From positions 96,001 through 160,000 of the forward strand of contig OZ244717.1 of assembly GCA_965218975.1 (NCBI GenBank): a DNA stretch of 64,000 nucleotides, in the 5' to 3' direction. Of the stretch, positions 1 to 64,000 are shown piece after piece. This DNA comes from Candidatus Oxydemutatoraceae bacterium. Lineage in GTDB: Bacteria; Pseudomonadota; Gammaproteobacteria; Poriferisulfidales; Oxydemutatoraceae. Both the position numbers and the translations under genes were made by a program. Positions within the stretch are counted from its first letter, which is position 1. Each line of letters opens with the position of its first letter. The notes under the pieces were generated by a model. It had not been told where the DNA came from, searched no databases, and worked only from the letters and a program-made list of their open reading frames with translations.

Positions 1-188
1 ACTTGGTTGAATATGAAACCGGGGCACTCAGTCAGCAGACATTATCCGAGCTTGTCGCAAAAGGACATCGCTTAAAGCGCCGCCAAACGGATTATGGCAA
101 TATGCAGGTTGTGATCTGGGATTATTCCGGCAATCAACTCAATGCCGCTTCCGACCCGCGCGGTATCGGAACAGTCAACATTAAATAA
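1..188 (+). CDS. ggt: gamma-glutamyltransferase, C-terminal part (truncated by window edge)
   Basis: C-terminal GNMQVV...AASDPRGIG motif typical of the GGT small subunit. Confidence 0.8.
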   Translation, partial: LVEYETGALSQQTLSELVAKGHRLKRRQTDYGNMQVVIWDYSGNQLNAASDPRGIGTVNIK

Positions 189-547
189 ATCAACGCTGTA
201 GCACAGCTACAATTCTCCGCATATTGTCTCTGAAGCGGCCAATACCTAAATCCGGCGGATACTTGGAACGAATCCTCCCGATGCAATCCATACACAAAAG
301 CGTTACGCGGTCGCCTCTGATACTATTATTTGTCCTGTAACTTCGCGCCACTCAAAAAACAGTCTTTACAGCGTACACTTTAAAATCATTCGACAATATA
401 TTAAGTTTAACAAGCTAAGTCGAACGCCACCGGAGGGGGGCAGCGCCTGCAATTATCCTCCCGTATCAATACCCCAAGCCGGAAGGAATCTATTTTTCGC
501 CGTAATATTAATCAATTGTTCATTAGGAGAGCACTTAGCTGAATTTT

Positions 548-1366
548 TTATCGTTGACAATGGCCGCAAAAGAAACTGGAACGTTGTCCGATTGTGCGGC
601 AACGGATCAGTCTGCCGCAAGTGAAACATGGGGCGGAAGTGCGCCCATATACTTTTAGTGCAACTTTAAAATACCCGGGATTACCATCCTCCCGAATAAA
701 ATCGCGCAGTGTTGTCCCGCCTCGCTTAATTGCATGCTGCAAAACCCGCCGCACGGACGCAGCTAATACATTCAATCGTCGTCGGGAAATGCGGCGCACG
801 CTGCGCGCCGGATGAATACCCGCTGCATACAACGACTCGTTAGCATAAATGTTACCGATTCCAACGACCACCTTAGAATCCATAATAAAGTTTTTTATCG
901 CAATCGCATTACGTGAACGGGACTTACGGTACAAATAATCGCCGTCAAACTGCTGGGTCAAGGGTTCGACTCCTAATGAGCGTAGCAGCTTATGCTGTAA
1001 CGGATCGCGCTGAGTCCATAACACCGTACCAAACCGCCTAGGGTCGCGGAAACGCAAAACTTTGGCATTGTTTAACACAAAATCGATATGGTCATACGCG
1101 CTTGCAGGTACGTATTTCGGTAACACTCGGAGGCTACCCGACATGCCAAAATGCAGAATTAAATTTCCTCGATTGGTATAGAACAAAAGATATTTGCCAC
1201 GCCGAGTCAATTGTTTGATAGTTGCAGATGCGGCCTTTTGTTCAATACCTTTGGTAACGGGGTAGCGCAACTGTCTTTGACGTAAAACGATCTTCTGAAA
1301 ACTGTATCCTGTTACATACGTTTCAATCCCGCGACGTATGGTTTCAACTTCAGGTAACTCGGGCAT
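548..1366 (-). CDS. mutM: formamidopyrimidine-DNA glycosylase
   Basis: N-terminal MPELPEVE, GIGNIYANE H2TH motif, C-terminal zinc finger CxxC...FCxxCQ. Confidence 0.98.
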   Translation of the reverse strand: MPELPEVETIRRGIETYVTGYSFQKIVLRQRQLRYPVTKGIEQKAASATIKQLTRRGKYLLFYTNRGNLILHFGMSGSLRVLPKYVPASAYDHIDFVLNNAKVLRFRDPRRFGTVLWTQRDPLQHKLLRSLGVEPLTQQFDGDYLYRKSRSRNAIAIKNFIMDSKVVVGIGNIYANESLYAAGIHPARSVRRISRRRLNVLAASVRRVLQHAIKRGGTTLRDFIREDGNPGYFKVALKVYGRTSAPCFTCGRLIRCRTIGQRSSFFCGHCQR

Positions 1367-1371
1367 AACAA

Positions 1372-2349
1372 CTATTGCACGGATAACACCGCCTCAACTT
1401 CAACGTCTAGTTCCGAACGACAAACTTCACCGATTAGAAAGACAATCTGATTGGCACGTAAAGAACGTTTAGATAAACAGGTAGCGATAAACTGTTGCAG
1501 TATCTCAGCTTTTGTGATGTGACGGATGTACACTTTAAGGGAATCGAATTGATTTAAAATCACGCCGGGTTGTTGTGCGCATTTCTTGAGTAATACATCA
1601 AAATGAGCAAAAATTTGTTCCAATTGGGCCGTAGTACTATCGATATACACCGAACGATGTCCGATAATGCTTGCGGTTCCGGAAATAAAAAGCATTGTTA
1701 AATCTCCACTCCATGTCGCCCGCGAGAACAATGGCTTAGCAGTAGCTTCAATCTCGGGATACTCCCACGGATTTACTTGACGGGGGTTTTCAATCGGTGT
1801 TCCCGGTTGACGAGTTGCAATAAAAAACATCGTGCCTTGTGCGACGGTTGTCCCGATAACAGTCGTCGCACAACGCCGTTCAATCGCCGTACGGCCATCT
1901 ATTGCAAACGCTTGGTTCCTTCCTCGACAAAATAATTGATAGCGCGAAACCTCGCCTTCTTTTTGATGCAGATTCGGCAAATAATGCCAAACTCTGATTA
2001 AATGAGGAAACCCTAAATTATCTAGTAGCGTAAAAGCTTCATAGTAGGCATTGGCAATCATATAATTCAACGCAGAACCATGCTGCAATTGCACATGGCC
2101 GAACAATGCTTTCTCGTCGTGCGCATAAGAAATATTGCCGGCAATAGCCCGTGTTATCGCTCCTTCACTGCGCCAACTTTCCAGTAACAAAGGCTCTGCG
2201 GGTTGTGTCAATTGTTGCAAACCGCTATTGTAACAAAATGTCGAATCACATAGCGGCAGATTCGGATCAAATATGATTTGCGCCAATAAATCGGTAGAAC
2301 CAGCTTGTGCCAAATCTTCTTGAGTATACTCCTGATAAGAAATTTTCAT
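1372..2349 (-). CDS. FkbO/Hyg5-family chorismatase (XanB2-like)
   Basis: ENPRQV, FSRA, ISGTASIIGH and CRSELDVEVE motifs. Confidence 0.8.
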   Translation of the reverse strand: MKISYQEYTQEDLAQAGSTDLLAQIIFDPNLPLCDSTFCYNSGLQQLTQPAEPLLLESWRSEGAITRAIAGNISYAHDEKALFGHVQLQHGSALNYMIANAYYEAFTLLDNLGFPHLIRVWHYLPNLHQKEGEVSRYQLFCRGRNQAFAIDGRTAIERRCATTVIGTTVAQGTMFFIATRQPGTPIENPRQVNPWEYPEIEATAKPLFSRATWSGDLTMLFISGTASIIGHRSVYIDSTTAQLEQIFAHFDVLLKKCAQQPGVILNQFDSLKVYIRHITKAEILQQFIATCLSKRSLRANQIVFLIGEVCRSELDVEVEAVLSVQ

Positions 2350-2670
2350 GTGAAATAGTGAAATATTTCGTATCCGCTAAGGGAATAGTTGCCTATAATT
2401 AAATGAAACATAATATCATGCGCTCTTTGGTTAATTTTTATGTATGCATGTTTCAAATGAATTGCGGTGAAATTACTCGGCGGCTACATCAGTAGAACAT
2501 TTTCCGGTTCAATTTTTCTATCGGGAAGCAAACTTGTCTATATACATAACCCTATACATAACCCTTTTAACGTCTAACGCCCCGGAACAAGCCATATTGA
2601 AACGATCCGAGAGGCGCACATACCTTAAGCTTGACAATCAACATCCGATAATCCGCTCGCCATAGTTAAT

Positions 2671-3216
2671 GTGTATCGCAGCATCAATGTTAACGAAGGG
2701 ATGAAAGTATCCGGGTTCCCGCCAATTTTGCCGCACAAGCCGTGCATATTGGTCTTAGGTTCAATACCTAGCGTCGAATCACTACGTCAGCAACAATATT
2801 ATGCGCATTCGCGTAATGCTTTCTGGAAAATTATGAGTACATTCATTGGTTTTGATGTTGGTCTAGACTACAAGCAACGCAGCGGAATTCTCAAACAACA
2901 TCATATTGCGGTATGGGATGTATTGAAACGTTGTGAAAGGCACGGTAGTTTGGACAGCGCTATCAAGCCGGAAAGCGAAAGAGCAAATAACATTGCCGAA
3001 TTTTTACAACGTCACAGTAGCATTAGAGTAGTATTATTTAATGGAAAAAAAGCGGCAGCAGCATTTAACCGTCATATTTTGCCAAAATTGCACCCCCCGC
3101 GCACCGCTGACATCTGCTTTATGACACTGCCTTCAAGTAGTCCGGCGAACGCGCGATTGAATGTAGCAGAGAAATGTGCGATATGGCACCTAATGCTTGC
3201 AAAAACAACAAACTGA
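2671..3216 (+). CDS. DNA-deoxyinosine glycosylase (UDG superfamily, family 6); start may be 2701
   Basis: LGSIPSVESL..QQYYAH.RNAFW, LPSSSPAN motifs. Confidence 0.85.
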   Translation: MYRSINVNEGMKVSGFPPILPHKPCILVLGSIPSVESLRQQQYYAHSRNAFWKIMSTFIGFDVGLDYKQRSGILKQHHIAVWDVLKRCERHGSLDSAIKPESERANNIAEFLQRHSSIRVVLFNGKKAAAAFNRHILPKLHPPRTADICFMTLPSSSPANARLNVAEKCAIWHLMLAKTTN

Positions 3217-3411
3217 CGGCAGCATTATTAGTAGAGCAAGTACTCGAGATATCCGTAATAAACCGCAGCAGCATCAGTAAGCTCGTGTGCTTTGCTAGCA
3301 TCGCATGTGGAATAACATACTGAAAAACCTATAGTTTATCGAATCCGATCGTTTGCGAACTTAATTTATCAAAATATCTTTTTTGACTGTTGTGCTCACT
3401 CGGGGTAATAT

Positions 3412-4635
3412 TTGGGGAAGTTTTTACTACTAATATATCTTTTTTTGATGATAAACATCTTATTTGGCGGCGGTTTATTCAGCCTACCTTGGTGGGGTTA
3501 TGCCCTACTTGCCTTAAGTATCACACATGTTACGATCGCCTGCGTTACCTTATATTTGCATCGCGGACAAACACACCGTGCAATCATACTTAGCCCCGCG
3601 GTGTCGCATGTAATGCGTTTTTGGTTATGGCTAAACACCGGAATGGTCACAAAAGAGTGGGTCGCGGTTCACCGCAAACATCATCATGTAGTAGAAACCG
3701 AACATGACCCGCATAGCCCACGGCACCAAGGTTTATTAAACGTGCTGTTCAAAGGCACTGAAATGTACCGAAATGAATCCGTTAATAAAGAGACTCTCAA
3801 AGTGTACGGCCAAGGTACGCCTCGCGACTGGTTGGAAAGAAATCTATATGCCAAACGTACATTGGCAGGCATAATCCTGTTATTCGTAATCCAATATATT
3901 TTATTTGGTTTGGGGGGAATTACTGTATGGGCGGTTCAAATGATGTGGATTCCATTTTTTGCTGCGGGGGTTATTAACGGTGCGGGGCATGCCGTCGGTT
4001 ATCGTAACTTTGATACTCCCGATGATTCGACAAACCTGGTGAATTTTGGCATCATTATCGGTGGCGAAGAACTTCACAATAATCACCACGCATTCCCCGG
4101 TTCGGCAAAATTTTCCCTAAAGCCATGGGAATTTGATATTGGTTGGGTATATATTAAAATATTGCAGAAATGCAAACTGGCTGTCGTTCGCCAAGTTGCT
4201 TCTCCTAAGATACAGATGCCACAAAATAACTTGGATCTTGAAGCGGCAAAAATACTGTTCCGCGACCATGTGCATGTCATGGCGGAGTATATTAATGCTG
4301 TGATGCGTCCGATATTTTTCAATGAACTCAGTAAGGCAAAAACACAAATCAATGATTACAATTTATTAAAGAAAGCAAAGCATGCTTTTTTTAATCATAG
4401 AACTCGCATCCGATTAAACGAACATAAAAAACTAGAAGAAGTATTGCACGCAAATCAGGCAATGCAAACTGCCTACGAATTTAAACACTTGTTACAGACT
4501 TTGTGGCACGCACACCGAAACGATCACGAAAAACTAAAAGAGGCTTTATTGGAGTGGTGCTCTCAAGCGGAAGAAACCGGCTTGGTGGCGTTAAAGGATT
4601 TTGCTCTTAGAATGAAAGGAACAAAAGCCATATAA
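3412..4635 (+). CDS. acyl-CoA (delta-9) fatty acid desaturase, DesA-like
   Basis: His boxes HRGQTH, HRKHH, HNNHH and membrane segments. Confidence 0.9.
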   Translation: MGKFLLLIYLFLMINILFGGGLFSLPWWGYALLALSITHVTIACVTLYLHRGQTHRAIILSPAVSHVMRFWLWLNTGMVTKEWVAVHRKHHHVVETEHDPHSPRHQGLLNVLFKGTEMYRNESVNKETLKVYGQGTPRDWLERNLYAKRTLAGIILLFVIQYILFGLGGITVWAVQMMWIPFFAAGVINGAGHAVGYRNFDTPDDSTNLVNFGIIIGGEELHNNHHAFPGSAKFSLKPWEFDIGWVYIKILQKCKLAVVRQVASPKIQMPQNNLDLEAAKILFRDHVHVMAEYINAVMRPIFFNELSKAKTQINDYNLLKKAKHAFFNHRTRIRLNEHKKLEEVLHANQAMQTAYEFKHLLQTLWHAHRNDHEKLKEALLEWCSQAEETGLVALKDFALRMKGTKAI

Positions 4636-4705
4636 CTCTCTTAGTTTTCTTTTAGAAACTTTTTACATACCCTCGCTACCCGGATTCATCCTCCAAGTAA
4701 AGGAA

Positions 4706-4861
4706 CTACTTAATTTTTTGTTCTCTATAGACGACGTGCTTACGAATCACCGGATCGTACTTCTTCAACGAAAGCTTCTCCGTCATATTCCGCTTATTTT
4801 TGGTTGTCGTATAGTAATGTCCCGTATCTGCAGAAGAAACCAGTTTTATCTTTTCACGCAT
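4706..4861 (-). CDS. rpmG: 50S ribosomal protein L33 (absent from ORF track)
   Basis: Manual translation [24 protein letters not shown]...[19 protein letters not shown]; follows rpmB. Confidence 0.97.
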
Positions 4862-4884
4862 GATTTCCGAGGCGCAGCAATCGC

Positions 4885-5121
4885 TTAAACCTTTTCTCCT
4901 CGTTCACGTATGTCAGCAAGCACAGTGGCAATACCTTTCTTATTAATGATCCTCAGTCCCTTTCTAGAAACACGTAATTTCACCCAACGATTTTCGTCAC
5001 CAATCCAAAATCTCAACGTATGTATATTCGGCAAAAAACGACGACGCGTCTTATTATGCGCATGGGACACATTATTCCCGCTCATGGGCTTTTTCCCAGT
5101 TACTTGACAAATCCTAGACAT
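4885..5121 (-). CDS. rpmB: 50S ribosomal protein L28
   Basis: [32 protein letters not shown]. Confidence 0.98.
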
Positions 5122-5157
5122 ATTCCAAACTTATTTTGCCAGTTTCTAAAGGTGTAT

Positions 5158-5163
5158 ATTCTA
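5158..5163 (-). promoter_or_regulatory. putative -10 hexamer (TAGAAT) of rpmBG promoter
   Basis: 36 nt upstream of rpmB start and 28 nt from the IS right end at 5192. Confidence 0.55.
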
Positions 5164-5191
5164 GCAAAAAATCAATCCCGGTAATAGAGTG

Positions 5192-6348
5192 TGTACGATG
5201 CCACCCTAAATGGGATTCTTGGAGGGCTTCGGGGGAAGCGTTCGGCAGTAACATTCGGACCGGTGCTTTCTCCCCGTTGCCGACATGAGGGCGGTGCAGG
5301 GTGAGACGCGCCCGGAAAACCGATCGGTTTTCAGCGGCGAACGACCCGACAAGGACGTCGGGGCTGGCACTCATTGACAGAACCCAGTCTCGTCATGGGT
5401 GAGACGCGCCCGGAAAACCAATTGGTTTTCAGCGGTGAACGACCCGACAAGGACGTCGGGGCTGGAGCTTGTTGACAGAACCCAGTCGCGTCATGGATGA
5501 CAGGCACTTTGCCGACAATCCGGCACAATCCGCCGAAAATCCGACAACAAACACAAAACGGTTTCATAACCGGTCATTGAATGCTTCCGTATCGGCGAAT
5601 AGCAGGTCTTCTGCATGATCGATACAATCTTCTTGGACGGTGCGGTTGAAGCGCTTGATGTGCGCGTTCATTTTCGGACACTTGGGATAGGTCAGCCGTT
5701 GCTCGGTCGCAGGTGATTCCCGGATGAGCCGGGCAAACTGCCCTTGAAACTCACTGCCGCCGTCCGTCAGGGTGAGACGCGCTCGGAAAACCGATCGGTT
5801 TTCAGCGGCGAACGACCCGACAAGGACGTCGGGGCTGGTGCTCATTGACAGAACCAAGTCTCGTCATGGACGACAAGCACTTTGCCAGGTTGCGGCAGTA
5901 CCGACACTATACACGCCAGGGTCAGGCGCAGGAATGCGGCAGCACTACGGCTGTTACAGCGGTTGGTTGCCGTTGCTGTTGCCATACGGGTATAGACATC
6001 AATAGCCTATATGTTGGATTTGCAAGGCTTCTCCTCCTGTCGGCAGGAGTGCCAAATGTTTCTGAGCTTATGCATGCGAGGCGCTAGTCCCAGTGCGGCG
6101 ATAATGCCGACGCCAACGGTACAAAGTGCTGCGACCGACCTTGAATGCGTTCGGGAGTTACAACCCTCCCAAAATGAGGGCATCATATTTCTGTTGAAGT
6201 TTAGAGCACTCATGAGCCTCCATCTTTGAGGTTAAACAGGCTCATATAGAAACCTTTGATGCGGTGGCCGATGTGCTGATATTACATATTGCATATCGGT
6301 CACCTTTTTATTGAAAAGTATTTTCCGGTATGTATCTGGACACGTACA
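5192..6348 (-). mobile_element. degenerate IS481-family element, copy A; transposase pseudogene with 3 copies of the 98-bp module
   Basis: Ends TGTACGTGTCCAGATAC / TGGCATCGTACA; fragments LTDGGSEF...KMNAHIKRFNRTVQE (catalytic E changed to K); modules at 5299-5398, 5397-5496, 5770-5869. Confidence 0.85.
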
Positions 6349-6365
6349 TCAAACCCTTATATGAT
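6337..6365 (+). promoter_or_regulatory. putative hybrid promoter for folB (IS-supplied -35)
   Basis: TGGACA (inside IS end, 6337-6342) - 17 nt - TATGAT (6360-6365). Confidence 0.4.
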
Positions 6366-6393
6366 TAATCTTATTCACTGGCTTGAAGCAATA

Positions 6394-6762
6394 ATGAGTG
6401 CCATTTTTATAGAAGCACTGAAAGTTGACGTTATTATCGGTGTTTTCGAATGGGAAAAACGTATCCCCCAAACAGTGCTAATTGATTTGGAAATAGTAAC
6501 GGATTCATCGGTTGCAGCGATAAGTGACAATATCGCAGATGCTCTCAATTACAAAGATATTGCCAAAAGAGTGATGAATTTCGCCAGCGAAAGTAGATTT
6601 ACGCTAATTGAAACGCTTGCTGAAAGAACTGCTAATCTTCTAATTAAAGAATTTAAAATTTCGACTATTAAGGTAACAGTGAACAAACCAAGAGCTGTGC
6701 GTCATTCAAAAAATGTCCGTATTACCGTAGAAAAATCTGCTCATGAAGAAAGCCTTCGTTAG
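6394..6762 (+). CDS. folB: dihydroneopterin aldolase
   Basis: IIGVFEWEK..PQTVLIDLE, LNYK, LIETLAE; start taken at MSAIF (6394). Confidence 0.95.
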   Translation: MSAIFIEALKVDVIIGVFEWEKRIPQTVLIDLEIVTDSSVAAISDNIADALNYKDIAKRVMNFASESRFTLIETLAERTANLLIKEFKISTIKVTVNKPRAVRHSKNVRITVEKSAHEESLR

Positions 6763-7270
6763 CATCGGTAGCAACATCGATAAAGAGCGCAATGTTGCCA
6801 ATTGCATCAAAACTTTACATCGGACTTTCGGCGCTTTAATTCTATCTCCCGTATACGAATCAAAACCGGTCGGATTTGTCGGGGATAATTTCTACAATAT
6901 GGTTGTTGCTTTCGATACCATACTTTCGCCTCAAAAAATCCACACTTTACTGCGACAGATCGAACATAAATATCAGCGTATCCGGGGGGGGGACAAGTTC
7001 GTCTCACGAACTCTGGACCTAGATCAATTGCTGCATGATAACCTAGTCATTGAAAGTGGCCAGTTGAAACTTCCTAGCGAAGAAATTACCCGATATATGC
7101 ACGTCCTATACCCGCTTGCCGATATTGCCGGAAGTTTGTGTCATCCGATACTGGGAAAAACGTATCGCGAGTTACGTAACAAACTGAATCCGCTCATCAC
7201 GCCGGTCAATATCATTCCGTTTGAGGCAATTGAGAAAAGAACATCCTTACCCGCACGCGACACCGCCTAA
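6743..7270 (+). CDS. folK: 2-amino-4-hydroxy-6-hydroxymethyldihydropteridine diphosphokinase
   Basis: SIGSNI, SPVYES, SRTLDLD motifs; follows folB. Confidence 0.95.
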   Translation: MKKAFVSIGSNIDKERNVANCIKTLHRTFGALILSPVYESKPVGFVGDNFYNMVVAFDTILSPQKIHTLLRQIEHKYQRIRGGDKFVSRTLDLDQLLHDNLVIESGQLKLPSEEITRYMHVLYPLADIAGSLCHPILGKTYRELRNKLNPLITPVNIIPFEAIEKRTSLPARDTA

Positions 7271-8007
7271 TTACTTAACGTGCGTCCTCCATCAACAACG
7301 ATTGTTTGCCCGGTTGTATAATCTGCGTCGCAGATTAGAAAAAGCACCGCATGCGCAATATCACGCGGTTTTCCTTCTCGCTTGAGGGCGGTACGCGCAA
7401 TAATTTCACGATGCACTGCCATATACGATTCCTGCTCCGGCCATAAAATAGCGCCAGGCGCCACCGCATTACAACGTACTTGCGGAGCAAGTTCACGCGC
7501 CAACGCTTTAGTCAATGCGACTAATCCCGCTTTGGCGACCGAATATGCCGAATATGTCTTCAGTGGTCGGTCGGTATGAATATCCGTGATATTAACGATA
7601 CAGCCTCTGCGTTTTTTTAATTCGTTAGCAAAATATTGTGTAAGAAAAAAAGGCGCTTTAATATGTACGCTCAGCATTTCATCCCATTCTTGCTCGGTCG
7701 CCCGCATCATCGGCGTCGGATAAAATGCCGAGGCATTATTGACTAACACGTCAATGCCTCCCCAATGTGCAACCGCTTCTCGCGCTAATTCCCGCAACGC
7801 AGACGATTGCAATAAGTTTGCCCGAATGACATGCGCCGAATCTGCCCGTTTACCGTTCAACGATCGACTGATTTCTTCAACCTCAGAAACGGAGTGGCGA
7901 CAATGCAACAAGACTTTCATACCTTCGTTATGCAACGCCACTGCTATTTCAGCACCGATGCGCCGTCCCGCACCGGTAATCAAAACTACTTTATCTGACG
8001 CTCTCAT
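7267..8007 (-). CDS. pteridine reductase (SDR, FolM/PTR1-like)
   Basis: TGAGRRIG, NNAS, YSVAK; next to folB/folK. Confidence 0.9.
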   Translation of the reverse strand: MRASDKVVLITGAGRRIGAEIAVALHNEGMKVLLHCRHSVSEVEEISRSLNGKRADSAHVIRANLLQSSALRELAREAVAHWGGIDVLVNNASAFYPTPMMRATEQEWDEMLSVHIKAPFFLTQYFANELKKRRGCIVNITDIHTDRPLKTYSAYSVAKAGLVALTKALARELAPQVRCNAVAPGAILWPEQESYMAVHREIIARTALKREGKPRDIAHAVLFLICDADYTTGQTIVVDGGRTLSN

Positions 8008-8072
8008 CCCTATTATTGTGCTTTACTTTGAAGAAAGATTAAAATCAATCATAATAGCCTTCTTCGTTCCTC

Positions 8073-8858
8073 ATGGATTTTATACAGGCAATTACTTTAT
8101 CTTTGGTTCAGGGCCTTACTGAATTTTTGCCGATATCCAGTTCGGCACACCTAATTTTATTTTCAAAGCTAGCCGGTTGGAAGGATCAAGGTGTCGCTTT
8201 TGATGCTGTAGTTCACTTTGGAACATTAACCGCAGTGGTTTTTTACTATCGTGCCACTTTACTGAATAACTCAATCACCAACATCTTGCCGACCAAACAC
8301 CATCCTTTGCTACTCGTCGGTATCGCCAGTATCCCCATTTTTATCGTTGCTTACCAGTTTGAATCAATTATTACATCACAACTACGCACTCCTTTGATCA
8401 TTGCCGGTTCAACCATCTGCTTTGGGCTGCTACTTTGGTTAGCGGACTACGTCGGCAAAAAAGGCAATCCAAGTAACACAATCATCACCGTTCCGTATGC
8501 TTTATTGATTGGTATTGCGCAGATATTAGCTTTGATTCCCGGCACTTCGCGTGCCGGTATAACATTAACAGCGGGTTTATTGCTTGGCTTATCACGCACT
8601 CACGCGACACATTTCTCTTTTCTATTGGCAATTCCAACCATTGCCGCCGCCGTTTTGTACGAGGGACTTAAACTTTCTGCCGTGCCCGATACCGATATTC
8701 AGCTATTATTGGTATTGTTGCTAAGTTTTGCGCTATCTGCTTCTGTCGCACTTTTAACTATTCACTTTTTTCTTGCTTTGGTTGAAAAAATCGGGATGCT
8801 GCCATTTGTCATTTACCGCATTGTTCTCGGCAGTATCCTACTTGTTTTGTTCGGATAA
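8073..8858 (+). CDS. uppP: undecaprenyl-diphosphate phosphatase
   Basis: QGLTEFLPISSSAH and PGTSRAG motifs. Confidence 0.97.
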   Translation: MDFIQAITLSLVQGLTEFLPISSSAHLILFSKLAGWKDQGVAFDAVVHFGTLTAVVFYYRATLLNNSITNILPTKHHPLLLVGIASIPIFIVAYQFESIITSQLRTPLIIAGSTICFGLLLWLADYVGKKGNPSNTIITVPYALLIGIAQILALIPGTSRAGITLTAGLLLGLSRTHATHFSFLLAIPTIAAAVLYEGLKLSAVPDTDIQLLLVLLLSFALSASVALLTIHFFLALVEKIGMLPFVIYRIVLGSILLVLFG

Positions 8859-9992
8859 ATCGGATAAAAAATTATTCAACGCTCGTATTTGCTCCGTTTC
8901 CACCATTATTTTAATCTCCCGAGGGTTATCGTGTTTCAATGCACTGCTCAAATCGGCATGGATAACTTTATGTAACGCCGAATAGATCAACTCACAGACC
9001 GGCGTGCCACGATAGGCATCAAGGTGCGACGGTAACGCACACATTCGCCATACCGGCATTAACATACCCAATCGCTGCGGATTTCTTAGCAAATCATTTT
9101 GCTTAAAAAAGTTAAACAGAGACTCGGCGCTAAAATCTGCGCTGGTTTTCGTCAGTTTATAAAGCTGTGGCATCACTCTGGTTAGTTGCCGATAATTTTT
9201 TGGCGCTTTTAATCCGGCACACCATTCATCAAGCAACAAATCCGCCGCCGCCGCCCAACTTACGAGCACCGCAAAACTGACCTCAGCTTTCCCCTTGGAT
9301 GCGGCGCCGCTCAACGCATTGGCAAGCAATTTCTCAAGCGACAATTCTCCGAATAGAATGTCCAATTCGGCGGCAATAATTTCCAAAGTATTCGTATCTT
9401 TCAATGTACGAAAAAATGCCGCCGGCGCCGGTGTGATAAGCGCTGCGGTTAATTCTTTCCATATACGTTCGGGAACCAGCGTTGAAATCTCGCTTTTAAC
9501 GCTCATCGTCCGCATCAACTCAAGCGTATCGTCGGCGATATAAAACCCTTTCGGTTGAAATCGCGCAAGAAAACGCGCGATGCGTAATACCCGTACCGGA
9601 TCTTCGGCAAAAGCGGGCGATACATGCCGCAGAACTCCTTTGTGCAAGTCATCCAGCCCGCCGAACGGATCAATTAATTCGCCTTCATCGTCTACCGCCA
9701 TTGCGTTAATTGTCAAATCGCGTCGCCGTAGGTCCTCTTCCAAAGTCACATCAGGTCCGGCATGAAAAACAAACCCATGATAGCCTTTTCCGGTCTTACG
9801 CTCAGTTCTTGCCAATGCGTATTCTTCTTTTGTCCGAGGGTGCAAAAATACCGGGAAATCCTTGCCTACCGGCTTAAAATTATGCTCTATCATGACTTCA
9901 GGCGAAGCATCAACCACGACCCAATCGCGCTCGTTTACCGGCAAGCCGAGCAGTTTATCGCGCACTGCTCCACCAACAAGAAAAACTTTCAT
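8838..9992 (-). CDS. cca: tRNA CCA-adding enzyme (short form, HD domain apparently absent)
   Basis: LVGGAVRD, EYALARTE, RRDLTINAMA, EDPVRVLR. Confidence 0.95.
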   Translation of the reverse strand: MKVFLVGGAVRDKLLGLPVNERDWVVVDASPEVMIEHNFKPVGKDFPVFLHPRTKEEYALARTERKTGKGYHGFVFHAGPDVTLEEDLRRRDLTINAMAVDDEGELIDPFGGLDDLHKGVLRHVSPAFAEDPVRVLRIARFLARFQPKGFYIADDTLELMRTMSVKSEISTLVPERIWKELTAALITPAPAAFFRTLKDTNTLEIIAAELDILFGELSLEKLLANALSGAASKGKAEVSFAVLVSWAAAADLLLDEWCAGLKAPKNYRQLTRVMPQLYKLTKTSADFSAESLFNFFKQNDLLRNPQRLGMLMPVWRMCALPSHLDAYRGTPVCELIYSALHKVIHADLSSALKHDNPREIKIMVETEQIRALNNFLSDLSEQNK

Positions 9993-9996
9993 TGAA

Positions 9997-10857
9997 TCAG
10001 GAAATACAGTTATGGCCGACTTCGGATAAGCGTGTCAAACAAGGTTCGGCATTAGTACAAATACTGTCTAATTGCAAGGAACGATAGTTATCAAGGCTGA
10101 AAGGTTTGCCCGGAATCAATTCGCCTATCTGCGCCTGCAGCCTTGCCAAAGGATCAGGTAATGCAATAACGTGAATACGTCGGTGAATCAAACCGGCAAC
10201 ATAATTCACGATTTCGCCTAATGTGAGATGTTCGGGCCCGCATAGCCGGACCCGTTGCCCGGCAGCCTTATCGTCAATACTATCGGCGACCGCAGTGGCA
10301 ACATCTCCAATGTAAACCGGCGCAAACATCGTATGAGCGCATGCTAGCGGTAAAACCGGCGGCGCATACTTCAGAATTTTTACAAACCGATTTAATAATC
10401 CGTCGCCCGGACCAAAAATCACCGATGGCTGAAAACTAGTCGTCCGCATTTTCGCATCATTGTGCGCAATGTTCTCAGATTCACCTTTCGTCCTCAGATA
10501 TTCACTGGGGGCATCGGTTGAAGCATTCAGTGCGCTCATATGTAAATAACGTGTCACATGGTTGAAATGACATGCTTCCAATATCTTGAGAGTCAACCGC
10601 ACATGAGCATCAAAAAAATCCTCGCTACGAAACAACCTGCTATTGAGGATGCCTACCAGATTAATTACAGCATCGGAACCTGCAACCACAGGTATTAGGC
10701 TTGATAGCTTAGACGAATCATATCTGCGCCACTCAAACTCATCTGTCAAAATATTTTGCCGGCTAATTACGCGCACCGAATATCCTCTGTCAGCTAATGC
10801 TATACAAACGGCACGCCCGACAAAACCGCTCCCTCCAATGATTGAAACTTTTTTCAT
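9997..10857 (-). CDS. NAD-dependent epimerase / complex I NDUFA9-family protein
   Basis: GGSGFVG, INLVGIL, YLRTKGE, PSVIFG. Confidence 0.85.
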   Translation of the reverse strand: MKKVSIIGGSGFVGRAVCIALADRGYSVRVISRQNILTDEFEWRRYDSSKLSSLIPVVAGSDAVINLVGILNSRLFRSEDFFDAHVRLTLKILEACHFNHVTRYLHMSALNASTDAPSEYLRTKGESENIAHNDAKMRTTSFQPSVIFGPGDGLLNRFVKILKYAPPVLPLACAHTMFAPVYIGDVATAVADSIDDKAAGQRVRLCGPEHLTLGEIVNYVAGLIHRRIHVIALPDPLARLQAQIGELIPGKPFSLDNYRSLQLDSICTNAEPCLTRLSEVGHNCIS

Positions 10858-10959
10858 TACATTATTCTACAATATGCAATATGACAGAAATTCTCGTTCA
10901 TTTAGGTATGGCATTATCCGTATTATTTCCTAAACCTTGATTTCAAGCAAATATTCACT

Positions 10960-11874
10960 ATGTATATAAAAGTATCAGCTTACGTCACATGGCTATGTTT
11001 GAATATACTCTTTTTTTCGGCTGTGGCGGCAGAAACGGAACCTTCTAATATCATTCGTGAAAATACATCGACAATATCATCTACCAAAAGTATAATGCGG
11101 GAGGCTGTTTTCCAAAACGCATTACACGCTTATCTAAAAGAGCAGTTCAAAGAAGCGGAACTAATCTTTCGAAATCTGCTAGAGCGATATCCGAAAAACC
11201 CTCTAATCCTAAACAACTTAGCTGTTACTATTGCAAAGCAAGGCAAACACGACCTTGCAATCCGACTGCTTAAAAATGCAATTGCATTAAACGAAATTCT
11301 CAATACTAGCTACCAAAATCTTTCATCAATTTATGCATACGAGGCAGTAAATGCGTATCGTCGAGCATTATCTTTAACCATTGATTCACCCGAACCTTTA
11401 GACCTGATTTTAATCGGACACACCGACGAACTGATCAGATCATCGTTTGTCACCAAGCAAATTTTGCAAGACGGGGGAATCAACCAACCTCTAGTGCAAG
11501 AACCCGAAGCCCCGGCTGCTATCGGAAAAGGCGCTATAGACGGCGAGATTATGGCAAACGTGATGCGTTGGGCGAAAGCTTGGTCAAACCGGAATCTTAA
11601 TGAGTATTTTGCAAGCTACCGCGACGGTTATGCTCCTTCGGGCAAAACGCACCGGGAATGGAAGAAACTCCGGATTCAACGTTTGCGCACGCCACAGAAA
11701 ATTCAAGTTGCTATTAACGATGTACACATCCAACGACTGACACCTGACAAGGTAGTAGCAACGTTTCTCCAAAATTATCGTTCGAATTTGCTAAAGAGTA
11801 CAGTAACAAAACGGCTGGAGATGACCCGCATCAACGACGAATGGAAAATCACCGATGAAAAAGTATTACGCTAG
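10960..11874 (+). CDS. exported TPR protein with C-terminal NTF2-like domain
   Basis: Signal peptide, NNLAV TPR repeats, WAKAWS...WKITDE C-terminal domain. Confidence 0.75.
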   Translation: MYIKVSAYVTWLCLNILFFSAVAAETEPSNIIRENTSTISSTKSIMREAVFQNALHAYLKEQFKEAELIFRNLLERYPKNPLILNNLAVTIAKQGKHDLAIRLLKNAIALNEILNTSYQNLSSIYAYEAVNAYRRALSLTIDSPEPLDLILIGHTDELIRSSFVTKQILQDGGINQPLVQEPEAPAAIGKGAIDGEIMANVMRWAKAWSNRNLNEYFASYRDGYAPSGKTHREWKKLRIQRLRTPQKIQVAINDVHIQRLTPDKVVATFLQNYRSNLLKSTVTKRLEMTRINDEWKITDEKVLR

Positions 11875-13057
11875 CCTGAAAAAAAACTGTCGCAACATAA
11901 TCACACTGATCGGCGTAATATGCGCAACCAACCCCGGAACAATATTTGCCGAACAAACAACACCAAGAGATGCTGAAAGAATGTTTCGCGGGGTTCTGAC
12001 CGCGGTATTGGATAACCGAACCGATACTGCTTTATCAATCGTGGAAAAATCGCTTGCGGTGTACCCAAACTTCCGTATCACTGAAATTCTTCACGGAGAT
12101 TTACTGACCGCACACGCACATCAGAAGCCTTTGATAGCAATGCCGCAAGCATTGCGACAACAGCGCATCATCGGTTTAAGAGATGAAATGCTAGCACGTT
12201 TTACTCACCACCTTCCCAAAGCGGGTCATCTCCCACAAAGCATCTTGAAATTGTCGCCATACTATAATTTTGCCTTAGTCTTAGATGCTTCACAATCTCG
12301 CTTGTATATATTCAAGAATGATAACGGCAACCCGACTTTAATCAATCACTACTACGTTTCCATCGGTAATGGCGGTATGGGTAAAACCACTGAGGGTGAT
12401 AACAAAACGCCGACCGGTATCTATACGATTGTTTCGTATTTGGATGATAATGAATTGCCCGAGTTGTACGGTGTCGGCGCATATACGCTTAACTACCCCA
12501 ACAGTTGGGACAAACAGTCGGAACACGACGGTTATGGTATTTGGATACACGGTATTCCTCGTCAATTAAGCAGCCGTCCGCCGCAAGATAGTCGCGGCTG
12601 TATAATTTTGGAAAATACTTTTATTGCGGAACTAAGAAAATACCTTGGTGCAGAAAAAGCGCCTGTGCTGCTTAATCCGAAAATAACCTGGCTTGATTCC
12701 AAAACATGGCGGACTCAACGCAATCAATTACTGCAACACATCCGCGACTGGCAACATGATTGGGAAAGCATGAATATCGAACAATATTTAAGCCACTATG
12801 CTCCCGAATACAAAACCGAAACACAAAACTACCGACAAATGCTTACTCAAGCACGGATCAATGCTAATAAAAAAACTTTCGTTAAAGTGATAGTCGAAAA
12901 CTTAGACTTATTCATCCATCCCGGCCAACCCGGTCTCGCACAAATAGTTTTTGATCAGAACTATCAAAGCAACAATTACAATATTCAATACCGTAAACAA
13001 CAAATGTGGCGACATACCAATGAAGGTTGGAAAATTATTTATGAAGGAAAAACTTAA
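11855..13057 (+). CDS. L,D-transpeptidase-family protein (YkuD + NTF2-like, Csd6-like)
   Basis: GDNKTPTGIY, GIWIHG...SRGC catalytic motif. Confidence 0.85.
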   Translation: MKKYYASLKKNCRNIITLIGVICATNPGTIFAEQTTPRDAERMFRGVLTAVLDNRTDTALSIVEKSLAVYPNFRITEILHGDLLTAHAHQKPLIAMPQALRQQRIIGLRDEMLARFTHHLPKAGHLPQSILKLSPYYNFALVLDASQSRLYIFKNDNGNPTLINHYYVSIGNGGMGKTTEGDNKTPTGIYTIVSYLDDNELPELYGVGAYTLNYPNSWDKQSEHDGYGIWIHGIPRQLSSRPPQDSRGCIILENTFIAELRKYLGAEKAPVLLNPKITWLDSKTWRTQRNQLLQHIRDWQHDWESMNIEQYLSHYAPEYKTETQNYRQMLTQARINANKKTFVKVIVENLDLFIHPGQPGLAQIVFDQNYQSNNYNIQYRKQQMWRHTNEGWKIIYEGKT

Positions 13058-13968
13058 TAGATATTCTCCTGCTTGATCCCCTCTTGCTTTCGCGGTGAAA
13101 TATCATCAATTAACCAACGCACTAAATCCACCCACATTTGTCGCAATTCGGCGTCTGCCGGCATATAACGTGACGAAGCAAGTTCAATCGTCAGCAACGG
13201 CAACTTGATGATCTCGCCGGCATAGCGTCCGAGCGAACCTGGGAATGTTCCAAGATCACCCAATCTCAAACTGCCTAAACCTGCAGGCGGAGCAACCGTA
13301 TCAGGGCCGTCATAATCAACCATGCCGTAAGGTGCGTGTAAAGATATGATTACGTCCGGCTTGAAACTGGCGATTTCATCTACCAGCCAACGTGTTTCAT
13401 TTTCACTGGCGGCGGTTGCTCCCGGATAACGTCGAAAATCACGTCCGGTTTCTTTTTCCCAGTACAACAAAGCGTCTTCCCAGTTTCCGGTCGGCAGATT
13501 ACGATTTAGGTCCACCCGGTTGTGATTGACTCTGACTGCCGGACTCTTTAGCAAACCGTCAAGATTCAATGCCGGAATAATGTGCCAATGAAAAAGCCCC
13601 GAATGATGTTGATCCAGAATCTTCATCCACTTAAACATCACGCTAAAAGAAGCGTATTCATCACCGTGCACCCCACCGATCAATAAGACACGAGCGCGTG
13701 GTGTTTTTCCTACAAGCGGCGGATATTCTTTATATAAAATCGGATTGCCCAAAGCAGTATAGGCATATGTTTCTTTCAGATGAAGCTCCAAGCACTCCCG
13801 AACATTCACCGATGTCAGCTTATTACCTACTCGCTCACATGCTGCTTGCATACTAATCGTTCCCGCTCGCACCGACAAAATTGGAATACTAACGAACAAA
13901 ATGACGATCATCGCACTTCTGATCGGATATGAAATTTTAGCTTTTACCAAAGTGGCCACTCCTTTCAC
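13054..13968 (-). CDS. M14 zinc carboxypeptidase, murein peptide amidase A-like
   Basis: GGVHGDE, VDLNRN, SLH, PGSLG, TIEL motifs. Confidence 0.8.
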   Translation of the reverse strand: MKGVATLVKAKISYPIRSAMIVILFVSIPILSVRAGTISMQAACERVGNKLTSVNVRECLELHLKETYAYTALGNPILYKEYPPLVGKTPRARVLLIGGVHGDEYASFSVMFKWMKILDQHHSGLFHWHIIPALNLDGLLKSPAVRVNHNRVDLNRNLPTGNWEDALLYWEKETGRDFRRYPGATAASENETRWLVDEIASFKPDVIISLHAPYGMVDYDGPDTVAPPAGLGSLRLGDLGTFPGSLGRYAGEIIKLPLLTIELASSRYMPADAELRQMWVDLVRWLIDDISPRKQEGIKQENIY

Positions 13969-14065
13969 TTATTGTCTCAGACACTTGGTACTCGAAAATA
14001 ATCTTTTCTGATCAAGATTAAAAGATTAAAAAAGGCTAATCTGCAAAAGCGCCGACCCTCCGCTC

Positions 14066-15653
14066 TGTATAATGCCAGATACATATGGGACTCACGGCTT
14101 AACTCGAAAAGATGACCGATATGCAATATCAGCACATCGGCCACCGCATCAAAGATTTCTATATGAGCCAATTTTGCTTTAAAAATAGAGGCTCATGAAC
14201 ACAACGGCTCAACAGAAACACGATGCCATGTTATTTTGGAGGATTGTAACCCTAAACGCATTCAAGGTCGGTCGCAGCACTTTGTCCCGTTGGCGTCGGC
14301 GTTATCGCCGCACTGGCCTCAGCGCCTTGCATGACCGCGGCAAAGCGCCGCGCAAGAGGCGTCGGCGGGTCTGGCTGCAACCCGGCAAAGTGCCTGTCGT
14401 CCATGACGAGACTTGGTTCTGTCAATGAGCGCCAGCCCCGACGTCCTTGTCGGGTCGTTCGCCGCTGAAAACCGATCGGTTTTCCGGGCGCGTCTCACCC
14501 TGCTCGTCCATGACGAGACTTGGTTCTGTCAATGAACCCCAGCCCCGACATCCTTGTCGGGTCGTTCGCCGCTGAAAACCGATCGGTTTTCCGGGCGCGT
14601 CTCACCCTGCCCGAGTGTCCGCACGATTGCGCGCCTGATCGCGGATGCGCCGGATAAAATGCGCTGTATTCCGCAGCGGCTGAATGCCAAAGGACAAACA
14701 AAACGACCGTTTAAGCGCCGTTGCAGGGCACGCAAGCCGAAACACTTCAAAGCACAGTATCCGGGGCATTGCATCGCCCTGGATACGATTGTGCGTTATC
14801 AGCACGGAGTGCGCCGCACCATCTTAACGGCCATCAATGTCCATACCCGAATGGCAATAGCAGTGGCAACCAACCGCTGTAACAGCCGCAACGCAGCCGC
14901 ATTCCTGCGCCTGACCCTGGCGTGTATAGTGTCGGTACTGCCGCAACCTGGCAAAGTGCTTGTCGTCCATGACGAGACTTGGTTCTGTCAATAAGCACCA
15001 GCCCCGACATCCTTGTCGGGTCGTTCGCCGCTGAAAACCGATCGGTTTTCCGAGCGCGTCTCACCCTGACGGACGGCGGGAGTGAGTTTCAAGGACAGTT
15101 TGCCCGGCTCATCCGGGAATCACCCGTGATTGAGCAGTGGCTGACCTATCCCAAGTGTCCAAAAATGAACGCGCACATCAAGCGCTTCAACCGCACCGTC
15201 CAAGAAGATTGTATCGATCATGCAGAAGACCTGCTATTCGCCGATACGGAAGCATTGAATGACCGGTTATGAAACCGTTTTGTGTTTGTTGGTGGATTGT
15301 CGGCGGATTGTGCCGGATTGTCGGCAAAGTGCCTGTCGTCCATGACGAGACTTGGTTCTGTCAATGAGCGCCAGCCCCGACGTCCTTGTCGGGTCGTTCG
15401 CCGCTGAAAACCGACCGGTTTTCCGGGCGCGTCTCACCCTGCTCGTCCATGACGAGACTTGGTTCTGTCAATGAGCGCCAGCCCCGACGTCCTTGTCGGG
15501 TCGTTCGCCGCTGAAAACCGATCGGTTTTCCGGGCGCGTCTCACCCTGCACCGCCCTCATGCCGGCAGCGGACAGAAAGCACCGATCCGAATGTTACTGC
15601 CGAACGCTTCCCCAGAAGCTCTTCAAAAATCCCATTTAGGGTGGCATCGTACA
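14066..15653 (+). mobile_element. degenerate IS481-family element, copy B; 5 copies of the 98-bp module at three sites
   Basis: Ends TGTATAATGCCAGATACATATGGGA / TCCCATTTAGGGTGGCATCGTACA; HTH (RSTLSRWRRRY), ALDT and LTDGGSEF fragments; modules at 14401, 14508, 14967, 15340, 15447. Confidence 0.9.
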
Positions 15654-15658
15654 TTATA

Positions 15659-15686
15659 TTGCTATTTTTTTTTTCTAATGTAGAAT
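15659..15686 (+). promoter_or_regulatory. putative trxA promoter
   Basis: TTGCTA - 16 nt - TAGAAT, starting 5 nt after the IS right end. Confidence 0.55.
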
Positions 15687-15755
15687 AAACCTCTTTGAAA
15701 GCAAAGACCTTTTGCACCGGTTTTCACAAAACAGAATACCCATGGCTCCATAAAA

Positions 15756-16085
15756 TTGAGTGACAATATTATTGAACACATCACAGATGGCGATTTTGAA
15801 CGAAGCGTACTGCAATCGGACATTCCCGCTTTAGTGGATTTCTGGGCATCGTGGTGCGGACCATGCAAAGCTATCGCTCCGATACTAGAAGAAATTGCGG
15901 TGGATTACAAAGGAAAACTTAAAATTTTAAAACTTAACGTTGATGAAAATCGCAAAAATCCCGAACAATACGGTATTCGCGGCATCCCGACCTTGATAAT
16001 TTTTAAAAATGGTAATGCCGAAGCGACCCACATCGGCGCCCTTACTAAATCGCAACTAACCACTTTTATTGATCAAAATATATAA
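15756..16085 (+). CDS. trxA: thioredoxin
   Basis: WCGPC active site; upstream of rho. Confidence 0.97.
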   Translation: MSDNIIEHITDGDFERSVLQSDIPALVDFWASWCGPCKAIAPILEEIAVDYKGKLKILKLNVDENRKNPEQYGIRGIPTLIIFKNGNAEATHIGALTKSQLTTFIDQNI

Positions 16086-16266
16086 CTAATATTGCGAGGA
16101 GAAAACAGATAATTACAGACTTTACTCTGTAGTTTGCATATTTTGTAATTTTCATTACTATTACTATATTGGATGCATTCCATTGCCTCTGAATCCTTAA
16201 TAAGCAATCTTGATTCCACCCTCAATAAAAAAACCGTTTACATCAATCTAACCATGAATCTCAATA

Positions 16267-17526
16267 ATGATCAACTTGTCCGAACTTAAGAAAAAACCTG
16301 CCACAGAACTACTAGAGATGGCCGAAACAATGGGCATTGAAAATATTGCTCGTACACGTCGCCAAGATATTATCTTTTTCATCCTCAAAGCAACCGCACG
16401 CAACCGCGAAGACATTGCCGGTGAAGGCGTTCTGGAAATCCTCCAGGACGGCTTCGGCTTTCTCCGTTCTGCCGATTCCTCCTATCTCGCAGGACCCGAC
16501 GATATTTATGTTTCGCCAAGTCAAATTCGTCGCTTCGGATTACGTACCGGCGATACGGTGACCGGGAAAGTCAGACCACCTAAAGAAGGAGAGCGTTATT
16601 TTGCGATGTTAAAAATTGAGCAAATTAACAGTGAACCCACAAAAAATGCTTACAAAAAGATTTTGTTTGAAAACCTTACTCCGTTACACGCCGAAGAACA
16701 ACTCAAGTTGGAACGCGGCAACGGTAGTTCTGAAGACATCACAGCGCGAGTTATAGACATTACCGCCCCTATCGGTAAAGGGCAAAGGGGGTTGATCGTA
16801 TCGCCGCCAAAAGCAGGCAAAACAATCATGTTACAGAATATTGCTCAAAGCATTACGGCAAATCATCCTGAAATTCATCTTATCGTGCTATTAATTGACG
16901 AACGTCCTGAAGAAGTAACTGAAATGGTGCGTATGGTACAAGGTGAAGTAGTATCTAGCACTTTCGACGAACCGGCAAGCCGCCATGTGCAAGTCGCCGA
17001 TATGGTCATTGAAAAAGCAAAGCGTCTCGTTGAACACAAGCAGGATGTTGTCATCCTATTAGATTCAATCACCCGGCTCGCACGCGCCCACAATACGGTC
17101 GCTCCCGCTTCCGGAAAAGTATTAACCGGTGGCGTTGATGCCAACGCTTTACACCGCCCCAAACGATTTTTTGGTGCGGCACGTAATATTGAAGAAGGCG
17201 GCAGCTTAACCATTCTCGCAACCGCGTTGATCGATACGGGTTCCAAGATGGATGAAGTCATCTACGAAGAATTCAAAGGCACCGGCAATATGGAGATTCA
17301 CCTTGATCGACGCATCGCTGAACGCCGTATATGGCCTGCAATTAACATTAAACGTTCCGGTACACGCCGTGAGGAACTTCTTATCGCCCCGGAAAAATTG
17401 CAGAATATCTGGGTTCTGAGGAAGTTTCTGCATCAGTCGGATGATTTTGAAGCGATTGAGTTTCTAATCACAAAAATGCAGTCATCCAAAAGCAACACAG
17501 CCTTCTTTGAAGCGATGAAACGCTAA
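16267..17526 (+). CDS. rho: transcription termination factor Rho
   Basis: [24 protein letters not shown]; 419 aa. Confidence 0.99.
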
Positions 17527-17697
17527 AAACGATTCAATAAAGGAAACAAAACGGCAAAGAAAACGCGCTTGGAAATCATCATTAGAAATGGCGACCGGTA
17601 AAAATGCCTTTTAACGTAATTATGATGTTTAATTAGCCTATGAATATAGAACTAAAATTAAGCATTCAATATATGAACCTACACGCTAAAAATATAT

Positions 17698-18990
17698 TCA
17701 ATTAGTGGTCGCTTGGTTGCGTGCGCCGATATCATACCGGTAAAACGCACCCTCCCAATTGATTTTAGAACAATTGCGATAGGCCAAATTACGTGCGTCC
17801 GAGAGCGTATCGGCAAGCGCTGTCACACATAGCACTCTCCCGCCCGAATTCACGATACGGCCATCGTTTCTTAATTTCGTTCCGGCATGAAAAACTTTGA
17901 CGGTATCTGAGTCCAACCGTTCCAAACCTGAAATAGCATGAGCTTTGCTGTAATCGCCCGGGTAGCCGCGCGATGCCATCACAACGTTCAATGCAGTGCG
18001 CGCATCCCATTCAATCGCCGCATTACTGAAGCTGCCATCCGATAGACTCATCAGTAATTTGACCAAATCACTTTTCAGTCGAAAAATAATCGCCTGAGTT
18101 TCAGGGTCTCCTAAACGACAGTTGAATTCAAGCACGCGCGGCTTACCGTCGTAGCCAATCATCAATCCCGCATATAAAAATCCGGCAAAAGGGCTACCTT
18201 CTTCTCGCATCCCTCGAATACACGGCTTGATCACACAGTTCATCACAGTCGTTTGTATTGCTTCATCGATAATCGGAGCGGGCGAATAGGCGCCCATACC
18301 ACCGGTGTTTGGACCTTGGTCACCATCATCACGCGCTTTATGATCTTGCGAACTAGCAAGCGGTAATACCGTATTTCCGTCAGTCAGGCAAATAAAACTT
18401 GCTTCTTCCCCTTCAAGAAACTCCTCAACCACGATGTTCTTCCCAGCATCGCCAAAAGATTCGCCCGATAACATCTCCCGAATTGCCGCCGCTGCTGTAG
18501 ATGGATTGTGCGCAATCAACACCCCCTTCCCAGCAGCAAGGCCGTCCGCTTTAACGACTATCGGAAATCGACACCTGCTCAAATAATCCAACGCATCTGC
18601 GATTTCATTAAATAACTGATACTGCGCAGTAGGAATACAGTATCTTGACATAAAATCTTTACTGAATATTTTGGAAGATTCAAGGCGAGCAGCAGCACGA
18701 GTCGGACCGATGATAACAAGCCTCCGTTGTTGGAATCGGTCGACAATGCCCGCTGCTAATGCATCTTCAGGACCAACGACTGTCAATCCAATTTGATGTC
18801 GATGAGCGAATTCGGCCAATTGTTCAATATCCTGCGCCGCAATCGCTACATTTTCCACTTGATACTCGCGCTGTATACCGGCATTCCCCGGCGCAACATA
18901 AACTTTGCTGACTTGCGAGCTTTGTGCCATCTTCCATGCCAACGCATGTTCTCTGCCGCCGCTGCCAACAACCAAGACTTTCATCATCAA
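17698..18990 (-). CDS. purD: phosphoribosylamine-glycine ligase
   Basis: GSGGREHALAW, GPNTGGMGAY, RLGDPETQ. Confidence 0.98.
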   Translation of the reverse strand: MMMKVLVVGSGGREHALAWKMAQSSQVSKVYVAPGNAGIQREYQVENVAIAAQDIEQLAEFAHRHQIGLTVVGPEDALAAGIVDRFQQRRLVIIGPTRAAARLESSKIFSKDFMSRYCIPTAQYQLFNEIADALDYLSRCRFPIVVKADGLAAGKGVLIAHNPSTAAAAIREMLSGESFGDAGKNIVVEEFLEGEEASFICLTDGNTVLPLASSQDHKARDDGDQGPNTGGMGAYSPAPIIDEAIQTTVMNCVIKPCIRGMREEGSPFAGFLYAGLMIGYDGKPRVLEFNCRLGDPETQAIIFRLKSDLVKLLMSLSDGSFSNAAIEWDARTALNVVMASRGYPGDYSKAHAISGLERLDSDTVKVFHAGTKLRNDGRIVNSGGRVLCVTALADTLSDARNLAYRNCSKINWEGAFYRYDIGARNQATTN

Positions 18991-20582
18991 TGTCGAAAGT
19001 GGCGTATACCGGTATAAACCATAGCAATCGAATGACGCTCTGCCGCAGCAATTACTTCTTTATCGCGCACCGAGCCGCCCGGTTGAATAATCGCACTGAC
19101 TCCCGCTTGAGCTGCAAGTTCAATGCTATCTGCGAATGGAAAAAAAGCATCTGACGCCATAACCAATAATTGTTTATGCGCCTGATCGACAGCTTTCTCA
19201 ATCGCCATACGCACTGATTCAATGCGGCTGGTTTGTCCCGCACCGATTCCGGCAGTGCAGCAATTCGTACCGTCGGCTGTTGCCAATACAATTGCATTTG
19301 ATTTAGCGTACTTAACTACGCGCCAAGCAAATAACAATCCGGATATTTGATTATCATCAGGCATTCGGCCGGTTTGCACTTGTAAATCATCGCGCGTAAT
19401 CTTTACAGTATCTTTGTCTTGCACCAAGACCCCGCCGGCTATACTGCAATAATCAAACGGATCTTCAAGAAAACACCCTTGCAATACCCGCAAAGAAGTC
19501 TTTTTGCGCAAAATAGGAAGCGCCTCGGGATCAAAATTCGGAGCGATAATAACTTCAGCAAATACTCCGTCAACTAATTGACGCGCTAATGTCGCATCCA
19601 AGCTGCGATTAAATGCGATAATCCCACCGAATGCGGATGTCATATCGGATGAACATGCATTTTGATACGCAAGACCGATGTTTTTCGCATAAGCCGCACC
19701 ACAAGGAGTTGCATGTTTAACAATCACACAGGCCGGCTCGGAGAATTCGTGAACACAACGGTCCGCAGTTTCCGCATCAACGACATTATTAAATGACAAA
19801 TCCTTCCCTTGCAATTGATTTATACCCATTAGCAAACCGGCAGATTCGTTCGGTTTCTGTTGATAAAAAGCCGCTCGCTGATGAGGGTTCTCACCATAGC
19901 GAAGCAATAACGCTTTCTTTGCAGATAACTGCAATTGATCAGGCAATTGTGCGTTGTCGGAGGGTGCTGATCGCTCTTGTGTGTGAAGAAACCAAGCCGC
20001 AATCGTTGCATCATAGTCGGCGGTTCGTTGAAATGCTTTGGTTGCCAAGGTGGTGCGTAATTGCAATGAAATCCCGCCGGATTCTTTGATCTCGCGCTCT
20101 ACTACCATATAATCATCAGGATGAACCACCACGGTTACACGCTGATGATTTTTTGCCGCGGACCGAATCATCGCCGGACCGCCAATATCAATCTGTTCAA
20201 TGCAAAGATGATAATCGGCCGTCATTATGGTTTTTTCAAAAGGATAAAGATTTACAACCAATAAATCGATGGGTTCTATCCCATGTCCCTGCATTACTTC
20301 TCGGTCAACCGTCTCTCTACCAAGTAATCCGCCATGCACTTTGGGATGTAACGTTTTGACACGTCCGCTCATTATTTCCGGAAATCCGGTGTAATCGGCA
20401 ACATCCGTAACAACCAGACCCTGCTCAGTCAAAAGTTTGGCGGTACTGCTGGTTGACAATATTCGCACACCCAGAGTGCTTAAGAAACGTGAAAACTCAA
20501 TGATGCCGCGCTTGTCGAAAACGCTGATCAACGCTTGTCTTATCGGCTGAATCGCATCAATCATAATGTCGCCGGTTTGCAA
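18987..20582 (-). CDS. purH: bifunctional AICAR transformylase/IMP cyclohydrolase
   Basis: GRVKTLHP, RYGENPHQ, SDAFFPF, RHFRH end. Confidence 0.98.
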   Translation of the reverse strand: MQTGDIMIDAIQPIRQALISVFDKRGIIEFSRFLSTLGVRILSTSSTAKLLTEQGLVVTDVADYTGFPEIMSGRVKTLHPKVHGGLLGRETVDREVMQGHGIEPIDLLVVNLYPFEKTIMTADYHLCIEQIDIGGPAMIRSAAKNHQRVTVVVHPDDYMVVEREIKESGGISLQLRTTLATKAFQRTADYDATIAAWFLHTQERSAPSDNAQLPDQLQLSAKKALLLRYGENPHQRAAFYQQKPNESAGLLMGINQLQGKDLSFNNVVDAETADRCVHEFSEPACVIVKHATPCGAAYAKNIGLAYQNACSSDMTSAFGGIIAFNRSLDATLARQLVDGVFAEVIIAPNFDPEALPILRKKTSLRVLQGCFLEDPFDYCSIAGGVLVQDKDTVKITRDDLQVQTGRMPDDNQISGLLFAWRVVKYAKSNAIVLATADGTNCCTAGIGAGQTSRIESVRMAIEKAVDQAHKQLLVMASDAFFPFADSIELAAQAGVSAIIQPGGSVRDKEVIAAAERHSIAMVYTGIRHFRH

Positions 20583-20591
20583 ACAATGAGA

Positions 20592-21509
20592 TTACTTTCT
20601 CAGCTTATTCTTGTTGGGGTCAAACCCTTTGAAAAATTCAGCGAATAATCGAAACTCATTTTCATGTACCGCACCCTTTCTCCAAACAAACCCAATTTCG
20701 CGGTATGCGTTGTCGGAAGTCTTAGATAAATTGATATGCGTTTTCTTAAGCAAATCACTGTCAATTGCCAATTGCGGAATAAAAGTCACACCTAAATCGT
20801 TATCAACCATTTGTATAATGGTATGCAAATTACTAGTGAAATAAGGATTAACCTTATTCGTGTTTCGCACATCACACGCAGATAAGGTATGCTCACGCAA
20901 ACAGTGGCCGTCACCTAACAATAAAACCCCCTTCTCCGGCAGGTCCGCCTCATTGGCATAAGGTGTTTTCATCAAACGCGTATTTTCTCGACTCGCAAAA
21001 AAGAAGTAATCTCGGAACAGACTAAGCGTCTCAACATTTTCCAAATCAAAAGGCAAAGCAATAAGCAATAAATCCAACTCATCGTTGATTAAATCCTCAT
21101 AGATGTTCCGTGTCAGCTCTTCTTTAATATACAAGTTCAGGTCCGGGTATTTACACAAAATTTGGGGGAGAATCTTAGGCAATATGAATGGCGCAATCGT
21201 GGGAATTACTCCAAAGCGCAAATCACCCGACAATGGTTTGCGCCAACCTTTGGAAATTTTGGCAAGCTCCTCGGCGTCGACAAGAATTTTACGCGCCCGC
21301 TCAGCAACTTTTTTTCCGATGGCGGTAATAACTACTTCTTTATTCGTACGCTCGGCAAGCTTAGCGCCGAGGATACTTTCAAGCTCCTTAATTGCAACGC
21401 TAAAAGCTGGCTGGGCCACAAAACACGCTTTCGCTGCTTTGCCAAAATGTAGATGCTTATTCAGGCTGACAAAAAAACGTAGTTGTTTTAATGAGGGCAA
21501 TCTTTTCAC
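20592..21509 (-). CDS. oxyR: hydrogen peroxide-inducible LysR regulator
   Basis: LysR HTH; GHCLREHTLSAC two-cysteine redox motif. Confidence 0.85.
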   Translation of the reverse strand: MKRLPSLKQLRFFVSLNKHLHFGKAAKACFVAQPAFSVAIKELESILGAKLAERTNKEVVITAIGKKVAERARKILVDAEELAKISKGWRKPLSGDLRFGVIPTIAPFILPKILPQILCKYPDLNLYIKEELTRNIYEDLINDELDLLLIALPFDLENVETLSLFRDYFFFASRENTRLMKTPYANEADLPEKGVLLLGDGHCLREHTLSACDVRNTNKVNPYFTSNLHTIIQMVDNDLGVTFIPQLAIDSDLLKKTHINLSKTSDNAYREIGFVWRKGAVHENEFRLFAEFFKGFDPNKNKLRK

Positions 21510-21581
21510 TATAAAAATCTATGACAAGATAAGAAATCACTCATTTTCATTGTACTATATCTGCGGCAAAGAATAATTGCT

Positions 21582-22175
21582 ATGCATACTATCCATACGA
21601 GATTCTTGACGAACTTAAACAAGCACTTAAAAATTATCAGCGGCGGACAAACCGGCGTTGACCGAGCGGCTCTGGATATCGCCAACGCATTGGGGATTAA
21701 TTACGGCGGCTGGTGTCCGAAAGGAGGACTTGCTGAAGATATGCCAAATCCGCCGGGACTGCTGCATCGCTATCCGGCATTACGCGCTACTGCAATCAGC
21801 GATTATTTTGCGCGAACACGTTTAAATGTTGAAGATAGCAGTGCAACTCTGATTATTGCTTCGAGCAAAATACTCGCTATGACCGGCGGCACCGGCTACA
21901 CCATACAATATGCAGACCTAAAACAAAAACCTTGTCATATAGTTTTGCTGACGAAAACAAATACCATGACGCAAATTATGTATGAAACCACCGCTTGGAT
22001 GAATGATTTATTTGTCAAGTACCGTTGGGGAAACAAAAACGCCGATAAAATAACTCTAAATATTGCCGGTCCCCGCGCAAGCAAAGCGCCGGATATCTAC
22101 CGCGAAGCTTACTGCTTCCTGGAAAGCTTGCTCCATGATGTAACAATCACCAATGGCGTTGACACAAACGAGTAA
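21582..22175 (+). CDS. putative molybdenum carrier / SLOG-family protein
   Basis: IISGGQTGVDRAALD, GGWCPKG, LNIAGPRAS. Confidence 0.8.
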   Translation: MHTIHTRFLTNLNKHLKIISGGQTGVDRAALDIANALGINYGGWCPKGGLAEDMPNPPGLLHRYPALRATAISDYFARTRLNVEDSSATLIIASSKILAMTGGTGYTIQYADLKQKPCHIVLLTKTNTMTQIMYETTAWMNDLFVKYRWGNKNADKITLNIAGPRASKAPDIYREAYCFLESLLHDVTITNGVDTNE

Positions 22176-22176
22176 G

Positions 22177-22253
22177 TGGCGCGCCTGGCAGGATTCGAAC
22201 CTGCGACCTTTGCCTTCGGAGGGCAACACTCTATCCGACTGAGCTACAGGCGC
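22177..22253 (-). tRNA. tRNA-Arg (anticodon CCG)
   Basis: 77-nt cloverleaf GCGCCTG...GGTTCGAATCC...CAGGCGCGCCA; anticodon arm TTGCC-CTCCGAA-GGCAA. Confidence 0.97.
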
Positions 22254-22382
22254 GAACCAGGCTATCCTAACCGAACCGCTTGACTTAAACCAGAATATTT
22301 ATATCTTCAAAGTGCTTTATAAATCCATTATCCCCTCTTAATACTTATTTTCTCGGGAATAAACGTTTATCAAAAAAAGAAA

Positions 22383-23999
22383 TGCATAGTGCCGGATACA
22401 TACCGGACAAATACTTTTCAATAAAAAGGTGTGTATAGTGCCAGATACATATGGGACTCACGGCTTAACTCGAAAAGGTGACCGATATGCAATATCAGCA
22501 CATCGGCCACCGCATCAAAGGTTTCTATATGAGCCAATTTTGCTTCAAAAATAGAGGCTCATGAACACAACGGCTCAACAGAAACACGATGCCCTGTTAT
22601 TTTGGGAGGATTGTAACTCCCGAACACATTCAAGCTCAGTCGTAGCACTTTGTATGCCTGGCGCAAGCGTTATCGCCGCACTGGGCTCAGCGCCTTGCAT
22701 GACCGCGGCAAAGCACCGCGCAAGAGGCGTCGGCGGATCTGGCCGCAACCTGGCAAAGTGCCTGTCATCCATGACGAGACTTGGTTCTGTCAATGAGCGC
22801 CAGCCTCGACGTCCTTGTCGGGTCGCTTGCCGCTGAAAACCGATCGGTTTTCCGGGCGCATCTCACCCTGCTCGTCCGTGATGAGACTTGGTTCTGCGAA
22901 TGAACCCCAGCCCCGACATCCTTGTTGGGTCGTTCGCCGCTGAAAACCGATCGGTTTTCCGGGCGCATCTCACCCTGCCCGAGTGTCCGCACGATTGCGG
23001 CCTGATCGCGGATGCGCCGGATAAAATGCGCTGTATTCTGCAGCATCTGAATGCCAAAGAACAAACAAAACGACTGTTCAAGCACCGTTGCAAGGCACGC
23101 AAGCCGAAACACTTCAAAGCACAGTATCCGGGGCATTGCATCGCCTTGGATACAATCGTGCGTTATCAGCACGGGGTGCGCCGCACCATATTAACGGCCA
23201 TTGATGTCTATACCCGTATGGCAACAGCAGCGGCAACCAACCGCTGTAACAGCCGTAGTACTGCCGCATTCCTGCACCTGGCAGAATTTCGGCAGCAGTA
23301 AAGTCTTTGAGCTGATGAAACCATTTTGTGTTTGCTGCCGAATTGTCGGCGGATTGTGCCTGTCATCCATGACGCGACTGGGTTCTGTCAACAAGCGCCA
23401 GCCCCGACGTCCTTGTCGGGTCGTTCACCGCTGAAAACCAATTGGTTTTCCGGGCGCGTCTCACCCATGACGAGACTTGGTTCTGTCAACAAGCGCCAGC
23501 CTCGACGTCCTTGTCGGGTCGTTCACCGCTGAAAACCAATTGGTTTTCCGGGCGCGTCTCACCCATGACGAGACTTGGTTCTGTCAACAAGCGCCAGCCC
23601 CGACGTCCTTGTCGGGTCGTTCGCCGCTGAAAACCGATCGGTTTTCCGGGCGCGTCTCACCCTGACGGACGGCGGTAGTGAGTTTCAAGGACAGTTTGCC
23701 CGGCTCATCCGGGAATCACCCGCGATTGAGCAGTGGCTGACCTATCCCAAGTGTCCAAAAATGAACGCGCACATTGAGCGCTTCAACCGCACCGTCCAAG
23801 AAGATTGTATCGATCATGCGGAAGATCTGCTATTCGCCGATACGGAAGCATTCAATGACCGGTTATGGGAGTATTTAGCCTGGTATAAGCTGCACCGTCC
23901 TCATGTCGGCAACGGACAGAAAGCACCGATCCGAATGTTATTGCCGAGCGCTTCCCTCGAAGCTCTTCAAAAATCCCATTTTTAGGGTAACATCGTACA
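22383..23999 (+). mobile_element. degenerate IS481-family element, copy C; stacked left ends (22383, 22432) and 5 modules at two sites
   Basis: Retains D (ALDT), D (LTDGG) and E (HIERF) but is frameshifted and interrupted; modules at 22769, 22876, 23367, 23465, 23563; right end CATCGTACA. Confidence 0.9.
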
Positions 24000-24028
24000 C
24001 AAAATCCACTATCAGCGTATTTTCCCGG

Positions 24029-24034
24029 TATAAT
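24029..24034 (+). promoter_or_regulatory. putative -10 hexamer (TATAAT) of cytochrome c5 gene
   Basis: Perfect consensus 40 nt before the probable start and 29 nt after the IS right end. Confidence 0.6.
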
Positions 24035-24074
24035 GGCGCTCTTAATTTTTTTGCTAGTAGTCCAAGGTAGCAAA

Positions 24075-24578
24075 ATGAGCGACAAGCAATTTATAAATAT
24101 ATTCTCTATCATTATTGGAGCATTAATCGGCATCACGGCGTTGATACTTATTGCCGCTACTTCGCTTTCATCCATCCATGCTGAAATGGATCTTGCCATG
24201 AGACATAGTATGGAAGAACACTTATCTCCCATCGGGAAAGTTCATATCGGATCGGTAGTAATGACAGGTCAGGACGTTAAACGATCCGAACCAGCCGATT
24301 CGCTACAAAACGTAACGAATCCATCTGCAGATCAAACAATGGATGGCAGAAGTGTCTATAACACAGTCTGTTCTGCTTGCCATTTAGCCGGCGTTGCCAA
24401 TGCACCGATTTTTGGGAATAAAGCAACATGGGCGCCGCGCATTTCTCAAGGAATTGAAACACTCTACACATCGTCATTAAACGGTAAGGGCGCAATGCCC
24501 GCCAAAGGCGGACGCACCGACTTACCGGATAATCTTATCAAAAGTGCCGTTGATTACATGGTTGAAGCGGTCCGTTAA
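24075..24578 (+). CDS. cytochrome c5 family protein
   Basis: N-terminal membrane anchor, CSACH heme motif, MPAKGG. Confidence 0.92.
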   Translation: MSDKQFINIFSIIIGALIGITALILIAATSLSSIHAEMDLAMRHSMEEHLSPIGKVHIGSVVMTGQDVKRSEPADSLQNVTNPSADQTMDGRSVYNTVCSACHLAGVANAPIFGNKATWAPRISQGIETLYTSSLNGKGAMPAKGGRTDLPDNLIKSAVDYMVEAVR

Positions 24579-24582
24579 TTGG

Positions 24583-26088
24583 CTACACTTTAAATAATTT
24601 ATCCATAGCACGATAAGACAACGCTTCAAGCAAGTGCCGACGGGTAATAAGCTCGCTTGCGGATAAATCGGCAATAGTGCGGGCAACCTTTAGCGTACGG
24701 TGCACTGCACGGGCGGATAAATTCAACCGTTCTACTGCTTGAAAAAATAATGTTTTATCTTGCTTGGACAATCCGCAATGTTTTTCAATTTGCGCATTAT
24801 CAATATACGCATTTTGTCTGTCCTGTCGTTTTATCTGACGCTGGTACGCCGCCAAGACTCGCTGACGTACAACCACACTAGGCTCACACTGCTTGACTTC
24901 CCCCTTCCCCCAACTAATACGCGGCACTCGCACATGCATATCAATACGATCTAGAAAAGGCACGGATAAGCGGCTGTAGTAGCGCTGCAATCTCGCATCG
25001 CTGCAAGGGCATGCGCCGTTCTCATCCACGTCGGAGCCATCCGGGCAAGGATTCATTGCGGCAATCATTTGAAACCGCGCCGGATATTCAATATGTCCCG
25101 CAACTCGCGATAAACGCACCGAATGTGATTCAAGCGGTTCGCGTAGCGTTTCCAAAGCACGGCGTTGGAATTCCGGTAACTCATCAAGAAACAACACACC
25201 GTGATGTGCGCGTGTGACTTCGCCAAGACGCAAATCCGCGCCTCCGCCCACCAACGCCGCTGCGGATGCCGAATGATGCGGTGAACGAAAAGGCCGCTGA
25301 TAAAACTGTTGCGGTTTAACTTGTTTTCCATCCAAAGAACGTAGAATCGTTACCTCCAAGGCATCACTATGATTCAACGGCGGCAAAATACCCGGAAGGC
25401 GGCTGGCAAGCATAGTCTTGCCGGTACCAGGCGCACCCATAAACAAACAATTATGGTTGCCGGCAGCAGCAACTTCCAATGCACGTATTGCATGATATTG
25501 TCCGCGAATATCGGATAAATCAGGATACACCATATCGCTATCCGAAATTTCTGCCGGGGCCAATGCCTTTAACACGCGATGTCCGAGCAAATGCTCGCAT
25601 ACCCTAAGTAAATTATCTGCGGGATAAATTTCCGCATCGTGAACCAATGAAGCTTCGACGCAATTTTTCTGTGGAATGACAATTTTGCGCTTTTGCCGCG
25701 CTGCCGCCACTACCGCAGGTAAAACGCCGCGGACCGGACGCAAAGTACCGGATAAGCCAAGCTCGCCAATAAATTCATAGTCGGCAACCACTTTGGGCGG
25801 AAGCTGTTTGCCAGCAACTAAAATCCCCAATGCAATCGGCAAGTCAAAACGCCCACCTTCCTTAGGCAAGTCTGCCGGAGCAAGATTGACGATAATGCGT
25901 TGACATGGAAATTCAAAACAGCTATTCAATAACACCGCTCTTACACGATGCTGACTTTCACACACTTCTTTTTCAGGAAGACCGACTATGACAAATTTAG
26001 GCAGTCCCGCACCGACATATACTTCAACATTAACCGGAATTGCCTCCAGACCACGCGCAGCGCGACTACGCACCATCGCCAATGTCAT
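24583..26088 (-). CDS. comM: YifB/ComM Mg-chelatase-like AAA+ ATPase
   Basis: VNLAPADLPKEGGRFDLPIA, GAPGTGKT, LFLDELPEF; start set at MTLAMV. Confidence 0.92.
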   Translation of the reverse strand: MTLAMVRSRAARGLEAIPVNVEVYVGAGLPKFVIVGLPEKEVCESQHRVRAVLLNSCFEFPCQRIIVNLAPADLPKEGGRFDLPIALGILVAGKQLPPKVVADYEFIGELGLSGTLRPVRGVLPAVVAAARQKRKIVIPQKNCVEASLVHDAEIYPADNLLRVCEHLLGHRVLKALAPAEISDSDMVYPDLSDIRGQYHAIRALEVAAAGNHNCLFMGAPGTGKTMLASRLPGILPPLNHSDALEVTILRSLDGKQVKPQQFYQRPFRSPHHSASAAALVGGGADLRLGEVTRAHHGVLFLDELPEFQRRALETLREPLESHSVRLSRVAGHIEYPARFQMIAAMNPCPDGSDVDENGACPCSDARLQRYYSRLSVPFLDRIDMHVRVPRISWGKGEVKQCEPSVVVRQRVLAAYQRQIKRQDRQNAYIDNAQIEKHCGLSKQDKTLFFQAVERLNLSARAVHRTLKVARTIADLSASELITRRHLLEALSYRAMDKLFKV

Positions 26089-26172
26089 ACGATATTTCCT
26101 CCGCTGACGGAATGAAAAAATACCAGCATGAATGTATCCCGCTATAGCGAGATACATTTACGACGAACGGTA

Positions 26173-26436
26173 TTATTTGGCAGATGAACGGTCGGTATTC
26201 TGCTTTTCATATTGGCCAAGCGACTGCTCAATTTCGGCGACTTGTTGCCGCAAACGTTCTAGCAAATCAACCTGTATGTCGTATTCCTCGCGACTAACCA
26301 AATCCATACGTTGAAGTAAAGCAGACATGTTAGCTCGCATCACTTTTTTGAGTTCATCACACGCCAAATGGAGTTCAGGAGATAAATTCTCCTGTAACTG
26401 CCGCAGTATCCTCTCGATTTTTGTGTCATAGTCCAC
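26173..26436 (-). CDS. ubiK: ubiquinone biosynthesis accessory factor UbiK family
   Basis: MDLVSREEYDIQ motif; usual position upstream of comM. Confidence 0.8.
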   Translation of the reverse strand: MDYDTKIERILRQLQENLSPELHLACDELKKVMRANMSALLQRMDLVSREEYDIQVDLLERLRQQVAEIEQSLGQYEKQNTDRSSAK

Positions 26437-26441
26437 TGAAT

Positions 26442-27500
26442 TTACCTGCTCACAGTGCGTTCGGCAGAAAAATCTATCATTCGTTGCGTAGACTGAAGTG
26501 CAGATTCGATTGTTGCCATATCCAGAATAATTTCATTATCCTGCCGATCAAGAACTCGTTCCAAATTGTCTAAACTATTCATCGCCATCCACGGACAATG
26601 CGCACAGCTACGACAAGTTGCACCCTCTCCCGCAGTCGGCGCCTCAATAAATATTTTGTCGGGAGCTAGTTGACGCATCTTATAAAAAATTCGGTTATCA
26701 GTTGCCACAATGAAATACTTATTAGGCAGATTGCAGGCGGCTTTAATCAATTGACTGGTTGATCCCACCGCATCGGCAATATCAATAACCATCTCAGGAG
26801 ATTCAGGATGCACCAACACCGCGGCGTCGGGATACTCTTCTTTCAATTCCAGCACGCCATGATACTTAAATTCCTCATGTACCACGCAGTGTCCCTGCCA
26901 AATCAACATATCGGCGTCTGTAACTCGCTGAATATAATTACCAAGATAGCGATCGGGCGCCCACAATATTTTTTCATCTTCATCCATCAAGTGCGAAATC
27001 ACTTCCACTGCGATACTAGAAGTAACTACCCAATCAGCAATTGCTTTTACCTCAGCGCTTGTATTTGCATAAACGACAATCGTGTGAGCGGGATGATTGC
27101 TACAAAAAGCGGCGAATTCACCTGCCGGACAACTCAAGTCTAAGGAGCAAGTGGCTTCAAGCGTCGGCATTAAAACAGTTTTATCCGGACTAAGTATCTT
27201 CGCCGTCTCGCCCATAAAACGTACACCGGCAACTACCAATACATCGGCCGGGCTTGCCTGCCCGAAACGTGCCATTTCAAGTGAATCCGACACAATCCCG
27301 CCGCTCTCCTCGGCAATCCTCTGGATATCTTCGTCCACATAATAATGCGCAACCAAAACCGCATTCAGCGCTTTAAGTTTTTGTTTAATGTGCATTGATT
27401 TCTTTTCAAGCGCCTCCCCTTCATAACGAAACATCGTTCGGCAAACTTCCGAAGTCATCGGCGCTTTTATCTTAATGGGTCTATGCGTTACAAGTTCCAT
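26442..27500 (-). CDS. nadA: quinolinate synthase
   Basis: [25 protein letters not shown]. Confidence 0.97.
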
Positions 27501-27509
27501 CGGATCATT

Positions 27510-28565
27510 TTAACATTGAATTTGTATCATGCCATGCTGCCACTCGGTTTGAACTTTACCAATCTTCTGCGCCATATTAAATCCTTTGCGATGGAACATT
27601 TCAACCACTGCTTGAGCCGAATGCGCCGCACAACTAACCAACAATCCTCCGTTAGTCTGGGGGTCCAGCAACAAATTCTTTTGCCACGATGCGACTGTTT
27701 CGGAAAAACACAGATGTTCACGATAAGCTGCATAATTACGCTTCGCTGCGCCGGTCGTGAGACCTTGCTCGGCAAAATTCCGCGCCGGCGCAAGTATTGG
27801 CACAGAATTGAAGTCAATCGTCACGCTTACTTGCGATGCTTTGCAGATTTCGGACAAATGACCCAGCAGGCCGAATCCGGTTACATCAGTCATCGCATGC
27901 ACCGTCGGCAGGGCACCAAACTGCTCACCGATACGGTTTAATTTTGTAGTCCAACGAATCAATTCGCAGTATTCATCTTCCTTTAGCTGCCCGCGTCTGA
28001 ACGCACTAGAGAGAATGCCCACACCTAGCGGCTTGCCTAAAATCAAAGCATCACCAACTTCAGCGGTTGCATTACGCTTAATGTGCGACTGAGCGATGAT
28101 TCCGACAACCGCTAATCCGTAAATAGGTTCGGAAGCGTTGATCGAATGCCCTCCGGCAATCGTAATTCCGGCGGAACGGCAAATCTCCGCGCCGCCCATC
28201 AAAATCCGCGTAATAATCTCTCGGGGAATTTTATCTACCGGAAACCCTACGATATTCAAAGCAAAAAGTGGTTTGGCACCCATCGCATAAACATCCGACA
28301 ACGCATTTGCCGCGGCAATTTTGCCAAAATCATGCGCATCATCAACAATCGGCATAAAAAAATCAGTGGTGGCAACTAATGCTTGATTGTCATTTAAGAA
28401 AAAAATTGCGGCATCATCCATTGCATCATTACGCATTAATCGGCCATTGCATTTTCCATCATCCGCATAAGCAAAGTATTCTTTCAGAATTTCGGATAAG
28501 ATACCCGGAGCGAGTTTACAACCGCACCCGCTGCCATGAGCAAATTCTGTTAGCTTAAATGCCAT
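27510..28565 (-). CDS. selD: selenide, water dikinase (Cys type)
   Basis: HGSGCGCKL, TTDFFMPIVDD, DVTGFGLLGH, DPQTNGGLL. Confidence 0.97.
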   Translation of the reverse strand: MAFKLTEFAHGSGCGCKLAPGILSEILKEYFAYADDGKCNGRLMRNDAMDDAAIFFLNDNQALVATTDFFMPIVDDAHDFGKIAAANALSDVYAMGAKPLFALNIVGFPVDKIPREIITRILMGGAEICRSAGITIAGGHSINASEPIYGLAVVGIIAQSHIKRNATAEVGDALILGKPLGVGILSSAFRRGQLKEDEYCELIRWTTKLNRIGEQFGALPTVHAMTDVTGFGLLGHLSEICKASQVSVTIDFNSVPILAPARNFAEQGLTTGAAKRNYAAYREHLCFSETVASWQKNLLLDPQTNGGLLVSCAAHSAQAVVEMFHRKGFNMAQKIGKVQTEWQHGMIQIQC

Positions 28566-28589
28566 GTCCTATTACCGGAAAATAGAGTA

Positions 28590-29627
28590 GTGCTGACATT
28601 ATCACAAATCGACCGGTTTGAAGAGATTATTGATGTTCGATCACCGGTAGAATATGCTGACGATCATATTCCCGGAGCGCATAATTTTCCGGCATTAAGC
28701 GACAAGGAACGTTCCCATATCGGCACACTTTACAAACAGATTTCTGCATTTGAAGCAAAAAAACAAGGCGCCTCGCTTATCGCCGAAAATTTTGCCGGAC
28801 ATCTACGGGAACACCTCAATGCCCGCGATGACAACTGGCGACCATTAGTATATTGCCAACGAGGAGGAGAACGTAGTGCGGCATTTACTCATATTCTAAA
28901 GAAGATCGGCTGGCCGGCAGTTTCTTTACCCGGCGGATATAAGGCATACCGCAGTATGGTCAGAACAACTATTGATGATATCGCCCCCAAACTAAAGTTC
29001 AAAGTACTATGCGGACGTACCGGCGTCGGGAAAAGTAGGCTGTTGAATATTTTGGCGCAAGAAAAAGCGGCGCAAGCACTGAACCTTGAACAGTTAGCAA
29101 ACCATCGTGGCTCAGTACTGGGAAATCTCTTACACGAAGAACAACCGTCACAGAAATACTTCGAGAGTCTATTGTGCAAAACCTTGCGCCGTTTCAATCC
29201 GAAACTACCGACTTATGTGGAAGCAGAGAGCCGTAAGATCGGTAAGATACATATACCCACTACTGTATTAAACGCTATTCGTGCCGCCGAATGTATTTGC
29301 ATTGAAACGGGTCTTAAGGCACGAGTGGAATATTTGTTGAATGAATATCAACATTTCCTAACCGATCGCACATTGCTCAAGTCTTCGCTTGCTTTACTCA
29401 TTCCTTTTTTAGGAGTTGAAAAAATTAACCGCTGGACGCATTGGAAAACTCATCGAGATGCGGAAAACATGGTAATCGGTTTGCTTAATGAGCACTATGA
29501 TCCGATTTATCTAAACTCAATGAAGCGGCATTTTACGCACTATTCCCGTGCTGCCATGGTGCGAATTGAACGCATCACCGACAATGACCTCAGAGCGGCC
29601 GCATTAAAAATTTCGGACGGAAAATAA
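28590..29627 (+). CDS. mnmH: tRNA 2-selenouridine(34) synthase
   Basis: Rhodanese IDVRSPVEY, YCQRGGERS, P-loop GRTGVGKS, HRGSVLG. Confidence 0.95.
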   Translation: MLTLSQIDRFEEIIDVRSPVEYADDHIPGAHNFPALSDKERSHIGTLYKQISAFEAKKQGASLIAENFAGHLREHLNARDDNWRPLVYCQRGGERSAAFTHILKKIGWPAVSLPGGYKAYRSMVRTTIDDIAPKLKFKVLCGRTGVGKSRLLNILAQEKAAQALNLEQLANHRGSVLGNLLHEEQPSQKYFESLLCKTLRRFNPKLPTYVEAESRKIGKIHIPTTVLNAIRAAECICIETGLKARVEYLLNEYQHFLTDRTLLKSSLALLIPFLGVEKINRWTHWKTHRDAENMVIGLLNEHYDPIYLNSMKRHFTHYSRAAMVRIERITDNDLRAAALKISDGK

Positions 29628-29660
29628 ATCTATTTTGATACGAAAAAATCGGATTATTAT

Positions 29661-30194
29661 CTACTCGGATTTTTGTTGTTTGACTATTATCTCAATTCGA
29701 TGATTCTTTAAACGCATTCGCGTCTCGCTTATATCTTTCAGTTCGTGATAAGGCCCAAGCTCCACGCGGTACCAAGCTTCACCCTCTTCTTCAATCTTGC
29801 GAATGATTGATTTATAACCCAAACTCAGTATCCGCTGCTTCAAAGACTGAGCTTCCGCTTGTGTGCGGTAACTTTTTGCTTGCAAAATATATTCCATTTT
29901 CCAGTCCGGCAGCAGCACATTGGAACCGTAGAGCAGAGTATCGTTCACTTCGCGATCGCTAATTCTCGGTTCAGGCTGTGGGGATTCGATTTCAGCAGAA
30001 GTTTGCGCTGTCAATTGTGGTGGCGTCGGCATGGGCGATGCCTCGTCGGATGCAACAATCACATGATAAACATGCACCGATGCGGCAATGGTGAGCCCGA
30101 CAGACAAACCCGATAAAAAACCGCGCACTATGCCGGAAGAACCTTCCGCCGGCGGTATTTTGTTGGGGCTTCTTTTATAGTCTTTACGAATCAC
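29661..30194 (-). CDS. SPOR-domain cell division protein (FtsN-like)
   Basis: Membrane segment, proline-rich linker, YILQ...WYRVELGPY; downstream of argS. Confidence 0.8.
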   Translation of the reverse strand: MIRKDYKRSPNKIPPAEGSSGIVRGFLSGLSVGLTIAASVHVYHVIVASDEASPMPTPPQLTAQTSAEIESPQPEPRISDREVNDTLLYGSNVLLPDWKMEYILQAKSYRTQAEAQSLKQRILSLGYKSIIRKIEEEGEAWYRVELGPYHELKDISETRMRLKNHRIEIIVKQQKSE

Positions 30195-30199
30195 AGCCG

Positions 30200-31978
30200 T
30201 TACATTTTTTTAGGCGCTGATACGCCGATCAGATGTAGACCATTGGCAAATAAAATGCGTAGCGCAAGCAGTAGCACCAGTCGCGCATTACGCAACGCTT
30301 CATCTTCCACCAAAAAGACATGCCGGTTATAGTACGCATGGAATTTTGTTGCAAGCCCGCGTAAAAAATTTAGCAATAACTGAGGATCAATTTTTTCTGT
30401 CGCATTACTTAATGTTTTCTCATAGATCGCCATTTGTCTTACCAAACCAATCTCTTCATCTTCAGCCAAATATTCAAACTTTGCATCCGCGGAGTTGAAG
30501 GTGATTTTTTTCTCTTCAAGTTGTTTAAAAACGCTATGGATTCGCGCATGGGCATATTGCACATAATAAACCGGGTTATCGACATTTTCCGATTTGGCAA
30601 GTTCCAAATCAAATTTCATATGTTGATTCGGCTTGCGCATAATATAAAAAAATCGTGCCGCATCTTTACCTACTTCGGTACAGAGCTCACGCAATGTAAC
30701 AAACTGACCGGCACGTGTTGACATCGGAATTTTTTTAGACCCTCGATATAGAGTAGCGAACTGCACCAGAAAAATGGTCAACTTATCAACATCCAAGTCT
30801 AATGCTCTTAGTGCGGCAATCAAACGTGTCGTATAACTATGATGATCCGCTCCCCAAATATTTATCATCAAATCATAGTCTCTCGCATACTTATCCGCAT
30901 GATAGGCGATGTCGGATGCAAAATAGGTAAATTGCCCGTTTTCACGCCTTATCACACGATCTTTATCGTCGCCAAAATCAGTTGAACGAAACCACAAAGC
31001 GCCATCTTTTCGATACAACACCCCTTTATCTTCAAGCAAATTGACCACTGTTACAACTTGACCCGACCCGACCAAAGTTTTTTCTGAAAACCAGTGCGTA
31101 TGATGCACACCAAATTTTTCCAAATCCCTACGGATATCTCGTAAAATCGCTTGTTGTGCCATCTCCTGAACAATTGCATAATTTGCACCAAGTAAGAAAC
31201 GGCTATTATTAATTAAGACGTCTAGTTGCGCTTGACTATGATCCTGATTCGTACCCTCATCGTCCCGACCCGTTATCGCCACATTGGAAAATACTTCCAT
31301 CAAAGGATGATCAAACTCTCCTCCATATCGGTTCCTAACCGCTGCCGCAATATCGTAAATATAATCGCCCTGATAGCAGTCTTCCGGAAAAAAAATCTCT
31401 CCTTCGGTTTGATTTCCAAGCTCTAAATAACGCAACCAAACCGATAGTGCCAGAATATCCATCTGCCTCCCCACATCATTCACATAGTACTCGCGCTCCA
31501 CCGTGCAGCCGGCAGTAGTAAAAAATGTGGCGATACTTTCACCGTACGCGGCGCCGCGCCCGTGTCCGACATGCAAAGGGCCGGTCGGATTGGCAGACAC
31601 ATATTCAATGAGAATACGTTTTCGGAGAGAACGCATCGAACCATTCGCAAAGTTTTCACCTTGCTCAATAATTTCCCGAATGATTGTCGATGACAAATTA
31701 GTTTTGATATAAAAATTAATAAACCCCGGCCCCGCCACTTCCACTTTTTCCAGTATTTCATCTGTCGGTAAGTAAGCGACAATTTTTTGCGCAAGTCGAT
31801 GAGCGGTTAAATCGGTCTGACCGGCAGCAACTAAAGCGATATTGCTAGTATAGTCGCCGCGAGTTCGTCCTTTTGACGCGGTAACTTGCACTTGGACATT
31901 TTTCAACGAAATGCCTTCTTCGTGTAGTAGTGCGAGGCTTGCGCTTAACCATTGCGTAATTTTGTCTTGCGTAGACAT
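30200..31978 (-). CDS. argS: arginine-tRNA ligase
   Basis: SANPTGPLHVGHGR, WGADHH, YVQYAHAR. Confidence 0.98.
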   Translation of the reverse strand: MSTQDKITQWLSASLALLHEEGISLKNVQVQVTASKGRTRGDYTSNIALVAAGQTDLTAHRLAQKIVAYLPTDEILEKVEVAGPGFINFYIKTNLSSTIIREIIEQGENFANGSMRSLRKRILIEYVSANPTGPLHVGHGRGAAYGESIATFFTTAGCTVEREYYVNDVGRQMDILALSVWLRYLELGNQTEGEIFFPEDCYQGDYIYDIAAAVRNRYGGEFDHPLMEVFSNVAITGRDDEGTNQDHSQAQLDVLINNSRFLLGANYAIVQEMAQQAILRDIRRDLEKFGVHHTHWFSEKTLVGSGQVVTVVNLLEDKGVLYRKDGALWFRSTDFGDDKDRVIRRENGQFTYFASDIAYHADKYARDYDLMINIWGADHHSYTTRLIAALRALDLDVDKLTIFLVQFATLYRGSKKIPMSTRAGQFVTLRELCTEVGKDAARFFYIMRKPNQHMKFDLELAKSENVDNPVYYVQYAHARIHSVFKQLEEKKITFNSADAKFEYLAEDEEIGLVRQMAIYEKTLSNATEKIDPQLLLNFLRGLATKFHAYYNRHVFLVEDEALRNARLVLLLALRILFANGLHLIGVSAPKKM

Positions 31979-32050
31979 AGATTTCTATATTCAGACAGTC
32001 ACAAATTATAATCGGCTTATGCCTACCTGACACATCCTATCTCTCGTTGG

Positions 32051-34258
32051 TTACTCTAATTCCATCGGATCAACATCAACATGCCATGTTGTTCCTCGCG
32101 CTGCACGTAATTGCAATATTTCCGCCATTCCTTTGGAAAGACAACGATTTAATGTGAACCTTTGTTCAGCACTGAGCATCAGTTGAGCATGGTAAACACC
32201 TATCTTTTTTTCGGTCGGAGCCGGTACTGGCCCGAATAACTCTACTTTAGGCAATTGATATTTGTGCACAATTGTAGCAACTTCTTTTAGAAAACACTGC
32301 GGCGCAAACTCATCTTTCGATTCGGCACGAAACACTGCCAAATAACGGTACGGCGGCATCTGATTCAGATGCCGTTGCGCTAGTAGAGTTTTAGCGAACT
32401 GATGGTAGTTTTGGCGTATTAAGCATTGCAGCGCTACATTGTCGGGATGATAGGTCTGCAATGCAACTACTCCAGGTCGCTGCCCGCGCCCCGCTCGCCC
32501 CGATACCTGAATAATCAATTGTCCCAACCGCTCTAATGATCTGAAATCAAAAGCAAATAATCTTTGGTCAACGTTAACAATGCCAATTAAGGTCACGTCG
32601 GGAAAGTGGTGTCCTTTTGAGATCATCTGCGTACCAACCAGAATTTTTGCATCCCCTGAACGTATCGCTTTCAAATATTTTTCCAACTCACCTTTGCGTC
32701 GAGTCGTATCAGCATCAATTCGCACGATTTTAGTTGCGGGAAAAATTTGCCGTAACTCCCGTTCAATACGCTCGGTGCCAAACCCTATCATTTTCAGGCA
32801 ATCACTTCGGCAATTCGGACAACAATCAGGACATAGCTGTTTATATTCGCAGTGATGACAATATAGATTATTTTTTGACAGATGGTACGTTAGAGGAAGA
32901 TCACACCGCGGGCATTCGATCACCGTGCCGCAATCATGGCACAAAAATTTTGGCGCGTAACCTCGCCGATTTAAAAACAATAGTACTTGTTCGTCACGTT
33001 CAAGACAACGTCGCATCATCTCAATCAAACGCAGCGATAAACCTGCGGTTAAAGGCTGACCGCGTATATCCAATACTCGATATTGCGGTAGTTGCGCCCC
33101 GCCGACGCGATGACTAAGTCGGTGCCACCGGTAACGTTTTTCCAATACATTATGCAGCGACTCTAACGACGGCGTGGCGCTGCCCAAAATAATCGGGATA
33201 TCAAGCAGCTGTGCACGTTTGATCGCAAGATCGCGCGCGTGATAGCGTAATGTATCCTGTTGTTTATAAGATAAGTCATGCTCTTCATCAACCACTATCA
33301 ACCTCAAATCATTACAGGCCGTAAATACAACCGAGCGAGTACCAATAATAATTTTTACTTCGTTGAGCATGGACTTGCACCATGAACGGAAACGATGTCG
33401 GTCGCTTAAACCGGAATGTAAGACAGCGACCACCGAACCGAATCTCTCCCGGAATTGCCGCACTGTTTGTGACGTCAAACCAATTTCAGGTACCAATACC
33501 ATCGCTTGTCCGCCTTCGGAGATAATCCGCCGAATCAACTGTAAATAAATTTCAGTCTTGCCGCTGCCGGTAACCCCTTCAAGCAAATGACACGAAAATC
33601 GCCCTAACGATTCTCTTATTTTCCGAACCGCATCGGCTTGCTCGTCATTCAACGTATGATGTTTTGCCGTTGGTACAACAGTATCGTCGCGCACTTGCGA
33701 TTCGGTACAATAAACCAATTCTTTCCGTATCAATTCGCGTAAAGCGGAACGCCATCCGGGAAAATTTGCACGCAATGCTGTTTCATCCGACGATTGATCA
33801 CGTAAAAACTCAAATAGCGCCTTCTGTTTTTTAGCACGCTTCAGTAAATCCTTGCCCGTATCAACTGTGTTTTGCGCATGCCAAACTCTGATAAAGTTTT
33901 TAGTAATCGCGTTACCTTGTCGCAGCAGACGCGGCAATGTTGTATGCAGTACTTTACCAATCGGATAATGATAGTATTGTGAAGCCCAGCGCAATAACTG
34001 CAACAAATGATCGGAAAATATTGGGCCCGAATCAACGACTTCTTCAATTGTACGCAATTTCTCAACGGCAACTTCCGCTTGCTGTACATGCGCCATCACG
34101 ATACCTACACGCCGTTGATTTTGTAGGTGAACCCGAACACGCGCTCCCACTATCGGCACCGCACCCTCTTCCAGCGGCAGATAATCCAAATACCGGTCTA
34201 AAGGTGCGATAACCGCAACTCGCAAAATGAGAGGCATTGATTGTACTGATTTTCCCAT
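32051..34258 (-). CDS. priA: primosomal protein N'
   Basis: GVTGSGKT, DEEH, Cys-rich region, QVSGRAGR. Confidence 0.98.
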   Translation of the reverse strand: MGKSVQSMPLILRVAVIAPLDRYLDYLPLEEGAVPIVGARVRVHLQNQRRVGIVMAHVQQAEVAVEKLRTIEEVVDSGPIFSDHLLQLLRWASQYYHYPIGKVLHTTLPRLLRQGNAITKNFIRVWHAQNTVDTGKDLLKRAKKQKALFEFLRDQSSDETALRANFPGWRSALRELIRKELVYCTESQVRDDTVVPTAKHHTLNDEQADAVRKIRESLGRFSCHLLEGVTGSGKTEIYLQLIRRIISEGGQAMVLVPEIGLTSQTVRQFRERFGSVVAVLHSGLSDRHRFRSWCKSMLNEVKIIIGTRSVVFTACNDLRLIVVDEEHDLSYKQQDTLRYHARDLAIKRAQLLDIPIILGSATPSLESLHNVLEKRYRWHRLSHRVGGAQLPQYRVLDIRGQPLTAGLSLRLIEMMRRCLERDEQVLLFLNRRGYAPKFLCHDCGTVIECPRCDLPLTYHLSKNNLYCHHCEYKQLCPDCCPNCRSDCLKMIGFGTERIERELRQIFPATKIVRIDADTTRRKGELEKYLKAIRSGDAKILVGTQMISKGHHFPDVTLIGIVNVDQRLFAFDFRSLERLGQLIIQVSGRAGRGQRPGVVALQTYHPDNVALQCLIRQNYHQFAKTLLAQRHLNQMPPYRYLAVFRAESKDEFAPQCFLKEVATIVHKYQLPKVELFGPVPAPTEKKIGVYHAQLMLSAEQRFTLNRCLSKGMAEILQLRAARGTTWHVDVDPMELE

Positions 34259-34360
34259 AGTCGCTATCTAGTTACTTAAGCTGATATCAAATGACATATC
34301 CTATAGATAAATTGCGGATACTTGGCCATTATTGTCTTTAGCGCCTATATTTTTCGTAAA

Positions 34361-34381
34361 TGTGGATAACTCTGTGGGTAA
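34361..34381 (-). promoter_or_regulatory. DnaA-box pair (one perfect TTATCCACA, one single mismatch)
   Basis: TGTGGATAA at 34361-34369 and TGTGGGTAA at 34373-34381, upstream of priA. Confidence 0.45.
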
Positions 34382-34725
34382 TCTGTTATTATTTCCCCGA
34401 TAGTTTGGCGAGAGCAAACATCATTGAGGCAGTTGATCGATAGACTTTGCCATAGTATATATAAAGTATGGTGGAAATCTTTCGCTTTACCGGCAGACTA
34501 TAGTAAATGTGGGCAATATTACCACTTACTACCTTTATAAATCATATAGCTAATGAATATAAAAAATAAGCAGCTTTTTCCGCAGAATATTGTACTCGGT
34601 TTGACTGACGCAGATACAGCAAATGGATAATTAAAGTTTTAATAAACTCAAAATGGTCGACAAAAAACAACATTTTTCGGTATGATGAATGCAATAAACC
34701 ATAGCCAAGCAGAGAGGTTTTTTTC

Positions 34726-35310
34726 GTGTACAACCGATTAGATCAATGGATTCTACGCACCAATAATGCCGGGATGCCGCTTGAGTGGGTCACCTATCGC
34801 AATGCGGTTAAGTTTCATTATACCGGTCGGGTTGCTTATAATTTCGGCAAGCTACTGTATAAGATCCGCGGCGGAATCAATGCAGTCAGCCGGCAACAGA
34901 GCATGATAGAACTTTACTCAATCGTTGCGACCCACGGCGATACATCGAACTTACATAAGTACTATACGCCACCGCTAAATAGCGGGACGCTATTTCGCCG
35001 CGATTCATTTATCTGCATGTACTGCGGCAATCATTTCAGCCGCAGCAAACTTTCGCGCGATCATGTGATACCGCTAAGCGCCGGTGGTAAAGACGAATGG
35101 AAAAATGTTGTAACTGCGTGTCGGACTTGCAATAATCGTAAAGCAGGTAAAACACCGGAAGCTGCCGGTATGCAACTGCTTGCAGTACCGTTTGCCCCGA
35201 CTCGTGCCGAGTACGTTTATTTGCAATCGCGCAATATTCTAGCCGATCAGATGGAATTTCTGAGAAACTATTTTCCAAGAAGCAGCCGCCTCCATAATCA
35301 CCGGCACTAA
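34726..35310 (+). CDS. HNH endonuclease
   Basis: CMYCG...RDHVIP...NVVTACRTCNNRK. Confidence 0.9.
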   Translation: MYNRLDQWILRTNNAGMPLEWVTYRNAVKFHYTGRVAYNFGKLLYKIRGGINAVSRQQSMIELYSIVATHGDTSNLHKYYTPPLNSGTLFRRDSFICMYCGNHFSRSKLSRDHVIPLSAGGKDEWKNVVTACRTCNNRKAGKTPEAAGMQLLAVPFAPTRAEYVYLQSRNILADQMEFLRNYFPRSSRLHNHRH

Positions 35311-35325
35311 GTATCCGGCCCACCT

Positions 35326-36414
35326 GTGCCATTTCAAGGAAAAAGTGACTATCGCCATGACAGTATTCCCCACACAGGCCTGCTGTTAGTCAACCTCGGC
35401 ACTCCTTCGGCGCCGACCGCATCGGCGATTCGTAGTTATTTGAGGGAATTCTTATCGGACCGCCGTGTCATTGAGATACCGCGTTTACTATGGTTGCCGA
35501 TTCTGCACTTATTCGTTCTACCGTTAAGACCAAAACACCTTGTCCGCGCATATAAGAAAATATGGCTGGAAGACGGCGCACCGTTGCTAGTCTATACGCG
35601 CAAACAAGCAGAAGCCCTTACACAAAGATTATATCAAAACGGTATGGATAAAATCATTGTACAAACCGCAATGTGTTACGGCGACCCAAGTATTAGCGAA
35701 GGGATCAAAGTACTTAAAGAAAACAATATTCGGCAACTACTAATATTACCGCTTTATCCCCAGTATTCGGCGACCACGACCGGGGCCGTATTTGATATTG
35801 TCACGCAAACTTTGCGCGATTACCGCTGGCTTCCGGAAGTCCGTTTTATTAACCAGTACTATGACCACTCGCAATATATCCACGCTTGTGCCGAACAGAT
35901 TCGCCGGTATCGTGATCATGCTAATTCCAAACGTAAATTACTGTTTTCATTTCATGGTTTGCCACACCGTAACCTACTTGCGGGAGACCCGTATCATTGT
36001 CATTGCCATGCAACCGCGCGATTGATTGCAGACGCATTGAGTTTACAGCGAGATGATTGGATCATTAGCTTCCAATCCCGCTTCGGGTACGCTGAGTGGC
36101 TGAAACCCTACACCGATGAAACATTAAAAGCATTGCCCGGAAAAGGAGTTACTGAAATTGATATTTTTTGTCCGGGTTTTGCTGCCGATTGCCTTGAAAC
36201 ATTGGAAGAAATCGCAGTTCAGAATCATGGATTTTTTATGGCAGCGGGGGGGGAAGATTTCAATTACATTCCGGCGCTCAATGACTCGCAACCGCATATC
36301 GAATTCTTGGCTCAATTGGTACGCCAACATTTATCGGGATGGAATATTAATCCTAACAATGCGAGCGAACGCCGAAAAATCCGTGAACGCGCACTTACTT
36401 GCCATGGGCGCTAA
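35326..36414 (+). CDS. hemH: ferrochelatase
   Basis: LVNLGTP, LPLYPQYS, FSFHGLP, DCLETLEE. Confidence 0.97.
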   Translation: MPFQGKSDYRHDSIPHTGLLLVNLGTPSAPTASAIRSYLREFLSDRRVIEIPRLLWLPILHLFVLPLRPKHLVRAYKKIWLEDGAPLLVYTRKQAEALTQRLYQNGMDKIIVQTAMCYGDPSISEGIKVLKENNIRQLLILPLYPQYSATTTGAVFDIVTQTLRDYRWLPEVRFINQYYDHSQYIHACAEQIRRYRDHANSKRKLLFSFHGLPHRNLLAGDPYHCHCHATARLIADALSLQRDDWIISFQSRFGYAEWLKPYTDETLKALPGKGVTEIDIFCPGFAADCLETLEEIAVQNHGFFMAAGGEDFNYIPALNDSQPHIEFLAQLVRQHLSGWNINPNNASERRKIRERALTCHGR

Positions 36415-36436
36415 AAACTAAGGACATCTACTATCA

Positions 36437-37339
36437 TCAGCTAGCGACTCGCAAGTTTTTAATACACTTCTCAAAGCGTCTTTTATAGTACTCACGGAAA
36501 CTTGCCGTAACGCTCAACGATTCAAATCCGGATAAATCAGGTTGCCGAATCGTCATATCAACGGACTCCGATAACGGCACATCACAAACAATCCGAGTCA
36601 GACGACGAGATAAAAGGAGCGTTTCGGCATGTTCTGAAATCAATCCTGAAATACGGCTCGCGCCACGCAATCCTTCAACTTTTTCAACCGAATCTAAGTT
36701 GTTCAACAAATTTTCTATGGTGCCGAAATAATTCAACAACTTTGCCGCACTCACGACGCCTATTCCGGGAATACCGGGAATGTTATCAACACTATCACCG
36801 GCAAGCGCAAGCCAATCCGGTATCTGCTCCGGCAGTACGCCAAAGTGCGCTTTGACATCCTCCGAACGAAAACGGCGACGTTTTGTATAATCCCACCATA
36901 TATCATCCGTTTGAATAAGTTGCGCCAAATCCTTATCGCTTGAAACGATGATGACTTGCAGTCCGCGCTTTTTTGCATAAACCGCCAAAGTGCCAATCAA
37001 ATCATCCGCCTCATAATGGTGATGCGCGATCTCAAGAATACCGAGTGCACGGATTAATTCGCGACATTGCACTATCTGTCTCTTTAATTCGATCGGTGCA
37101 GGTTCACGATTTTCTTTATATGGAGGATAAATCTCGTTACGGTAGGAATGTTCAAGACTTTCATCGAAAACAAATGCGATATATTGCGGCTTTACTTCAT
37201 CAAGAAAACGTGTAGTAAAATCAAAGAAGCCGCGCAAGGCATTGATCGGATGCCCCTCATGATTTACCCAGCTATCCGGCATCGCAAACCAAGCGCGAAA
37301 AATATAAATGCTGGCATCAACCAGATAAACCTGTGACAT
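36437..37339 (-). CDS. standalone 5'-3' exonuclease / flap endonuclease
   Basis: LVDAS, YKENR, EADD, SSDKD, GDSVDNIPGIPGIG. Confidence 0.9.
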   Translation of the reverse strand: MSQVYLVDASIYIFRAWFAMPDSWVNHEGHPINALRGFFDFTTRFLDEVKPQYIAFVFDESLEHSYRNEIYPPYKENREPAPIELKRQIVQCRELIRALGILEIAHHHYEADDLIGTLAVYAKKRGLQVIIVSSDKDLAQLIQTDDIWWDYTKRRRFRSEDVKAHFGVLPEQIPDWLALAGDSVDNIPGIPGIGVVSAAKLLNYFGTIENLLNNLDSVEKVEGLRGASRISGLISEHAETLLLSRRLTRIVCDVPLSESVDMTIRQPDLSGFESLSVTASFREYYKRRFEKCIKNLRVAS

Positions 37340-37347
37340 CGCTCCCG

Positions 37348-38841
37348 CTACCGGACTGTTTTAATAACTTGCCCGACTTCCAAAGCGCCTTCCGGGTACA
37401 TTCCATTGATCAACCTTAAAAGATCTTCTTTATGATGCGGGAATGAAGTGTCTTGGGACAAGCTGGAAAATGTATCTCCTCCCTTTACAGTAATTAATTG
37501 TACTCTCATTGGTTGCGCCAGCACATATTCGTCTTCTCTTAAGGCGCGCAAACTTTTCATTGTCTCAAGAAAAGCAAAGTCATTGTCAACAAACTCGCTT
37601 GGCTCTTTTGCCACTGCCAAAAATTTAAAGACTTTATTGCGGAAAAATAACACTCCAATACGTGACCTTTTATAACCGTACGGCGTGCCAATCCTTTTCA
37701 GGACCGCGGTCTGCCCCGGCAACTCTGCATCTAACGCCATTGAGGTCCCTTGCTCAAAGCCTTTGAACCTCATCTCTAAAAATTCCTCGGGCGTTTGCTT
37801 ACGGTTTCTGTCCTCGACTTGTAGCAAAATCGTTGATGTATTTTTCAGGTTAGTCACGACAAATTGCGATGGGGAATTTCGCGTCAGCCAGTTTCCCGGG
37901 AAAGTGAAAGTAATACCAAGGTCCGCATGATAAAAGTGATTATTCCTAACAACACCGCCTTTGCTTAAAGAACCAAAAGTTAATCCTTGAATCCGATCAA
38001 GATATTCCTGTCGTTTAATTTCCGCCGTATTCTCCTCTTGTTGCCGTTCAGCCGCGACGATGGCTGCTTCACGCAAACGTTTTTCGTTATCCGGATGCGT
38101 GGCAAACACACCATGGTAAACATTCGGTCGACGGTTTTGCTCTTCGGCCAACTGTTTCTCAAATTCTTCATGCGACTTCAAAATCCGCAAGACTTCAAGT
38201 ATTTGATCCGGCTGATAACCTGTTTTTGCCAGATATTCGACACCTAAACGATCCGCCTCAAGCTCATTTCCCCGCCCATATCCACGTACAACCGCTGTAC
38301 TAATGAACTGCGAAATATTAGGCAGCAAGCTGCCGTTTTGACTTTGCGCCAGCACTTGCATCAAAATAGCCGCCAGTTGGCTTTTTGCATGCTGCCGTAC
38401 GCTATGGCGCGCTGCTATATGTCCCATTTCATGCCCTAACACCGCCGCAAGTTCCGCTTCCGAATTAAGATATGCCAACATGCCTCGAGTGATATAAATA
38501 TACCCTGGGGTAGCAAAAGCATTGACTTGATCCGTATCCAAAATCGTAAAATGATAAATCAGATGATCGCGATGGCTATATTGAGAAAGTTTTTTGCCAA
38601 CCTGAGCAACATAGGCTTTTAATGGAGGATCATCATATTCTCCGCCATAATATTTGACCAAATGCGGGTGATAGCGTTCGCCCATCCCCTCAAGCTCTTG
38701 TTCTTCGGAAACAAGTACTAAATCCTTTCTACCGGTTACAGGATTTGTCGCACAAGCGACTAATGTCACACATACAAAAATGCTCAAAAGGATAAATCGG
38801 AGATCTAATGAATTATTTTTGGTGAATAAATTCAATCGCAT
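37348..38841 (-). CDS. M48-family metalloprotease lipoprotein with C-terminal LysM-like domain
   Basis: LVAC lipobox, NAFATPG, HEMGH, EAD, THP; start set at MRLNLF. Confidence 0.88.
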   Translation of the reverse strand: MRLNLFTKNNSLDLRFILLSIFVCVTLVACATNPVTGRKDLVLVSEEQELEGMGERYHPHLVKYYGGEYDDPPLKAYVAQVGKKLSQYSHRDHLIYHFTILDTDQVNAFATPGYIYITRGMLAYLNSEAELAAVLGHEMGHIAARHSVRQHAKSQLAAILMQVLAQSQNGSLLPNISQFISTAVVRGYGRGNELEADRLGVEYLAKTGYQPDQILEVLRILKSHEEFEKQLAEEQNRRPNVYHGVFATHPDNEKRLREAAIVAAERQQEENTAEIKRQEYLDRIQGLTFGSLSKGGVVRNNHFYHADLGITFTFPGNWLTRNSPSQFVVTNLKNTSTILLQVEDRNRKQTPEEFLEMRFKGFEQGTSMALDAELPGQTAVLKRIGTPYGYKRSRIGVLFFRNKVFKFLAVAKEPSEFVDNDFAFLETMKSLRALREDEYVLAQPMRVQLITVKGGDTFSSLSQDTSFPHHKEDLLRLINGMYPEGALEVGQVIKTVR

Positions 38842-39619
38842 TAGGATGGCGCACTTGTAAAACTCTTTCTTGAAACCGTCGGTTATTATAAACCCAGCCC
38901 CGTGCATATAAGCAAACCGGCGCCGAAGCGTTTTTTATGCTATGAAGCAAGCGCCGGAGGTAGGATTGAATATCGTCATTGCTCATTTTAAGCACGAATT
39001 TATCCGCCAGACGTAAAAGAACCGATTGCCGCGCATGATGTATCTCTTGCACACAGCCGCGTACACGCATAAAACCTGTTCGCCGAACATCCTCTGCCTT
39101 AAACGGAGCAAAGTATTTATGCTGCCAAATTCCAGCCTTTTTTTGGCGCGCTCTCTGTTCGGCAGCCTGATAGCATTCATGGTGCTTTAGATTCGGCGGA
39201 ATAGTAATTGCATAACCGTACCCCGCGGCGATCAACCCAGCCGCAAGATTACTCCGATCAGGTGAAAACAAATGTGCGAGACGACGCTCATAACGATCAT
39301 GCTCCCTGCTATCGGATTCAAGATAGACTCTTTTCCCCGTCAGCTGTCGGCGCAGCATGTTGCGCGCCGATATCCCCAGCGGTTCGCCCGGTCTATCGCG
39401 TGCCGCAATTTCAGGAGTATTCAATCCGATCAAACGAACTTTGTCGCCATTTTCTAACCATATCGTATCACCGTCATGGACATAAGAAACGATCGCTTCG
39501 GTGAGATGTCCGATCGGCGTACAATCGTCTGCAGCGACTACTCCGACACATAGGAATAATAGCAGTAGCAGTGGAAAGGTTTGTTTACTTTTTCCCGTAA
39601 CGCTTGCGGAATTTATCAA
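38813..39619 (-). CDS. thermonuclease (SNase) family protein; start uncertain
   Basis: [26 protein letters not shown]. Confidence 0.88.
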
Positions 39620-39791
39620 CTTGCCCGGCGCTCTCTAGTATTTTTTGTTTACCCGTATAAAAAGGATGACAAGCGGAACATACTTCTACCGTCAATTCAC
39701 TATCGGGATAAGTTGACCGCGTCGTGAAACTATTCCCGCAGCCACAAGTAATTTTAACTTCGTTGTATTCGGGGTGAATCCCTGCTTTCAT
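39585..39791 (-). CDS. rpmE: 50S ribosomal protein L31 (zinc type)
   Basis: MKAGIHPEY...CGCG...[13 protein letters not shown]. Confidence 0.97.
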
Positions 39792-39819
39792 AGTTCGTCT
39801 CCGGATGAAAGAGGCATAC

Positions 39820-39848
39820 ATGATAATAAAACACCGCAAAGTACGCAA
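39820..39848 (-). promoter_or_regulatory. putative rpmE promoter
   Basis: TTGCGT - 17 nt - TATCAT, starting 5 nt from the IS right end. Confidence 0.6.
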
Positions 39849-39853
39849 CTTCC

Positions 39854-40468
39854 TGTACGATGCCACCCTAGTGGGATTCTTGAAGAGCTTCTGGGGAAGC
39901 ATTCGGCAGTAACATTCGGATCGGTGCTTTCTGTCCGTTGCCGGCATGAGGACGGTGCAGGGTGAGACGCGCCCGGAAAACCGAACGGTTTTCAGCGGCG
40001 AACGACCCGACAAGGACGTCGGGGCTGGGGTTTATTCGCAGAACTAAGCTTCGTCATGAACGACAAGTACTTTGCCGGGTTGCGGCCAGATTCGCCGGCG
40101 CCTCTTGCGCGGCGCTTTGTCGCAGTCATACAAGGCACCGAGACCAGTGCGGCGATAACGCCAGCGCCAGCGGTACAAAGTACTGCGACCGACCTTGAAT
40201 GCGCTCGGTGACATCCGATCTGTAGTTTCCCCTGAAACAGCAAGCCGATTACCGATCGGCAGGAAACATCGTGTGTGCATTTAGTCCGTGTTTCTCCCAA
40301 AATGAGGGCATCATATTTCTATTGAGCCGTTGTGTTCATGAGCCTCCATTTTTGAAGCAAAATTGGCTCATATAGAAACCTTTGATGCGGTGGCCGATGT
40401 GCTGATATTGCATATCGGTCACCTTTTTATTGAGGTCCGAGAATCCGGTATGTATCCGGACACGCACA
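39854..40468 (-). mobile_element. internally deleted IS481-family element, copy D, with one 98-bp module (39960-40059)
   Basis: Both termini present; the WPQP segment joins the LHRPH segment through a single module. Confidence 0.85.
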
Positions 40469-40563
40469 CACGGTAAAACCCCCGGATGCGATAGCCTATA
40501 TATTGGATTTGCAAAGCTGCTCCTCCTGTCGGGTGGAGTGCCAAATGTTTCTGAGCTTATGCA
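40469..40563 (-). mobile_element. left end of a second IS481-type element (also found inside copy A at about 6003-6073)
   Basis: TGCATAAGCTCAGAAACATTTGGCACTCC end, GGAGG RBS, start of ORF (M)QIQYIGYRIRGFY paralogous to MQYQHIGHRIKGFY. Confidence 0.7.
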
Positions 40564-40679
40564 CGGTATTCGCCCAAGAAACCATCCGTGAATTCCGGAA
40601 CCGATACAGTGCTGGAGTTGACCAAGCTGGCTCCTCATAATGTAAACTTTATGGCCGACCGTAAATAAATGGAGCGTTT

Positions 40680-43600
40680 ATGGATTTCATCCCGGAAGAA
40701 TTGCTACGAGGCCATGAGGATAGGGAGGTTGTTTTTTTCTGCGGCGTAGGTGTTTCCGTACCTGCAGGTTTACCATCCTTTAAAAAATTGGTTGAAGACA
40801 CACTTGCTGATCTGCTACCACTCAAAGAGCAGTGCGAACCAGGTTCCACAGAAGCACTGGCATGGCAGGCATTTGAGGACAAGAAATACGACGAAGCCTT
40901 GGGCATTCTGGAATCCCCTCAGCACGGTGGCTACGAAGCCAAGGATGTACGTGAAAAGGTACGCCGTCATCTGTCAGAGCCGAGGACTAAAACACTGGAT
41001 AAGCACCTGATTTTGACTCGGCTGGCAGACCTTGACACAGAACACGGACGACTCGTTACCACAAATTTTGACGAATTATTCGAGCGCTCACAGATAAAAT
41101 TGAGAAAGCTCGAACAATCCAGCCACCGAATGGATGTGCATATTGCTCCGACTCTACCACCGGCAAAGCCAGAGACATTTAAAGGATTGGTCTATTTGCA
41201 CGGTAAACTAGGAAGTTCCCCAAACAACCGGCAGCTAGTATTAACTACGGCTAATTTCGGCATGGCTTATATGCTTGAAGGCTGGGCATTGCGGTTCGTG
41301 ACCGAGCTCTTCCGGCACTATCATGTCGTTTTCATCGGATACAGTCTTGAGGACCCTACGATGCGCTATCTGGTAAGCGCATTAGCGGCAGCGCGTGAGG
41401 AACGCTCCCAACAATTCAAGGAACCTTACGTCTTTGCGCCTTACAGCAGTGAAGAAACGGCAGGTTTGGACAAAGTCAAACAACAATGGAAACTTAGAGG
41501 CATAACACCAATTCTTTACGACAAAACCAACAAACACCAGCAACTATGGCAAGCCTTAGAAAAGTGGGCTGACAACTATCGTCAGGGGATTACCGGACGC
41601 CGACAGTTAGTGTCCCATCTCAGTCAGCTTCCGCCTGTTTCAGATGAAAATGACTCTACCATCCGAGATATGGCGTGGGCACTCAAAGACACCAACGTTG
41701 CAAGACATTTCGCAGACCTGACAGGGAAGCGCCGACCTATCCCTGAATGGATTATGCCTCTACAAAAGAAGGGGTTGCTGAGTTTGCCCATAGGCCAAAC
41801 CGATGATGGACAACCCATCTTTGTGCCACTGGTCTCATCTCGACAGCTTGCAGATCTTTTTGACTTGAACGAAGTTACATTCCACTTGGGCCGTTGGATT
41901 GCTAAGTGTCTTGACAGTCAGGTAGTGCTGGACTGGGCACTCACTGAAGGCGCAATCTTGCACTCGGAATTGCATCATCAAATCAGAACCCAGCTAGATG
42001 AAAACACGACTCAGCTTCCTCCGGCACTTCACAAGATCTGGCGAATATTAGCGGATGGAAGTTACGCACATATGCTGTCGGAAAGATACACAAATCGCTC
42101 CTATCGCAATTTTACCCATCCCAGTTTGGGGCCTGATGCAACTTTTGCTTTGCAGATTTTTTTAAACCGCCTTCGACCAATTCCAATATTCAAGGCCAGG
42201 CCAGATTTTCTCTGGCGTAAACAAATTCCGGACCCAAGCCGTCCGAGGAATTGGTGTGAAATTGAAATTGAGTTGATTGGGGTTAACGGTGATTATGAGA
42301 TTCAAAAATTTCGTAACAATGCTGAAGACTGGAGTAGTGCCCTGGCAGTCATTGCAGAGGAACTCACGACACGCCTTCGCGAAGCTATGGGCTGGTTTTG
42401 TGAATTTGGCCTGGCTGGTCCGAACGAAGACATCACCCATATTGAATATAAATCCATCAGCCCACATGAACAGAACAAGCATGCCCATCATGCCCATACC
42501 TGGACACAACTCATTGCACTAGCTAGGGACTCATACGACGCTCTTGTTGCTCAAGAAGATCATGCTGCAGCAACACACCTCGTACAACGCTGGCGATCTC
42601 TCCCCTATCCTGTATTTCGGCGGTTAGCGCTGTACGCAGCTACGAAAAATCCCCGCTTAGACGTAGAGTTTGGACTAGATATTCTTTTAGATAGGCAACA
42701 ACCAGCATTATGGGATATCAATATCATGCGCGAACCGCTGCGTTTCCTAAGAAAGCGCGGTCATCAGTTTCGAGAAGAGCAGCTTACCCAACTGACTGAA
42801 GCCATATTGGAAGGGCCGCCAAGGCAAATGTACCAAGAAGATCTCACGGCAGATGAGTGGAATACAGTTCGTGACTACCAGATCCTTTTGCGTCTTTATA
42901 AACTGAAGGAAGCCGGTGTGTTGTTACCAGTATCTGTGCAGAAAACCTATGACCGCATTCAAAGTAGTCTGTCGTGGCAACCAAAGGGTGATCATTCGGA
43001 GGAGTTTAGTTTTTTTATATCTTCTGACACTGCAGCTCTTGGTCCAATCAATGAAAGTAAGCTTGAAAATTTTGGAGAAATGTCCGATGAGCAATTCATT
43101 CAATGGTCGGAAAAGCAGCAAGACGAAGATATTCTTCTTTGGAAGCGTAGTGGCAGCTGGTCTCAGTTTGTAAAAAACGATACCCAAGCAGCAGTAAGGC
43201 TTCTTAAAGCTGCATCGGACAACAATGTCTGGCCGGCGCGCCCTTGGTACTACGTACTGTATGCGTGCGGACAAGAAGGACAGGAAAATGTTACAGATGC
43301 TTTGAAACAAGTGATTGCCAAACTTTTGGTTGATATGCCTATACAGACATTGGGTAAACTGTATCTTCAAGCTGCGAGATGGTTTGAAGGTGTGTGGCGA
43401 CAACTTGACGAGGCATTGAGACGAAAGCTATGGCGAAGAATATGGGACGCATCAATTGAGGGAGAAGAGCCGCAGCATGATTTGGATTTCAATATGGCCC
43501 ATCACCATGCCGGTGGAATCTTGGGGAATATTCTTTATAACGAATTGACTAAGCGCATTCCAAGCATTGCATCCGGTCAATCTCCTGGGTTCCCAAAACA

Positions 43601-44426
43601 GTTAAGACGGGATTTTGAATATCTCACTGAACATGAAGAGCCGTCTATCAAGATGGCTCGAGTCCGATTGGCCCCGATGCTTTTTGCTCTCTATCGCATT
43701 GACCCAGATTTGACCAAACGCACATTTTTCCGGCGGATGGACCCTGAGGACAAGGAAACATTCGATCCGTATTTGTGGGAAGGTTATTTGTGGTATGCGC
43801 ATTGCTCAGCCGATCTTCTGGTAGCTTTCAAGCCTCTACTATTCAAGATACTTCGGCATCTTGATTGTATCCCTGAACACAGCCGTGATCGTGCAGTTAC
43901 TTTATTTACCTATCAGGCAGTCCCGCCAGATCGTGGGATCAGCACCGATGAAGCCAGGGGTGTTCTTTGGATACTGGGACCAGATAAATTGGTGAGTGTC
44001 GCAGCATCTCTCCGTAACATGTTGCAAGGTGCTGGTGAGAAGTCCTTGGCATTGTGGAGAGATACTGTCGAGCCTTGGTTTAATAAGGTGTGGCCCAGAC
44101 GTCCCAGTGACAAATCACCTGCCCTATCCGAAAATCTTGCTTGGATGGCCATAGACGCTGGGGAGGCATTTCCATCTATAGTCAATACGATCCAAGACAT
44201 ACTGACACCTGAGAATGAGGGTGCTGCTCTTCATTTTCTTTCTACGGAGGAGCAAGATACTGGTCTTGTAAGCCGGTATCCCCAAGACTCTTTAAGTCTC
44301 ATAGATCAGCTCGTTTACGATGGTAGAGATCATGAAATTCTGGGTGGATTGCTGAACACAATATCCGCAGCAGATCCTACACTGAAGGAAACAGATTCCT
44401 TTAATCGACTCTCAAAAATGTTATAA
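40680..44426 (+). CDS. SIR2-domain anti-phage protein, Dsr1-like
   Basis: 1248 aa; VVFFCGVGVS, TTNFD, YLHG, FIGYSLEDP sirtuin motifs; long helical C-terminus with ISPH.QN. Confidence 0.8.
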   Translation: MDFIPEELLRGHEDREVVFFCGVGVSVPAGLPSFKKLVEDTLADLLPLKEQCEPGSTEALAWQAFEDKKYDEALGILESPQHGGYEAKDVREKVRRHLSEPRTKTLDKHLILTRLADLDTEHGRLVTTNFDELFERSQIKLRKLEQSSHRMDVHIAPTLPPAKPETFKGLVYLHGKLGSSPNNRQLVLTTANFGMAYMLEGWALRFVTELFRHYHVVFIGYSLEDPTMRYLVSALAAAREERSQQFKEPYVFAPYSSEETAGLDKVKQQWKLRGITPILYDKTNKHQQLWQALEKWADNYRQGITGRRQLVSHLSQLPPVSDENDSTIRDMAWALKDTNVARHFADLTGKRRPIPEWIMPLQKKGLLSLPIGQTDDGQPIFVPLVSSRQLADLFDLNEVTFHLGRWIAKCLDSQVVLDWALTEGAILHSELHHQIRTQLDENTTQLPPALHKIWRILADGSYAHMLSERYTNRSYRNFTHPSLGPDATFALQIFLNRLRPIPIFKARPDFLWRKQIPDPSRPRNWCEIEIELIGVNGDYEIQKFRNNAEDWSSALAVIAEELTTRLREAMGWFCEFGLAGPNEDITHIEYKSISPHEQNKHAHHAHTWTQLIALARDSYDALVAQEDHAAATHLVQRWRSLPYPVFRRLALYAATKNPRLDVEFGLDILLDRQQPALWDINIMREPLRFLRKRGHQFREEQLTQLTEAILEGPPRQMYQEDLTADEWNTVRDYQILLRLYKLKEAGVLLPVSVQKTYDRIQSSLSWQPKGDHSEEFSFFISSDTAALGPINESKLENFGEMSDEQFIQWSEKQQDEDILLWKRSGSWSQFVKNDTQAAVRLLKAASDNNVWPARPWYYVLYACGQEGQENVTDALKQVIAKLLVDMPIQTLGKLYLQAARWFEGVWRQLDEALRRKLWRRIWDASIEGEEPQHDLDFNMAHHHAGGILGNILYNELTKRIPSIASGQSPGFPKQLRRDFEYLTEHEEPSIKMARVRLAPMLFALYRIDPDLTKRTFFRRMDPEDKETFDPYLWEGYLWYAHCSADLLVAFKPLLFKILRHLDCIPEHSRDRAVTLFTYQAVPPDRGISTDEARGVLWILGPDKLVSVAASLRNMLQGAGEKSLALWRDTVEPWFNKVWPRRPSDKSPALSENLAWMAIDAGEAFPSIVNTIQDILTPENEGAALHFLSTEEQDTGLVSRYPQDSLSLIDQLVYDGRDHEILGGLLNTISAADPTLKETDSFNRLSKML

Positions 44427-44447
44427 AAACCATGCTGCGGCAGGTGG

Positions 44448-44783
44448 TCTTGACTTCGTAGGTTTTGGCTTTGATTTTGGTTTGGTCGCGGCAAATCTTC
44501 CTGTACGATTCTCCAGACGACCGCAAAATCAATCTCAAAATAGCCATGTACGATGCGATTGCGCAAACTGATGATGTGAGGCCAAGAAATTTCCCGATGT
44601 GCTTTCCTAATATCTTCACTGACACGGGAAGCGCCTTCTCCCACAATTTCCAGCACTTTAAGAATCACATTCCGGTGTAAATCGCTCTGTACAAACTGCG
44701 AGTAAGTAAGTCCTTTTGCAAATGCTATTGCCTGACGCGCAAGCTACCGGCATATCAAGCAGGTAGGCGTCGTCACGCCGCAT
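44448..44783 (-). pseudogene. HepT-like (DUF86) HEPN ribonuclease, frameshifted near 44742 and with a foreign C-terminus
   Basis: RNRIVHGY motif; +1 nt relative to the copy at 53831-54165. Confidence 0.8.
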
Positions 44784-45081
44784 AGATGACTTCAACGGAA
44801 TCTAGAATCGCCTTCCGGCGAATGTAGTTATGGCTTTGCTCCACGGATGTACGTGTCAGAACATCCACTCGTCTACCGAACAAGTCTGATAACTCAGAGG
44901 CTATACCGACAAACTTCAACCCCGGCGTATGACCTGGCGCAAACTCTACCAGTATGTCAATGTCGCTCTCCGGTCCGAAATCTTTTCTTAATGCTGAACC
45001 AAAGATCGCAAGCTGGGCTATGCCGTTTGCACGACAGAACTCAGCAACGCGGTCCTTTGGAATGTACAAGTCCGGATTCAT
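44773..45081 (-). CDS. MntA-like minimal nucleotidyltransferase antitoxin
   Basis: FGSALRKDFGPESDIDILVEF (GSx10DxD); overlaps the HEPN start. Confidence 0.9.
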   Translation of the reverse strand: MNPDLYIPKDRVAEFCRANGIAQLAIFGSALRKDFGPESDIDILVEFAPGHTPGLKFVGIASELSDLFGRRVDVLTRTSVEQSHNYIRRKAILDSVEVIYAA

Positions 45082-45243
45082 GCTTTTGAAACCCCCAACT
45101 CTGGCATTCGGTCCCACGTTTGGTTGCACAATACCTCCCCCTGCCATGTTCAATCTTCATATCTTTCACTTTCATTCATCTGCCCTCCTTCATAGACGCC
45201 CCTGTAGTGCTGCTCTACAGCCTTCAACCTGCGTTTGATCAGA

Positions 45244-46182
45244 TTAATCTCCAGCTTCGGTGTTTTGACGCCTTGTCATTAGTGAACGGATCAATTGTTC
45301 CGAACAGCCGGCAATCCAGCGGCTTTGATTGGCGGTAGCCGAATTTACTTTCCTGATAAACCAATCTTGATCTCGACCAAGTATAGCCAAGGTTTCTCTA
45401 TCTGGATCTGGTGATTCTAAAGCCAAAACAACCACATCGTGAGCGATAGGGAGGCAACTCTGCTCATCTCGATTCATCTTGAAAATGGTAATGCCATGAC
45501 TTCCAATCACGAAGCTTCTTTTGGGCACTTCAATAACACCAATCCATAAACAGTTTTCCCCGCAAAATTTTTTCTCTTCTCGGAGAAGACGAATGTCATC
45601 GCTTGCGGCGAATTGCGCATTGACATTTCGCTGCCTTTTTTGCGTCTGTATTACTCTATTTAGATCTTGATAAACCGAATCCTTGTCAGGTAACGGCTGG
45701 TTCAGTTTTTTGGCCCACTCTTTTGCTATTTCATAGTAACCATCCTTAAAACTTTTGCTTGACATTAGCCGCTGCTGAGACTCAGGGGTTCTTCCGGCCA
45801 TCGAATATATAAACCTTTTGAAAACGTCGGAATCATTTTGAGAAAGTTCCGGGCATTGTTTACTTCGGGCTTTTTTAATTATCTCCTTTACAACAGGGCC
45901 TACTGCCCCTTCGAGCTTTTGAATAGCTTTATCAAATTTATAATTTTTCCCGGGCAAGTCACCTGTATTGGGATCCCTGACGCGCTCGGTGTATAGCTCC
46001 GTCCCCACGAAAACGTTTCTAGGCCTGGTTTTCCAAGTCTTTCCTTTTTCTCTGTCGCCTACCCAGAGATAACCTTCACAATCGCAAAAATTGTTAAGCA
46101 ACAATTGTGGAACGTAATGCTGCCGTTTCGGGTTATCGGTACCCACCCTATTTTGCCCTGCAGTTAAAATTCTTAAGCTCAC
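45244..46182 (-). CDS. DUF4238-domain protein
   Basis: N-terminal QHYVPQLLLNNF signature. Confidence 0.75.
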   Translation of the reverse strand: MSLRILTAGQNRVGTDNPKRQHYVPQLLLNNFCDCEGYLWVGDREKGKTWKTRPRNVFVGTELYTERVRDPNTGDLPGKNYKFDKAIQKLEGAVGPVVKEIIKKARSKQCPELSQNDSDVFKRFIYSMAGRTPESQQRLMSSKSFKDGYYEIAKEWAKKLNQPLPDKDSVYQDLNRVIQTQKRQRNVNAQFAASDDIRLLREEKKFCGENCLWIGVIEVPKRSFVIGSHGITIFKMNRDEQSCLPIAHDVVVLALESPDPDRETLAILGRDQDWFIRKVNSATANQSRWIAGCSEQLIRSLMTRRQNTEAGD

Positions 46183-46183
46183 A

Positions 46184-46195
46184 TGGCATCGTACA
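46184..46195 (+). mobile_element. isolated IS481 right-end 12-mer TGGCATCGTACA
   Basis: Identical to the terminal 12 nt of copies A, B and D; lies at a gene/pseudogene junction. Confidence 0.6.
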
Positions 46196-46492
46196 GTCCC
46201 TTTTTGATGACATCAAATTCAAATATGATTGAGAAATTAAAATCCGCCAAACCTAAGAGTTCCCCTTCAAGATCACCTATAACTTGCAAATACCAGTCGT
46301 TATTTCGGCGTTGGTTTTCAACACTGTCAATACTCGTATACCCAATGGCTCACGGGCCTGCTATCGCACAATATCCTTGGTCCGGCGGTTCTCTTTATCA
46401 GGCCATCGTTCTACTTGCAGCTTGGAATAACCTTGGCTGCAAAAGAAGGTAACAACCGCTTCAATTACGTCACTGTCATCGTGCTTATCCAT
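46196..46492 (-). pseudogene. decayed hypothetical gene truncated at the IS end
   Basis: Manual translation MDKHDD...VERWPDKENRRTKDI / AIAGP*AIGYTSIDSVENQRR with one frameshift and one stop. Confidence 0.45.
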
Positions 46493-46552
46493 GGTGCCTA
46501 TCAAATGTGCGGCAGTTCAGGTGAGGGCTTCACTAAATAGTTGCTCCAACTT

Positions 46553-49500
46553 TTACCGGACCTTTACTCCGGTATCAAATGGTTCCGGCAAGCTCCCGAC
46601 GATACTCACGGTTACAACGCTTACATGCACAATTCGACGAATCGCCGCAATCAGGTCTCTTGAGTCATAAAACCAGCCGTTAGGATCATTCACGATACCG
46701 CTATGTGTATCCTTGGCTATCCTGTAGCGGTCAATGAACCATCCAAGTGGAGTGCGGCCATTAACTTCATAGTGATGTGCTTCAGCGGGGACCCGTTCCA
46801 GACGGACATAGTCGTTAACTATAAGTGTTGATTTTTCGTCATCGGCAAACCGCATGGCTTTACGTCCGATCTGAAAATGTTCCGGTTGTGGTTCTCCGGG
46901 CTGTGTATACACGACTTCAAGCGGATGCTCCTCACACGTTTCATAACCCAGGTGAAGTTCGGCAAGTTTTTTTCCGGCTTCTGCAAAGGCATGAAAATCC
47001 GGGGCCATCGGGACACGCGGCAAATCCTTGGACAAATCATTGGCAAATTGTTCTCGATAGGCGGGTGCATGAAGGACACCGTAAACGTAATAGAAAATCG
47101 TGTCCTTGCTGATTGTGTTGTCATTGTAATGAATACGAAATTTCTTGAGCGTGACGTCAGTGATGTTATCAATGCGCTTCGGGTCATGCGTGTCCGCCAA
47201 TAGTTCGCCCTGCTTTTCTTCCTTTTTTTGCTCATACCGGTATCGAGGGAAACATTGGCCATTAAACATCAATTGAATATCCGGCATTGTATCTACCATA
47301 AGAACACAGAACGGCTTGGTTGAACCGATGCCCGGCACGCAGATCACCCGATTTTCGCTGTCGGAAGTTGGGAAGATGCGATCCATCTGGTACTTATTAC
47401 TCACAAATACATATTCGATGTAACAGTGCTGTTTGACGAAAGGTCGATATTGTGTCGTCCAGATCTTGTCTGTCGAATACGCCACAGCTTTCTGTCTGCG
47501 CAAGTTGTTTTTTAACTCCCGGTCCCACCTCATATTCGAAGAATGCTGGCTAGCAACCTTATCTACTGTGTACTCAGGATGTTCTTGGCGAACCTGCAAC
47601 GCACCCAGATAATCGTTCGCCATATTTTGTGCATTCTCTGCGCAGGCATTGCGGGAAAAGTTGTAGGTGTACGCGTCACGGCTGGTCTTATAGCCATTGC
47701 TATATAGCTTGAATACTGCATCACTTATCCTCCCTGCTTTCGCGTCTTTTGACCCCAAAGGATAAAACGCCTGAAATGCTTCATCACGCTGACCAATCCA
47801 GTCGTTATGCTGCCGATCCGGTTTGATTTTTTGCCAGTCCTTAATGCCAGAAATTGAGCCTGCTTCCCGCAGAATTTTCAGCTTTCCCTCGCGCTTCAGA
47901 TAATCCCCGATATCTCGGTACAGGATGCGACATCCCCCATCACTAGCATTCGGATTCGGATTGCGCGCCAGAATCACAATACCTACAGTTGCACTAGAGC
48001 CTTTGCCGAACACAGGCCCCCCTTCTGCACGTCCACGTTCACCTCCTTTCCATGTGTGACCACGCAAATTCAATACGTAAATTGAGTTGAACTCCTCTGC
48101 AAGACAGGCACGTACCCCTGAATCTACATTCCCATCAATCCACGAACCATTCGTTACAAACGCGACGACACCCCGCTCGCCAATCCGATCCGAAGCCCAA
48201 CGGATCGCCATTTTGTACGTGTCATAAAGGCTGTTTTTGTTAGTTGACTTGGACCGGTCAGCAAAAGTTTCGGTGACCCTCGTAGCAATCTCTGGATAAG
48301 CAATGTTTGGATTATCATCCGCTGAACTCCTCTGACCAGCTCGCCAAGGAGGGTTACTAACAATCACCTGAATCGGCAGCTTCTGCTGGCGCTCCGCGCG
48401 CGCGCTATTGTCCGGTAACCAGTCCTTCGGAAAGCTCGCACGCTCAGTATGAAGATTGAACGTGTCCGTCAGAACAATGCCGCCGAACGGCTCATAGTCA
48501 CTCTCGGTACCACGTCTGCCATGAAATGCTTCCTCGATATGAACGGCTGCAATGTAGTAGGCCAGCAAAATGATCTCGTTGGCATGAAGCTCTGTACGGT
48601 ACTTCCTGACCAGATCGCCATCTCGGATCAGTTGTGACTGCAATAGACGCACCAGAAAGATGCCGGTGCCGGTGAACGGATCCAGGACATGCACGCCTTC
48701 ATCGCTTAACGAACGTCCGAACTCGTTACGTAACACCTCATCCGCACTAGCCAAAATGAAATCAACAATCTCCACCGGTGTGTAGACGATGCCCAGCCGG
48801 TCCGCATCCTTTTTCATCGCTGTAGCGAAGAACTTCTCATACAGCTCCATCAGCACCCGCTGGCGTGCCGCACTATTGTCCAGGCCTTGCGCGCGCATCC
48901 GTACACTTTCATAGAAGCTTTCCATGTCACGTATTTCATTCTCCAGCCCGAATTCCCCAAAATCCTTCCTCAGGGAATCAAGTGCCCGGGCCACCGGATT
49001 GCCTTCTGCAAAATTGTATTGCTCGAACAGGGCCTCGAAGACAGGGCGCGTCAGGATGTGCTGGGCCATCATGTGAATGGCGCTGTCACGGGTAATGGAA
49101 TCATTGATCGAGACTTTCAGTTCCTTATGGAACGCCCCGAACCACTCGCATAAAGTGTCATTTTCAGGATCATTAAGCAGCCCTTCAATCCGTGCAATCA
49201 GGCGTGAGAAGATATGAGCCACGTCCTTGGCCCAGGTTTCCCAGTACTTACGATCTCCACACTTCTCGACAATCTTTGCAAAGATTGCACCGGGCGGCAG
49301 ATCAAGAAGCGGAAAAGCCAGCTGTGCAGAAGAAACATCTCCTTCCTCAGACCATTTACCACCACTGAAGATAATCCGGCTTGTCGGGGTGTTGTTGAGG
49401 TCAATCTGGTTGATCTCGGCATCCAGTCGGTCATCGTGGGAGCGCAAGGCCTGCAACACATCCCAGACAACGGCATAGGTTTCGTTGTCATTCAGTGCTT

Positions 49501-51307
49501 CTGCAGGATCGATATCTACCGGCACGGCAATCGGGAGAATGATGTACCCATATTCTTTTCCAGGGGCCTTGCGCATCGCGCGCCCCACTGCCTGCACGAT
49601 ATCCACATGCGATTTGCGTGCACTCATGAACAACACTGCATCCAGCGCCGGCACATCAATCCCTTCAGACAGACACCGCGCATTCGTGAGAATACGGCAG
49701 GTTCCGTTTGTATCTTTCTTCAACCATTCAATCCGGGCCTTCCTGTCGAGCGCATGGTGCTGTCCATCAACATGCTTCACTTCACATCGGAATGCCTTGG
49801 AAGAGTCCTCCTTAGGGAGCAAGGCAATTGCCTGTTCGATCACGCTATCCCAATGCGCTTCCAGCCGTTGGGATGATCGGATCGTGTTCACAAATGCAAT
49901 CGCACGACGCAAACGGTGGGCTCCACCAGCATTAAGAGGTTTGTCTTCCGGGTTCTGCAAAGCCTGCCAGCAACCCACAATCTTTGCCGCATCAGAAAGG
50001 TTGATCTCGCTGTCTTGCGCGGCCAAATGCTCCTGTAGGGCAGCATCTACCTGCTGTTCGGATATGGCAAGTACCACCACCTTGTAATCGGACAACAGGT
50101 TCTGCTCCACTGCTCTTGAGAAAGGCAGGCGATGAAACTCGGACCCGTAGGTCTCCGGATCGTCCATGGAAAAAACTTCCATGTCATGACTGGCGGCCCT
50201 GGACTTGGCGCTTGCCGTATACAGTCGTGGGGTAGCAGTCATGTACAGACGCTTGGCCGCACGAATCCGCTGTGCATCATGGACCAGTACGAATGGTGAG
50301 GTCTTGTCACCGGGCCGGTCCACACCGGTCGTGCGATGTGCCTCGTCACACAGAATGAGGTCAAAGGCCGGTGCCCCTTCATCTTGGGCACTTTCGACCA
50401 AAGGAAGCGAATGGTAGGTGCAGAACACAACAGTCATTGCATCTGCAGATGCATTCTGCAAAGCCCTGGATATTGCGGTGGGGTCGGTCGTGACCGGAAT
50501 CTCCAGTTCCCGAAGCGAGGCATCCTCATTGATTCGACCGGCCCGTGTATCGGAACAGATTCCAATGTATCGGTGTGGTATGGCCCGTTGTTCAGCCCAC
50601 TCGCGCATCGCCTGCTGGAACAGGGAAATTGAGGGTACCAGGAAAAGTGCCCGGCCACCGATGCCTGCAGCGGATTCGGCAATGCGTAATGCAGTGAAGG
50701 TCTTGCCGGTCCCGCAAGCCATAATCAGCTTGCCGTGGTCCTGCCCGGAAAACCCGTTCAGCACGTCGTCAAATGCAGCCTGTTGATGGGGTCTAAGACT
50801 GAATGGCTCAGCACGGTATGAAAGTGACTCCGGGTCTTGATGTACCAGGTCCGGCCAGTCGAACGGACGGCTCGCCAGATCACCGAAACGAAGTACATTG
50901 CAGGCAGGTTGTAATCGATCAAGGGCCTTCCTTGCATTCGGCCCCCATTCATCCCCTGTGTCCACAACCATGCGCGCCGTGAACGGTTCGCGAGCCGAAG
51001 CTGAAATGAATGAATCAAGATGTGTTTTCGATATCCGCGTACCCGGTGCATAGCACTTGCACTGAATAGCGCAATAACCGCCTTGACGCTCTTGCGTGAC
51101 CAGATCTATACCCGTGTCACTTCCATCGTAGTCCGGGCGTATCTGCGCCCATTCGGACCACAGCCAGACATCACTGAACCGGTCCCGATAGACCGGGTCC
51201 TGCTTAAAGTAGGCCTTCATCAGTCTTTCAAACAGGCGACCTTTTCCCAATTCTGAATCGGCTATGGATCGGATATGATTCAGTGCTTGCCGGAAACTTT
51301 CAGCCAT
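46553..51307 (-). CDS. type ISP restriction-modification enzyme (LlaBIII/LlaGI-like)
   Basis: Mrr-type nuclease (GIDLV...IQCK), SF2 helicase (MACGTGKT, DEAH), N6-methyltransferase (LDPFTGTG, NPPW), C-terminal TRD; 1584 aa. Confidence 0.93.
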   Translation of the reverse strand: MAESFRQALNHIRSIADSELGKGRLFERLMKAYFKQDPVYRDRFSDVWLWSEWAQIRPDYDGSDTGIDLVTQERQGGYCAIQCKCYAPGTRISKTHLDSFISASAREPFTARMVVDTGDEWGPNARKALDRLQPACNVLRFGDLASRPFDWPDLVHQDPESLSYRAEPFSLRPHQQAAFDDVLNGFSGQDHGKLIMACGTGKTFTALRIAESAAGIGGRALFLVPSISLFQQAMREWAEQRAIPHRYIGICSDTRAGRINEDASLRELEIPVTTDPTAISRALQNASADAMTVVFCTYHSLPLVESAQDEGAPAFDLILCDEAHRTTGVDRPGDKTSPFVLVHDAQRIRAAKRLYMTATPRLYTASAKSRAASHDMEVFSMDDPETYGSEFHRLPFSRAVEQNLLSDYKVVVLAISEQQVDAALQEHLAAQDSEINLSDAAKIVGCWQALQNPEDKPLNAGGAHRLRRAIAFVNTIRSSQRLEAHWDSVIEQAIALLPKEDSSKAFRCEVKHVDGQHHALDRKARIEWLKKDTNGTCRILTNARCLSEGIDVPALDAVLFMSARKSHVDIVQAVGRAMRKAPGKEYGYIILPIAVPVDIDPAEALNDNETYAVVWDVLQALRSHDDRLDAEINQIDLNNTPTSRIIFSGGKWSEEGDVSSAQLAFPLLDLPPGAIFAKIVEKCGDRKYWETWAKDVAHIFSRLIARIEGLLNDPENDTLCEWFGAFHKELKVSINDSITRDSAIHMMAQHILTRPVFEALFEQYNFAEGNPVARALDSLRKDFGEFGLENEIRDMESFYESVRMRAQGLDNSAARQRVLMELYEKFFATAMKKDADRLGIVYTPVEIVDFILASADEVLRNEFGRSLSDEGVHVLDPFTGTGIFLVRLLQSQLIRDGDLVRKYRTELHANEIILLAYYIAAVHIEEAFHGRRGTESDYEPFGGIVLTDTFNLHTERASFPKDWLPDNSARAERQQKLPIQVIVSNPPWRAGQRSSADDNPNIAYPEIATRVTETFADRSKSTNKNSLYDTYKMAIRWASDRIGERGVVAFVTNGSWIDGNVDSGVRACLAEEFNSIYVLNLRGHTWKGGERGRAEGGPVFGKGSSATVGIVILARNPNPNASDGGCRILYRDIGDYLKREGKLKILREAGSISGIKDWQKIKPDRQHNDWIGQRDEAFQAFYPLGSKDAKAGRISDAVFKLYSNGYKTSRDAYTYNFSRNACAENAQNMANDYLGALQVRQEHPEYTVDKVASQHSSNMRWDRELKNNLRRQKAVAYSTDKIWTTQYRPFVKQHCYIEYVFVSNKYQMDRIFPTSDSENRVICVPGIGSTKPFCVLMVDTMPDIQLMFNGQCFPRYRYEQKKEEKQGELLADTHDPKRIDNITDVTLKKFRIHYNDNTISKDTIFYYVYGVLHAPAYREQFANDLSKDLPRVPMAPDFHAFAEAGKKLAELHLGYETCEEHPLEVVYTQPGEPQPEHFQIGRKAMRFADDEKSTLIVNDYVRLERVPAEAHHYEVNGRTPLGWFIDRYRIAKDTHSGIVNDPNGWFYDSRDLIAAIRRIVHVSVVTVSIVGSLPEPFDTGVKVR

Positions 51308-51550
51308 GGGTAAAAATCAGAGGACAGTTACGTGTTTGACGAAGCAATAAAAGGGGCATACATCTCTTCCGAGCGAAAAGCGTTATTGTATTGGTTTCCG
51401 TAACCTTTGTTTACCTAAATTTCATTTTGCGAGTGATGGCATGAAACACGTCATTATAAATGGCGTGGGAACTTCATCACCCGGGTATTTGGCAGTACGT
51501 CTGATTGATGCCTGCGAGTTAAACAATCAAAGAACAGACAAAAAACCACG

Positions 51551-51669
51551 CCGGTTTCTGTAACGGTTTTCCATTGACGCTGATTCCCGATTCTGTTTGG
51601 GTCGCACCAGTGATCTGTGGCGACTGCATGACCTGGTCGCAACAAGTCCTTTGCCGGTATTCCAGTGAA
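51551..51669. repeat. diverged repeat of about 120 bp; partner at about 56385-56500 (decayed gene fragment)
   Basis: Shared ATTCCCGATTCTGTT...GATCTGTGGCGACTGCA...GTCGCAACAAGTCCTTTGCCGGTAT. Confidence 0.8.
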
Positions 51670-51690
51670 TGTATAGTGCCGGACACATAC
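51670..51690 (+). mobile_element. isolated IS481 left-end fragment
   Basis: TGTATAGTGCCGGACACATAC matches the left ends at 22383/22432 and truncates the repeat at 51551-51669. Confidence 0.7.
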
Positions 51691-51922
51691 AATTCGTCTA
51701 ATGGGATGACTCGCCTCTTGCGGGTCCAGATAAAGCAGCCTACAGTCGTCCCTGGTCATGGCACGCAGGCCATATATGCAGCTTTGTTGATTTTTCTGTG
51801 TCAGCCTAAAATTTTTCGGACAACCTGCTTAAAAAATCAATTGCGTCATTGAAGCTTGCCGGATCCTGTGATTTGGCATAGGACATCCTCGAAACAAATT
51901 GTTCATACTCCACTTTATACAT

Positions 51923-52357
51923 TCATCGCGGCGCCAAAAGTTCGTCCACGTGCTTTGCTACTTCTCGCGCAACTCGTAACAATGCGGCGACGAGTTGTTC
52001 GTCTATTTCCATTGCGCCTTCGTACTCAGCAAGGTTGCGCTTGCGGTGGGCATGGTCCAGTACACGCCACTGCTCCCGAGGCAGATTGATGGTGTGTTGC
52101 AGGCATTGAAAGACCAGATAACGCGAATCGGAGCGGTAGCCTTGCGTTCGCAAAGCTGCGAGCGCGAGCGCATGGGCCGCGTTGTAGCCAAGGTCAAAAC
52201 GGCTCTCCAGGCTCAAGTCCTTTCTTCCGGCATCGTCAAGGCGGCGTAAGCCGGAACGAAACAGACCCTCGATTTCCTCCTCCACGGCCAGCTCCGCCTT
52301 GAGTTGACCGATGCGCGCCAGATTATCGAGTTGCTGATTTGTCGTTTTCTTTTCCAA
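51923..52357 (-). CDS. HEPN-like toxin partner
   Basis: RFDLGYNAAH...HRKRNLAEYEG; translationally coupled to a nucleotidyltransferase. Confidence 0.7.
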   Translation of the reverse strand: MEKKTTNQQLDNLARIGQLKAELAVEEEIEGLFRSGLRRLDDAGRKDLSLESRFDLGYNAAHALALAALRTQGYRSDSRYLVFQCLQHTINLPREQWRVLDHAHRKRNLAEYEGAMEIDEQLVAALLRVAREVAKHVDELLAPR

Positions 52358-52988
52358 TGAGCACCAGACGTTCGCCGGCGAACACCCGGGTCAGGAAGGT
52401 GTTTCCGGCCGATCGTCGAGCGTTGAACTCCTGCACCGTATAGAGAATGGGGCTGATCTTGCGGTCAAGGCTCGATTCCACAGGAGCAAGCGCGGTGTAG
52501 AGATCTTCCAGCATCATGCCGTCAGCGGTGACGAGCAGATCTATATCGCTGTCTGCCGTATCTGTGCCATGCACGACGGAACCGTAGATCATAGCCAGCG
52601 TAATGCGGTCGGCAAAAGGCTCCAGCGCCTGCCGGATCGGCTCAACCATGGCAACTGTTTTGCGCACGATGCCAACTAGTTCGTGATACACGGGACCGGC
52701 GGGATTGGCCTTGTAATGCTTCTGCGTTCCGATTGAGGTAACGTTCACCAGCCTGCTGGAGGCCAAGCGCTGTAGCTCGCGCTGCACAGCTCCGGAACCG
52801 GAGCCGGTCAGCTCGATCAACTCACTGGTAAAAAAGCTCCGGTCGGGCTGGCCGAATAGTAGGGCCAGAACCCGCTGCTGGGTGGTGGTGAAGAGCGCAT
52901 CGGCGAGACTGGTGGGTGTACCGACGTGCTCAGCCGCCGTCTTGCGGCGGGTCGGCCGCGACAGGCGTGTTGGTGTTGATATGCCCAT
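52323..52988 (-). CDS. HTH + nucleotidyltransferase antitoxin
   Basis: SLADALFTTTQQRVL HTH region; YGSVVHGTDTADSDIDLL; start set at MGIS. Confidence 0.85.
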   Translation of the reverse strand: MGISTPTRLSRPTRRKTAAEHVGTPTSLADALFTTTQQRVLALLFGQPDRSFFTSELIELTGSGSGAVQRELQRLASSRLVNVTSIGTQKHYKANPAGPVYHELVGIVRKTVAMVEPIRQALEPFADRITLAMIYGSVVHGTDTADSDIDLLVTADGMMLEDLYTALAPVESSLDRKISPILYTVQEFNARRSAGNTFLTRVFAGERLVLIGKENDKSATR

Positions 52989-52995
52989 AATGGGT

Positions 52996-53025
52996 ATTCT
53001 AATGCCTGATCCGGGCAATATGCAA
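52996..53025 (-). promoter_or_regulatory. putative promoter of the HTH-MNT/HEPN operon, with operator-like palindromes
   Basis: TTGCAT - 18 nt - TAGAAT; palindromes CCCATAATGGG (52984-52994) and TGCCTGATCCGGGCA (53003-53017). Confidence 0.55.
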
Positions 53026-53130
53026 TGTGTGTATAAGTCCATAACATTTAGCACTCCGGCGGCACTTCGGGTGGTGAGTCAAAAGCGATTGTATCGGGGA
53101 CTGCAACCCCAGTGAATGTCAGTGAATAAT

Positions 53131-53830
53131 GGGTGAGCCGCGCCTCGGAAAACCGAATGGGTGAGCCGCGCCCGGAAAACCAATTGGTTTTCAGCGGCGA
53201 ACGACCCGACAAGGGCGTCGGGGCTGGGGTTTATTTGCAGAACCAAGCTTCGTCATGGACGACATGTACTGTGCTAATAATCCGGTACAATCTGCCACCA
53301 AACGCAAAACTGATAAGCCGCGCCCGGAAAACCAATTGGTTTTCAGCGGCGAACGACCCGACAAGGACGTCGGGGCTGGGGTTTATTTGCAGAACCAAGC
53401 TTCGTCATGGACGACATGTACTGTGCTAATAATCCGGTACAATCTGCCACCAAATGCAAAACTGATAAGCCGCGCCCGGAAAACCAATTGGTTTTCAGCG
53501 GCGAACGACCCGACAAGGACGTCGGGGCTGGGGTTTATTTGCAGAACCAAGCTTCGTCATGGACGACATGTACTGTGCTAATAATCCGGTACAATCTGCC
53601 ACCAAACGCAAAACTGATAAGCCGCGCCCGGAAAACCAATTGGTTTTCAGCGGCGAACGACCCGACAAGGACGTCGGGGCTGGGGTTTATTGACAGCACG
53701 AAATGGACGACAAGCTCTGTCAAGGACGACATGTGGCACAATCCGGCACAATCCACCAACAACCCTGCACAATCCGGCACAACCCTGCTACCAAACACAA
53801 AACGGGTGAGCCGCGCCCGGAAAATCGATC
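53131..53830. repeat. tandem array of extended module: 152-bp period (units at 53165, 53317, 53469, 53621) plus two partial units
   Basis: Direct reading; the first three units are nearly identical. Confidence 0.95.
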
Positions 53831-54165
53831 TCTTGACTTCGTAGGTTTTGGCCTTGATTTTGGTTTGGTCGCGGCAAATCTTCCTGTACGATTCTCCAGA
53901 CGACCGCAAAATCAATCTCAAAATAGCCATGTACGATGCGATTGCGCAAACTGATGATGTGAGGCCAAGAAATTTCCCGATGTGCTTTCCTAATATCTTC
54001 ACTGACACGGGAAGCGCCTTCTCCCACAATTTCCAGCACTTTAAGAATCGCATTCCGGTGTAAATCGCTCTGTACAAACTGCGAGTAAGTAAGTCCTTTT
54101 GCAAATGCTATTGCCTTACGTGCAGCTACCAGCATATCAAGCAGGTAGGCGTCGTCACGCCGCAT
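53788..54165 (-). CDS. HepT-like (DUF86) HEPN ribonuclease; in frame but with a foreign C-terminus
   Basis: MRRDDAYLLDML...RNRIVHGY; runs into the repeat array after DLPR. Confidence 0.8.
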   Translation of the reverse strand: MRRDDAYLLDMLVAARKAIAFAKGLTYSQFVQSDLHRNAILKVLEIVGEGASRVSEDIRKAHREISWPHIISLRNRIVHGYFEIDFAVVWRIVQEDLPRPNQNQGQNLRSQEIDFPGAAHPFCVW

Positions 54166-54463
54166 AGATGACTTCAACGGAATCTAGAATCGCCTTCCGG
54201 CGAATGTAGTTATGGCTTTGCTCCACTGACGTACGTGTCAGAACATCCACTCGTCTACCGAACAAGTCTGATAACTCAGAGGCTATACTGACAAACTTCA
54301 ACCCCGGCGTATGACCTGGCGCAAACTCTACCAGTATGTCAACGTCGCTCTCCGGTCCGAAATCTTTTCTTAATGCTGAACCAAAGATCGCGAGCTGGAC
54401 TATGCCGTTTGCACGACAGAACTCAGCAACGCGGTCCTTTGGAATGTACAAACCCGGATTCAT
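54155..54463 (-). CDS. MntA-like nucleotidyltransferase antitoxin (second copy)
   Basis: GSALRKDFGPESDVD; the upstream in-frame extension QQKHDAL is IS-derived. Confidence 0.9.
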   Translation of the reverse strand: MNPGLYIPKDRVAEFCRANGIVQLAIFGSALRKDFGPESDVDILVEFAPGHTPGLKFVSIASELSDLFGRRVDVLTRTSVEQSHNYIRRKAILDSVEVIYAA

Positions 54464-54759
54464 GCTAATGAGGGCATCGTGTTTCTGTTGAATCTTAGAG
54501 CGTTCATGAGCCTCCATTCTTGAAGCTAAATTGGCTCATATAGAAATCTTTGATGCGGTGGCCGATGTGCTGATATTGCATGTCGGTCACCTTTTTAAAT
54601 CGTGCCGTGAGTCCCATATGTATCTGGCACCATACAATATTTGTATGACCGCCACAGCTGCACACTAGTGTTGTTGAATGACGGCCCGACAAGGGTAATC
54701 AAGGATGGTCAGGGATAGTCTAAGCGGGGGGATGGTTCAATGCCCAGTACGATGTTCGC

Positions 54760-55561
54760 GTGAAATGCCGCAATAACTACAGGCATTTGTTTGAACTATG
54801 CAAGTTTTTGAGATCACCAATGTTATTGATCAACTCAGAGGTAGAACAGTGGATCGCGCCTGCGCTATTCCTTGCTTGGGACCGGCACATTCTAAATGGT
54901 GGCCTAGATGACAAAATGTCCTTGATGGATCTTATAACCTCAGAAGAATTTTACAAACTACTCGGAGTGACACAGGAATTCGTAACTATGCGGGCAAACC
55001 GACTAGTTGATCTATACATTAACGTCGGACGTCGGACGTCTCGCCCGCCTCCTTAGTGCAAAAAAGTTACCTTCGGTTGAGGCTGGTAAAGATGCAGCCA
55101 TACTTGATGCGCGAGAACCACCTGAAGTGCCCGAAGAAGAAGGACTTGAATGGCTTGAACAACAGGTATCAGATGAGGCTGTTGAACGGCAGCCGGTTGA
55201 ACGGCAGGAGCAGAAACGCAACCGAAAAAAGGCAGCTGCACTTAAAAAGCACTACGACAACACCTGCATGTTCTGTGGTGCTCGGCCACAGGTTTCGGAG
55301 GATACTTTCTACTCGGAAGCTGCACACATTAGGGGTTTAGGCGAACTTCACAATGGACCTGACAAAGCGAGTAATATGATCGTGTTGTGCCCAAATCACC
55401 ATCCACAATTTGACCAAGGCATGCTCCGGCTTTACAAGGACGGCGCCCGCTACCGCATCATATCAAAAATAGTAGGTGGCCCATTGCATGGAAAAGAAAT
55501 TGCCCTAGCGCACTCTGTTGACGACTACTGCATAGAGTGCCATTACAACTGGCTTAAGTAG
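54760..55561 (+). pseudogene. HNH endonuclease split by a 7-bp duplication
   Basis: CMFCG...EAAHI...LCPNHH..FD; removing one CGTCGGA (55023-55036) joins ORFs 54760 and 55007 in frame. Confidence 0.75.
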
Positions 55562-55573
55562 ACAAGAATTTAG

Positions 55574-56308
55574 GTGAAAATTGTGGAGCTCTCGGTACTG
55601 GAATACAACTGGGGTACTGCAAGGGAAGATATACAGAGGGTCCTAATAGATACTGCCTCTCATATCAACAGAGAACTGAGGCATAAGTTTGATGGCAAGA
55701 TCAATGTGTTAAATCTTCCAGAGGAAAATAGCCCGAAAACCTACTACAGAAACTTGTCCAGTGATTCTTATCGCATCAATTTAACTGCCAACGATAACAG
55801 ATGGAGTCAGTTTGCTTACCAGTTCGCGCACGAATTTTGCCATGTCCTGTCAGGCCACGAAAACTTAAGGGGCAACCCTAACAACTGGTTTCATGAATCA
55901 ATCTGTCAACTTGCTTCCTTATTTACACTTCGCAGGATGGGTGAACGTTGGCCATCAAATCCGCCGTCTCCCAACTGGGCAGATTACGCGACTAGTCTGA
56001 CATGCTACGCGAAAGACATTCTTGTGAATGCCAGGCAGTATTCGCCTCCAGATGGCAAATTTGATGCTTGGCTGCAATCTAACGAAAAGCAATTGCGAAG
56101 CGATCCGTATCTGCGTAAAAAAAACCTCGTAGTCGCAGCTAGGCTTCTTCCCCTGTTCGAACAGCAAATGCAAGGCTGGAATGTTATCACCAAACTTCCA
56201 AACTCGATGTCTAGGTTTCCCAAATATCTGTCAGAATGGAAGTTAGATATTGATCCTGAAGACCGGCTTTTTTTAGAACAAGTGAAAAACAAGTTAACCG
56301 GAATGTAG
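55574..56308 (+). CDS. uncharacterised zincin-like metallopeptidase
   Basis: FAHEFCH (HExxH) followed by NWFHES. Confidence 0.65.
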   Translation: MKIVELSVLEYNWGTAREDIQRVLIDTASHINRELRHKFDGKINVLNLPEENSPKTYYRNLSSDSYRINLTANDNRWSQFAYQFAHEFCHVLSGHENLRGNPNNWFHESICQLASLFTLRRMGERWPSNPPSPNWADYATSLTCYAKDILVNARQYSPPDGKFDAWLQSNEKQLRSDPYLRKKNLVVAARLLPLFEQQMQGWNVITKLPNSMSRFPKYLSEWKLDIDPEDRLFLEQVKNKLTGM

Positions 56309-56384
56309 GGTTATCTACCTTGGCATCAAGAGCCATTGGGGTCACTGCGGTTACTACACGCAACACTGCTCGTGAATCAAATAA

Positions 56385-56819
56385 CCGGTCCTGTAACGAT
56401 TTTTCATTGACCCTAATTCCCGATTCTGTTCTGATCGCATCATTGATCTGTGGCGACTGCAGACCCAGTCGCAACAAGTCCTTTGCCGGTATCCCGGTAA
56501 AAACGCCAATACAAAAACCATCCATCGCACCGATGCGACCCTTCATCCGAAAGGTATTCAAGGGCACAGCACGCAACCTGCAGGTACACACTATCTGTCC
56601 AGACGTGCCAGGCATCCGGAGCTCTTTATTGTCCATACGATCCGCAACAGACCGCCACAGGCTGGAATCCACCAGCCAGGCGCAACCGGCGCTGCAATGT
56701 GCGACGCGGCAAGGAAACTTTTAGTGCATTTTTTATCTCTTCTACGGCCCCCCCTCAGGAAACTTCGCAACAATTTGTAGTACGGAATCAAGTTCAATTT
56801 GAGAAACTTTTTTTGGCAT
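56385..56819 (-). pseudogene. decayed N-terminus of an HTH-containing, probably Fic-family gene
   Basis: Manual translation MPKKVSQIELDSVLQIVAKFPEG / VEEIKNALKVSLPRRTLQRRL with frameshifts; family assignment is from memory. Confidence 0.5.
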
Positions 56820-56827
56820 GGTTTTTC

Positions 56828-56892
56828 TGGCGCGATTAGTCTATTGCGCCACAATAATAATACTTATTTGGCGCATTTCAGTATTCGCGCCA
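56828..56892. promoter_or_regulatory. pair of TGGCGC-N12-GCGCCA operator-like palindromes
   Basis: 56828-56851 and 56869-56892, immediately upstream of the 56819 start. Confidence 0.6.
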
Positions 56893-56963
56893 TTTTAAGT
56901 GGCATGAAAAACTCAATTTTTATATTTATCACTGAAAAAACCCAAAATACTCTAAAAAAAATT

Positions 56964-57942
56964 TAAATAAGCTCAGAAACACTTGGAATCGTTTTGTGTT
57001 TGTACCGGATGTTCGGCGGATTGTGCCGGATTGTGCCGGGCTGTTAGCAAAGTACTTGTCGTCCATGACGAAGCTTAGTCCTGCGAATAAACCCCAGCCC
57101 CGACGTCCTTGTCGGGTCGTTCGCCGCTGAAACCCGTTCGGTTTTCCGAGCGCGCCTCACCCATGACGCGACTTGGTTCTGTCAATAAGCCCCAGCCTCG
57201 ACATCCTTGTCGGGTCGTTCGCCGCTGAAACCCGTTCGGTTTTCCGAGCGCGCCTCACCCATGACGCGACTTGGTTCTGTCAATAAGCCCCAGCCTCGAC
57301 ATCCTTGTCGGGTCGTTCGCCGCTGAAACCCGTTCGGTTTTCCGAGCGCGCCTCACCCATGACGCGACTTGGTTCTGTCAATAAGCCCCAGCCTCGACAT
57401 CCTTGTCGGGTCGTTCGCCGCTGAAACCCGTTCGGTTTTCCGAGCGCGCCTCACCCATGACGCGACTTGGTTCTGTCAATAAGCCCCAGCCTCGACATCC
57501 TTGTCGGGTCGTTCGCCGCTGAAACCCGTTCGGTTTTCCGAGCGCGCCTCACCCATGACGCGACTTGGTTCTGTCAATAAGCCCCAGCCTCGACATCCTT
57601 GTCGGGTCGTTCGCCGCTGAAAACCGTTCGGTTTTCCGGGGCGCGGCTCACCCGTTTTGTGTTTGGTGGCAGATTATTAGCAAAGTGCTTGGTGCAGGTT
57701 TGTCGGCAAAGTACTTGGTGCAGGTTTGTCGGCAAAGTACTTGTCGTCCATGACGAGACTTCGTGCTGTCAATGAGCCCCAGCCCCAACGTCCATGTCGG
57801 GTCGTTCGCCGCTGAAAACCGATCGGTTTTCCGAGGCGCGGCTCACCCATTATTCACTGGCATTCACTGGGGTTGCAATCCCCGATACAATCGCTCTTGA
57901 CTCACCACTCGGAGTGCCAAATATTATAGACCTATCTATACA
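56964..57942. mobile_element. MITE-like element with IS481-type ends, filled by the module array
   Basis: Ends TAAATAAGCTCAGAAACACTTGG and (reverse) TGTATAGATAGGTCTATAATATTTGGCACTCC; no coding capacity. Confidence 0.7.
57063..57848. repeat. tandem array: six 98-bp modules (57063, 57161, 57259, 57357, 57455, 57553), a linker with 26-bp subrepeats, and a seventh module (57748)
   Basis: Direct reading; units 2-5 appear identical and there are no spacers. Confidence 0.97.
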
Positions 57943-60900
57943 ATAGCTTTCGTTTATTTAAAAAATATGGCTTGATAATTGCCCACTCTGATTGATAATA
58001 ATTGCTGCCGATACTTTTGCCTTTGGCCATAAAACTCTGAAAGACCAATCGTTTGATATCGTCATGTATCTTCAATGGCAAAACCCGGTATCGAATTTTT
58101 TCGAAATTGCTGTTATATATAACTTTCCATCCTTGCAAATGAAGCTGTTCTCTAGCTGATATGTTTTGAGTTAGATGGGCTTTAAATTTCTTACGCCCGT
58201 TCTCGTTGAAGCAAATCCCGATAATTTCTTCTGACTCTATCAGTTTCAGACAGGATAATTTCTCTTTTGTACTCAGCCCATTCTTATATTCCTTTTCTAC
58301 CTTCTTTGAAAGTAACCATTTGATGCGCACTTTGTTTATATGTCCTGAATCGTAGCACTGTAATAAATAACCGTCCTGGTATTTTGATGTTATTTTAATC
58401 GTATAATCCGCATCTGATCGTTTATTATCAGTCGTCAAAATATAGGTGCCTGATTTGTACAGATTAAAATATCTAAGCGCCCCCGCCTCATCGGAACTAA
58501 TGTTGGTATTTTCATGTTCGGAATGATTAAATTCATCCTCGCGATTGGAATTGGCATTTTCATGGACTATCTCCTCCGCGGGAGAGAATGTCTCCGGACT
58601 TCCCGCATTCCCATCTTCTTGAGCAGAAGATGACTGATCCAAAGCTGTATCCGAGTCTTCTAATCGGGAAATCATTTTCCAAAGAGGTTCCAATGTTTTA
58701 ACTCTATTCGCGTAGTATTCGAAACCTCTAACACGGAAAAATTGCCAGCCATGCCTTTCGAGCTCATTTTGACGACCTATGTCGTGTTGACGTTGTTCAA
58801 GGCCATGCCATTTGTCACCATCGCATTCGATGGCTATTTTTACCCCGTTGGGAAGCGAAGAAACTAAGTCAATGCGATATTTTCCGCTAGCAACTTTATA
58901 TTGAGGGGTAACTATTAAATTTCCTCTGACTAGATCATTATAAACCTCAACCTCAAACCAACTACCAAACGGCTTTGGCGCTTTACCTTTTTTCTTCTCT
59001 ATCGGAATACAGATTGGTTGTTGCGGCGATTTATAGTTTTTGAAGTGGTCTAGTAATTTATACCTCAAGTCTTCCTTGTTGGTTAAGTCATCTAATTGCA
59101 CCGAATGGAATAACCAGATTTGCTCTTCTGCTCTGCTGACTGCAACATTAAACCGTCTTTCATGACTTGTTTTTACAAGCGATGACCGCCTATGGTTATG
59201 TGCGGTCACTAAACTCAAGAAAATGATATCTCTTTCATCCCCTTGAAATGCAGCAGCATTGCCGCAAACTATTTTTCGCTTATGAAATTCCTCTGGCCCG
59301 ATTCGGTTTAAGAGCAAATTTTCAATGCATCTTGATTGTTGACTGCCTTGTAGTGTAATGACACCAAATGTTTTACCGTCATAACTTTCATCATGCACTA
59401 ATCTTTCGATAGTTTCGGCGATTTCTTCAGCTTCAGGCTCATTGGTGATGCTTGCTTCTTTGCCCTCCGTGTAACCCTTGTTACAAAAAATCGAAACTAA
59501 TGGTTTAAGTCTTTTTTCCGAATATTGCTTGACCGGATAAAGTGATTTTCCGTTAGGGGCATAAAAATGCTTGTTACAGAACTCTATAATCTCCGGCATA
59601 CACCGGAAATGTTCTCGCAATACTGTGGTAACCCCACTGCAAAGTATTTCCGCAATGTCGAAAAAACTATAATCCGTTTCGAAAGAGCCTGAATATGGTA
59701 TTCCTTGCAAATGTTTGTTGATAAGTGATGTTACAGAACCTTCACCCACGCCAATATATTCAGGTGATGTTTGTTTGTCGTCTCCGGCGATGATGACCTT
59801 TTTTGATATATATAAGAGAAATATCGCATCCGGCCCCAGCTGACTTGCTTCGTCAACAATGACGTAGTCGTACATTTCCGGTTTCGGTTGAACAGTTTCT
59901 GCTACCTTATATAAAGGCATAATCCAGCATGGAATGGAATCTTTACAATCCTCCATGTATTTTTGGGCCGTTCTACGATTTTTCATCGCTTTTTTGCCTC
60001 TACTCGTCTTTCCGATTTTACTTACAGCTTTTGCCCAAGCCGTCAAACTACGACTTAACTCAGGGTTTTGCTTTAATCTCTCGACCACTTTAAACCACGC
60101 CTTCTTAGCCGCAAGCTTGGCAATGCTCTCTTTTTCCTCATTTTCCAATTCTTTTATATCATCCCACAATTGTTTATCATCAACATCTGTGCGCTTTTCT
60201 ATTTCATTTTTCGCATGTCTGAACAATATTGCTTGTTCTAATCCGGGAAGATCTTGTTTAGAGAAATTACCCGATCGGATGGAAGATAAAATTTTGGGAC
60301 AAACTTCTCCAATATTTTCTTTTAGATTCACAAAGTCCTGATATCGGTTTTTATCATCCGTTAGTTTCTTTGCAGTTGTCAGGGCCTCATCGTATGAGCT
60401 GTGATCAATTCGCTTGAATGCATTCAAGATGCCTTTCTTTATCGGGTGAAAATTACCATGATTTAAGTATTCTTCTGCTTTTGCGATGACTTTCCTATAT
60501 TTCGCCACCGAATGAATCAATTCGTAGTACTTGCGCCTATCTGATAATAATTTCTCCTCCGGGACCTCTACATTCCAGATCTTCGCAAGCTCCTCAAGGT
60601 CAAGTCGGATGTCAAAATCTCTTAAAGCAATTTGAAATTCTTCTTTAGTATCGCACGGGCTCCCGTTAACCTTACACTCATCAATAAAATAAAGGCGTTC
60701 TTTGATTTCTCTGGGAAGAAAAGCCTTCAGATTGAAAAAAGGACCCGGTAATTCATGCCCCTCTTCTAAATATTTAAGTAAAGTTTCAGCGTCTTGCTTA
60801 AGCTGCCTAAGACTTTTATCTGGTAAAGCAACCTCAATGTCTCTATCAAGTTCTCTTAAATCATGCTTTTTGATTCTCTCGAGCGCCGACTCGGACTGCT

Positions 60901-62813
60901 CTAACTTCTCATGATCAAGAGATGTGCTGTCTATATTATTGAGCAAATCCGCAACATTGCTGTTAATTTTTTTTAAGTGTATCCACAAAATTTTCGTACC
61001 CTGTAAACTCATCCGGCTCGGGAAGTCTGTTGATATTGGGTATTTCATTTCCAAATTCGGGGCTATCCGTTCGTTCGCACTCGTCGCGCAATTCCATAAA
61101 CCTCCCTAAATCAGTCAGTAGTTTTTTATTGTTAACATCATCGAACGTGTCTTGATACCATTGATGCTTTGGAGCATCCGCTTCAAGTTTTTCGGCAACC
61201 TGCATCAGGGTTCCGCGATATTGGGAATTTATCTCTAACTTTCGGGTATCTTGTTTTTCGATTTCTATAAACTTATTGGTATTTTCAGCAATGCTTTCTC
61301 TTGTTTGTTTTAACCGAGTTTCCAATTCATCAATCTTGACTTGATATGAATTCAGATCTTCCCCCTTTGATAATTCTTCATTAATAGAATTTACACTTGA
61401 TTCTAAATCTTGAACGGATGACGAGTCGCCGCCGAGAAAATTAACCGTCAATTTTTGAAATTCAGGAGGCAATTTATCTTTTAATACTTCTAAAGCCGGT
61501 TTTTTATATGCCGTAATAAGAACCTTTTTACCATAGGCAAGAAGATGGCAAATCAGATTGGCAATAGTATGTGATTTCCCTGTTCCGGGAGGGCCTTGAA
61601 CCAGTACTTGATGACTTATTCCGGCCTTATTAATAATCTCAATCTGCTCATCATTCCATTCTTTAGGAAAAAGTACCGGCTCATCTCTAGGTGAAGAAGC
61701 TAAACTTTCTCCGTCGGAAAAATCACTCGCAGAATCTTTTTTCGCGCCGACTAAGCTATTTAATGCCGGTATTTCGATTCCATCAGATTCATTTTCAATA
61801 TCGTTCGATATCTTCTTATAGAGAGTAGTAAAACTTTTTGCGCTTTGTTTTCTTAACAATAACGCAGGAGAAAATAGAATGACGGGCTTTGCTGGTGGCG
61901 TGTTCGTGTTTGGTTTCTCAATAGAATTATCATAGCTTCCGTCAGACGAAACACGCTCCGCAAACATTTTCAAGCCATATTGCGTCTCGTCAGAATTATC
62001 AAAAACCGTATCTATTTTCTTTTCGTTTATATATTCCTTTGCTGCAATTTCAGCAGCAGTTATATTGTCAGGATCAAACTGTTCGGTTAGATCAAGTATA
62101 AAATCCGTTTCAATTTGCAGGGTTGATTCTAAGTCCGGGGTAATAGATATTGAAGAACTTCTTTCTGATTGCTTAAAATCAATTTCAACTCGCTGAGTTA
62201 ATATATGTCTGAATATTTTCGGTGAATCGCGATCTTTCTGAAAATTCAGTAATCCGACGCCCATTACCAACTCATACTCTTCACTAAATTGCTGCGCCCT
62301 GTTGTACATTAGAAAAAGTTTTCTGTAAACTTTGTCGAGTTTCTTATACTCATCATGCAATTTTTCATAGGATTCTTTTTTTTCATTGTAATTAATAGCG
62401 TCTTTAAGCCATTTGCCATCTCTGTACTGCTCAAACTTCTTTCGGGTCTGCGGAAATTTTTTGATCGAAAGAGTCTTACCATCTATTTCAATAGTTTCAT
62501 GCAGTTTGGGTTCATCACTCGTTTTCTTTAATGTTGACGGATCAATCCACTTTTTAAGTTCTGGCGGTGGCTCAGCAAATTGGGGTTCTACAGGTTCTCT
62601 TGGCTTAGGAATTTCAAGCCAATAATCATTATCCCGATTGAAATTCTCTCTGATGATATTTTTAAACGATTCGTCTTCCGGAATATCGTTTAACCAGATT
62701 TTTTCCGGATAAGAATTTTCTTGGAAATCAATGTTTCTTACAGACTTGCTTCTCAGCTCCGAAAATTCTTTTAGGTAATTAAATACTTGCAGATATTTCT
62801 TTTTATTGCTCAC
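57932..62813 (-). pseudogene. SF1 (AAA_11/AAA_12-type) helicase fused to a Vsr/DUF559-like endonuclease; split by a frameshift at an A8 tract
   Basis: GPPGTGKS in ORF 60963-62813; DEASQ, GDDKQ, FQGDERD, NVAVSRA and IECDGDKWH in ORF 57932-61054. Confidence 0.85.
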
Positions 62814-62990
62814 AATTTACGACCTCAGCTGCGCCGAAACTGCCGTGCCGCTCACTTTAATCGCCGGAATCTTGCTTTCAAGGGAAGCCGGAATGACATT
62901 TTCCAATGATCTCGGGACAATTTAACCAATTTCTTAGCCGTCATAATATATTATTGCGGAGTACCGTTCTATAGCATGTATGGAGTCCTC

Positions 62991-64000
62991 TTAATTATGC
63001 ACATTTTGCGTTGTGGAATGGCAATCCGAAGGCAGAAAATCCATCTGAATATCGTTCAGGAAATTCAAACCGAGATGAGTCGTTCGAATCTGCCCTTTTT
63101 CGTATATCAGCAAACCTTGCTCAACCAAATTATTAATCTTTTCGGCAACACTTTGAAACGGCAATCCGGTCATCATCGTAAACAATGTTTTTGAAAACCC
63201 CTCTGTCAAACGCAGCGCGTTTAGCATGAATTCAAAAATAAGTTGCTGCGCCGTCACAAGGCGGCGGCTTGCACAAAAATCACGCTTGTCGATAGCCGCC
63301 ATATACGCGGCGGGGTTTTTGTACTTCACCAATCGCCACACGCTACCTTCTCTCCCTTCATCCGGACAACTAACTTTCGTATGCGCTCCCGCGCCGATAC
63401 CGAGGTAATCACCATACCGCCAATAATTCAAATTGTGCAAACACCGTAAATGCGGCTGAGCATAGGCTGAAATTTCATACCGCTGATAACCATGGTCGGC
63501 AAGCAAATCCAACCCCATCGCTTCAATTTTTTCCATGGTTCCTTCATCGGGCAAACGTGGTGTATTTACATAAAACAATGTATTCGGTTCAATAGTCATT
63601 TGATAATAAGAAATATGTTGCGGTTTCAATTTGATTGCAGACTTGAGATCATACTGCGCCATCGCTAAAGTCTGCCGCGGCAGGCCAAACATCAAATCAA
63701 GATTGATATTCTTAAATCCGGCATTGCGTGCGGCAGCAACGGCAGCAATCGCTTCTCTAGCGCTATGCGCACGCCCCAACCGACTTAACGATTCGGAGGT
63801 AAAACTCTGCACTCCCAATGACAAGCGGTTTACTCCCGCTTGTTTAAATGCAGCAAATTTCTCTTGCTCGGCACTCCCGGGGTTTGCCTCCAAAGTAATT
63901 TCAACGCCGTCGGATAAAACGAGCCTCTGCCTAAAAGCATCAAGCAAGTTACTTATGCACTGTGCGCTAAATAAACTTGGCGTTCCTCCGCCGATGAAGA
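62991..64000 (-). CDS. hemW: radical SAM heme chaperone (5' end outside window)
   Basis: GGGTPS, EITLEANP, RLSLGVQSF, YEISAY, HNLNYW..GDYLGIGAGAH. Confidence 0.93.
   Translation of the reverse strand, partial: FIGGGTPSLFSAQCISNLLDAFRQRLVLSDGVEITLEANPGSAEQEKFAAFKQAGVNRLSLGVQSFTSESLSRLGRAHSAREAIAAVAAARNAGFKNINLDLMFGLPRQTLAMAQYDLKSAIKLKPQHISYYQMTIEPNTLFYVNTPRLPDEGTMEKIEAMGLDLLADHGYQRYEISAYAQPHLRCLHNLNYWRYGDYLGIGAGAHTKVSCPDEGREGSVWRLVKYKNPAAYMAAIDKRDFCASRRLVTAQQLIFEFMLNALRLTEGFSKTLFTMMTGLPFQSVAEKINNLVEQGLLIYEKGQIRTTHLGLNFLNDIQMDFLPSDCHSTTQNVHN

What the first reader, a model, noticed from the sequence alone, without database searches (positions are those of the whole stretch)
5158..53030. IS481-type termini sit 27-29 nt upstream of sigma70 -10 boxes: candidate promoter-targeting transposon
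Seen: reading outward from each right-type terminus, a hexamer matching TATAAT at 5 or 6 positions starts after a near-constant gap. End 5192 gives TAGAAT after 28 nt (rpmB), 15653 TAGAAT after 27 nt (trxA), 23999 TATAAT after 29 nt (cytochrome c5), 39854 TATCAT after 28 nt (rpmE) and 46195 TATGAT after 28 nt (antisense in a pseudogene). The related end at 53030 gives TAGAAT after 28 nt (MNT operon). In three cases a TTG-type -35 (TTGCTA, TTGCGT, TTGCAT) begins 4-5 nt from the end, and the flanks share no other obvious sequence. Known: oriented fixed-distance insertion upstream of sigmaA promoters is described for ISLre2/TnGBS (Mutator-like), and yeast Ty3/Tf1 integrases target promoters; I know of no such report for IS481. 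Inference: this transposase is positioned by RNA polymerase holoenzyme and lands just upstream of -35, leaving promoters intact.
Basis: partly seen in the sequence, partly recalled or inferred. Interest (0 to 1): 0.88.

Follow-up and report, generated by a model that had tools for sequence, protein, structure and literature searches.

The report
Insertion sequences that target promoters
A widespread group of small jumping genes, including ISKpn28 of Klebsiella and E. coli, inserts in one orientation directly against the upstream edge of bacterial promoters and leaves them intact, a habit so far described only for an unrelated transposon family.

Summary
All six window sites check out. Genome-wide, 47 of 83 distinct right-end flanks carry TAnnnT starting 28-30 nt from the element end, against 4.8% at random non-ORF positions. 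T/TTG sits at flank positions 6-8.

The copies here are dead fossils: no intact transposase, and all are broken by a ~100-nt repeat. Intact relatives (40-55% identical transposases) show the same pattern: sponge-symbiont genomes, a Nitrospirales MAG and an E. coli strain with 14 copies. It consists of a 5-bp target duplication, then the -35 hexamer, a 17-bp spacer and the -10. TAnnnT is in register at 60 of 71 sites. Single copies in Patescibacteria, Beta- and Zetaproteobacteria look alike.

The named relative is ISKpn28. A published de novo insertion of it lies, by my reading, 5 bp upstream of the rpoS promoter -35 inside nlpD. Its authors left site preference undetermined.

Oriented promoter-targeted transposition is therefore shown. 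Guidance by RNA polymerase holoenzyme is the likeliest mechanism but is untested. My searches found no prior report for IS481-like elements. It is a new variant of the TnGBS/ISLre2 kind.

The parts
5192..6333 (-). Degraded IS481-like copy. The right terminus (..TGGCATCGTACA on the - strand) ends at 5192. The upper boundary is approximate.
   Evidence: Perfect 12-mer at 5192-5203; arms 5192-5403 and 5397-6017 pair with the 14066-15653 copy; sequence read.
5158..5191 (-). Promoter abutting the IS end. The -35 slot is 5181-5186 (TATTAC, weak) and the -10 TAGAAT is 5158-5163. It is followed by rpmB (L28, 4885-5121).
14066..15653 (+). IS copy with both termini (1588 bp). The transposase is broken into pieces by five ~100-nt repeat units.
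   Evidence: IS481 profile hit on a fragment of a sister copy.
15654..15686 (+). Promoter: 5 nt, -35 TTGCTA 15659-15664, 16-nt spacer, -10 TAGAAT 15681-15686. It is followed by thioredoxin (15756-16085).
22432..23999 (+). IS copy with both termini. The right terminus is mutated (TAACATCGTACA).
24000..24034 (+). Promoter with a weak -35 slot (TCCACT, 24005-24010) and -10 TATAAT 24029-24034. It lies upstream of a c-type cytochrome ORF (ends 24578; start codon uncertain).
39854..40468 (-). Truncated or degraded IS copy with its right terminus at 39854. The upper boundary is approximate, set by register with 54502-54627.
39820..39853 (-). Promoter: -35 TTGCGT 39843-39848, 17-nt spacer, -10 TATCAT 39820-39825. 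It is followed by rpmE (L31, 39585-39800).
46184..46229 (+). Solo 12-nt right-terminus remnant (46184-46195) followed by TTTTTG and -10 TATGAT 46224-46229. No IS body lies upstream.
   Evidence: Similar solo remnants occur elsewhere in the genome.
53030..54636 (-). Copy of a second, related IS type (terminus ..ATGGACTTATACA), carrying 152-nt tandem units.
52996..53029 (-). Promoter: -35 TTGCAT 53020-53025 and -10 TAGAAT 52996-53001. It lies upstream of a nucleotidyltransferase-domain ORF (ends 52323).

Best explanation
The window holds fossil copies of an IS481-like (ISKpn28-type) insertion sequence. Its clade transposes specifically into sigma70/sigmaA promoters.

Shown: the element integrates in one orientation, with the transposase gene reading towards the promoter. 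It makes a 5-bp target duplication whose downstream edge directly abuts the -35 hexamer. The right end therefore lies 5 nt before -35 and 28 nt (27-29) before -10. Both hexamers and the downstream gene stay intact. This holds for dead copies in this genome and for intact copies in related sponge-symbiont genomes, a Nitrospirales MAG, E. coli and published K. pneumoniae loci. Single copies in several other phyla look alike.

Inferred: the transpososome selects the promoter as it is held by RNA polymerase holoenzyme. It would dock beside sigma region 4 and the DNA at about -37 to -41, as a class II activator does, with a direct preference for the T that opens the -35 hexamer. It would not read both hexamers by itself. 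I put about 0.95 on targeted insertion and about 0.55-0.6 on RNA polymerase being the guide.
For: Register. TTG peaks at flank position 6 and -10-like hexamers at position 29 in four independent sets. TAnnnT at 28-30: this genome 47 of 83; relatives 31 of 38; Nitrospirales 16 of 19; E. coli UTME-14 13 of 14. For intact elements together: TAnnnT in register 60 of 71, T at position 6 in 65 of 71, TTG in 42 of 71. An extended -10 TG signal is visible at positions 26-27.

Transposition. Perfect 5-bp duplications occur in 31 of 38, 10 of 19 and 12 of 14 copies.

Not survivorship. (a) The E. coli copies are essentially identical to each other over the 300 nt searched and all 14 sit at promoter-like sites (12 TTG plus GTGACA and ATGATA at the -35 slot; 13 of 14 TAnnnT). 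(b) One copy lies 42 nt before the annotated 5' end of rnpB. K-12 shows the empty site with a single GCGGG followed by GTGACA-17-TATACT, and that -35 overlaps the garK stop codon. (c) A parent-versus-derivative (de novo) ISKpn28 insertion in K. pneumoniae has DR GGTGG followed by TTGCTTCACA inside nlpD (PMC13733257, sections 26-28 read). This aligns codon for codon with the E. coli rpoS promoter -35 TTGCGT-17-TATTCT. (d) An unrelated IS in the same genome shows no such register.

Real promoters. Targets precede rpmB, trxA and rpmE, tRNA genes and 16S rRNA operons. A maximal ORF of >=100 aa starts 30-300 nt beyond 26 of 51 ends with a -10, against 18% at random positions.

For RNA polymerase as guide. 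The -10 stays in register when the -35 is poor (<=2 of 6 matches): 13 of 38 such flanks here and 10 of 14 in relatives, against a background of about 6%. A 17-bp spacer dominates (46 of the 60 in-register sites). The logo is the full sigma70 logo including TGn. The property is kept across phyla that share only the sigmaA promoter consensus.
Against: No protein-protein or biochemical evidence exists. T at flank position 6 (65 of 71) is more constant than I recall for the first -35 base in promoter compilations. That points to at least one direct base contact by the transposase.

Targeting is not absolute. In this genome 36 of 83 flanks lack a -10 in register; many of these are nested, rearranged or decayed. 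In the published K. pneumoniae table 5 of 11 loci lack TTG, including 2 of the 3 in coding regions. ISKpn28 was also found at +91 of mgrB under colistin selection (PMC6101004, passages read).

The assignment of the nlpD site to the rpoS promoter rests on my by-eye codon alignment of 25 nt from a table to E. coli, and on a recalled 567-nt leader. I assumed that the paper's 'right flank' column is given in the element's orientation.
Confidence: 0.6

Rival explanations
1. Direct DNA readout. The transposase itself, through its N-terminal helix-turn-helix domains, recognises a bipartite promoter-like sequence (T/TTG next to the cut, TAnnnT two helical turns away), or the intrinsic shape of promoter DNA, without RNA polymerase.
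For: T at flank position 6 is near-invariant (65 of 71). The protein carries HTH_28/HTH_29/HTH_32 domains. The same target logo is kept across phyla, which a host-independent DNA readout would also give. Off-promoter insertions exist (PMC13733257 Table 3; PMC6101004).
Against: It requires the transposase to copy sigma70's whole specificity: -35, a 17-bp optimum with 16-18 tolerated, extended -10 TG and -10. Sites with a poor -35 still keep the -10 register. No similarity of the terminal repeats to the target was seen by eye.
Confidence: 0.3
2. Near-random insertion followed by purifying selection. Only copies that landed harmlessly upstream of promoters survive.
For: Host genomes are small and gene-dense. 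In this genome the copies are old.
Against: Selection cannot give a single-nucleotide register with the duplication abutting -35. Essentially identical, hence young, copies in E. coli sit at promoter-like sites in all 14 cases. A de novo event and the rnpB event lie inside coding sequence, yet at promoters. Another IS in the same genome shows no register.
Confidence: 0.03
3. The element brings or creates the promoter, either as an outward-facing or hybrid promoter or as part of the mobile unit.
For: Outward promoters are described for other IS481-family elements (ISRme5, PMC4803752, passages read).
Against: Both hexamers lie outside the duplication and differ between sites. The same promoters exist at empty sites in E. 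coli K-12 (rnpB; rpoS promoter). Left-end flanks do not carry them.
Confidence: 0.02

Closest known systems
TnGBS / ISLre2 and the ISKra4 group (prokaryotic Mutator-like transposases)
   Same: [quoted passage not shown] An RNA polymerase contact is proposed there too but is unproven (PMC3942029, passages read).
   Different: They have an unrelated transposase superfamily (Mutator-like versus rve/integrase-like). They land 15-17 bp upstream of -35, whereas here the 5-bp duplication touches -35. They are mostly in Firmicutes and often sit on conjugative elements. Here the elements are a ~1.1-kb single-gene IS spread over Proteobacteria, Nitrospirota, Patescibacteria and others.
ISKpn28 (IS481-like, Klebsiella and E. 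coli plasmids and chromosomes)
   Same: Same clade. The transposase is about 40% identical over its full length. The termini are of the same type (..GGACCCATACA). It has a 5-bp duplication and no stop codon inside the element (PMC13733257). Its published loci and an E. coli relative show the same promoter register.
   Different: It is intact and active, whereas the window's copies are dead. Its site preference was stated as undetermined in the newest paper I found (PMC13733257, Discussion read).
IS481 proper and ISRme5 (IS481 family)
   Same: HTH plus rve DDE transposase, about 1 kb, TGT.. termini, and in some members no stop codon in the element (PMC4803752, passages).
   Different: IS481 makes 6-bp duplications at NCTAGN (recalled, not tested here). 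ISRme5 duplicates 6 nt at its own motif. The clade here scores below the NCBIfam IS481 cut-off and targets promoters.
Yeast Ty3 and Tf1 integrases (recalled, no call)
   Same: Integrase-fold enzymes that are led to transcription start regions by the transcription machinery or promoter-bound factors.
   Different: They are eukaryotic retrotransposons with other host partners.

Membership tests
IS481 family | Transposase matches the curated IS481 profile (NF033577) above its cut-off | tested here: not met
   It is the best-scoring family for four intact relatives, but at 164-192 bits against a cut-off of 224; IS3 is second at 92-125 bits. The window-genome fragment scores 77 bits. RefSeq annotation names the relative an 'IS481-like element ISKpn28 family transposase'.
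IS481 family | Single ORF with N-terminal HTH and rve-type DDE core in an element of about 1-1.3 kb | tested here: met
   HTH_28/29/32 plus rve and rve_3. Elements are 1081-1142 bp and 1096 bp in E. coli.
IS481 family | Short target duplication and imperfect terminal repeats beginning TGT (ranges recalled) | tested here: met
   5-bp duplications in 31 of 38, 10 of 19 and 12 of 14 copies. Termini begin TGTA../TGCA../TGAA...
Promoter-targeting Mutator-like elements (TnGBS/ISLre2/ISKra4) | Mutator-like (p-MULT) transposase | tested here: not met
   Pfam and NCBIfam give rve/IS481/IS3-type hits only.
Promoter-targeting Mutator-like elements (TnGBS/ISLre2/ISKra4) | Insertion 15-17 bp upstream of the -35 box | tested here: not met
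   The element end lies 5 nt from -35, and the duplication abuts it.
Promoter-targeting Mutator-like elements (TnGBS/ISLre2/ISKra4) | Oriented insertion next to sigmaA promoters | tested here: met
   The signal is at right ends only. Left ends give 5 of 47.
ISKpn28 group | 5-bp duplication, ORF open through the right terminus, terminus ..ATACA or ..GTACA coding the last residues | tested here: met
   Of the 39 relatives' copies examined, the 35 whose transposase frame was retrieved at full length all run 9-1257 nt past the element end. Two truncated copies also read out, and for two copies the script picked a neighbouring gene instead. The C-terminal ..W-x-x-T is coded by the terminus.

The most novel reading that the evidence does not exclude
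An integrase-fold bacterial transposase is tethered to promoter-bound RNA polymerase holoenzyme. It would be a prokaryotic counterpart of Ty3/Tf1, evolved independently of TnGBS. If so, every right end of this IS clade marks the -35 of a promoter that was occupied in vivo. That would give a natural promoter map for uncultured phyla (Patescibacteria, Nitrospirota, sponge symbionts). The element also takes its stop codon from the target: TTGA of a consensus -35 gives an in-frame TGA three codons past the element end. Transposase length, and perhaps activity, would then depend on the promoter hit.
Probability: 0.5. Interest if true: 0.9.

Novelty: new variant of a known kind. Interest (0 to 1): 0.85.

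Why it matters
Promoter-targeted transposition in prokaryotes was treated as a peculiarity of Mutator-like elements. PMC3942029 calls it a 'unique insertion specificity' and an 'unusual property among prokaryotic transposases' (passages). Here a second, unrelated and far more widespread group does it with single-nucleotide precision.

- It explains how more than 100 copies could accumulate in a 2.08-Mb symbiont genome without destroying genes.
- It gives a testable rule for where ISKpn28-type elements land in Klebsiella and E. coli: at promoters, including ones inside genes such as the rpoS promoter in nlpD. That bears on IS-driven regulatory change. Relatives of the element's right-terminal 300 nt are present in 1086 of 5426 complete E. 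coli genomes.
- It offers free promoter annotations in organisms with no transcript data.
- The open question of how a transposase finds a promoter, unanswered for TnGBS in the 2014 paper I read, becomes directly testable in laboratory E. coli with natural intact elements.

Tried and rejected
Chance: rejected.

A circle-junction promoter (-10-like TAnAAT at positions 3-8 of the left terminus plus a -35 in the right terminus): by eye I found no -35-like hexamer at a workable spacing, so I dropped it. No tool test was run.

The first downstream-ORF test was uninformative: random positions scored 71%. I replaced it with starts of maximal ORFs.

I guessed that three identical flanks (genome 842098, 880374, 1839328) were rRNA promoters. 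Rfam and ARAGORN found no rRNA or tRNA in the 4 kb around one of them, so I withdrew the guess.

ISRme5 was considered as a member. It duplicates 6 nt and has its own motif, so it is not the same group.

Complex prediction with an intact relative's transposase (alignment A1) and residues 510-595 of the same genome's RpoD gave no verdict.

The look-up of sequencing runs listed no RNA holder. Read laying was not used, so no transcription start data exist for this genome.

It was not needed.

Supplementary files of the papers were closed and I did not ask for them. The supplements of PMC3942029 and PMC13733257 may hold further insertion-site data.

Literature: seven searches on the targeting question gave no report of promoter targeting by an IS481-type element. 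One search located the TnGBS/ISLre2 papers and searched the host names. Subscription journals and ISfinder notes were not searchable.


Full report
WHAT IS IN THE WINDOW. It belongs to a repeated element with imperfect terminal repeats (left TGTATAATGCCAG.., right ..GGGTGGCATCGTACA). Copies with both ends lie at 14066-15653 and 22432-23999 (+). Truncated or decayed copies end at 5192 and 39854 (-). A solo 12-nt remnant lies at 46184-46195. A second, related element occupies 53030-54636 (-).

Every copy is broken. The longest clean transposase piece in the whole genome is 157 aa. The coding region is interrupted by a ~100-nt hairpin-rich unit in tandem runs. The 157-aa piece matches the IS481 profile best (E 1.4e-21) and rve.

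THE OBSERVATION. All six sites are exactly as described, and the downstream genes are L28, thioredoxin, a c-type cytochrome, L31 and a nucleotidyltransferase. The window lies in a single-contig genome of 2,081,000 bp.

A 30-nt right-end probe finds 85 ends, 83 with distinct flanks. Their position matrix is a sigma70 promoter in fixed register: T/TTG at 6-8 (T at position 6 in 59 of 83) and TATAAT at 29-34.

| Feature | Right ends | Random non-ORF |
|---|---|---|
| TAnnnT at 28-30 | 47 of 83 | 4.8% |
| TATAAT at >=5 of 6 | 34 of 83 | 2.0% |
| TTG at 6-8 | 25 of 83 | 2.3% |

Left ends read outward give 5 of 47 and 1 of 47. An unrelated 1.9-kb IS of the same genome (43 ends) shows no peak. A maximal ORF of >=100 aa starts 30-300 nt beyond 26 of 51 ends with a -10, against 18% at random positions, 9 of 32 ends without a -10, and 13 of 47 left ends.

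IT IS TRANSPOSITION INTO PROMOTERS. Several copies here keep 5-bp duplications (CCCTT, TCTAT, ACTGA, ACTTA, GCGCC). These are flank positions 1-5, so the -35 begins immediately after the duplication.

Intact relatives settle the point. A search of 41 related genomes found transposases 44-51% identical in open frames of about 355-385 aa in other genera of the same family. I fetched 39 copies from five of those genomes. The elements are 1081-1142 bp. Of 38 distinct sites, 31 have a perfect 5-bp duplication, 35 have T at position 6, and 31 have TAnnnT at 28-30, of which 20 start at position 29.

The search for related loci named such relatives as sponge-associated MAGs, with titles such as Candidatus Porisulfidus and Candidatus Oxydemutator(aceae). 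It added 40-44% identical copies from other phyla. In one Nitrospirales MAG, 19 copies of a 1087-bp element give 15 of 19 TTG at 6-8, 16 of 19 TAnnnT in register and 10 of 19 perfect duplications. Single or few copies show the same N5-TTGACx layout by inspection. They come from Uhrbacteria and another Patescibacteria MAG, Dokdonella, Rhodanobacteraceae, Zetaproteobacteria, betaproteobacterial MAGs, Binatia, Multivoradales and Oceanospirillales. Two copies in one betaproteobacterial MAG lie about 350 nt upstream of 16S rRNA genes. One copy in another lies 50 nt before a tRNA-Ala gene.

A NAMED, CULTURED MEMBER. A protein search of plasmids hit 'IS481-like element ISKpn28 family transposase' in 2191 records at about 40% identity over the full length. 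One plasmid copy has the duplication ATGAG followed by TTGTAT and TGtTAAAAT. Another widespread copy has no duplication and no obvious promoter.

The last 300 nt of ISKpn28 find relatives in 1086 of 5426 complete E. coli genomes. In strain UTME-14, 14 essentially identical copies (100% over the 300 nt searched) of a 1096-bp element show:
- 12 of 14 perfect duplications;
- 12 of 14 TTG at 6-8 (the others are GTGACA and ATGATA);
- 13 of 14 TAnnnT, 12 of them starting at position 29.

Annotated neighbours include rnpB, a tRNA pair, sthA, ppiC, prophage genes and hok loci. The rnpB case is exact. The element ends 42 nt before the annotated RNA 5' end. E. coli K-12 shows the empty site with one GCGGG followed by GTGACA, 17 nt, TATACT and 7 nt to the RNA start. 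That -35 overlaps the stop codon of garK, so this is not a preference for intergenic DNA.

PUBLISHED EVENTS READ IN THIS LIGHT. PMC13733257 (November 2026; outline, abstract and sections 26-28 read) reports ISKpn28 transposition in K. pneumoniae by parent-derivative comparison. It lists 11 loci with 5-bp repeats and 10 nt of flank. By my reading, and assuming the flanks are given in element orientation, TTG follows the repeat directly in 6 of 11 loci and T in 9 of 11.

The new copy lies inside nlpD: repeat GGTGG, then TTGCTTCACA. In E. coli K-12 the homologous codons read GTT GCG TCG. They contain TTGCGT, which lies 17 nt before TATTCT, about 7 nt before the position 567 nt upstream of the rpoS start codon. 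The 567-nt leader is recalled, not from a call. The coordinates in the paper put the insertion about 703 nt before rpoS. That matches the E. coli distance once the 95-nt longer nlpD-rpoS spacer in that strain is added.

The authors write that insertion-site preference 'could not be determined'. Against strict targeting, 5 of 11 loci lack TTG, and ISKpn28 has been found at +91 of mgrB in colistin-resistant isolates (PMC6101004, passages).

HOW IT LIKELY WORKS. Shown: orientation, the 5-bp stagger, the cut at the upstream edge of -35, and intact promoters.

Inferred: the guide. The target logo is the complete sigma70 logo, including TGn and a 17-bp optimum with 16 and 18 tolerated. When the -35 matches TTGACA at <=2 of 6 positions, the -10 is still in register in 13 of 38 flanks here and 10 of 14 in the relatives. 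The -10, 23 bp from the cut, therefore adds independent positional information.

The simplest reader of that information is RNA polymerase holoenzyme. The insertion point, about -37 to -41, is where class II activators touch sigma region 4 (established knowledge, recalled). A near-invariant T at flank position 6 (65 of 71) suggests an added direct contact by the transposase. Direct bipartite readout by the transposase remains a serious rival. A complex prediction gave no verdict (see Tried and rejected) and no RNA data exist for this genome.

COMPARISON WITH WHAT IS KNOWN. Oriented insertion 15-17 bp upstream of -35 is described for TnGBS/ISLre2 and the ISKra4 group. These are Mutator-like enzymes, and an RNA polymerase contact is proposed for them but not shown (PMC3942029, passages). 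That paper does not mention IS481 (0 occurrences).

Large surveys note only that IS481-family elements are often juxtaposed to flanking genes (PMC13548323, passages; PMC9208149, passages). Missing stop codons in IS481-family transposases are in print (PMC4803752; PMC13733257).

The clade here is closest to IS481 but sits under the curated cut-off. It differs from IS481 proper in target and duplication length (recalled). I therefore file it as IS481-like, ISKpn28 group.

VERDICT. The finding is a new variant of a known kind, with unusually good prospects for a decisive experiment, because intact members live in E. coli.

Noticed in passing
window 14397-14622, 14963-15081, 15336-15561, 23269-23746, 57059-57862; genome-wide: A ~100-nt hairpin-rich unit in tandem runs (spacings 98-107 nt). 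There are 317 copies of >=70 nt in the genome. Of these, 264 lie within 400 nt of IS481-like DNA, which makes up only 8.4% of the genome. It interrupts every transposase copy. It looks like a small repeat that preferentially invades or expands inside these elements.
   Followed up: partly
all intact relatives (L015-L053), E. coli L139-L152: The transposase frame has no stop inside the element and its last codon is the terminal ACA. With a 5-bp duplication, a TTGAnn -35 supplies an in-frame TGA three codons beyond the end. TGA at flank 7-9 occurs in 13 of 83, 5 of 38, 10 of 19 and 6 of 14 sites. Other promoters give tails up to hundreds of residues long. The protein's C-terminus therefore depends on the promoter hit.
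   Followed up: partly
genome positions 221241, 858146, 1233773; window 46184-46195: Solo 12-nt right-terminus remnants, some lying 5 nt after a complete right end. They may be scars of repeated insertions at one promoter followed by deletion.
   Followed up: no
genome, e.g. 417711-419628 (13 full copies): An unrelated 1.9-kb IS with 15-nt terminal repeats (TCTTGACTTCGTAGG), a 574-aa ORF and long target duplications of tens of bases. It was used as a control. One copy sits inside an IS481-like copy.
   Followed up: partly
window 53030-54636 and 6002-6074, 40491-40563: A second IS481-like type (terminus ..GGACTTATACA) and pieces resembling the left end of a third type (..TGCATAAGCTCAGAAACATTTGGCA) are nested among the copies. 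The one right end examined shows the same promoter register.
   Followed up: partly
E. coli NZ_CP157090.1 loci L139, L140, L143, L145, L146: Five of 14 copies sit at very similar promoter-like sequences (..GGCTAnnnT, then TTGTTTGG-like). One of them is next to hokA. The K. pneumoniae paper also lists sites upstream of hok/gef genes. hok-locus promoters may be favoured targets.
   Followed up: no
L027 and L051 (two genomes of one genus group): The same promoter (duplication AGCTA, TTGCAT, TATAAT) is occupied in two different genomes by elements from two IS families whose transposases are about 80% identical. This is either an old shared insertion or independent hits on one hot spot.
   Followed up: no

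Follow-up and report, generated by a model that had tools for sequence, protein, structure and literature searches.

The window, i.e. the whole stretch of 64,000 nucleotides that was analysed, carries six loci at which a 98-base module with three hairpins is found within IS481-type DNA (Table 1). BLAST located 25 full copies of this module, distributed as 3+5+5+1+4+7 among the six loci, and reading of the sequence placed all six between IS481-type ends, which confirmed both the copy numbers and the setting given in the preliminary description. An additional 27-nt 3′ fragment of the module was found at 53804-53830. The 100-nt core occurred at seven places with up to three mismatches in the window, against none in 100 shuffles. 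The tandem modules followed each other with periods of 98, 107 and 152 bp, and the units of the 152-bp-period array bore a variant end, ...GGCTTATC.

Table 1. Module-bearing features of the window (window coordinates; a slash marks a join).
Feature	Position	Strand	Remarks
Decayed IS481-type copy	5192..6300	-	right terminus ...TGGCATCGTACA (reverse complement) at 5192; left end truncated; segment matches
Two tandem modules, period 98	5299..5496	-	IS C/D junction = site S4
Single module, site S3	5770..5869	-	before ...TGACGGACGG (DDE 'TDGGSEF' codons)
IS481-type copy, five modules	14066..15658	+	both inverted ends (TGTATAATGCCAG...TGGCATCGTACA)
Two modules, period 107	14401..14607	+	spacer TGCTCGT, then S2 flank TGCCCGAGTG
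Single module at S3	14967..15066	+	
Full-length unit, then second module, period 107	15272..15546	+	unit = tail GTTTTGTGTTTG...GTCGTCC + module; S4
IS481-type copy	22432..23996	+	modules 22769-22975 (2, period 107) and 23367-23662 (3, period 98)
Empty S4 site	23850..23910	+	native ...GGTTATGGGAGTATTTAGCCTGGTATAAGC/TGCACCG encodes FNDRLWEYLAWYKLHRPH
IS481-type copy with internal deletion	39854..40470	-	A - tail - module - D; one module, 39960-40058
Composite	53030..54636	-	IS481 left end, MntA/HepT gene pair, 152-bp-period array, right end of a second IS481 subtype
Full-length-unit array, period 152	53159..53830	-	3.5 copies + 27-nt 3′ fragment
MITE-like derivative	56966..57943	+	second-subtype IS terminus, tail, seven modules, second-subtype right end
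Modules of the MITE-like derivative	57063..57653; 57748..57848	+	98-bp array; single copy

The interrupted open reading frame P0001 had transpos_IS481 as its best NCBIfam match (E 5e-21, 75 bits), which fell below the cut-off of 224 bits because the frame is a fragment, and its DDE domain was matched by rve (E 3e-5). Intact relatives measured 348-355 aa and were at most 52% identical. By reading, the inverted ends of the host elements consisted of TGTATAATGCCAG...ATGGGA on the left and an inverted match to it on the right.

In the source genome (G000), BLAST with the module returned 327 HSPs, 311 of them of at least 80 bp, in 96 loci, and the repeat made up about 1.5% of the genome. Reading of the flanks assigned 92 of the 96 loci to IS481-type DNA; non-IS DNA flanked both sides of the module at two others (G000 393299 and 365975), and two further loci were partly non-IS (G000 405383 and 1035012). 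The proposal that the module lives only inside IS481-type elements thus comes close for G000 without being exact, and it does not extend to relatives found elsewhere. The loci were weakly biased towards one replication strand (60 vs 36, p 0.018), an observation that was left unused because it mirrors the orientation of the IS.

Three hairpins and a fixed single-stranded motif, TCGTTCGCCG, make up the core, whose 3′ terminus, ...CTCACCC, is invariant. The ragged 5′ side of the module is due to the repetitive tail, up to ~74 bp long, that precedes the core. Core and tail together form the mobile unit of G000, about 150-172 bp in total, which begins with GTTTTGTG... or GCCATCC..., finishes with ...CTCACCC and has no terminal inverted repeats. 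Compensatory changes were observed in 5 of 11 consensus pairs when 26 sequences including relatives were considered, whereas none of the 25 predicted pairs covaried among the window copies, so that the claim of a structured module stands by comparison with relatives and not within the window. A linked change at core positions 74 and 77 (151 G-C, 83 A-T, 13 other), placed in a would-be hairpin loop, separates two lineages and therefore counts as one event. GAGAC...GTCTC near both module ends resembles outward-facing type IIS sites, probably by coincidence. At the gathering threshold, Rfam recovered only a tRNA in the window and only tRNAs in the loci of eighteen relatives, and at E<=10 only chance-level matches in positions 14000-15700. 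Neither a description nor a published name of the module was found in the open-access literature searched, in agreement with its first appraisal as unnamed. Readings as a group II intron fragment, an integron attC, a dif/Xer site or a DGR were dropped, as no match to motifs of these kinds emerged.

A junction census covering the unit and the ~1114-bp IS distinguished 73 junction classes. Exits from the unit took place at its last base (...CTCACCC) in 16 classes and at other unit positions in 3, the 26 classes of IS-to-unit entry all fell at unit positions 1-70 and never inside the core, and 27 classes of IS-to-IS junction were scattered over the IS. Genome-wide, 298 copies ran to core position 100 and were then followed by ~40 distinct flank classes (TGC.., TGA.., GGC.., GTT.., ATT.. 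and others), with TGC or TGA in only about half of the classes. The census bore out the existence of one sharp and one ragged end. The extent of the tail does vary on the ragged side, but much of this variation is due to slippage within the repetitive tail and to homology-driven joins; at repeated tail motifs, IS position 307 was joined to unit positions 21, 32, 42 and 52. The base preceding the join was C in 16 of the 17 junction partners with readable native sequence, and CC preceded it in 12 of them.

At least one move was the module's own, a clean insertion, in antisense orientation, into a divergent copy of IS481. Its empty counterparts, G000 559560-559680 and 236990-237100, read ...CCCTCCC/TGCCGATAGG, and the same position was occupied at three sites by the whole unit, antisense to the gene and with no loss of target. 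This one clean filled/empty pair, with 0-3 ambiguous bases (CCC), showed no target duplication, as had been stated from the initial inspection. Other filled sites had lost 18-25 bp of target or carried transduced upstream flank; the S4 copy carried the X-segment flank AAACC in place of 23 nt of target, and some S3 copies bore about 70 nt of X segment. At several joins, 6-8 nt were identical to donor flanks that already existed (TGCGCC, TGCACCG, CCCTGCC, CCCTGCGC), and short-homology recombination alone would yield the same joins.

Most copies look passive. The ancestral junctions S1, S2, S3 and S4 account for 30, 18, 28 and 53 copies, respectively, X segments were preceded by a module in 22 of 22 cases, and a multi-part architecture almost never recurred among 142 clusters. 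At S4, the modules of 32 copies were 94.1% alike and the adjacent IS segment 92.7%; the modules are thus no more uniform than the IS, and therefore give no sign of recent independent activity. The one-ended propagation proposed at the outset fits, but for the bulk of the copies a better explanation is that they hitch-hiked on a non-autonomous IS481 lineage which the module had invaded before, with unequal recombination between copies adding to their number.

The module belongs to a wider family, with diverged relatives and compensatory hairpin changes, which extends beyond IS481 and beyond G000. Covariance model R1 matched the related genomes G004 and G008, and family features were recognised in 27 of the 80 metagenome loci read. 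All of these relatives ended in CTCACCC followed by unrelated flank, and loci L062 and L124 had an identical head-to-tail junction, CTCACCC/ATGGCGAGAC. Their contexts included tRNA genes, an ICE traD and an ISCR transposase gene; relatives often lay just past gene ends, such as those of nusG, homoserine dehydrogenase and a DegP-like protease, and on one metagenome contig the element interrupted the ISCR gene instead of terminating it. An in-frame, RPE-like insertion in traD was rejected, since no more than 34% of the query region is covered by homologues of TraD, and the gene is therefore broken at the element. A strict module-specific two-hairpin pattern retrieved 0 loci in genome contigs and 0 in metagenome contigs; this pattern was too strict, and a looser motif recovered the metagenome relatives. 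BLAST of the module against 40 relatives and blastn against a plasmid collection gave no match.

The check proposed at the outset, for an HUH enzyme, a reverse transcriptase or a recombinase as a partner of the module, found none in the profile searches. In G000, whose completeness is 99.4%, there were no matches to Y1_Tnp (PF01797; positive in 6 of 14 control genomes), RVT_1 (positive in 3 of 14), Resolvase (serine recombinase) or DEDD_Tnp_IS110, while tyrosine recombinases gave 5-6 matches. Of the two related carriers, neither G004 nor G008 had Y1_Tnp, and RVT_1 was present in G004 and absent from G008. The IS91-type profiles PF04986 and NF033538 had zero matches in G000 and likewise in the control genomes. 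An identity of the module with an ISCR origin end was unsupported, the best R1 match on the plasmid ISCR locus L157 reaching 8.1 bits (E 0.72).

The explanation that we favour, tentatively and as something short of probable, is that the module is the core of a small, non-coding, non-autonomous element that is copied in an end-anchored, rolling-circle-like, one-ended manner and is mostly carried by crippled IS481 copies. The unit, core plus tail, would have inserted into the transposase gene of an element of the IS481 family and would then have been copied to three or four more positions of that gene. The crippled IS may have multiplied with the help, in trans, of a transposase since lost, carrying the modules to about 90 places, and later recombination between direct module copies would have made each IS copy different, through deletions, duplicated IS segments and arrays with periods of 98, 107, 152, 197 and about 300 bp. 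When the element itself moves, its 3′ end would serve as the anchor, with the strand that finishes in ...CACCC-3′ being joined to DNA that natively follows C or CC, often before TGC, and the upstream limit would be set separately, resulting in truncation within the tail or in run-on into the donor flank. The most likely chemistry would be that of rolling-circle HUH enzymes, which cleave and transfer a single strand, as in the one-ended transposition of IS91/ISCR; the enzyme would be provided in trans.

The whole set of junctions might instead have been produced with no dedicated mobility, an account that we find doubtful: the module would be a recombination-prone piece of a decaying IS with about 90 dead copies, among which all joins would arise by slippage during replication, by template switching and by recombination at short homologies. 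Such an origin is favoured by microhomologies of 2-8 nt at both junction kinds, by the recurrent 5′ joins at tail motifs, by the copy-specific architectures, by the equal divergence of module and IS and by the lack of an enzyme among those searched for. However, it would have to accommodate 16 classes at one phosphodiester against 27 IS-to-IS classes spread over 1114 bp, a clean, full-length, antisense insertion, the same terminus and head-to-tail junction in unrelated contexts of other genomes, and compensatory changes that conserve the hairpins. The module could also be chiefly a functional structured sequence (resembling REP/ERIC, and acting as an RNA stabiliser, as a terminator-like element or as a site for protein binding) that selection maintains, with its spread incidental; the hairpins are conserved with covariation, and the metagenome relatives often lie just past gene ends. 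We regard this reading as quite unlikely, given that the G000 copies sit inside dead transposase genes, where such a function is implausible, that the fixed join point and the arrays would be left unexplained, and that Rfam gave no match.

A SINE-like retroelement, in which an RNA ending ...CACCC is copied by a reverse transcriptase priming on DNA 3′ ends with GG/CC microhomology, appears unlikely. The ragged 5′ end would result from templates that are incomplete or run on, and the head-to-tail arrays from template jumping between ends, and the precise 3′ join, the variable 5′ extent, the 5′ microhomology, the target losses of 18-25 nt and the common 3′ junction of arrays of several periods all fit; the distribution of RVT_1, seen only in G004, speaks against it, and we know of no SINE-like bacterial element of this type. 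Very unlikely, in our judgement, is a conservative site-specific recombinase acting on a short CC core common to donor end and targets. CC is indeed found on either side of the unit and precedes most of the join points, and there are tyrosine-recombinase matches in G000, but reciprocal products were not observed, since module or native sequence preceded the flanks to the right of S2-S4; neither serine recombinases nor IS110 were found in G000, and an enzyme of this kind would not be expected to leave a variable 5′ limit.

End-anchored, rolling-circle-like copying has its closest counterpart in IS91 and ISCR. IS91 is described as lacking inverted repeats and target duplication; its origin end, which adjoins a short target, contains one or two subterminal palindromes; one-ended events amount to 1-14%, a minimal mini-element measures 89+82 bp, about 170 bp, and in IS91/ISCR one end is functionally dominant and run-on past the other mobilises flanking DNA (PMC13181058). 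The module is alike in having no inverted repeats, no duplication and one-ended products, in a dominant end that bears subterminal palindromes beside a short preferred target, in run-on that takes flanking DNA along, and in its small size. Unlike IS91/ISCR, which use the tetranucleotide CTTG/GTTC, its favoured flank is (C)/TGC, and no similarity to the plasmid ISCR locus was apparent. REP/BIME-REPIN (RAYT) repeats and the IS200/IS605-derived PATEs are short, hairpin-rich, non-coding and free of duplication, and are thought to move as single strands via HUH Y1 enzymes. The module resembles them in all four traits, but Y1_Tnp is missing from G000 and the two carriers, and the unit is longer, has three hairpins and is located within IS genes, not in the intervals between genes of the host. 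Similarly, ERIC, Correia, RUP and Rickettsia palindromic elements are structured repeats of ~100-150 bp with tens to hundreds of copies, some inside genes; they have terminal inverted repeats and, in most cases, are flanked by a TA duplication. The module agrees with these in structure, size, copy number and location inside genes, and differs from them, as from a classical MITE, by the lack of terminal inverted repeats and target-site duplication. With 5′-truncated non-LTR and group II retroelements it shares the precise 3′ end, the variable 5′ end, the 5′ microhomology and the small target deletions; unlike them, it is only 98-172 bp long, resides in a genome without RVT_1 matches and has no intron-like Rfam match.

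A broader proposal, which we consider rather doubtful, is that the relatives constitute an undescribed family of ~110-170-bp elements with three hairpins, devoid of terminal inverted repeats and target-site duplications, which would be copied, starting at the invariant ...CTCACCC end, either by an enzyme acting in trans on single strands or by a reverse transcriptase, would prefer other mobile DNA (IS481, ISCR, ICE genes, tRNA-linked islands) and could disable and then ride their host. If true, this family would represent an orphan rolling-circle 'origin-only' parasite or a bacterial analogue of SINEs. The mode of movement is known for only a few small structured bacterial repeat families, although such repeats are common, and the natural record found here is rich, with 311 copies, sites both filled and empty, arrays of five periods, and one base at which some 20 joins were made independently. 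If an enzyme were tied to the ...CTCACCC end, a new trans-mobilised element would be defined, together with a clear case of a mobile element parasitising others (IS481 here, ISCR and ICE elsewhere). In practical terms, the repeat will break short-read assemblies and confuse IS annotation.

The repeated module proved to be a real, conserved small element that is still without a name, as the preliminary description had found when it failed to recognize it. The approximately 25 copies of 98 bp reported there were recovered by BLAST as 25 full copies in six window loci (3+5+5+1+4+7), accompanied by a 27-nt fragment of the 3′ part. The 100-nt core was found at seven places in the window at up to three mismatches and had no matches in 100 shuffles, and the tandem periods revealed by Tandem Repeats Finder were 98, 107, and 152 bp. 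The parent contig is a single one of 2,081,000 bp, with the window at bases 96001-160000, and in the genome holding the window (G000) the core produced 327 HSPs, 311 of them of at least 80 bp, distributed in 96 loci, so that the module makes up roughly 1.5% of its DNA.

The DNA between the modules encodes a DDE transposase (best NCBIfam match, IS481; Pfam match, rve) and belongs to an insertion sequence (IS) with the inverted ends TGTATAATGCCAG...TGGCATCGTACA, whose segments are repeated 32-94 times across G000. No intact gene for this transposase is left in G000, where the longest open rve frame has 246 aa; the closest intact relatives elsewhere, of 348-355 aa and at most 52% identity, carried no module. 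The native IS has about 1114 bp, and its module insertion sites lie at positions 343 (S1), 437 (S2), 781 (S3), 1009 (S4), and 1026 (S5), placed from module-free stretches of three IS copies by coordinate offsets only. The ends of the fifth and sixth window loci come from a second IS481-like subtype, whose left end appears to be the TGCATAAGCTCAGAAACATTTGGCACTCC repeat listed in the table together with the other located features.

Nearly all non-tandem module copies have ...GCAAAGTGCCTGTCGTCC directly upstream, preceded by a tail of degenerate GGATTGTSSC repeats starting at GTTTTGTGTTTG; tail and core form a unit of up to 172 bp. A native IS copy shows this tail to be foreign to the IS, since S2 reads there AAACCGTTTTG CCATCGCCACCAGCTGCTC/TGCCCAAG (KPFCHRHQLLCPS; slashes mark joins), without tail, and filled copies carry tail plus module in place of 18-25 nt of native IS. 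Independent movement of the unit was revealed by a divergent IS481 copy with empty sites: three other copies held the whole unit, TTTTGTGTTTG...CTCACCC, exactly at the point left empty there, antisense to the transposase gene and with no target loss. At this clean filled/empty site there was no duplication beyond three ambiguous C, in agreement with the lack of target duplications noted previously. The other filled sites were more complex than plain insertions. The filling of S4 removed 23 nt of target and brought the unit plus AAACC of the S2 donor flank, the ~19-30 nt upstream of filled S3 differ from the native sequence, and some S3 copies include ~70 nt of the segment termed X; these differences indicate that the upstream limit of the copied DNA is variable and able to extend into the donor flank.

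The junctions were surveyed in 142 IS/module clusters by chaining their BLAST matches to native IS pieces and one full unit, which yielded 73 classes. The unit was left at its last base (position 172) in 16 classes, at position 170 in one more, and at other positions in three; the partners of the end-of-unit exits were unit positions 1, 67, 75, and 106, corresponding to arrays, and 12 IS positions. Conversely, all 26 classes of entry from IS into the unit fell at unit positions 1-70, none within the 98-bp core. Another 27 classes were IS-to-IS joins scattered along the IS, among which the join of 417 to 997, seen in 34 copies, was artefactual, one reference piece having included the transduced X piece. 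Flank inspection showed that joins of the module to non-IS DNA also exist, beyond this census. Of the sharp and the ragged end described initially, the sharp one was sustained. Many 5′ classes are tail-repeat phases or joins at 8-10 nt of homology, such as GTCGGCGG and GGCAAAG, so that much of the ragged appearance is secondary. Among the 17 partners with readable native sequence, the base preceding the join was C in 16 and the two preceding bases were CC in 12, and TGC or TGA followed the join in about half of the readable partners. Some joins have 6-8 nt in common with an existing donor flank, so plain homology may account for those.

The expansion of the module in G000 looks mostly passive. 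X segments had the module directly upstream in 22 of 22 cases, and S4 held the module in 53 copies, with only a few copies empty there. Among 32 copies at S4, pairwise likeness was 94.1% for the modules and 92.7% for the adjoining 100 nt of IS, indicating that the modules are as old as the IS burst. Two module haplotypes were ordered alike in many loci, with type II within arrays and type I last, yet almost no architecture was common to two IS copies (for example, A1X1X1XmC11D and bC1C1C1DDb). In 95 of the 96 loci the module had the same orientation as the IS. The occupancy of X and S4, the equal divergence, the haplotype order, and the unique architectures fit a scenario in which an IS lineage already invaded at several sites would have been mobilized in trans, its copies being afterwards reshaped by unequal recombination between internal direct repeats.

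The module had been thought to live only inside IS481-type elements, but relatives were found in other genomes and in metagenomes, at tRNA genes, ISCR, traD, and ordinary genes. When 20 window copies were turned into a covariance model to search the 53 genomes of the order, two related genomes were matched, G004 (E 1.7e-4) and G008 (E 0.008), and these matches are clearly homologous to the module. They share with it a first hairpin straddling the 5′ boundary of the core (GYCR-TCCR-YGRC), the TCCTT loop of the second hairpin, the motif CGTTCGCCG, and the 3′ end ...GGCTCACCC; the third hairpin is present with a different sequence. The G004 element follows tRNA-Thr, its 3′ end adjoining a second copy of the 3′ part of the tRNA, and in G008 a 149-bp array adjoins tRNA-Lys, with a 5′ fragment of a tRNA following the end of every unit. 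The two native bases preceding the join are CC in both genomes. In metagenome contigs, scanning for the motif gave 90 loci, of which 80 were inspected; 27 presented the family features (23 non-identical) and the remainder look like chance matches. Each of these 27 terminates at CTCACCC, beyond which the flanks are unrelated, and two of them (L062 and L124) show CTCACCC/ATGGCGAGAC, a head-to-tail junction identical to that of the G000 98-bp arrays. Across 26 sequences, compensatory changes affected 5 of the 11 consensus pairs, including one hairpin-2 pair (GC in 16, CG in 7, AU in 1) and the closing pair of hairpin 3 (GC in 13, CG in 9, AU in 4). The family is sparse: within the order, 4 of 53 genomes had the motif, although the hairpins were missing on reading from one of them (G016), and of 401 genomes sampled from the class 3 had it, G000 included. 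A 2128-bp metagenome contig (L114) has a transposase gene of ISCR clade Ia, in the IS91 family (E 3.7e-81), that was interrupted by four family copies within 900 bp, one of them oriented opposite to the other three. In four contigs with relatives, an ICE traD was broken at about residue 203, and other relatives lay just beyond ordinary gene ends or next to a tRNA and an integrase fragment. A preference for mobile DNA is suggested, not a general one.

The module's end-anchored joining is a genuine property. Its behaviour, with a fixed end bearing subterminal palindromes, joining after C/CC, no duplication, another end that runs on or truncates, and head-to-tail arrays, is most like IS91-type one-ended rolling-circle transposition in the description of PMC13181058, a kind of process proposed initially. 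Of the enzyme classes searched in G000 (99.4% complete), only tyrosine recombinases were found; there was no Y1 HUH enzyme, no reverse transcriptase, no serine recombinase, and no IS110 enzyme. IS91-type searches gave no match in G000 and none in the control genomes either, the controls thus being silent; no candidate enzyme among those searched was common to G004 and G008, and the module did not resemble the plasmid ISCR locus compared. The same products arise by retro-type copying and by enzyme-free template switching, either of which may be at work instead.

The CTGYCTGTGRRYAYRCAGACAGG palindrome inside a module looks like a third nesting level. The reading frame at 405000-405390 resembles, in translation, the N-terminal portion of the R subunit of a type I restriction enzyme, apparently truncated by the insertion.

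Location of sites, neighbouring features, and unusual module copies
Feature	Location	Observation
Native IS copy with S2	G000 ~210860-211480	
Empty sites in divergent IS481 copy	G000 559560-559680, 236990-237100	...CTCAACCCTCCC/TGCCGATAGG
~100-bp repeat starting TGCATAAGCTCAGAAACATTTGGCACTCC	window 40480-40600, 5990-6075; G000 1363311, 1751600	Palindrome CTCCTGCCGACAGGAG; module ends joined within it at ...CTCC/TGCCGAC
MntA-like antitoxin/HepT-like toxin gene pair	window 53791-54517 (-)	Cargo between IS481 left end and module array; NCBIfam E 2.5e-9/7.6e-7, each under the curated cut-off
Feature noted beside tRNA setting	window 22180-22253 (-)	Module relatives elsewhere also adjoin tRNA genes
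Hairpin 3 compensatory variants	G000:C1 241562-244998, 1035046	AAAAGCAATTGCTTTT in four copies, AAAATCGATCGATTTT in one
~300-bp unit, three times	G000:C1 1034800-1035800	~220 bp of non-IS DNA plus 5′-truncated module (core 22-100); join CACCC/TGCGCGAGCGG, 8 nt (CCCTGCGC) in common with native upstream site
Reading frame upstream of module copy	G000:C1 405000-405390	Translated, by eye
~24-nt palindrome CTGYCTGTGRRYAYRCAGACAGG, in loops of hairpins 2 and 3 of one copy	G000:C1 405429, 405488	Four copies in total
CTGYCTGTGRRYAYRCAGACAGG adjoining module ends	G000:C1 712706, 785809
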